The notes: generated from the letters alone by a model not told the origin. A stretch of 21,358 bases of DNA from an uncultured Deinococcales bacterium (GCA_964244895.1 CAXTKV010000077.1:1-21358), one strand, 5' to 3'; numbered from the stretch's first letter, positions 1 to 21,358 are shown. Numbers and translations are program-made.

Positions 1-1
1 G

Positions 2-241
2 ATTCAGGGCAGCCTCTCGAGCCTGAACAGCCTGACCGGGATTCTGGGGCCGCTGATCGCCACGGCAGCCTTCGGGTATTTCACGTCCGAGGCCGCCCCG
101 ATCAAGATTCCCGGCATCGCGTTCTTTCTGGGTTCCGCCTTCATTGCGGTCGCCCTGCTGATTGCCCTGCGCGCCTTTCGGAACCCCGCGTTCTCGAGAC
201 CCGCCGAACCGATGCCCGCGCCCGTCGGCTCGAGCGACTGA
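2..241 (+). CDS. C-terminal fragment of a TCR/Tet-family MFS transporter (5' end outside window)
   Basis: Frame 2 reads IQGSLSSLNSLTGILGPLIATAAFGYFTSEAAPIKIPGIAFFLGSAFIAVALLIA...GSSD* (TGA 239-241), typical of the last two TM helices of TetA-like exporters. Confidence 0.8.
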   Translation: MQGSLSSLNSLTGILGPLIATAAFGYFTSEAAPIKIPGIAFFLGSAFIAVALLIALRAFRNPAFSRPAEPMPAPVGSSD

Positions 242-243
242 AT

Positions 244-306
244 GAGAACAGCGTCCAGCACGGGTTTCCTGGCATGCTCGAGATTTGCGTGTGGGACGGT
301 GTTTTC
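244..306. repeat. Dispersed hairpin repeat (ACACCGTCCAG family)
   Basis: gagaacagcgtccagcacg ... cgtgtgggacggtgttttc imperfect inverted arms. Confidence 0.75.
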
Positions 307-422
307 GTCGATCTCGAGGGCAGGCTTCTCGAGCGTATGACACCAAATTTGAGTCAGCGTTTCGGCTCGAGATCGAATATCCCACGCGCTTACCCAGAAC
401 TGCTCGAGTTTTCATCAATCTC

Positions 423-474
423 GAGAACACCGTCCTGCACGCATTTCTTGATTCGTGTCCTGAACGGTCTTTTC
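423..474. repeat. Dispersed hairpin repeat (ACACCGTCCAG family)
   Basis: gagaacaccgtcctgcacg ... cgtgtcctgaacggtcttttc; left arm begins in CTCGAG (420-425). Confidence 0.75.
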
Positions 475-648
475 CAAAGCGAAGGACGGCGAATCCGGGT
501 CGATTCACCGTCCCATAAGCGAAGCCCGGCAACCGAGACCGTTAGCGGTACGGCGCTGGAGTTAGAAGATACGCTATCGGTTCGTCAGCTTGCATGAGAT
601 AAACCAGCCATGCCCAACACGGGGCCTTCGATTCTTTCGGGGTCGTAC

Positions 649-1605
649 TCAGGCGCTTTTCTCGAGCCCGGTCGTGATTTCGCGGTAGACGCGGCGCAAG
701 TCGGAATAGAGCTTGCGCTTGTCTTCCGGGCTGCGGCCCGACCAATCGTTGCGTCCGACCAATCGCCGCAGGGCGCTCTCGCCGCCGGGAAGCTCGCGCA
801 GTTGGCGGATCAGGTCGGCCAGGACGGTGTCACCGCTCGGGGCGGGCATCCGCGAGACGTTCGGGCTGGATGCTGCTGCGCCGTTCGATGCTGGGCTCGA
901 GGCTGCGGGACGGGCTTCCGTCGCGGCGGGCTCGAGGTGCGCGGGAGCACGAGTCGGGGCGGGCGTCTCGTCCAGCACGGCCCAGTCCGGCAGGGTCGGC
1001 GTCTCGAGCGGGCGCTTCTTGGCGTCGTCGTAATCCACCCAGACAGATTCCAGGCGGTACAGGTAACGCCCGATGCCGAACTTGACGGCGGCGCGCTTGA
1101 GGGCGTCAGAAACGGCGGCCTTGACGCTGGACGATGACTGCTCGCCCTGCATCGAGCCCTCGCCGACGTCCTCCTTGGAGATGCCAAGGATCGTGAGGCG
1201 GCATTTGGCCTGGACGGTCTGGTGGTCGATGCTGGAATCGGCGGGGTAGACCTCGTAGCTGTCGCTCCAGCCGGTCGGGCCGACCACGGCGTCCAGGCGG
1301 TCCATCACGGCTCGGGCGTCCAGGTAAGCCAGCACCAGCGCGCGGCGTTTGTCCTTGCTGACGACTTGCACCTTCCACTGGACTTCACTGGCTGGGAAGG
1401 GCTTGGCGAGTTCATTGAAAACCCTGGTCTGTTCCATGCTCAGGCGCTCCTTTGTGTCCACGCGTTCGGAGATGCGCTGCTCTAAGCTGCCCACGTCGGG
1501 GAATGGGCAACCGACCCGACCGGGCTTGGCGGGACATTTGAAGTTCGTTTGCAGGCGGCACCAACCGCCGACCGGGCTGAGGTGTGGGCACGTGTTGTCT
1601 GGCAT
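649..1605 (-). CDS. ddrA: Rad52/Rad22-family ssDNA-binding/annealing protein, DdrA-like; alternative in-frame start at 1437
   Basis: LAKPFPASEVQWK, ALVLAYLDARAVMDRLDAVVGPTGWSDSY, KCRLTILGISKEDVGEG, KAAVSDALKRAAVKFGIGRYLY are Rad52/DdrA hallmarks; Pro/Ala linker and helical C-terminal domain; AAGGAG precedes both ATG 1605 and ATG 1437. Confidence 0.85.
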   Translation of the reverse strand: MPDNTCPHLSPVGGWCRLQTNFKCPAKPGRVGCPFPDVGSLEQRISERVDTKERLSMEQTRVFNELAKPFPASEVQWKVQVVSKDKRRALVLAYLDARAVMDRLDAVVGPTGWSDSYEVYPADSSIDHQTVQAKCRLTILGISKEDVGEGSMQGEQSSSSVKAAVSDALKRAAVKFGIGRYLYRLESVWVDYDDAKKRPLETPTLPDWAVLDETPAPTRAPAHLEPAATEARPAASSPASNGAAASSPNVSRMPAPSGDTVLADLIRQLRELPGGESALRRLVGRNDWSGRSPEDKRKLYSDLRRVYREITTGLEKSA

Positions 1606-1652
1606 GTTCGGGACTCCTTCGTGATGTGCGGTGCCGGTCGTGGGGTCAAACC

Positions 1653-1958
1653 TTAGCTGGCTTTGAGGTTCAAGAGTTCGACGACCTGGCGGTCAAAATT
1701 GCGTTGCGCCATCTTGATCGGCGCGACCTGACCGTGTTCCTCGAGGTACGCGCGGGTGGCTTCGAGCCAGGCCTGGGCGAGCTTGCGCTGCGGGTCGGAG
1801 CGGTCGTAGGAGCGCACTAGGCGTGCGACGCGGTATTCGAGTTCTTCGAGCGCGTGGATGCCCTGGGTGTTCTCGAGTTCGATCAGGGCGTTCAGCACCG
1901 TGGTCGGGTGTGCGTGTTGGGCTTTGAGCGTTTTGGCGATCGTCTCGAGAATGCGCAT
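1653..1958 (-). CDS. 101-aa helical hypothetical protein divergent from ddrO, probably co-transcribed with ddrA
   Basis: GGAGGAGACC-ATG at 1958 (MRILETIAKTLKAQHAHPTTVLNALIELEN...); the longer ORF from 2084 overlaps the predicted promoter. Confidence 0.75.
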   Translation of the reverse strand: MRILETIAKTLKAQHAHPTTVLNALIELENTQGIHALEELEYRVARLVRSYDRSDPQRKLAQAWLEATRAYLEEHGQVAPIKMAQRNFDRQVVELLNLKAS

Positions 1959-2058
1959 GGTCTCCTCCGTGTCAGTCAAAGCGGGGTCAGTCGGTACTGC
2001 GTCGGTCACAACCTGCTCGTCTGGTGCGCTCGAATGAAGTACGAATACCTCTTCTTGA

Positions 2059-2075
2059 TTCTGATGGTAACATAA
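2059..2075 (-). promoter_or_regulatory. RDRM-like DdrO operator overlapping the -10 of the leftward promoter
   Basis: Minus strand TTATGTTACCATCAGAA, 17 bp with TT(A/C)(T/C)G-N7-C(A/G)(T/G)AA symmetry as in the Deinococcus RDRM. Confidence 0.8.
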
Positions 2076-2093
2076 TTTCCGCACCTAGTGCAA
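2064..2093 (-). promoter_or_regulatory. Sigma70-type promoter for the 101-aa gene/ddrA unit
   Basis: TTGCAC-18 bp-TACCAT with TG extension on the minus strand. Confidence 0.6.
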
Positions 2094-2106
2094 GTCCGGT
2101 GTCGGA

Positions 2107-2123
2107 TTACGTCTTGACCGTAA
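2107..2123 (+). promoter_or_regulatory. RDRM-like DdrO operator overlapping the -35 of the ddrO promoter
   Basis: TTACGTCTTGACCGTAA, 17 bp with perfect TTACG/CGTAA ends. Confidence 0.85.
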
Positions 2124-2143
2124 CCATATGCTCGTGCTACTCT
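2114..2143 (+). promoter_or_regulatory. ddrO promoter
   Basis: TTGACC-18 bp-TACTCT with TGn extension. Confidence 0.6.
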
Positions 2144-2265
2144 CCGCTTAACGAAGGGGTTTTCGGCTTCCGGCGTCCCATAAACGCCCTGCCCGACGGC
2201 CTCGCTCGAGGCGGGAAAGAAAAAAACCCGTCACGGAGCGCGAAAAACGCTCAAAGGAGGCAAGA

Positions 2266-2655
2266 ATGAAGTTACACGAACGACTCCGCGAGCTTCGCCA
2301 GGAGCGCGGGCAACGACTCAAGGATGTCTCCGAGATCGCCGGGATTTCGATCCCCTACCTCTCGGATCTCGAGCGCGGACGCACCAACCCGAGCCTGGAA
2401 ACCCTCCAGACGCTCGCTGGCGCGTACGGCATCAGCGTCCACGACCTCCTGGAACCCGTCGAGTTCTACGGCGAGCAGACCGAATCCGCCCTCCCGAAGG
2501 GATTGGCGGAACTGGTGGCCGACCCGGTTCTGGGCGCGCAGATTTCTGGCGATTGGGTCAACAGCCTCTCGCGCATCGAGTTGCGCGGCAAGCGTCCCCA
2601 GACCAAAGAGGACTGGTACGACATCTACCGCAACCTCAAGCGCATCCTCGAGTAA
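2266..2655 (+). CDS. ddrO: XRE-family repressor DdrO
   Basis: [15 protein letters not shown]...[25 protein letters not shown] and C-terminal [11 protein letters not shown] (IrrE cleavage region ELRGKR); 129 aa; GGAGG RBS. Confidence 0.95.
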
Positions 2656-2676
2656 GACACGCGTCTCTCACAATCG

Positions 2677-2702
2677 GCGGCGAGCATCCCTCGCCGCTTT
2701 TT
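2677..2702 (+). terminator. Intrinsic terminator after ddrO
   Basis: GCGGCGAG-catcc-CTCGCCGC followed by TTTTT. Confidence 0.75.
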
Positions 2703-2718
2703 CATTCCTCAAACACAA

Positions 2719-2771
2719 GAGTACGGCCCTGGACGCAGCCTGAAGAACGCGTGCCGGACGGTGTTCTCGAG
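2719..2771. repeat. Dispersed hairpin repeat (ACACCGTCCAG family), degenerate left arm
   Basis: Right arm cgcgtgccggacggtgttCTCGAG; left arm gagtacggccctggacgc is weak. Confidence 0.65.
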
Positions 2772-2788
2772 ACTCACGAGAGGTTGCG

Positions 2789-3154
2789 ATGGGCACAAAA
2801 GCTTCAAACGATGCGCTCAGCCAACTCCGCGCAAGCTGCCTGGTGCTGCCCGAAGCCGCAGAAACCCTGACCTGGGGAGAACCCGTCTTCCGTGTGCGGA
2901 ACAAGATTTTCGCCATGCACCGAACCGACGACGGGCGCGAATCCTTGTGGTGTAAGGCTCCGGTCGGCGCTCAAGAAGACCTGATCCGAGCCGATCCGAA
3001 ACGGTTCTTCAGGCCCCCCTACGTCGGGCCGAAAGGCTGGGTCGGCGTCAAGCTGGACGGGAAACCCGACTGGAATCTGGTCGCGTACCTGATCGAACAG
3101 AGTTACATGCTGATCGCGCCGAAGAAATTGGTCGCCATGCTCGAGCGGGACTGA
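2789..3154 (+). CDS. MmcQ/YjbR-family DNA-binding protein
   Basis: CLVLPEAAETLTWGEPVFRVRNKIFAM ... RFFRPPYVGPKGWVGVKL ... LIEQSYMLIAPKKL; GAGG RBS. Confidence 0.9.
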   Translation: MGTKASNDALSQLRASCLVLPEAAETLTWGEPVFRVRNKIFAMHRTDDGRESLWCKAPVGAQEDLIRADPKRFFRPPYVGPKGWVGVKLDGKPDWNLVAYLIEQSYMLIAPKKLVAMLERD

Positions 3155-3157
3155 TCC

Positions 3158-3209
3158 GAGAACACTGTCCTGGACGCGTTCCATAATACGTGTGCTGGAC
3201 GGTGTTCTT
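3158..3209. repeat. Dispersed hairpin repeat (ACACCGTCCAG family)
   Basis: gagaacactgtcctggacgcg ... cgtgtgctggacggtgttct. Confidence 0.8.
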
Positions 3210-3293
3210 GGAAATCTCGAGCGACCCAGAATCAGCTTTAAATCCCGTCCAGAACGCGTCACTTTGACTTTTCAAGCCTGATCCCTGAGACTG

Positions 3294-4040
3294 TTGCCCG
3301 TGGTTCTGAGCGAACACAAAACCCGCGTCCGCGAACTCGCCGCGAGCTTCTCTGCGGCGCATCCTGGGCGCGAACCGTCCGACCTGGCCGATGCGATCGG
3401 CGCGAGGCTCGAGTACGGCGATATCGGCGACAAGGACGGGATGTACGACCCGTCAAAGAACGTCGTGCTGCTCTCAAAATCCAGCGGCATGGAACGCCAG
3501 CGGTTCACGATGGCGCACGAGATCACGCACGCGCTGATCCTGAGCGACGACGATTTACTGTCTGACCTGCACGATGCCTACGAGGGCGACGATCTCGAGG
3601 AAGCCATCGAGGTCTTGTGCAACGTCGGCGCGAGCGCGATCCTGGTGCCGGAAACGGAATTGGCGTTGACCTTAGAGCGCTACGGGCGCGGCGCGAAAGT
3701 CATTCCCCGCATCGCGCAGACCTACGGCATTTCCAAGCCCGCCGCCTGCGTCACCCTGGCGCAACACCTCGAGACGCGCGCCATCGTCAGCGTGCTGCGC
3801 GCCAAGGGCAGGAGCAAGAAACGGCTCGAGGTCGAGTTCGCCGCCAAGACCGACTCGATGAAATACCCGCTCAAACCCGGCACCGTCATCCCCGAGGATC
3901 ACACCGCCTACGAAGCCCTCGAGACGGGCATCCCGACGGACGGCAAGGCCTACATTCCATTCCGGTCGGGCAAACGCATGCCCGCCAGCGTGGATGCCTT
4001 CCCGGAAGCGGGCACGGTCTACGCGGTCTTCACGGTCTAA
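3294..4040 (+). CDS. irrE: IrrE/PprI metallopeptidase (ImmA/IrrE family); start uncertain
   Basis: DGMYDP...RQRFTMAHEITHALIL-DDDLLSDLHDAYEGDDLEEAIEVLCNVGASAILVP (HExxH), HTH segment, C-terminal GAF-like part with YIPFRSGKRMPA. Confidence 0.92.
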   Translation: MPVVLSEHKTRVRELAASFSAAHPGREPSDLADAIGARLEYGDIGDKDGMYDPSKNVVLLSKSSGMERQRFTMAHEITHALILSDDDLLSDLHDAYEGDDLEEAIEVLCNVGASAILVPETELALTLERYGRGAKVIPRIAQTYGISKPAACVTLAQHLETRAIVSVLRAKGRSKKRLEVEFAAKTDSMKYPLKPGTVIPEDHTAYEALETGIPTDGKAYIPFRSGKRMPASVDAFPEAGTVYAVFTV

Positions 4041-4136
4041 CCCGATCTCGAGGGCACGATTTTTGAGGGCGAGTCTCGGGCGCAGGTTAAGCTCGAAGCC
4101 CCACAACTCGAGCTTCCCAGGACAAGGAGCGCCATT

Positions 4137-4631
4137 GTGACCACGCCGCCGCGAAACCACAAGCAGATCGCCATCGTCGTGCGCGATCTCGAGAAAGCCC
4201 TGGAGCATTACGTCAACGCGCTCGGCATCGGGCCGTGGGACGTGCGACGATTCACGCCGCAGACCGTGCGCGAGTTTCACGTCTACGGCCAGCGCGTCAC
4301 CGAAGATTTCGAGTTCGTGATCGCCGTCTGCTGGGAAGGCGAGCTGGAATGGGAATTGATCCAGCCGGTGCGCGGCCCGAACATCTACTGGCGTCACCTC
4401 GAAGTTCACGGCGAAGGATTGCACCACGTCAAGGAAATCGTGCCCGACGAACGCATCCCGCGCGTCCTGGCGGATTTCAGGGCGAAAGGTTGCGAGGTTC
4501 TGCAGACCGGCTGGATCGACGGCGACGTTCATTACTACATCGATACTGAAAAGCTGCTCGGCTTCGTCTACGAGATCGGCAACGGCGGCCCGATCGGCCC
4601 CGCAGAGCGGCGCTACCCCCCAGACGTTTGA
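4137..4631 (+). CDS. VOC/glyoxalase family protein (methylmalonyl-CoA epimerase-like)
   Basis: QIAIVVRDLEKA, ELIQPVRGPNIY, HGEGLHHV, YYIDTEKLLGFVYEI; AAGGAG RBS before GTG. Confidence 0.85.
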   Translation: MTTPPRNHKQIAIVVRDLEKALEHYVNALGIGPWDVRRFTPQTVREFHVYGQRVTEDFEFVIAVCWEGELEWELIQPVRGPNIYWRHLEVHGEGLHHVKEIVPDERIPRVLADFRAKGCEVLQTGWIDGDVHYYIDTEKLLGFVYEIGNGGPIGPAERRYPPDV

Positions 4632-4643
4632 TCTCGGCAACTC

Positions 4644-4697
4644 GAGAACACCGTCTGAGCGAATATCGCCAGAATACCGTCTGGGACGGTGTTTTTC
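4644..4697. repeat. Dispersed hairpin repeat (ACACCGTCCAG family), two left arms and one right arm
   Basis: CTCgagaacaccgtctg ... agaataccgtctgggacggtgtttttc. Confidence 0.75.
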
Positions 4698-4959
4698 GCA
4701 TATTCCCCGAAAGTCTGTCGCTCGTGGGATACGCGCTCGATGACGGCGCACTGTTCATGTCGAGGCGGGTCTTTGATCCACCCTCGAGACGAATCGGTGG
4801 CGCACGAACGATCCGATGGAGCCGCGCGTGTACGACCTTGGATACTCGAACATCCCGGTGTCTCGAGCTCGTCCCTTCTCGAGATACGGGTTTTGAAGGT
4901 CGTGTCGCCGTGTATTTTCCAGATCGAATCCCGGCGTGATGCGCGGCGTAACCTGAACC

Positions 4960-5970
4960 ATGGACGCGTCGCCAGAGATCACCGCAGTTCAACTCAAGGC
5001 TGAACCGAACATCGCCTCGAGCCCCCGAGCCAACATTCCGCAGGCCGCCACCATCGACAACGACCTCGGCATCGGGCGGGTCGCGGCGGAAGCGACCTCG
5101 AGATTCCTCAAACCCGACGGCAGCTTCGTCTCAAAACGCGAGGGGCTGGGCGCGCTCTCGAGCCTGAACCCGTACTACTGGCTGCTCAAGATTTCGTGGC
5201 CCGCGTTCTTTGCGCTGGCGGCGGGCGCGTTTCTGGGATTGAACCTGGTATTCGCCGGATTGTACTTTTTGTGCGGCTCGGACGCGCTGGTGGCGACCGT
5301 CGAAAGTCCAGCCTTGAAGAACCCTTTCTGGCGCGCGTTCTTTTTCAGCATCGAGACGCTCTCGACCATCGGTTACGGGCACATCGTGCCGTTCAGTCTG
5401 ATCGCGCACGCCCTTTCGGCGGTGCAGGCGTTCACGGGTTTGCTCGGCGCGGCGCTCGCGACGGGGTTGGTCTACGCCAGGTTCTCCAGGCCGCGCACCC
5501 GCATCTTGTTCAGCCGCAACGCCTTGGTCGCGCCCTTCCAGGACGGTTGGGCGGTGATGTTTCGCATCATCAACGGTCAACGTTCCGAGATCATCGAACT
5601 CGACGCGCAAGTCACGCTCTCGAGATTCGAGACGATCGATAGCAAGCGAACGCGGCGGTTTTACCAGCTCGCCCTCGAGCGCAATCACGTCGCCCTGTTC
5701 CCGCTCGCCTGGACGCTGGTGCATCCGATCCAGGAATCCAGCCCGTTCTGGGGTGTGACCGAACAGCAACTGCTGGAGTCCGAAGCTGAAATTCTGGTGT
5801 CGTTGCACGGCATGGACGACGTGCTGTTCCAGCGCGTCCACGCGCGCGGTTCGTTCAAGGCCGGGGATTTCGTCTGGCAAGCCAAGTTCGCCGACATGTA
5901 CCTGCGCGACCGTCCGGGCGTGGTCGCCGTGGATGCGTCGAAGCTCAGCTTGTTCGAGCCAGTGCTCTGA
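4960..5970 (+). CDS. Inward-rectifier potassium channel (KirBac-like)
   Basis: Two TM helices around AFFFSIETLSTIGYG selectivity filter; ARFSRP, LFPLAWTLVHPIQESSPFWG cytoplasmic Kir domain. Confidence 0.92.
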   Translation: MDASPEITAVQLKAEPNIASSPRANIPQAATIDNDLGIGRVAAEATSRFLKPDGSFVSKREGLGALSSLNPYYWLLKISWPAFFALAAGAFLGLNLVFAGLYFLCGSDALVATVESPALKNPFWRAFFFSIETLSTIGYGHIVPFSLIAHALSAVQAFTGLLGAALATGLVYARFSRPRTRILFSRNALVAPFQDGWAVMFRIINGQRSEIIELDAQVTLSRFETIDSKRTRRFYQLALERNHVALFPLAWTLVHPIQESSPFWGVTEQQLLESEAEILVSLHGMDDVLFQRVHARGSFKAGDFVWQAKFADMYLRDRPGVVAVDASKLSLFEPVL

Positions 5971-5991
5971 TTTCAGGGATCTAAACTTGCG

Positions 5992-6107
5992 GAACACGAT
6001 GCTGGACAGTGCCTTTCAATACCGTGGTGAACGGTGTTCTCGGGTGCTGGATCATCCTGACGTGACGGTTTTCTCCCAAGATGGCATCGTGAAAGCCGTC
6101 CAGAAAG
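5992..6107. repeat. Cluster of degenerate ACACCGTCCAG-family arms
   Basis: tgctggacagtg, gaacggtgttctc, gacggttttctc, gaaagccgtccagaa. Confidence 0.55.
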
Positions 6108-6109
6108 AC

Positions 6110-6139
6110 TTGAAGCGTTTGTACAAACGCCGTTATAAT
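6110..6139 (+). promoter_or_regulatory. TA operon promoter with perfect 16-bp palindromic operator
   Basis: TTGAAG-18 bp-TATAAT; GCGTTTGTACAAACGC (6115-6130) fills the spacer. Confidence 0.8.
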
Positions 6140-6148
6140 AAAGCAGTC

Positions 6149-6391
6149 GTGAAACGAACCCTGATCACCATCGGCAACAGCATCGCCGTCACCATACCCA
6201 GAGAATACTTGGATCGTCACGGCCTGCACGTCGGCGACACCGTGGAACTCGAGGTCACGGAGCGCGGCATCAACATCAAACCGGAGCGGGTGCTGGATGC
6301 GGACTTCGAACGCGCCTTCCGAGCGGTGGCCCGCCGTTACCGTGGAACGCTCTCTCGGTTGGCGGAGCGCGATCGCCTGAAGAAGCCGTGA
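6149..6391 (+). CDS. AbrB/MazE/SpoVT-family antitoxin
   Basis: GTG start; MKRTLITIGNSIAVTIPREYLDRHGLHVGDTVELEV...YRGTLSRLA; 80 aa; GTGA overlap with the toxin. Confidence 0.88.
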   Translation: MKRTLITIGNSIAVTIPREYLDRHGLHVGDTVELEVTERGINIKPERVLDADFERAFRAVARRYRGTLSRLAERDRLKKP

Positions 6392-6756
6392 ACCGCGAAA
6401 CGATCCGCTGGTTGACCCTCGAAGAGATCACGATGATGCACGACGTGATCCTCAAATTAGACGGTGGTAGACGCGGTATTCGCAAACCCGACGCGCTTTC
6501 GGCGGCGCTCGAACGCCCTCGGGTCGAGCGCGTCAGCGTCAGCCTGTTCCGGCAGGCTGCAGCCTACTGTTATGACATTGTTCGTACAAAGCCGTTCATC
6601 GATGGCAACAAGCGCACGGGCATGATGGCCGCCCTGACCTTTTTGGAATTGAACGACCGCTGGCCCTCGCTGGACGAGGATGCCGCCTTCGAGCTGAGCC
6701 TGATGCTCGAGCGTGGCCGGCTGTCCGAAGATGATCTGGCTGCGTACTTTCGCTAA
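6388..6756 (+). CDS. doc: Doc (death-on-curing, Fido) family toxin with atypical active-site motif
   Basis: WLTLEEITMMHD...GG..GIR...ALERP, AAAY, KPFIDGNKRTG...FLELN. Confidence 0.85.
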   Translation: MNRETIRWLTLEEITMMHDVILKLDGGRRGIRKPDALSAALERPRVERVSVSLFRQAAAYCYDIVRTKPFIDGNKRTGMMAALTFLELNDRWPSLDEDAAFELSLMLERGRLSEDDLAAYFR

Positions 6757-7125
6757 CGATTTGGCGGTTGTAATTGAAGGTTTAACGGCGTTTGTACGGA
6801 TGTATCTAACTTGTCCTGGACAGTATTTCTGGCATTCAACCTCTCCATTCGAGAAAGCCCCGATTGTCCTTCTCGAGCCTCGAGGCAGACTTGGCCGACG
6901 TTACCTGGCGCCTCAGGTCGAGCGATTGAACCCGTGACAGCCGGGGCGCCGGAATCAGCTTGGCTCGAGGTTTTCGCAAGCATCCGGTATTTCTGGTTGA
7001 GCAATCGCCCAGAAATATTTCATCTCGAGTTGCCGATGCGAATCTTGCGGATCGGTCTACATGCTGTCGTGGACGCCACGAATTCATTTCAGTTTTCCTG
7101 CGACTCGAACGCGTGTGCGAAAAAC

Positions 7126-7155
7126 TTGCGTTTACGAGGGGAAGTTTGCTATATT
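7126..7155 (+). promoter_or_regulatory. Promoter for the histone H1-like gene and its leader
   Basis: TTGCGT-18 bp-TATATT with TGn extension. Confidence 0.55.
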
Positions 7156-7330
7156 CAACCTCGAAGGTGCTCAAATTCATGGCGAAAACCCAGCGTCCCA
7201 CTCGAGCGCAAGACACCTCGAGCCTGGGGCGCGACTCGTTTATGGCCTCGCGTCACGATTTCGTGCGCGCGGTTTTTGTCTCGCACTTTTCGCCAGCTCT
7301 TGAGACCACCTCAGAAGGGAGGTGAGTATT

Positions 7331-7639
7331 TTGGCTACTGCTCCAACGACCACCAAGAAAGCGACCGCGAAGCCCGCTGCGAAGAAGGCCGCTGCGAAGC
7401 CCGCCGCGAAGAAAGCTGCTGCGAAGCCCGCCGCGAAAGCTGCTCCGAAGAAAGCTGCCGTGAAAGCCGCTCCTAAGGCTGCCGCGAAAGCTGCTCCGAA
7501 GAAGGCTGCTGTGAAGCCCGCCGCGAAAGCTGCTCCGAAGAAGGCTGCCGTGAAAGCCGCTCCTAAGGCTGCCGCCAAGCCCGCCGCGAAGAAAGCTGCT
7601 GCGAAGCCCGCCGCGAAGAAAGCTGTCACGAAGAAGTAA
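7331..7639 (+). CDS. Histone H1-like Lys/Ala/Pro-rich basic protein (102 aa)
   Basis: GGAGGT RBS at 7318-7323 and in-frame TTG at 7331; KPAAKKAAA / KAAPKKAAV repeats with a 90-bp (30-aa) internal duplication; no acidic residues. Confidence 0.8.
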   Translation: MATAPTTTKKATAKPAAKKAAAKPAAKKAAAKPAAKAAPKKAAVKAAPKAAAKAAPKKAAVKPAAKAAPKKAAVKAAPKAAAKPAAKKAAAKPAAKKAVTKK

Positions 7640-7660
7640 ACCCAAGGCATTTGTTCATAC

Positions 7661-7703
7661 GAGGTCGCGTTCGCACGGGTCTGCGAAGGCGGCCTCGCCT
7701 TTT
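7661..7703 (+). terminator. Hairpin/terminator after the H1-like gene
   Basis: GAGGTCGC-g-TTCGCA ... TGCGAA-g-GCGGCCTC then gccTTTT. Confidence 0.6.
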
Positions 7704-8252
7704 GTACTGATTCGGTTGGTATTGCTTCGGTGCGCGCTGACGCGATCAATTCTGTCGCGGGTCTGCGTGGGTATCTCGAGATTTGGCTGGATGCGGGCTG
7801 AACCCTAGCTCATTGCGGTTGGGCAGCACGGTTGCTCGAGCGGCAACGTTCAGACTTTGATCTTCGCGAGCGCCCGATTTCATCCGACGCGATTCGACTC
7901 GAGATGGGATGCCCAGCGACTTCGAGATCGGGTCGTTCAAATCGGGCGGTTCATACGTTGCCCGACCAACCTCTCGAGGGCTGCACTCGCGGTTCTCGAG
8001 ATCGTTTCGTGATTCGAGGGCTGGTCGCACTCTCTGCCTGGGTTCGAGCGTTGTCCCTCGTGATCTCGGGGACGATCCCGGATCGATCCGTTCCTACGTC
8101 TGACTTCAGGCAGCGGGATTTTGGGGCTGTCGCTGATACGATTTTGACCAGATTTCTTTCTGGGGCACGAACTCCAGACCGAGGCTCACTTTGGGCAAAA
8201 TTTGGGTATCGGGCGGTCTTATTGAACCTGGGTCGAGTGTAGTCTGCGCTGC

Positions 8253-8282
8253 TTGACAGGCCACCATCCGTTGGCCTATTCT
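8253..8282 (+). promoter_or_regulatory. Promoter upstream of the sigma factor
   Basis: TTGACA-18 bp-TATTCT. Confidence 0.6.
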
Positions 8283-8413
8283 TAGTGGCTTTTGCGCGCA
8301 AGTACCCGGCGCGCAGGACACAAACCACCCAAACCGCAGCCTCGAGAGATACGTTCTCGAAGCGCGTAATACCGCGCTGTCCGCAAGGCCCTCTTACCCC
8401 AAAGGAGCGACAC

Positions 8414-9532
8414 ATGCCGCAGATTCTGGAACGACCGGATGCCTTCGAAGAAGAAATGCAGATTGACGAGCTCGGCCTCGAGCCCGCCACGGCCCTGTTC
8501 GGCTTGGACGACTACGCCGAAGAGGAACAGACCGAAACCGTAGAAGTGATCGATCCCGAAATTGCCGCTGCCGACCTCGAGGCGCAGTTGCTCGAGGAAT
8601 CCGCCCGCGTGACCCTGGGCGACCCGGTGCGCCAGTACCTCTCAGAGATCGGTCGGGTTCAGCTCCTGTCCCTCGAAGAAGAGATTTCCTTGGCGCGCCG
8701 CTACGAGGAAGGCGAGGCCGCCCGCAAGCGCCTGGAATCCGAGTCCGATGGCCTCGACGAGCGCGCGCTGCGTTCGTTGCGCCGCGTCGTCGAGGACGGT
8801 CAGGCCGCCCGCGCCCACCTGATCGAAGCCAACCTTCGACTGGTGGTCAGCATCGCCAAGAAGTTCAAGGGACGCGGCATGAGCTTGCTGGATCTGATCC
8901 AGGAGGGCAACCGCGGCCTGATGCGCGCCGTAGAGAAGTTCGAGATCTCGCGCGGCTTCAAGTTCAGCACCTACGCCACCTGGTGGATTCGTCAGGCCAT
9001 CCAGCGCGCCATCGCCGATCAGTCGCGCACGATCCGGATTCCCGTGCACCTCTCCGAAACCCTGTCTAAAGTTTCGCGCGTCAAGCGCGAACTCGAGCAG
9101 GAACTCGGGCGCGAGCCGGAGTTTGCCGAGATCGCCAAGGCCCTCGGCGAAGGCTGGACGCCCGAGCGCGTCGAGGAACTGGCCGATGTCGGCCTGGACA
9201 CGATCAGCCTGGAAGCGCCCGTCGGCGAGGATGGCGATGCGTTCTACGGTGATTTCATCGCCGCCGAGATCGACGGCAACCCCGCCGAGACGGTCACCCA
9301 GTCGCTCCTCTCCGAGGAACTCGAGCGCGCCCTGTCCCACCTGGGCGAGCGCGAGGCCAGCATCATCAAGATGCGCCACGGCCTGCTGGACGGCCAGGAG
9401 CGCACGCTCGAGGAAGTCGCCAAGGTTTACGGTGTGACCCGCGAGCGCGTGCGCCAGATCGAGTCGAAGGCGCTGCGGAAGCTCAAGTACCTCGAGAGCC
9501 GTTCGCGTCGCCTGCGCGATTTCCTGGATTGA
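8414..9532 (+). CDS. RpoD/SigA-family sigma-70 factor (possibly a diverged paralog)
   Basis: AAAGGAG RBS before ATG 8414; [64 protein letters not shown]; Thermus/Deinococcus-type ending [19 protein letters not shown]. Confidence 0.93.
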
Positions 9533-9542
9533 GCCTTTCGTT

Positions 9543-9578
9543 CTGGACGGTCTCCTCGGTATCAGAGAAGACCGTCCA
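9543..9578. repeat. ACACCGTCCAG-family hairpin with arms in swapped order, just after the sigma stop
   Basis: ctggacggtctcctc ... gagaagaccgtccag. Confidence 0.75.
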
Positions 9579-9630
9579 GGATCGTTTCAACTCGAGCGCC
9601 GCCTGCGTCTGGGCGGCGCTCTTTGCCGTT

Positions 9631-9861
9631 TCAGAAGTCGATGGTCGTCAAGGGTTCCGGTTTGAACTCGAAATCGACCTCGAAAATCGCGAAGCCGGTA
9701 TCCGCCGTCTCCGGGACGCTCGGCGTTCTCGGGTTGCTCGGGCGTCCGGTGGTGGCCCGCAAGCACTGGCGTTGCACGACGTACACGTCGGTGAGCCAGT
9801 TCGCGTCCTTCGGGGGACGAACCGATTTGTAGTTGCTCGAAACCTCCAGCGCTTTGATCAT
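9631..9861 (-). CDS. Small hypothetical protein (76 aa)
   Basis: GGAGG-7 nt-ATG start; fills an otherwise empty gap; no recognisable motif. Confidence 0.5.
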   Translation of the reverse strand: MIKALEVSSNYKSVRPPKDANWLTDVYVVQRQCLRATTGRPSNPRTPSVPETADTGFAIFEVDFEFKPEPLTTIDF

Positions 9862-9992
9862 CTCCGACCTCCGAGGGAAGAATAGGGGAGGGGGGCTGAA
9901 AGCAGTCTGGAAACTTCAAGGGTGTAAAGCCGTCTCTGGGTTCAGACTTTTAAGCCTTTCTCGAATCCGCCCAACCCAAAACTCGAGCCGAT

Positions 9993-10044
9993 GAGAATAC
10001 CGTCCTAGACGGCATTTCGAGATCGTGTGCCGGACGGCGTTCTC
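9993..10044. repeat. Dispersed hairpin repeat (ACACCGTCCAG family)
   Basis: gagaataccgtcctagac ... cgtgtgccggacggcgttctc. Confidence 0.75.
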
Positions 10045-10124
10045 GGATAATGGTCGCGCCTGAAAAGGCTCGAGGTTCCCTGGCCTCGAGCCGCAGCCTG
10101 CACATGGCTTCTATTTCAGACCCG

Positions 10125-10487
10125 TCAGGGCTTTTGAATCTCGCGCAGCATCTGCATTGCGCCGATGGCTCGAGGAAACCCCAGGTACGGCGCGGCGAAC
10201 AGGATCACCTCGCGCAATTCCTGTTCCGTCGCGCCCGCGTTGGTCGCGCCGCGCAGGTGCGTTTTGATTTCCGTCGGGTTGCCGAGCGCGATCATCATGA
10301 CGATCGCCAGGAATTCCTGGGTTTTTGGTTCCAGCCCGCCCGGTCGGTCGGTGCGGGCGTACACGTCCTTGTACACGAACTCCCGAACGTACTCTTCCAA
10401 ATCCGGGTCGAGGTCGTGCAGGCGTCGTTCGATGGCGTCCTTGTGCTTGCCCCAGATCAGGTCGCGCGGGTCGGATGGGTCGCTCAT
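10125..10487 (-). CDS. Carboxymuconolactone decarboxylase/AhpD-like protein
   Basis: EFVYKDVYAR..GLEPKTQEFLAIVMMIALG..EIKTHLRGATNAGATEQELREVILFAAPYLGFPRAI; ATG 10487 lies 6 nt after TATGCT; the longer ORF extension is repeat DNA. Confidence 0.88.
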   Translation of the reverse strand: MSDPSDPRDLIWGKHKDAIERRLHDLDPDLEEYVREFVYKDVYARTDRPGGLEPKTQEFLAIVMMIALGNPTEIKTHLRGATNAGATEQELREVILFAAPYLGFPRAIGAMQMLREIQKP

Positions 10488-10506
10488 GGCTCGAGCATAC
10501 CCAAGC

Positions 10507-10558
10507 AGACCGTTCCAGACGCTATCTGGGATGGTGCGTGCCAGACGGTGCTCTCGAG
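10507..10558. repeat. Dispersed hairpin repeat (ACACCGTCCAG family)
   Basis: agaccgttccagacgc ... gcgtgccagacggtgctCTCGAG. Confidence 0.65.
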
Positions 10559-10623
10559 ATGGGTTCTGTCCGAGAGCGAAGACGATCCCGAGATTCGCGA
10601 GAAGCCCATCGGTGGATATGAAA

Positions 10624-10648
10624 AGAACACCGTCTGGCACGGTGTTCT
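10624..10648. repeat. Minimal ACACCGTCCAG-family hairpin
   Basis: AGAACACCGT-ctggc-ACGGTGTTCT, perfect 10-bp stem. Confidence 0.8.
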
Positions 10649-10679
10649 CAAGAAATCAGAAAATGCGTTTAGAACGGTT

Positions 10680-11921
10680 TCAATCGAACTTGTAGCTCTT
10701 GGAAACGACCACGATGCCGGATTCCGTGATCTTAAAGCCGCGCGCCCGATCCGCTTCCAGATCGAAACCGATGGTCGTTCCGGCGGGTACGATCACGTCC
10801 TTGTCGATGATCGCGTTCTGGATCTTGCAGTGGCGTCCGATTTCAACCTCGTCGAACAGCACGCTGCGGTTGACCTCGCTGTACGAGTTGACGCGCACCC
10901 GGCGGAACAGGATGCTTTCGCGCACCGTGCCGCCCGAGACGATCACGCCGCCGCCGACCAGCGAATTGAGGGCGTGCCCGGTGCGGTCGCCGCCCTCGTG
11001 GACGAACTTGGCGGGTGGGCTGTCGGTGTTGACGGTGCGCAGGGGCCATTCCGGGTTGTACAGATCGAATTCCGGGCTGACGGAGATCAGGTCCATGCTG
11101 GCCTCGTGGTACGCGTCGATCGTTCCGACATCGCGCCAGTAGGTGTTGGGGCGTTCCTGGCCGGGGATCGGGTTCTTGGCGAAATCGTAGGCTTGCAGGT
11201 GGTAGCCGTCGCGCAGGGCTCTGGGCAGCACGTCCTTGCCGAAATCGTGGCTGGAGGTTTCCTCTCGGGCGTCGGCATCCAGCAGTTCGTCCAGCGCCTT
11301 GCGCGAGAAAATGTAGTTGCCCATGCTGGCCAGCGCCATGTCGGGGCGGTCGGGCATGGCTTTGGGGTCTTTGGGTTTTTCCTGAAATTCGGTGATTCGG
11401 GCGCGGTTGTCCACGCCCATCACGCCGAAGCGCGTGGCTTCGGCCAGCGGCGTCGGGTAGGCGGCGATGGTGATGTCGGCGCGGTTGGTGACGTGCATCT
11501 CGAGCATGTGCGCGACGTTCATCTTGTAGATGTGATCGCCGGAAAAAATGGCGACCGCGTCCGGGTTGTGGTTGTCGATCAGGTGCATGTTCTGGTAGAC
11601 GGCATCCGCCGTGCCGCGATACCAGACCGCGCCGAGTTCCTCGTAGCGGTACTGCTGGGCGGGCACGAGGGTGATGAAATAATCTGCCAGGAACGAACCG
11701 AATCGCCAGCCGCGCTGGATGTGTTCGGTCAGGGATTGGGCTTTGAATTGCGTCAGGACGTAAATCGAGTAAATCCCGGAGTTCATGAAGTTGTTCAGCG
11801 CGAAGTCGATGATCCGGTATTTCGAGCCGAACGGAACGGATGGTTTGGCGCGTTTGGCGGTCAATGGCGCGAGTCTGGAGCCCTGCCCTCCGGCGAGAAT
11901 CATCCCCAAGGTTCTGGTCAT
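10680..11921 (-). CDS. glgC: Glucose-1-phosphate adenylyltransferase
   Basis: [73 protein letters not shown]. Confidence 0.97.
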
Positions 11922-12137
11922 GATTCAGTATAGGCAATTCTTCGCTTTGGTGCGCGAGGTCGAGGTCAGGCGAGAAATGGCATCCCGAATGAAATCTTGC
12001 GCGCACGCGCCAACTGTCACGAGCGCCCTGAATTGCACGCTCGCGGCATCATCATTGCCGTGACGGTCTATCTTGGGCGGTGGATTCTCGAGCGTAGGGC
12101 TCGGTTTCGCTCGAGCTGATTCGTGCGTATTCCTGAA

Positions 12138-12187
12138 GAAACACCGTGCGGGACGAAGTTATTCGTTCGCGTGCTGGACGGTGTTCT
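12138..12187. repeat. Dispersed hairpin repeat (ACACCGTCCAG family)
   Basis: gaaacaccgtgcgggacg ... cgcgtgctggacggtgttct. Confidence 0.8.
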
Positions 12188-12192
12188 GGTCT

Positions 12193-13443
12193 TCAGCGCA
12201 CGCCGCGAACGCGGGACACGAAGACCGTGCCCAGCAAGAAAAATACGATCGCGATACCGAACAGCATCAGGTACCCCACGGTGTTGCCGCCGACGGTGCC
12301 CGCGTCGCGGATCGCGCCGAAAATGTACTGGAACAACTGCGGGAAGGTCAGCGCGATGTGCCAGACGCCCATGTCGCGCGCGTTCCTGGACGGGTCGGGC
12401 AGCACGCTGGTGGCCAGCGCCCAGTCCACGCTGATGTACGCGCCGTAACCCAGCCCGAACACCAGCCCGAGCGCCAACGCCAGCGCGTAACTGTGAACCA
12501 GCGCGAAACCCAGCGCGGCCACCGCCATGACCGCACCCGCGAAGTAAATCACGGGTTTCTTGCCGACCTGATCCGACCTGGGGCCGCTGATCACGGCGGT
12601 GATCGCGGCGGTCACGGACAGCGCGATCAGCAACAGCGTGACCGCCAGCCCGGAATCCGGTTCGCCCCTGGCGGTGACGAGCACGAAACCACCGATGGCG
12701 AAAACCTTGATCACGTCGCGCAGGTAGTACGCCAGGAACGGCTGCACCGCGTACCTGCCGGTTTCGATCAAGGCTCGAGTCAGGAAGACCCAACGAAAGT
12801 TCAAGTAGGCGGGCGTCAGGAACACGCGCCACGGGAAACCGTGCTCGTGTGAACGCACAACTGAAGGTTCGCGCGTCAGCAGGCGCGTCACCAGGAAGCT
12901 CAAACTGAGTGCCACGATCACCGCCACGAAGGCACTCGTGCGGTTGCCGTGAACCACGAAGTTGGCCACGCCGCCCGCGATCTGCCCCAGCAAGCCGAAC
13001 AGCCCGAGCGCCGCGCTCGAGGTGCCGCGTTGCGCTTCCGGTACGACATCCGGGATCAGCGCCTGGTACGGCGTGCTGGCGATCGAATTGCCGAGCTGCA
13101 CCACGCCGAATGCCAGCGCGTACGTCCAGAAGTCCGGCGCGACGATCATCAAGACCAGCCCGAGCACGTTCAAGAGCGTGCCCCACAGCATGAACGGGAA
13201 CCGCCTGCCGACCCGATCCGACCACGACCCCAGGAACGGCGGCAGCAGCAACGGGATCAGCACCGCCACGCTCGCCAGGCCGCCGTAGTACGCGCCCGCC
13301 CGTTCCGCCCCGACGAAACCGCGCACGTCGGCGGGCATCAAAATGGGCAGGAGCAAAAACCAGTGGAACGAAAAGCCGAACCAGTACGCGGACAGCGCGA
13401 AATACCTGGAGATCGGCGCTCGAACGTTCGGGATGGTTTGCAT
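12193..13443 (-). CDS. MFS transporter
   Basis: About 12 hydrophobic segments; GSWSDRVGRR and GPRSDQVGKK motif A; YQALIPDVVPEAQRG. Confidence 0.92.
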   Translation of the reverse strand: MQTIPNVRAPISRYFALSAYWFGFSFHWFLLLPILMPADVRGFVGAERAGAYYGGLASVAVLIPLLLPPFLGSWSDRVGRRFPFMLWGTLLNVLGLVLMIVAPDFWTYALAFGVVQLGNSIASTPYQALIPDVVPEAQRGTSSAALGLFGLLGQIAGGVANFVVHGNRTSAFVAVIVALSLSFLVTRLLTREPSVVRSHEHGFPWRVFLTPAYLNFRWVFLTRALIETGRYAVQPFLAYYLRDVIKVFAIGGFVLVTARGEPDSGLAVTLLLIALSVTAAITAVISGPRSDQVGKKPVIYFAGAVMAVAALGFALVHSYALALALGLVFGLGYGAYISVDWALATSVLPDPSRNARDMGVWHIALTFPQLFQYIFGAIRDAGTVGGNTVGYLMLFGIAIVFFLLGTVFVSRVRGVR

Positions 13444-13550
13444 GAGTGCCAGGAGTATAAGCAGGGCACAGCCGTCAGAGGTCAGAAGTCAGGGGTAAAA
13501 GCTCGAGCATGACTCCTCCACGAAGACGTTCTCGAGGATGTATCAAGGCG

Positions 13551-13615
13551 AGGGCAACCGTAAAGATTGTGCCTACACGACGGGTTTTGTAGGGGCGAAC
13601 CCTGTGTTCGCCCCT
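13551..13615. repeat. Back-to-back pair of GTAG-type REP-like sequences
   Basis: GTAGGGGCGAAC-cctgt-GTTCGCCCCT (13589-13615, 10-bp stem) and a degenerate minus-strand GTAGGCACAATCTTTACGGTTGCCCT (13551-13576). Confidence 0.7.
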
Positions 13616-13675
13616 CCCTCGAGACGCCCTCGAGTGCGCCCGCCGAGCGAGCCGACCTTCCGCGCGGTAAGGCGC

Positions 13676-13737
13676 AACACCGTCCAGAACAGCGTTCTTG
13701 CGACTCGATAGATCGCGTGCAGCACGGTGTCCTCGAG
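13676..13737. repeat. Dispersed hairpin repeat (ACACCGTCCAG family)
   Basis: aacaccgtccagaac ... cgcgtgcagcacggtgtcCTCGAG. Confidence 0.75.
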
Positions 13738-13866
13738 CAAACGCCAGATCCGCTTCCCTCTGACTCCTGACCCCTGACGGCTTTGCTGCATCAAATCTGT
13801 CGTGATGCACGCGAAAAACCTGACTTTTCGATAGCGCATTCGTGATCAGGGGTACGATCCTTTCAA

Positions 13867-14729
13867 TGAATGCGGGCGCGAAACTCGAGTGGCACGGGCG
13901 CGTGGTCACGCTCGAGGCGGGCGCGGTCATGGGCGTGCTGAACGTCACGCCGGATAGCTTCAGCGACGGTGGGCGCTACAGCGACGTGGAACGCGCGCTT
14001 TCTCGCGCACGCGCGATGGCCTACGCGGGCGCGGCCATCCTGGACGTGGGCGGCGAAAGCACGCGTCCGGGCGCCGAACCCGTCGTGGACGACCAGGAAG
14101 CGGAACGGGTCGTGCCGGTCATTCAAGCCATCAAGGCCGCGCAACTCGAGGTGCTGGTGTCGGTGGACACGCGCAAACCGGGCGTGGCCAGGCGCGCGCT
14201 CGAGGCCGGGGCGGACATCGTCAACGACGTGACGGGCTTGCGAGACCCGGAAATGCGCGAGGTCTGCGCGCAATTCGGCGTGCCCGCCGTGATCATGCAC
14301 ATGCGCGGCGACCCTCAAACCCTGGGCTGGTCCAGTGAAGCGGAACCCTTCGAGGACGTGGTGCGCGATGTCCGGCACGAACTGGCGGTCATGGCCAGGA
14401 ACGCGATCAAGGCCGGTGTGCCCAGCGTGATCCTCGATCCGGGCTTCGGTTTCGGAAAAAGCCTGGAGCAGAATTTGCGGCTGGTCAAGAACCTGCACAA
14501 GATTCGCGATCTGGGATTTCCCGTGCTGCTGGGCGCGTCCCGCAAGTCCACGCTCGGGCGGATCGCGGGCGTCGAGAAGCCCAGCGACCGCGACGCGGCG
14601 TCCATCGCGGCGCACCTGTACGGCCTGCGGCGCGGTGCGGATATTCTGCGCGTTCACGACGTTCCCGGTCACGTTCAGGCCGTGCGCGTCTGGAACGCGA
14701 TCGATGACATCCGAGACGCGCCGTACTGA
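13867..14729 (+). CDS. folP: Dihydropteroate synthase
   Basis: VMGVLNVTPDSFSDGG, DVGGESTRPGA, ILDPGFGFGK, LLGASRKS, LRVHDV. Start approximate: ATG of MNAGAK, a few nt after TACGAT. Confidence 0.96.
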
Positions 14730-14757
14730 GCGGATTCTCGAGGATTGTGCGATTCGA

Positions 14758-14824
14758 GGAACACCGTCCAGAACGGTATTCTCGAGTGAATTGCGTGGGT
14801 TTCGCAGTTCTGGACGGTCTTTTC
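14758..14824. repeat. Dispersed hairpin repeat (ACACCGTCCAG family) between folP and folB
   Basis: ggaacaccgtccagaac ... gttctggacggtcttttc, with internal acggtattCTCGAG. Confidence 0.8.
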
Positions 14825-14881
14825 GGTTCCTCGAGAAATCTATCGAGAGCGACCGAGCGACGCATCGTGGGATGATCAAGC

Positions 14882-15247
14882 GTGGATCGCATCGTTCTGA
14901 ACGGCCTGGAATTCTTCGCGTACCACGGCGTCTTCCCGGAGGAAGCCGTGCTGGGCGGTCGGTTCGTGGTGGACGCCGAACTCCACTTGCCGCTTTCAGA
15001 CGCGTCCAACCTGGACAGCACGGTCAGTTACGCCAGCGTCTTTGAAACCATCGGTCTCGAGATGACCGGGCAACGCCACGCCCTGCTCGAGACGCTCGCC
15101 AACCGCATCGCGGCGCGGGTGCTGACGGACTACGCGCTGGTCACGCGGGTGATCGTGCGCGTCCACAAACCGCACGCGCCGATCCCCGGCGTCTTCCGCG
15201 ACGTGTTCGTCGAAGTGGATCGCGCCAGATCGCTTCCCGGCTCGTGA
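14882..15247 (+). CDS. folB: Dihydroneopterin aldolase
   Basis: DRIVLNGLEFFAYHGVFPEEAVLGGRFVVD, TVSY, LLETLA, VRVHKPHAPIPG. Confidence 0.95.
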   Translation: MDRIVLNGLEFFAYHGVFPEEAVLGGRFVVDAELHLPLSDASNLDSTVSYASVFETIGLEMTGQRHALLETLANRIAARVLTDYALVTRVIVRVHKPHAPIPGVFRDVFVEVDRARSLPGS

Positions 15248-15256
15248 TCGCGCGAG

Positions 15257-15312
15257 AAGACCGTCCTGCACGCTTTCGTCTCATCTCGAGAATTGGCGTG
15301 CAGGACGGTCTT
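15257..15312. repeat. Dispersed hairpin repeat between convergent folB and mdh
   Basis: AAGACCGTCCTGCACGC / GCGTGCAGGACGGTCTT, perfect 17-bp stem. Confidence 0.85.
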
Positions 15313-15330
15313 TATTTCCAGAAGGTTGCG

Positions 15331-16314
15331 CTAGATCAACCCGAGTTCCCTGACCGCGTCGCGTTCCTCGGTCAGTTCCCTGGCGGTCGCGTCCATCCTG
15401 GCGCGGCTGAAATCGTTGATCTCGAGCCCCTGCACGATCTCATAGTGACCGTCCTTGCAGACGCACGGGAAGCTGTAAATCAAGCCTTCGGGAATGCCGT
15501 AACTGCCGTTGGATGGGATCGCCATGCTCGTCCAGGAACCTTCCGGCGTGCCCAGCGCCCAATCGCGCATGTGGTCGATCGCCGCGTTGGCCGCCGAGGC
15601 CGCGCTGGACAGGCCGCGCGCCTCGATGATGGCCGCGCCGCGCTTGGCGACGGTCGGGATGAACGTTCCCTCGAGCCAGGATTGATCCACCAGGCTGGAC
15701 GCGGCTTGCCCGTCCACCGTCGCGTGGAAAATATCCGGGTACTGCGTGCTGGAATGGTTGCCCCAGATGGTCAGTTTCTGAATGCTCATGACGGGCTTGC
15801 CGGTTTTGGCGCTCAACTGGGACAGCGCCCGGTTGTGGTCCAGTCGGGTCATGGCCGTGAACTGGCCCGGATTCAAAGTCTTCGCGTGGCTCTGCGCGAT
15901 CAGGGCGTTCGTGTTGGCGGGGTTGCCCACGACGAGGACCTTCACGTCTCGAGCGGCGACCGCATCCAGCGCCTCGCCCTGCGGTTTGAAGATGCCACCG
16001 TTGGCGGACAGCAAATCCCCGCGCTCCATGCCCTGCTTGCGCGGCATGGCCCCGACCAGGAGCGCGTAATTCGCGTCCTTGAAGGCGACCTTCGCATCGT
16101 CGGAGGTCACGATCCCCGCCAGCAGCGGGAAGGCGCAATCCTCGAGTTCCATCACCACGCCCTGAAGGGCTTTCAGGGCGGGCGTGATCTCGAGGAGTTG
16201 CAAAATCACGGGCTGATCCTTGCCCAGCATCTCGCCGCTGGCGATGCGGAACAACAGGCTGTAACCGATCTGACCGGCAGCGCCGGTCACGGCGACTCGA
16301 ACGGGTGCTTTCAT
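15331..16314 (-). CDS. mdh: Malate dehydrogenase (Thermus-type)
   Basis: [75 protein letters not shown]. Confidence 0.97.
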
Positions 16315-16536
16315 GGGTTCTCCTTGAGGCTCGAGCCGTGGGTTGCGTCGGGCTCGAGACGCGTTTTCGCGCACGAATCATACCGCTCCGTCACCGCGAC
16401 GAACGGGATGCTCGAGCGAGGAGGATTGAACTCTGTTCTCGGGCAGGGGAGTGGTCGAAACGGTTCGCAGGAGGTGACCTGCCCCTGCGCTCTTGCGCGA
16501 AGGTTCTCAGGCTTCGACTCGCGCCGCCCGATCTCG

Positions 16537-16586
16537 GAAACACCGTCTGGTACGCTTGTTAGTATATGCGTGCTGGACGGTGTTTC
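16537..16586. repeat. Dispersed hairpin repeat (ACACCGTCCAG family)
   Basis: gaaacaccgtctggtacgc ... gcgtgctggacggtgtttc. Confidence 0.8.
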
Positions 16587-16603
16587 TGCGTGTCCCTCGA
16601 GAA

Positions 16604-18412
16604 TCAAGCTGGGCGCGAGGCAGCCTCCGGCGCAGTCGTGGACCGAGCGGGTGTCGGCTCGCGGAACTGGCGGCGGTACAGGTCGGCGTAGCGCCCGTTC
16701 TGCTCGAGCAGTTGCGCGTGCGTGCCGCGTTCCACGATCCGTCCGGCTTCGATCACCAGGATCAGGTCGGCGCTCAAAACGGTGGATAAACGGTGCGCGA
16801 TCACGACGCTGGTGCGGCCCGCAAGAAGCGTCTCGAGGGCCTTCTGGATGATCGCTTCGGTGCGCGTGTCCACGTTGGCGGTGGCCTCGTCCAGGATCAG
16901 GATGCGCGGGTCGGCCAGGACAGCCCTGGCAAAACTGAGCAACTGGCGTTGGCCCTGCGACAGGTTCCCGCCGCCCTCGCCGAGCGGAGTGTCGTAGCCC
17001 TGCGGCAGCGCGGTAATGAAATCGTGGGCGTTGGCGGCTCTGGCCGCCGTCTCGACCTCGGTTTGCGTGGCGCTGAGCTTGCCGTAACGGATGTTTTCCC
17101 CGATCGTGCCGCTGAACAAGAACGCTTCCTGCAAGACCATCGCGATGTTGGAACGCAGGCTCTGTCTCGTGACCTCGCGCACGTCGCGCCCGTCCACGCG
17201 CACGCTACCGCCCGTCGCGTCGTAGAAGCGCGGGATCAGGCTGGCGATGGTCGTCTTGCCTGCGCCCGTGCTGCCGACCAGCGCGAGGGTCTGACCGGGT
17301 TCGACGGTGAAACTCACGTCCGTCAGGACGTTCCGGCTCGAGTCGTAACTGAAGTTGACCCGATCGAACTCGATCTTGCCGCGCGCCGCCTCCAGGGTCG
17401 GGATGTTCGGAGGGTCGGCGGGCTCGAGGGTTTCGTCCAGAATCGCGTAGATGCGTTCCGCGCCCGCCAGCGCGCTCTGAAGCTGCGTGTAGACGCTGGC
17501 CGCGAGCTGAATCGGTCGGAAGAACTGCTGCACGTACAGCAGGAAGGCCGCCAGCAAGCCGACCGTCAGGTTTCCCCGAAGCGTCAGCCAGCCGCCGTAG
17601 CCGATCACCAGCGCCGTGGCCAGCGTGCTCAGCACGTCGATCGACGGCGAGAACGCGCTGGTGATGCCGACCGCCTGAACGTTGGCGTCGCGGTTGGCGG
17701 CGTTGCGCGTCCTGAAACGGTCAATGTTCGCCTGGGTGCGGTTGAAGGCTTGCGCCTCGCGCACGCCGACGATCTCTTCTTGAATGTCCGCCGTCACGTC
17801 CCCGACCGTCTCGCGCGTGCGCCGGAAGGCGGCCCGCGCTCGAGCCGCGAAAAACGCGGTCGTCAGCAGCATCGCCGGGATGACCGTGAAACTCGCCAGC
17901 GCGAGCGGCACGTTCAGCGCCAGCATCGCCACCAGAATCCCGATCAGCCCGAACAGCGACCCCAAGAGTTGCGTCAAGCCCTGCGAAAAAAGCGTGTTGA
18001 GCGTGTCCACGTCGTTCAGCACGCGGCTCATCAGGTCTCCGACGGGCCGCGTGTCGAAATACGAGAGCGGCAAGCGCTGCAGGTGGCTGAACAACCGCTC
18101 GCGCAACCCCGCCAGCAGGCGCTGCGCGATCCCGCCGATCAGCATGGTCTGCGATCTGGACGTGATTGAACCCACGATGTAGACGCCCAGAAGCTCGAGC
18201 ATCCGCACCGTCAGGCCGTTCGGGTCGCGTTTGGAAATGTTTTCGTCGATGGCGCGCCCGACCAGCCACGGCCCGCCCGCCTGCGCCAGCGCCCCGACCA
18301 CGATCAAGAAGAACGCGAACAGCAAACTCGAGCGGTACGGCGCGAATTCCGCCAATAAACGCCGCGCCGTCTGACCGCGGTTCTTGGCCTTCTCCTGCGG
18401 AGCCTGCGCCAT
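16604..18412 (-). CDS. ABC exporter, fused TMD-NBD (second subunit of heterodimer)
   Basis: GSTGAGKTT Walker A, LSQGQRQ signature, ILILDEATANVD, VIAHRLST. Confidence 0.93.
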   Translation of the reverse strand: MAQAPQEKAKNRGQTARRLLAEFAPYRSSLLFAFFLIVVGALAQAGGPWLVGRAIDENISKRDPNGLTVRMLELLGVYIVGSITSRSQTMLIGGIAQRLLAGLRERLFSHLQRLPLSYFDTRPVGDLMSRVLNDVDTLNTLFSQGLTQLLGSLFGLIGILVAMLALNVPLALASFTVIPAMLLTTAFFAARARAAFRRTRETVGDVTADIQEEIVGVREAQAFNRTQANIDRFRTRNAANRDANVQAVGITSAFSPSIDVLSTLATALVIGYGGWLTLRGNLTVGLLAAFLLYVQQFFRPIQLAASVYTQLQSALAGAERIYAILDETLEPADPPNIPTLEAARGKIEFDRVNFSYDSSRNVLTDVSFTVEPGQTLALVGSTGAGKTTIASLIPRFYDATGGSVRVDGRDVREVTRQSLRSNIAMVLQEAFLFSGTIGENIRYGKLSATQTEVETAARAANAHDFITALPQGYDTPLGEGGGNLSQGQRQLLSFARAVLADPRILILDEATANVDTRTEAIIQKALETLLAGRTSVVIAHRLSTVLSADLILVIEAGRIVERGTHAQLLEQNGRYADLYRRQFREPTPARSTTAPEAASRPA

Positions 18413-18438
18413 GCTGGCCAGGCTTCCCGGAGGCCCCC

Positions 18439-20304
18439 TCACGCCGCACCGCCCTTGCCAATGGCCGGAACGGTCGCGGGGGCTCGAGGTGCATCGGGTT
18501 TGAGTTGCGAGCCCAGAATCTCGTTGTAGAGCTCGCTGGTCTGCAACAATTCCTCGTGCGTGCCGGAGGCTTTGATCGCGCCATCGTCCAGCACGAGGAT
18601 CAGATTCGCGTCCCTGACGGTACTGACGCGTTGCGCAATCACGAAGGTCGTGCGGTGCGCGGCGCGCATCAGCCGATCCAGCGCGTCCTGGATCAGCCCT
18701 TCGGTCTGCGCGTCCACCGCTGAGGTGCTGTCGTCCAGGATCAGCAACCTCGGGTTGACCAACAAAGCCCTGGCGATGGCGATGCGCTGGCGTTGCCCGC
18801 CAGAGAGGCCCACCCCGCGTTCGCCCACCACCGTGTCGTAACCGTTCGGCAGGTGCATCACGAACTCGTGCGCCTGAGCGGCCTGAGCTGCCGCCTCGAC
18901 CTCGGCTTGGGTGGCCTCCGGTTTGCCGTAGGCGATGTTTTCGCGCACCGTGCCGCTGAACAAGAGCGCCTCTTGCAGGACTGTCCCGACCTGCGATCGC
19001 AAACTCTCGAGCGTCACGTCGCGCACATCCAGGTCGTCGATCAGCACCGCGCCAGCCGTCGCGTCGTAGAAACGTGGGATCAGGTTCGTCAGCGTGCTCT
19101 TGCCGGAACCCGTCGTGCCGAGAAGCGCCACGACCTGACCGGGCTGGACGGTGAAGCTCACGCCGCGCAGGATCTCGCGCTCAGAGCCGGCGTACCGGAA
19201 ACGCACCTCGCGGAACTCGACCTTTCCCTGCACGGCGGGCAGTTCCTTCGCGCCAGGTTTGTCCTGAACCTCCAACGGCGCGTCCAGCACCTCGAACACG
19301 CGCAAGGCCGAAGCGCCCGCCCTCGAGATGCTGGCCGCCAGGAAGCCCAGCGTCAGGATCGGTTGCACCAGGAAACCCAGATAAGAATTGAACGCGATCA
19401 ACTCGCCGATGGTCAAGCGGCTTCCCAGCACCTCGAGCCCACCGAACCAAACGACCGCCAGCGTGCCCAGGTTGGCGAAGAAGACCACGAACGGGAAGTT
19501 GTTGCTGATCGCCTGCACCGTCTCGATGTTGCGATCGCGCAGGTTCTCGTTGGCGGCGCGGTAGCGGCTCGCCTCGAAATCCTCGCGCGCGAAGGCGCGC
19601 ACCACGCGCAAACCCTGCAAATCTTCTTGAAGGATCGTGTTCAGCTTGCCCAGCGCCACCTGCACCCGCCCGAAGAGCGGCCCGACGCGGCTGACGAAAC
19701 GAAGGAGCAGCAGCACGATCGGCGGGATCGTCAACAGGGCCACGACCGCCAATCGCGCGTTGATGGCGAGCAACAAAATCACCGTGCCGATCAAGGTCAC
19801 GCCCGCCGCCGCCATCTGCACGATGCCGCCACCGACGAAAGTGCGCACCTGTTCGACATCGTTGGTCAGACGCGTCACGAGCTGGCCCGTCTGCGCCTGG
19901 TCGTAATAGCTGAAGCTCAGGCGCTGCAACCTGGAAAACAGGCCCTCGCGCAGATCGAAGGCCACGCCCTGCGAGGCGCGCTCCGCCAGGTAACCCTGCA
20001 AGAAGGTGAACAAGCCGCGCACGACCGCCACCCCGACCAGCCCGCCGACCGCGATCAGCACGGTGTTCCAGTCACTTTTGGCGATGCCGCCATCGACCGC
20101 GATCTGGATCATGCGGGGCGCGACCAGGTTGGCCGCCGTGACAAGCAACAAGGCCACCAGCGCGCCCGCCGTCTCGAGCCGATACGATCGCAAGTATCCG
20201 AGCGCCCGCCCGACGGCCTTGCTGGCTCCCGGCGCGGGTGGAGGTCGTCCCCCAGGAGCACCAGCGCCATTGGGTGGTGCAGCGCCGTTCGGTCGTTGCG
20301 TCAT
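18439..20304 (-). CDS. ABC exporter, fused TMD-NBD (first subunit of heterodimer)
   Basis: GTTGSGKST, LSGGQRQR, LILDDSTSAVD, IAQRVST; GGAGG RBS before ATG 20304. Confidence 0.93.
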   Translation of the reverse strand: MTQRPNGAAPPNGAGAPGGRPPPAPGASKAVGRALGYLRSYRLETAGALVALLLVTAANLVAPRMIQIAVDGGIAKSDWNTVLIAVGGLVGVAVVRGLFTFLQGYLAERASQGVAFDLREGLFSRLQRLSFSYYDQAQTGQLVTRLTNDVEQVRTFVGGGIVQMAAAGVTLIGTVILLLAINARLAVVALLTIPPIVLLLLRFVSRVGPLFGRVQVALGKLNTILQEDLQGLRVVRAFAREDFEASRYRAANENLRDRNIETVQAISNNFPFVVFFANLGTLAVVWFGGLEVLGSRLTIGELIAFNSYLGFLVQPILTLGFLAASISRAGASALRVFEVLDAPLEVQDKPGAKELPAVQGKVEFREVRFRYAGSEREILRGVSFTVQPGQVVALLGTTGSGKSTLTNLIPRFYDATAGAVLIDDLDVRDVTLESLRSQVGTVLQEALLFSGTVRENIAYGKPEATQAEVEAAAQAAQAHEFVMHLPNGYDTVVGERGVGLSGGQRQRIAIARALLVNPRLLILDDSTSAVDAQTEGLIQDALDRLMRAAHRTTFVIAQRVSTVRDANLILVLDDGAIKASGTHEELLQTSELYNEILGSQLKPDAPRAPATVPAIGKGGAA

Positions 20305-20413
20305 CAAGATCCTCCCCGCGCGGCCCTGTTCCGGGTCGAGCGCAGTAGACATTACATCCCCTGGGCCGTGAATCGCTCGTGAACGCGGCTACATTAATCT
20401 CGAGGTTGTGCAT

Positions 20414-20469
20414 GAGAACACCGTCCAGCACGCGAAATCGAGGACGCGTGCTGGACGGTGTTTCTCGAG
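20414..20469. repeat. Best-preserved ACACCGTCCAG-family hairpin
   Basis: AACACCGTCCAGCACGCG-10 nt-CGCGTGCTGGACGGTGTT, perfect 18-bp stem, followed by tCTCGAG. Confidence 0.9.
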
Positions 20470-20508
20470 AATCTAAGCTGAGGTACGTCACGCCGTATGC
20501 TCGAGGAC

Positions 20509-21252
20509 ATGAAATTCTGGCAACTGGCCCTGATCTCGAGCCTCACGCTGTTGAGCATCACGCTCGTTCTCGCGTCGGGCACAGTTCAGGTCGGTGTGTT
20601 CGACCCGAAAACCCTGAAACCCACCGATCAGGGCGACCTGTTCACCGTTCAGAACGGCGAGCCCGCCCAGCGTTTAACCACCTGGGGCCACAATTTCGCG
20701 CCCGTGATCTCGAGGGATGGGCGCTTCGGCGTGTACCGATCAAAGACTCAAGCCTCACTGGATGCGGACGCCATCGTGGGCGCTCCTGGCCCGCCGTCTG
20801 TGGTCAACCTGTACGTACTCGATCTCGAGCGATTGAAGATTCTCAAGCTGACCTCGCAGGGTGCGATCCGATCAGATGTCGTGTGGTCTCCGGATTCGGG
20901 TGCTTTCGCGTGGCTCGAGAGTCGGCCCGGAACACCCGATACGGTCACTGGTCCAAATCGTCTGATGTTGTACGCACTCAAGCAGGGGCGCACCCGAGAA
21001 CTGCTCGGTGGTGTCCCATCCAACGGTGGGGTGGGCGGGTGGGATATCTTTTACCTTCGATGGACTTCGCGCGGCATTCTGGTGGCGGCTGATCCCACGG
21101 ACACCTTGACCAATTTCGAGTGCTATCTGGTGGATGTAGCGCACGGTGGGCGCATCCGCCGTGCCACGGTTCCCAAAGCTGTTCCCGCGTACAAACCCAA
21201 TGGCGCTGTGAGCGATGAAACGTATTTCTCACCGTGTGCGAGGATCTTCTAA
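20509..21252 (+). CDS. Putative secreted protein with TolB-like beta-propeller repeats
   Basis: Signal-like MKFWQLALISSLTLLSITLVLA; RLTTWGHNFAPVISRDGR and KLTSQGAIRSDVVWSPDSGAFAW resemble PD40 repeats. Confidence 0.65.
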   Translation: MKFWQLALISSLTLLSITLVLASGTVQVGVFDPKTLKPTDQGDLFTVQNGEPAQRLTTWGHNFAPVISRDGRFGVYRSKTQASLDADAIVGAPGPPSVVNLYVLDLERLKILKLTSQGAIRSDVVWSPDSGAFAWLESRPGTPDTVTGPNRLMLYALKQGRTRELLGGVPSNGGVGGWDIFYLRWTSRGILVAADPTDTLTNFECYLVDVAHGGRIRRATVPKAVPAYKPNGAVSDETYFSPCARIF

Positions 21253-21275
21253 AGCCCGCCCCATCAGGAACCCCG

Positions 21276-21353
21276 TTCTTGCTCACGGAAGAGCACCTGC
21301 CGGGCTGTTCGCGCTTCTTGCTCACGGAAGAGCACCTACCGGGCTGTTCGCGC
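21276..21353. repeat. 39-bp tandem duplication (2 copies, 1 mismatch)
   Basis: ttcttgctcacggaagagcacct(g/a)ccgggctgttcgcgc at 21276-21314 and 21315-21353. Confidence 0.9.
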
Positions 21354-21358
21354 TCCAG

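Follow-up and report, generated by a model that had tools for sequence, protein, structure and literature searches.

CTCGAG as a genome-wide and family-wide highly iterated palindrome in Deinococcota, possibly held site by site by a local drive in DNA exchange

CTCGAG in the window and the source genome

Why does one six-base palindrome, CTCGAG, recur in genes on both strands and in the spacers between them along a single stretch of DNA? The window, that is, the whole stretch analysed (1..21358; 21,358 bases, 62.3% GC), contained exactly 115 copies, the first at 16 and the last at 20914, against 7.1 expected under an order 0 model (16-fold excess) and 10.5 under an order 2 model (10.9-fold), which bears out the count of about 115 and the roughly 15-fold excess reported by a sequence-only reading of the window. 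With 21 gene models leaving 5,088 nt outside them, 46 sites lay in the Leu-Glu frame, 8 and 11 in the two other frames and 50 outside genes; as that reading had held, Leu-Glu codons were only a partial cause, 50 of the 115 sites being outside genes and 19 in the other two frames.

The sigma-70 factor gene (8414..9532, plus strand) was a typical coding case, with 7 sites and 11 Leu-Glu pairs. A dense run of 8 sites (193..425) fell mostly in spacer with degenerate REP-like arms (repeat cores at 295 and 426), and CTCGAG also accompanied two REP-like hairpins, one at 20399..20469 whose 18-nt arms pair perfectly (20417-20434 and 20445-20462) and which has a site on either side, at 20399 and 20464, and the other at 16537..16601 with 19-nt arms that are 84% complementary and a site at 16596. 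An uneven distribution had also been claimed, on the grounds of a glgC-like gene (NTP transferase plus hexapeptide; 10680..11921, minus strand) with 1 site and a Lys/Ala-rich H1-like ORF (7322..7639, plus strand; no Pfam family) with 0 sites, but both lay within chance: 4.7 sites were expected in the former (P = 0.054, with 0-1 sites in 39 of 360 genes of like size) and 1.2 in the latter, which has no Leu-Glu pair, and 2-kb windows of the genome were near-Poisson (mean 8.5 sites, variance 9.2, variance/mean 1.08). The window also contained Rad52-like, XRE and IrrE-like genes, and the closest named relatives of its malate dehydrogenase were Deinococcota records.

Genome-wide, CTCGAG occurred 21,883 times (4.3/kb, one per 234 bp) in an assembly of 5.12 Mb in 328 contigs (longest 66 kb, 91% complete), at 1.6-8.3/kb per contig (median 4.3, contigs >5 kb). 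It was the commonest hexamer of the genome, enriched 12.7-fold (order 0) and 9.84-fold (order 2), the runner-up being enriched 3.84-fold, and other six-base palindromes were mostly depleted, down to 0.01 for CGGCCG. Under the maximal-order (order 4) model its ratio was 1.25, a low value because the conditioning 5-mers are mostly CTCGAG itself (43,766 of 61,425, both strands). Tetramer bias toward TCGA failed as a full cause, since CTCGAG was the sole strongly enriched word among the 16 N-TCGA-N hexamers (9.84 under order 2; the other fifteen 0.21-1.54), and flank preference was weak (8-mer ratios 0.47-1.21).

Codon tests used 4,395 genes without N, from 4,415 called by a simple codon-scoring script rather than a validated gene finder (the script missed the H1-like ORF). 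Coding sites by frame numbered 11,144, 791 and 3,197, against 3,121, 64 and 455 in within-gene synonymous shuffles (3.6-, 12.4- and 7.0-fold), so the excess stood under both Markov and codon-shuffled models and did not vanish, as the sequence-only reading had allowed it might, once codon and dipeptide usage were controlled. CTC supplied 84% of leucine codons before GAG and 28% before GAA, and CGA supplied 45% of arginine codons in the site-making context and 9% overall. CTCGAG density was 6.2/kb outside called genes and 3.75/kb inside, reaching 7-8.5/kb in spacers <400 bp and 5.4/kb in non-coding DNA away from repeats. It is therefore hardly credible that codon, dipeptide or TCGA bias, or the spread of REP-like repeats (2,911 arm cores in the genome, often ending in or near CTCGAG), caused the excess: although 74% of coding sites fall in the Leu-Glu frame and the local density near repeats is 8.8/kb, the excess in all frames survives shuffling, other TCGA words are not enriched, the choice of CTC depends on whether GAG or GAA follows, and only 2,281 of the 21,883 sites are both non-coding and near repeats, which already refutes this account.

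The proteins are affected as well. Leu-Glu was the dipeptide with the strongest over-representation in the genome (2.11-fold), with an O/E of 2.0-2.7 across family f1, to which the source genome belongs, against ~1.0 in Thermus-like and Deinococcus-like samples, and where this genome has CTCGAG-coded Leu-Glu, orthologues from site-poor genomes had the dipeptide in 25 of 90 cases. (Genomes, genera and families are given by G, g and f numbers, and genus labels such as Meiothermus-like are presumptive.) The whole word is under a force that acts at each site separately and is strong enough to change the amino acids of proteins. Ribosomal protein genes, picked by eye, held 4 sites against 16 expected, a shortage that is no evidence because their Leu-Glu pairs are few too.

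Conservation, base preference and spacing of the sites

Since the set contains no close relative of the source genome, conservation was measured in six genomes of genus g26 (~86% identical, ~51 kb aligned with at least five rows). Pairwise conservation of CTCGAG was 0.86, 0.71 and 0.78 by frame and 0.80 in non-coding DNA, compared with 0.46-0.47 for all hexamers, and it ranked 5/900, 58/892 and 12/914 by frame and 3/423 in non-coding DNA. Single-base losses confined to one genome numbered 117 against 207 expected, and gains 2 against 1.9 expected, there being few conserved one-off slots to gain from; rate fits on the six-genome tree gave a stable equilibrium frequency of the site base (0.90-0.97), with gain and loss rates unidentifiable. 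Losses by C-to-T change at the inner C may be in excess, against control rates that saturate. A correlation of conservation with the isolation of sites was only marginal (rho 0.10, P = 0.04; flank control P = 0.06).

Where a change would be synonymous, the base belonging to CTCGAG was preferred at all six positions over every alternative tested, transitions and transversions alike (at position 6, its synonymous transition), with odds ratios relative to matched control codons of 4.6-30 in the source genome, 4.7-174 in G156 and 9-240 in G153 and genus g27 (one zero-count cell excluded). The preference opposes that for GC at T (position 2) and A (position 5). Vsr-type or deamination mechanisms were ruled out, since each favours one change and here all six positions are preferred, and a deamination ratchet from CCCGGG was likewise ruled out by the depletion of transversion neighbours.

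Strong conservation that extends to non-coding sites, together with a higher density in spacers that holds away from repeats too, would be expected if purifying and positive selection kept CTCGAG as the site of a putative abundant chromosome-organising or repair protein, and for HIP1 a case for selection has been made by Xu et al. (PMC5861425). The spacing of sites can be read on both sides of this proposal. Gaps were near-exponential (CV 0.96), and such near-Poisson spacing implies that sites act almost independently; it was barely more even than random (CV 0.894 observed, 0.965 with site status permuted among slots within genes, z -7.7). As selection for binding might predict, the chance that a Leu-Glu slot is CTCGAG climbed from 0.56 to 0.77 with distance to the nearest other site, two control codon choices being flat. 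Selection would, however, have to maintain some 22,000-35,000 beneficial sites in each genome, almost independently of one another; sister lineages manage without CTCGAG, no cluster of sites was found at dnaA, and a 10.3-bp period, at 6.4 times the mean power of ~185 frequencies, fell short of significance. We regard this explanation as possible, if on the unlikely side; it is the half of the earlier proposal, maintenance by a site-binding protein, that is kept as a rival.

Within genes of the source genome, pairs of sites showed a deficit of 41% at ≤12 bp and 4-12% out to 200 bp, with none in pooled controls, and pair frequency was 0.84-0.92 of uniform up to 200 bp; the deficit was confined to distances below 30-60 bp in relatives and was absent from the raw source genome. 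Cross-frame tests were ambiguous, with frame-1 and frame-2 sites avoiding non-site Leu-Glu about as much as they avoided sites. We treat short-range exclusion as real, and as the one robust departure from near-random spacing, and the effect at 60-200 bp as uncertain; the short-range deficit fits a short repair or conversion patch.

Distribution across Deinococcota and candidate effectors

All 18 other genomes of family f1 carried 4.6-6.8 CTCGAG/kb, and in relatives the enrichment was 14-26-fold; the source genome had the lowest density of the 19. Among 150 genomes of other families, density was 0.01-0.27/kb in genus g2 (77 genomes, Deinococcus-like), 0.6-1.6/kb in g3 (27, Thermus-like), 1.4-3.4/kb in g4, g6 and g7 (20, Meiothermus-like), 0.7-2.9/kb in family f4 and 0.6-2.4/kb in f5. 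In sampled stretches of 20-160 kb each, with small counts, the Leu-Glu-frame excess over synonymous shuffles was 3-11-fold in f1, 2.4-4.0 in Meiothermus-like genomes, 1.1-2.4 in f4 and f5 and 0.1-1.2 in g3 and f2. A comparison with Meiothermus, Truepera and Deinococcus, suggested by the sequence-only reading, therefore places the highest excess in f1, a moderate one in Meiothermus-like and Truepera-like groups and none in Thermus-like or Deinococcus-like ones. On a plasmid of A. silvanus, 50 kb of sequence showed a weak excess (1.26/kb), 75 non-Deinococcota loci, mostly Streptomyces, had ≤1.1/kb, and a viral scan for triple CTCGAG gave an order-2 O/E of at least 6 at 3 of 79 loci, the hits being mostly codon-explained and the loci giving no match to the source genome's proteins among those tested.

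The relatives in f1 also avoided nearly all other GC-rich six-base palindromes (median O/E 0.00-0.26), and the reversed word GAGCTC had at most 25 copies in 16 of the 18, against 568 in the source genome, in which the weaker per-position CTCGAG bias parallels the weaker palindrome avoidance, through either decay or a lower equilibrium. Such avoidance suggests heavy exposure to restriction during DNA exchange.

Of the four DNA methylases encoded by the source genome (91% complete), none looked like a CTCGAG orphan: they were a PglX-like and a type I HsdM-like protein (both labelled by reading of sequence), a beta-class enzyme with an unnamed ORF next to it and an alpha-class enzyme whose neighbour is a NotI-family nuclease. 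A search for the orphan CTCGAG or TCGA methyltransferase that the sequence-only reading had envisaged thus gave no candidate there, nor was a C5 methylase or Vsr found, an absence that at this completeness is unproven. A beta-class methylase beside XhoI nucleases in family f4 had no orthologue in the source genome (25% identity). Across the 19 f1 genomes, the single-contig G156 included, there was no conserved CTCGAG-type methylase (amino-methylase families were screened in four relatives); G156 had no N6_N4 enzyme, a single C5 enzyme and two each of the D12-class and Eco57I-domain types, and C5 methylases, although present in 18 of 18 f1 relatives, fell into 14 clusters among the 30 loci examined.

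A TaqI-like amino-methylase (E 2.5e-126 to the solved M.TaqI structure), profiled in 151 genomes with G000 as the only f1 member, occurred in g8, in g13 and in all 27 g3 genomes, and was absent from G000 and from the Eco57I-domain hits of four f1 relatives. Two unrelated amino-methylase types were complementary in g4: the L016 type in 12 of 15 genomes (and in 7 of 12 in f5), and the L098 type in the remaining 3, in both g7 genomes and in G086, where its gene adjoins an XhoI-family nuclease. Within f1 the L016 type was found in 0 of 19 genomes, and hits to the L098 type, in 4 of 19, were all distant (E above 1e-25). Seven families were profiled in all, most in the same 80 chosen genomes, and no match to CTCGAG emerged for XhoI nuclease (4/80), Vsr (7/80; 0/19 in f1), NucS (32/80, missing from 7 of 8 g27 genomes), the L016 and L098 types (80 genomes), the TaqI-like type (151) or the AddAB-type PF12705, which was not in G000 and occurred in 5 of 18 f1 relatives, 4 of 4 g3 and 5 of 11 g2 genomes.

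These profiles bear on a methylation-directed repair ratchet of the Elhai type (PMC4390886), run by a CTCGAG methyltransferase unseen here or recently lost. Consistent with it are the orphan enzymes making CTCG(m6A)G that are active in Meiothermus ruber, M. chliarophilus and Marinithermus hydrothermalis (Blow et al., PMC4752239), the complementarity in g4, the nuclease beside the L098-type gene and the incompleteness of the source genome, but the densest family has, in the genomes searched, no orthologue of the candidate L016, L098 or TaqI-like types, its C5 methylases are diverse, the TaqI-like enzyme is present throughout g3, which shows no excess, and M. silvanus has no CTCGAG methylase among its six rows in S3 of the same paper. 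CTCGAG methylation accompanies moderate carriers and, in the families searched, was not found in the strongest ones. We consider the ratchet unlikely, and the other half of the earlier proposal, maintenance by methylation-directed repair, was not borne out, with no candidate methylase, none conserved in 19 f1 genomes and Vsr in 0 of 19.

A possible drive in DNA exchange and its relation to HIP1

Our leading interpretation, which we offer tentatively and as somewhat less than probable, is that local drive in DNA exchange holds CTCGAG in place, site by site, as a highly iterated palindrome throughout the genome and the family. The force would favour the complete six-base word at each site separately: mismatched heteroduplex from homologous DNA exchange would be resolved by a putative protein toward the strand with the intact word, presumably during transformation or recombination between chromosome copies. 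Such a bias may be selfish and bring no adaptive benefit, and where other Deinococcota have orphan CTCGAG methylases, these may be protective recruits and not its cause. In populations, biased conversion and positive selection leave one and the same signature, and the CTCGAG pattern fits selection for binding as well as biased heteroduplex resolution. We lean toward drive on two grounds: the sites are numerous, act almost independently and can be dispensed with in sister lineages, and the loss of other palindromes in f1 suggests heavy DNA traffic. Pilin-like, PilN/O/Q-like and ComEA-like genes are present (motif and by-eye calls), and added HIP1 sites raise transformation and integration (10.1101/2024.09.10.611283).

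Several observations weigh against drive. A binding function would account just as well for the higher density outside genes (6.2 compared with 3.75/kb inside), and Deinococcus-like genomes, which are competent, avoid palindromes yet lack the CTCGAG motif. A site-cutting enzyme normally drives site loss, and under the drive model the intact strand must therefore be shielded; methylation would be the obvious way to mark it, but the searches gave no candidate methylase, nor was a gene for the effector identified among the seven profiled families. More doubtful still is a narrower version, in which f1 runs a methylation-independent, sequence-specific gene-conversion drive whose putative protein resolves heteroduplexes toward CTCGAG, leaving the word every 150-230 bases.

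Alternatively, CTCGAG might be a DNA uptake signal that accumulates by biased import. Known uptake sequences (DUS/USS) are non-palindromic 9-10-mers, longer than six bases, whereas CTCGAG is palindromic, shorter, several-fold denser and weak in flank preference; and with one site per 150-230 bp, kilobase fragments hold several, so import bias should saturate, whereas the per-site preference is strong. We therefore hold this explanation to be quite improbable, even though competence-like genes are present, sites flank hairpins after genes and the encoded peptide is doubled, as with DUS/USS of Neisseria and Pasteurellaceae (PMC2817400), and the same role has been proposed for HIP1 (PMC13756078).

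Whichever force acts, CTCGAG is real, lineage-wide and HIP-like but not HIP1. HIP1 proper (GCGATCGC; it and the alternate HIPs of cyanobacteria are described in PMC4390886, PMC5861425 and PMC13756078) is not the word here, its core CGATCG being depleted in the source genome (0.32). HIP1 proper is also marked by a periodicity on the scale of tens of kb. Like HIP1, CTCGAG is a short palindrome in genome-wide excess in coding and non-coding DNA, conserved beyond codon effects and lineage-shared; it differs in having six bases, in being another word in another phylum, in its density (~4-7 per kb compared with ~1 per kb given by Elhai for HIP1, PMC4390886), in being favoured at every position where HIP1 is favoured mainly at outer ones, and in the lack of a conserved cognate methylase found in the densest family. 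Three traits of a HIP were found (top hexamer, excess in all frames and in non-coding DNA, sites conserved in g26 relatives), and the claim that this lineage has its own HIP, genome-wide, family-shared and conserved at orthologous positions, holds. A cognate orphan methyltransferase, also characteristic of HIPs, was not found in the source genome (91% complete; four relatives screened for amino-methylases), which also lies below the O/E line of 16 that Xu et al. use for HIP1-rich genomes (PMC5861425), under a different null model.

Other known systems resemble CTCGAG in part. A repair-type process such as Dcm/Vsr, a very-short-patch repair bias, could enrich a methylase target, but 19 of 19 f1 genomes lack Vsr and the bias covers all positions and transversions. 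As a Chi-like motif for RecBCD/AddAB, CTCGAG would be expected to track with PF12705, and it does not. The word is shared by orphan methylases in Meiothermus, Marinithermus and Nocardia, two of these genera being in the same phylum (PMC4752239); in Nocardia, the only genus for which the main text of that paper mentions CTCGAG, clusters are reported at the origin, unlike in the source genome, which has no dnaA cluster. A term search of the available text of PMC4390886, PMC13756078 and PMC4060949 gave no mention of CTCGAG, and a literature search whose coverage excludes most subscription journals found no paper describing a CTCGAG excess in a HIP, Meiothermus, Truepera or Deinococcus-Thermus context.

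Deinococcota thus offer an independent HIP case with a natural density gradient of 0.01-6.8/kb and cultured moderate carriers. To our knowledge, HIP1 has been without explanation for three decades and confined to one phylum. In Deinococcota, methylases come and go independently of CTCGAG, which opens the cause to gene-content comparison and transformation assays. CTCGAG represents a DNA-level force that measurably shapes protein sequence. If the narrower drive reading is true, the drive would have rewritten the proteome while the same DNA traffic purged nearly every other six-base palindrome, and f1 would provide a case of drive in bacteria that targets an entire word, on which the origin of HIP1 could be modelled.

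CTCGAG beside hairpins, in tRNA calls and in the genus g3

The genome carries a REP-like family of intergenic hairpins with arms of 18-19 nt (~2,900 arm cores), and CTCGAG was often found flanking these hairpins, which in the window lie at positions 230-620, 2700-2790, 3140-3260, 4640-4720, 12110-12190, 16537-16586 and 20417-20462. CTCGAG was also present inside six tRNA calls of this genome, four of them belonging to a cluster of tRNA predictions on contig 151 (G000:C151, ~8400-11100). Within the Thermus-like genus g3 (label inferred), G148 was the only genome with a raised CTCGAG count (2,803 in 1.8 Mb, ~1.6/kb), compared with densities of 0.6-1.1/kb in the remaining members.

Palindrome avoidance, methylases and nucleases

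The lowest hexamer of the genome relative to expectation was CGGCCG (0.01), possibly the target of an alpha-class methylase and a NotI-family nuclease whose genes adjoin each other (L004:1273-3185, G000:C6). Palindrome avoidance was much milder here than in the relatives, where most six-base palindromes were at near-zero levels (stretches L251-L291; G152, G153, G154, G156, G158, G162 and others); in genera g26 and g27 the observed/expected ratio of GGCC was as low as 0.00-0.02. In the Meiothermus-like genus g4, two unrelated methylase families were mutually exclusive and jointly covered 15/15 genomes (L016, L078-L096, L098, L138-L143), which suggests non-orthologous replacement of one function. 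XhoI-family nucleases were partnered by a beta-class methylase in family f4 (L166-L168; G065, G121, G025), whereas the partner in G086 was a gamma-class methylase.

Other genes of the window

A 105-residue Lys/Ala/Pro repeat protein (7322-7639) had no Pfam family and was similar to histone H1-like tails. Pfam matches identified Rad52-like, XRE and IrrE-like genes at 649-4040, the first presumably DdrA-like and the second DdrO-like, and their location within 3.4 kb suggests a clustered radiation-desiccation response module.
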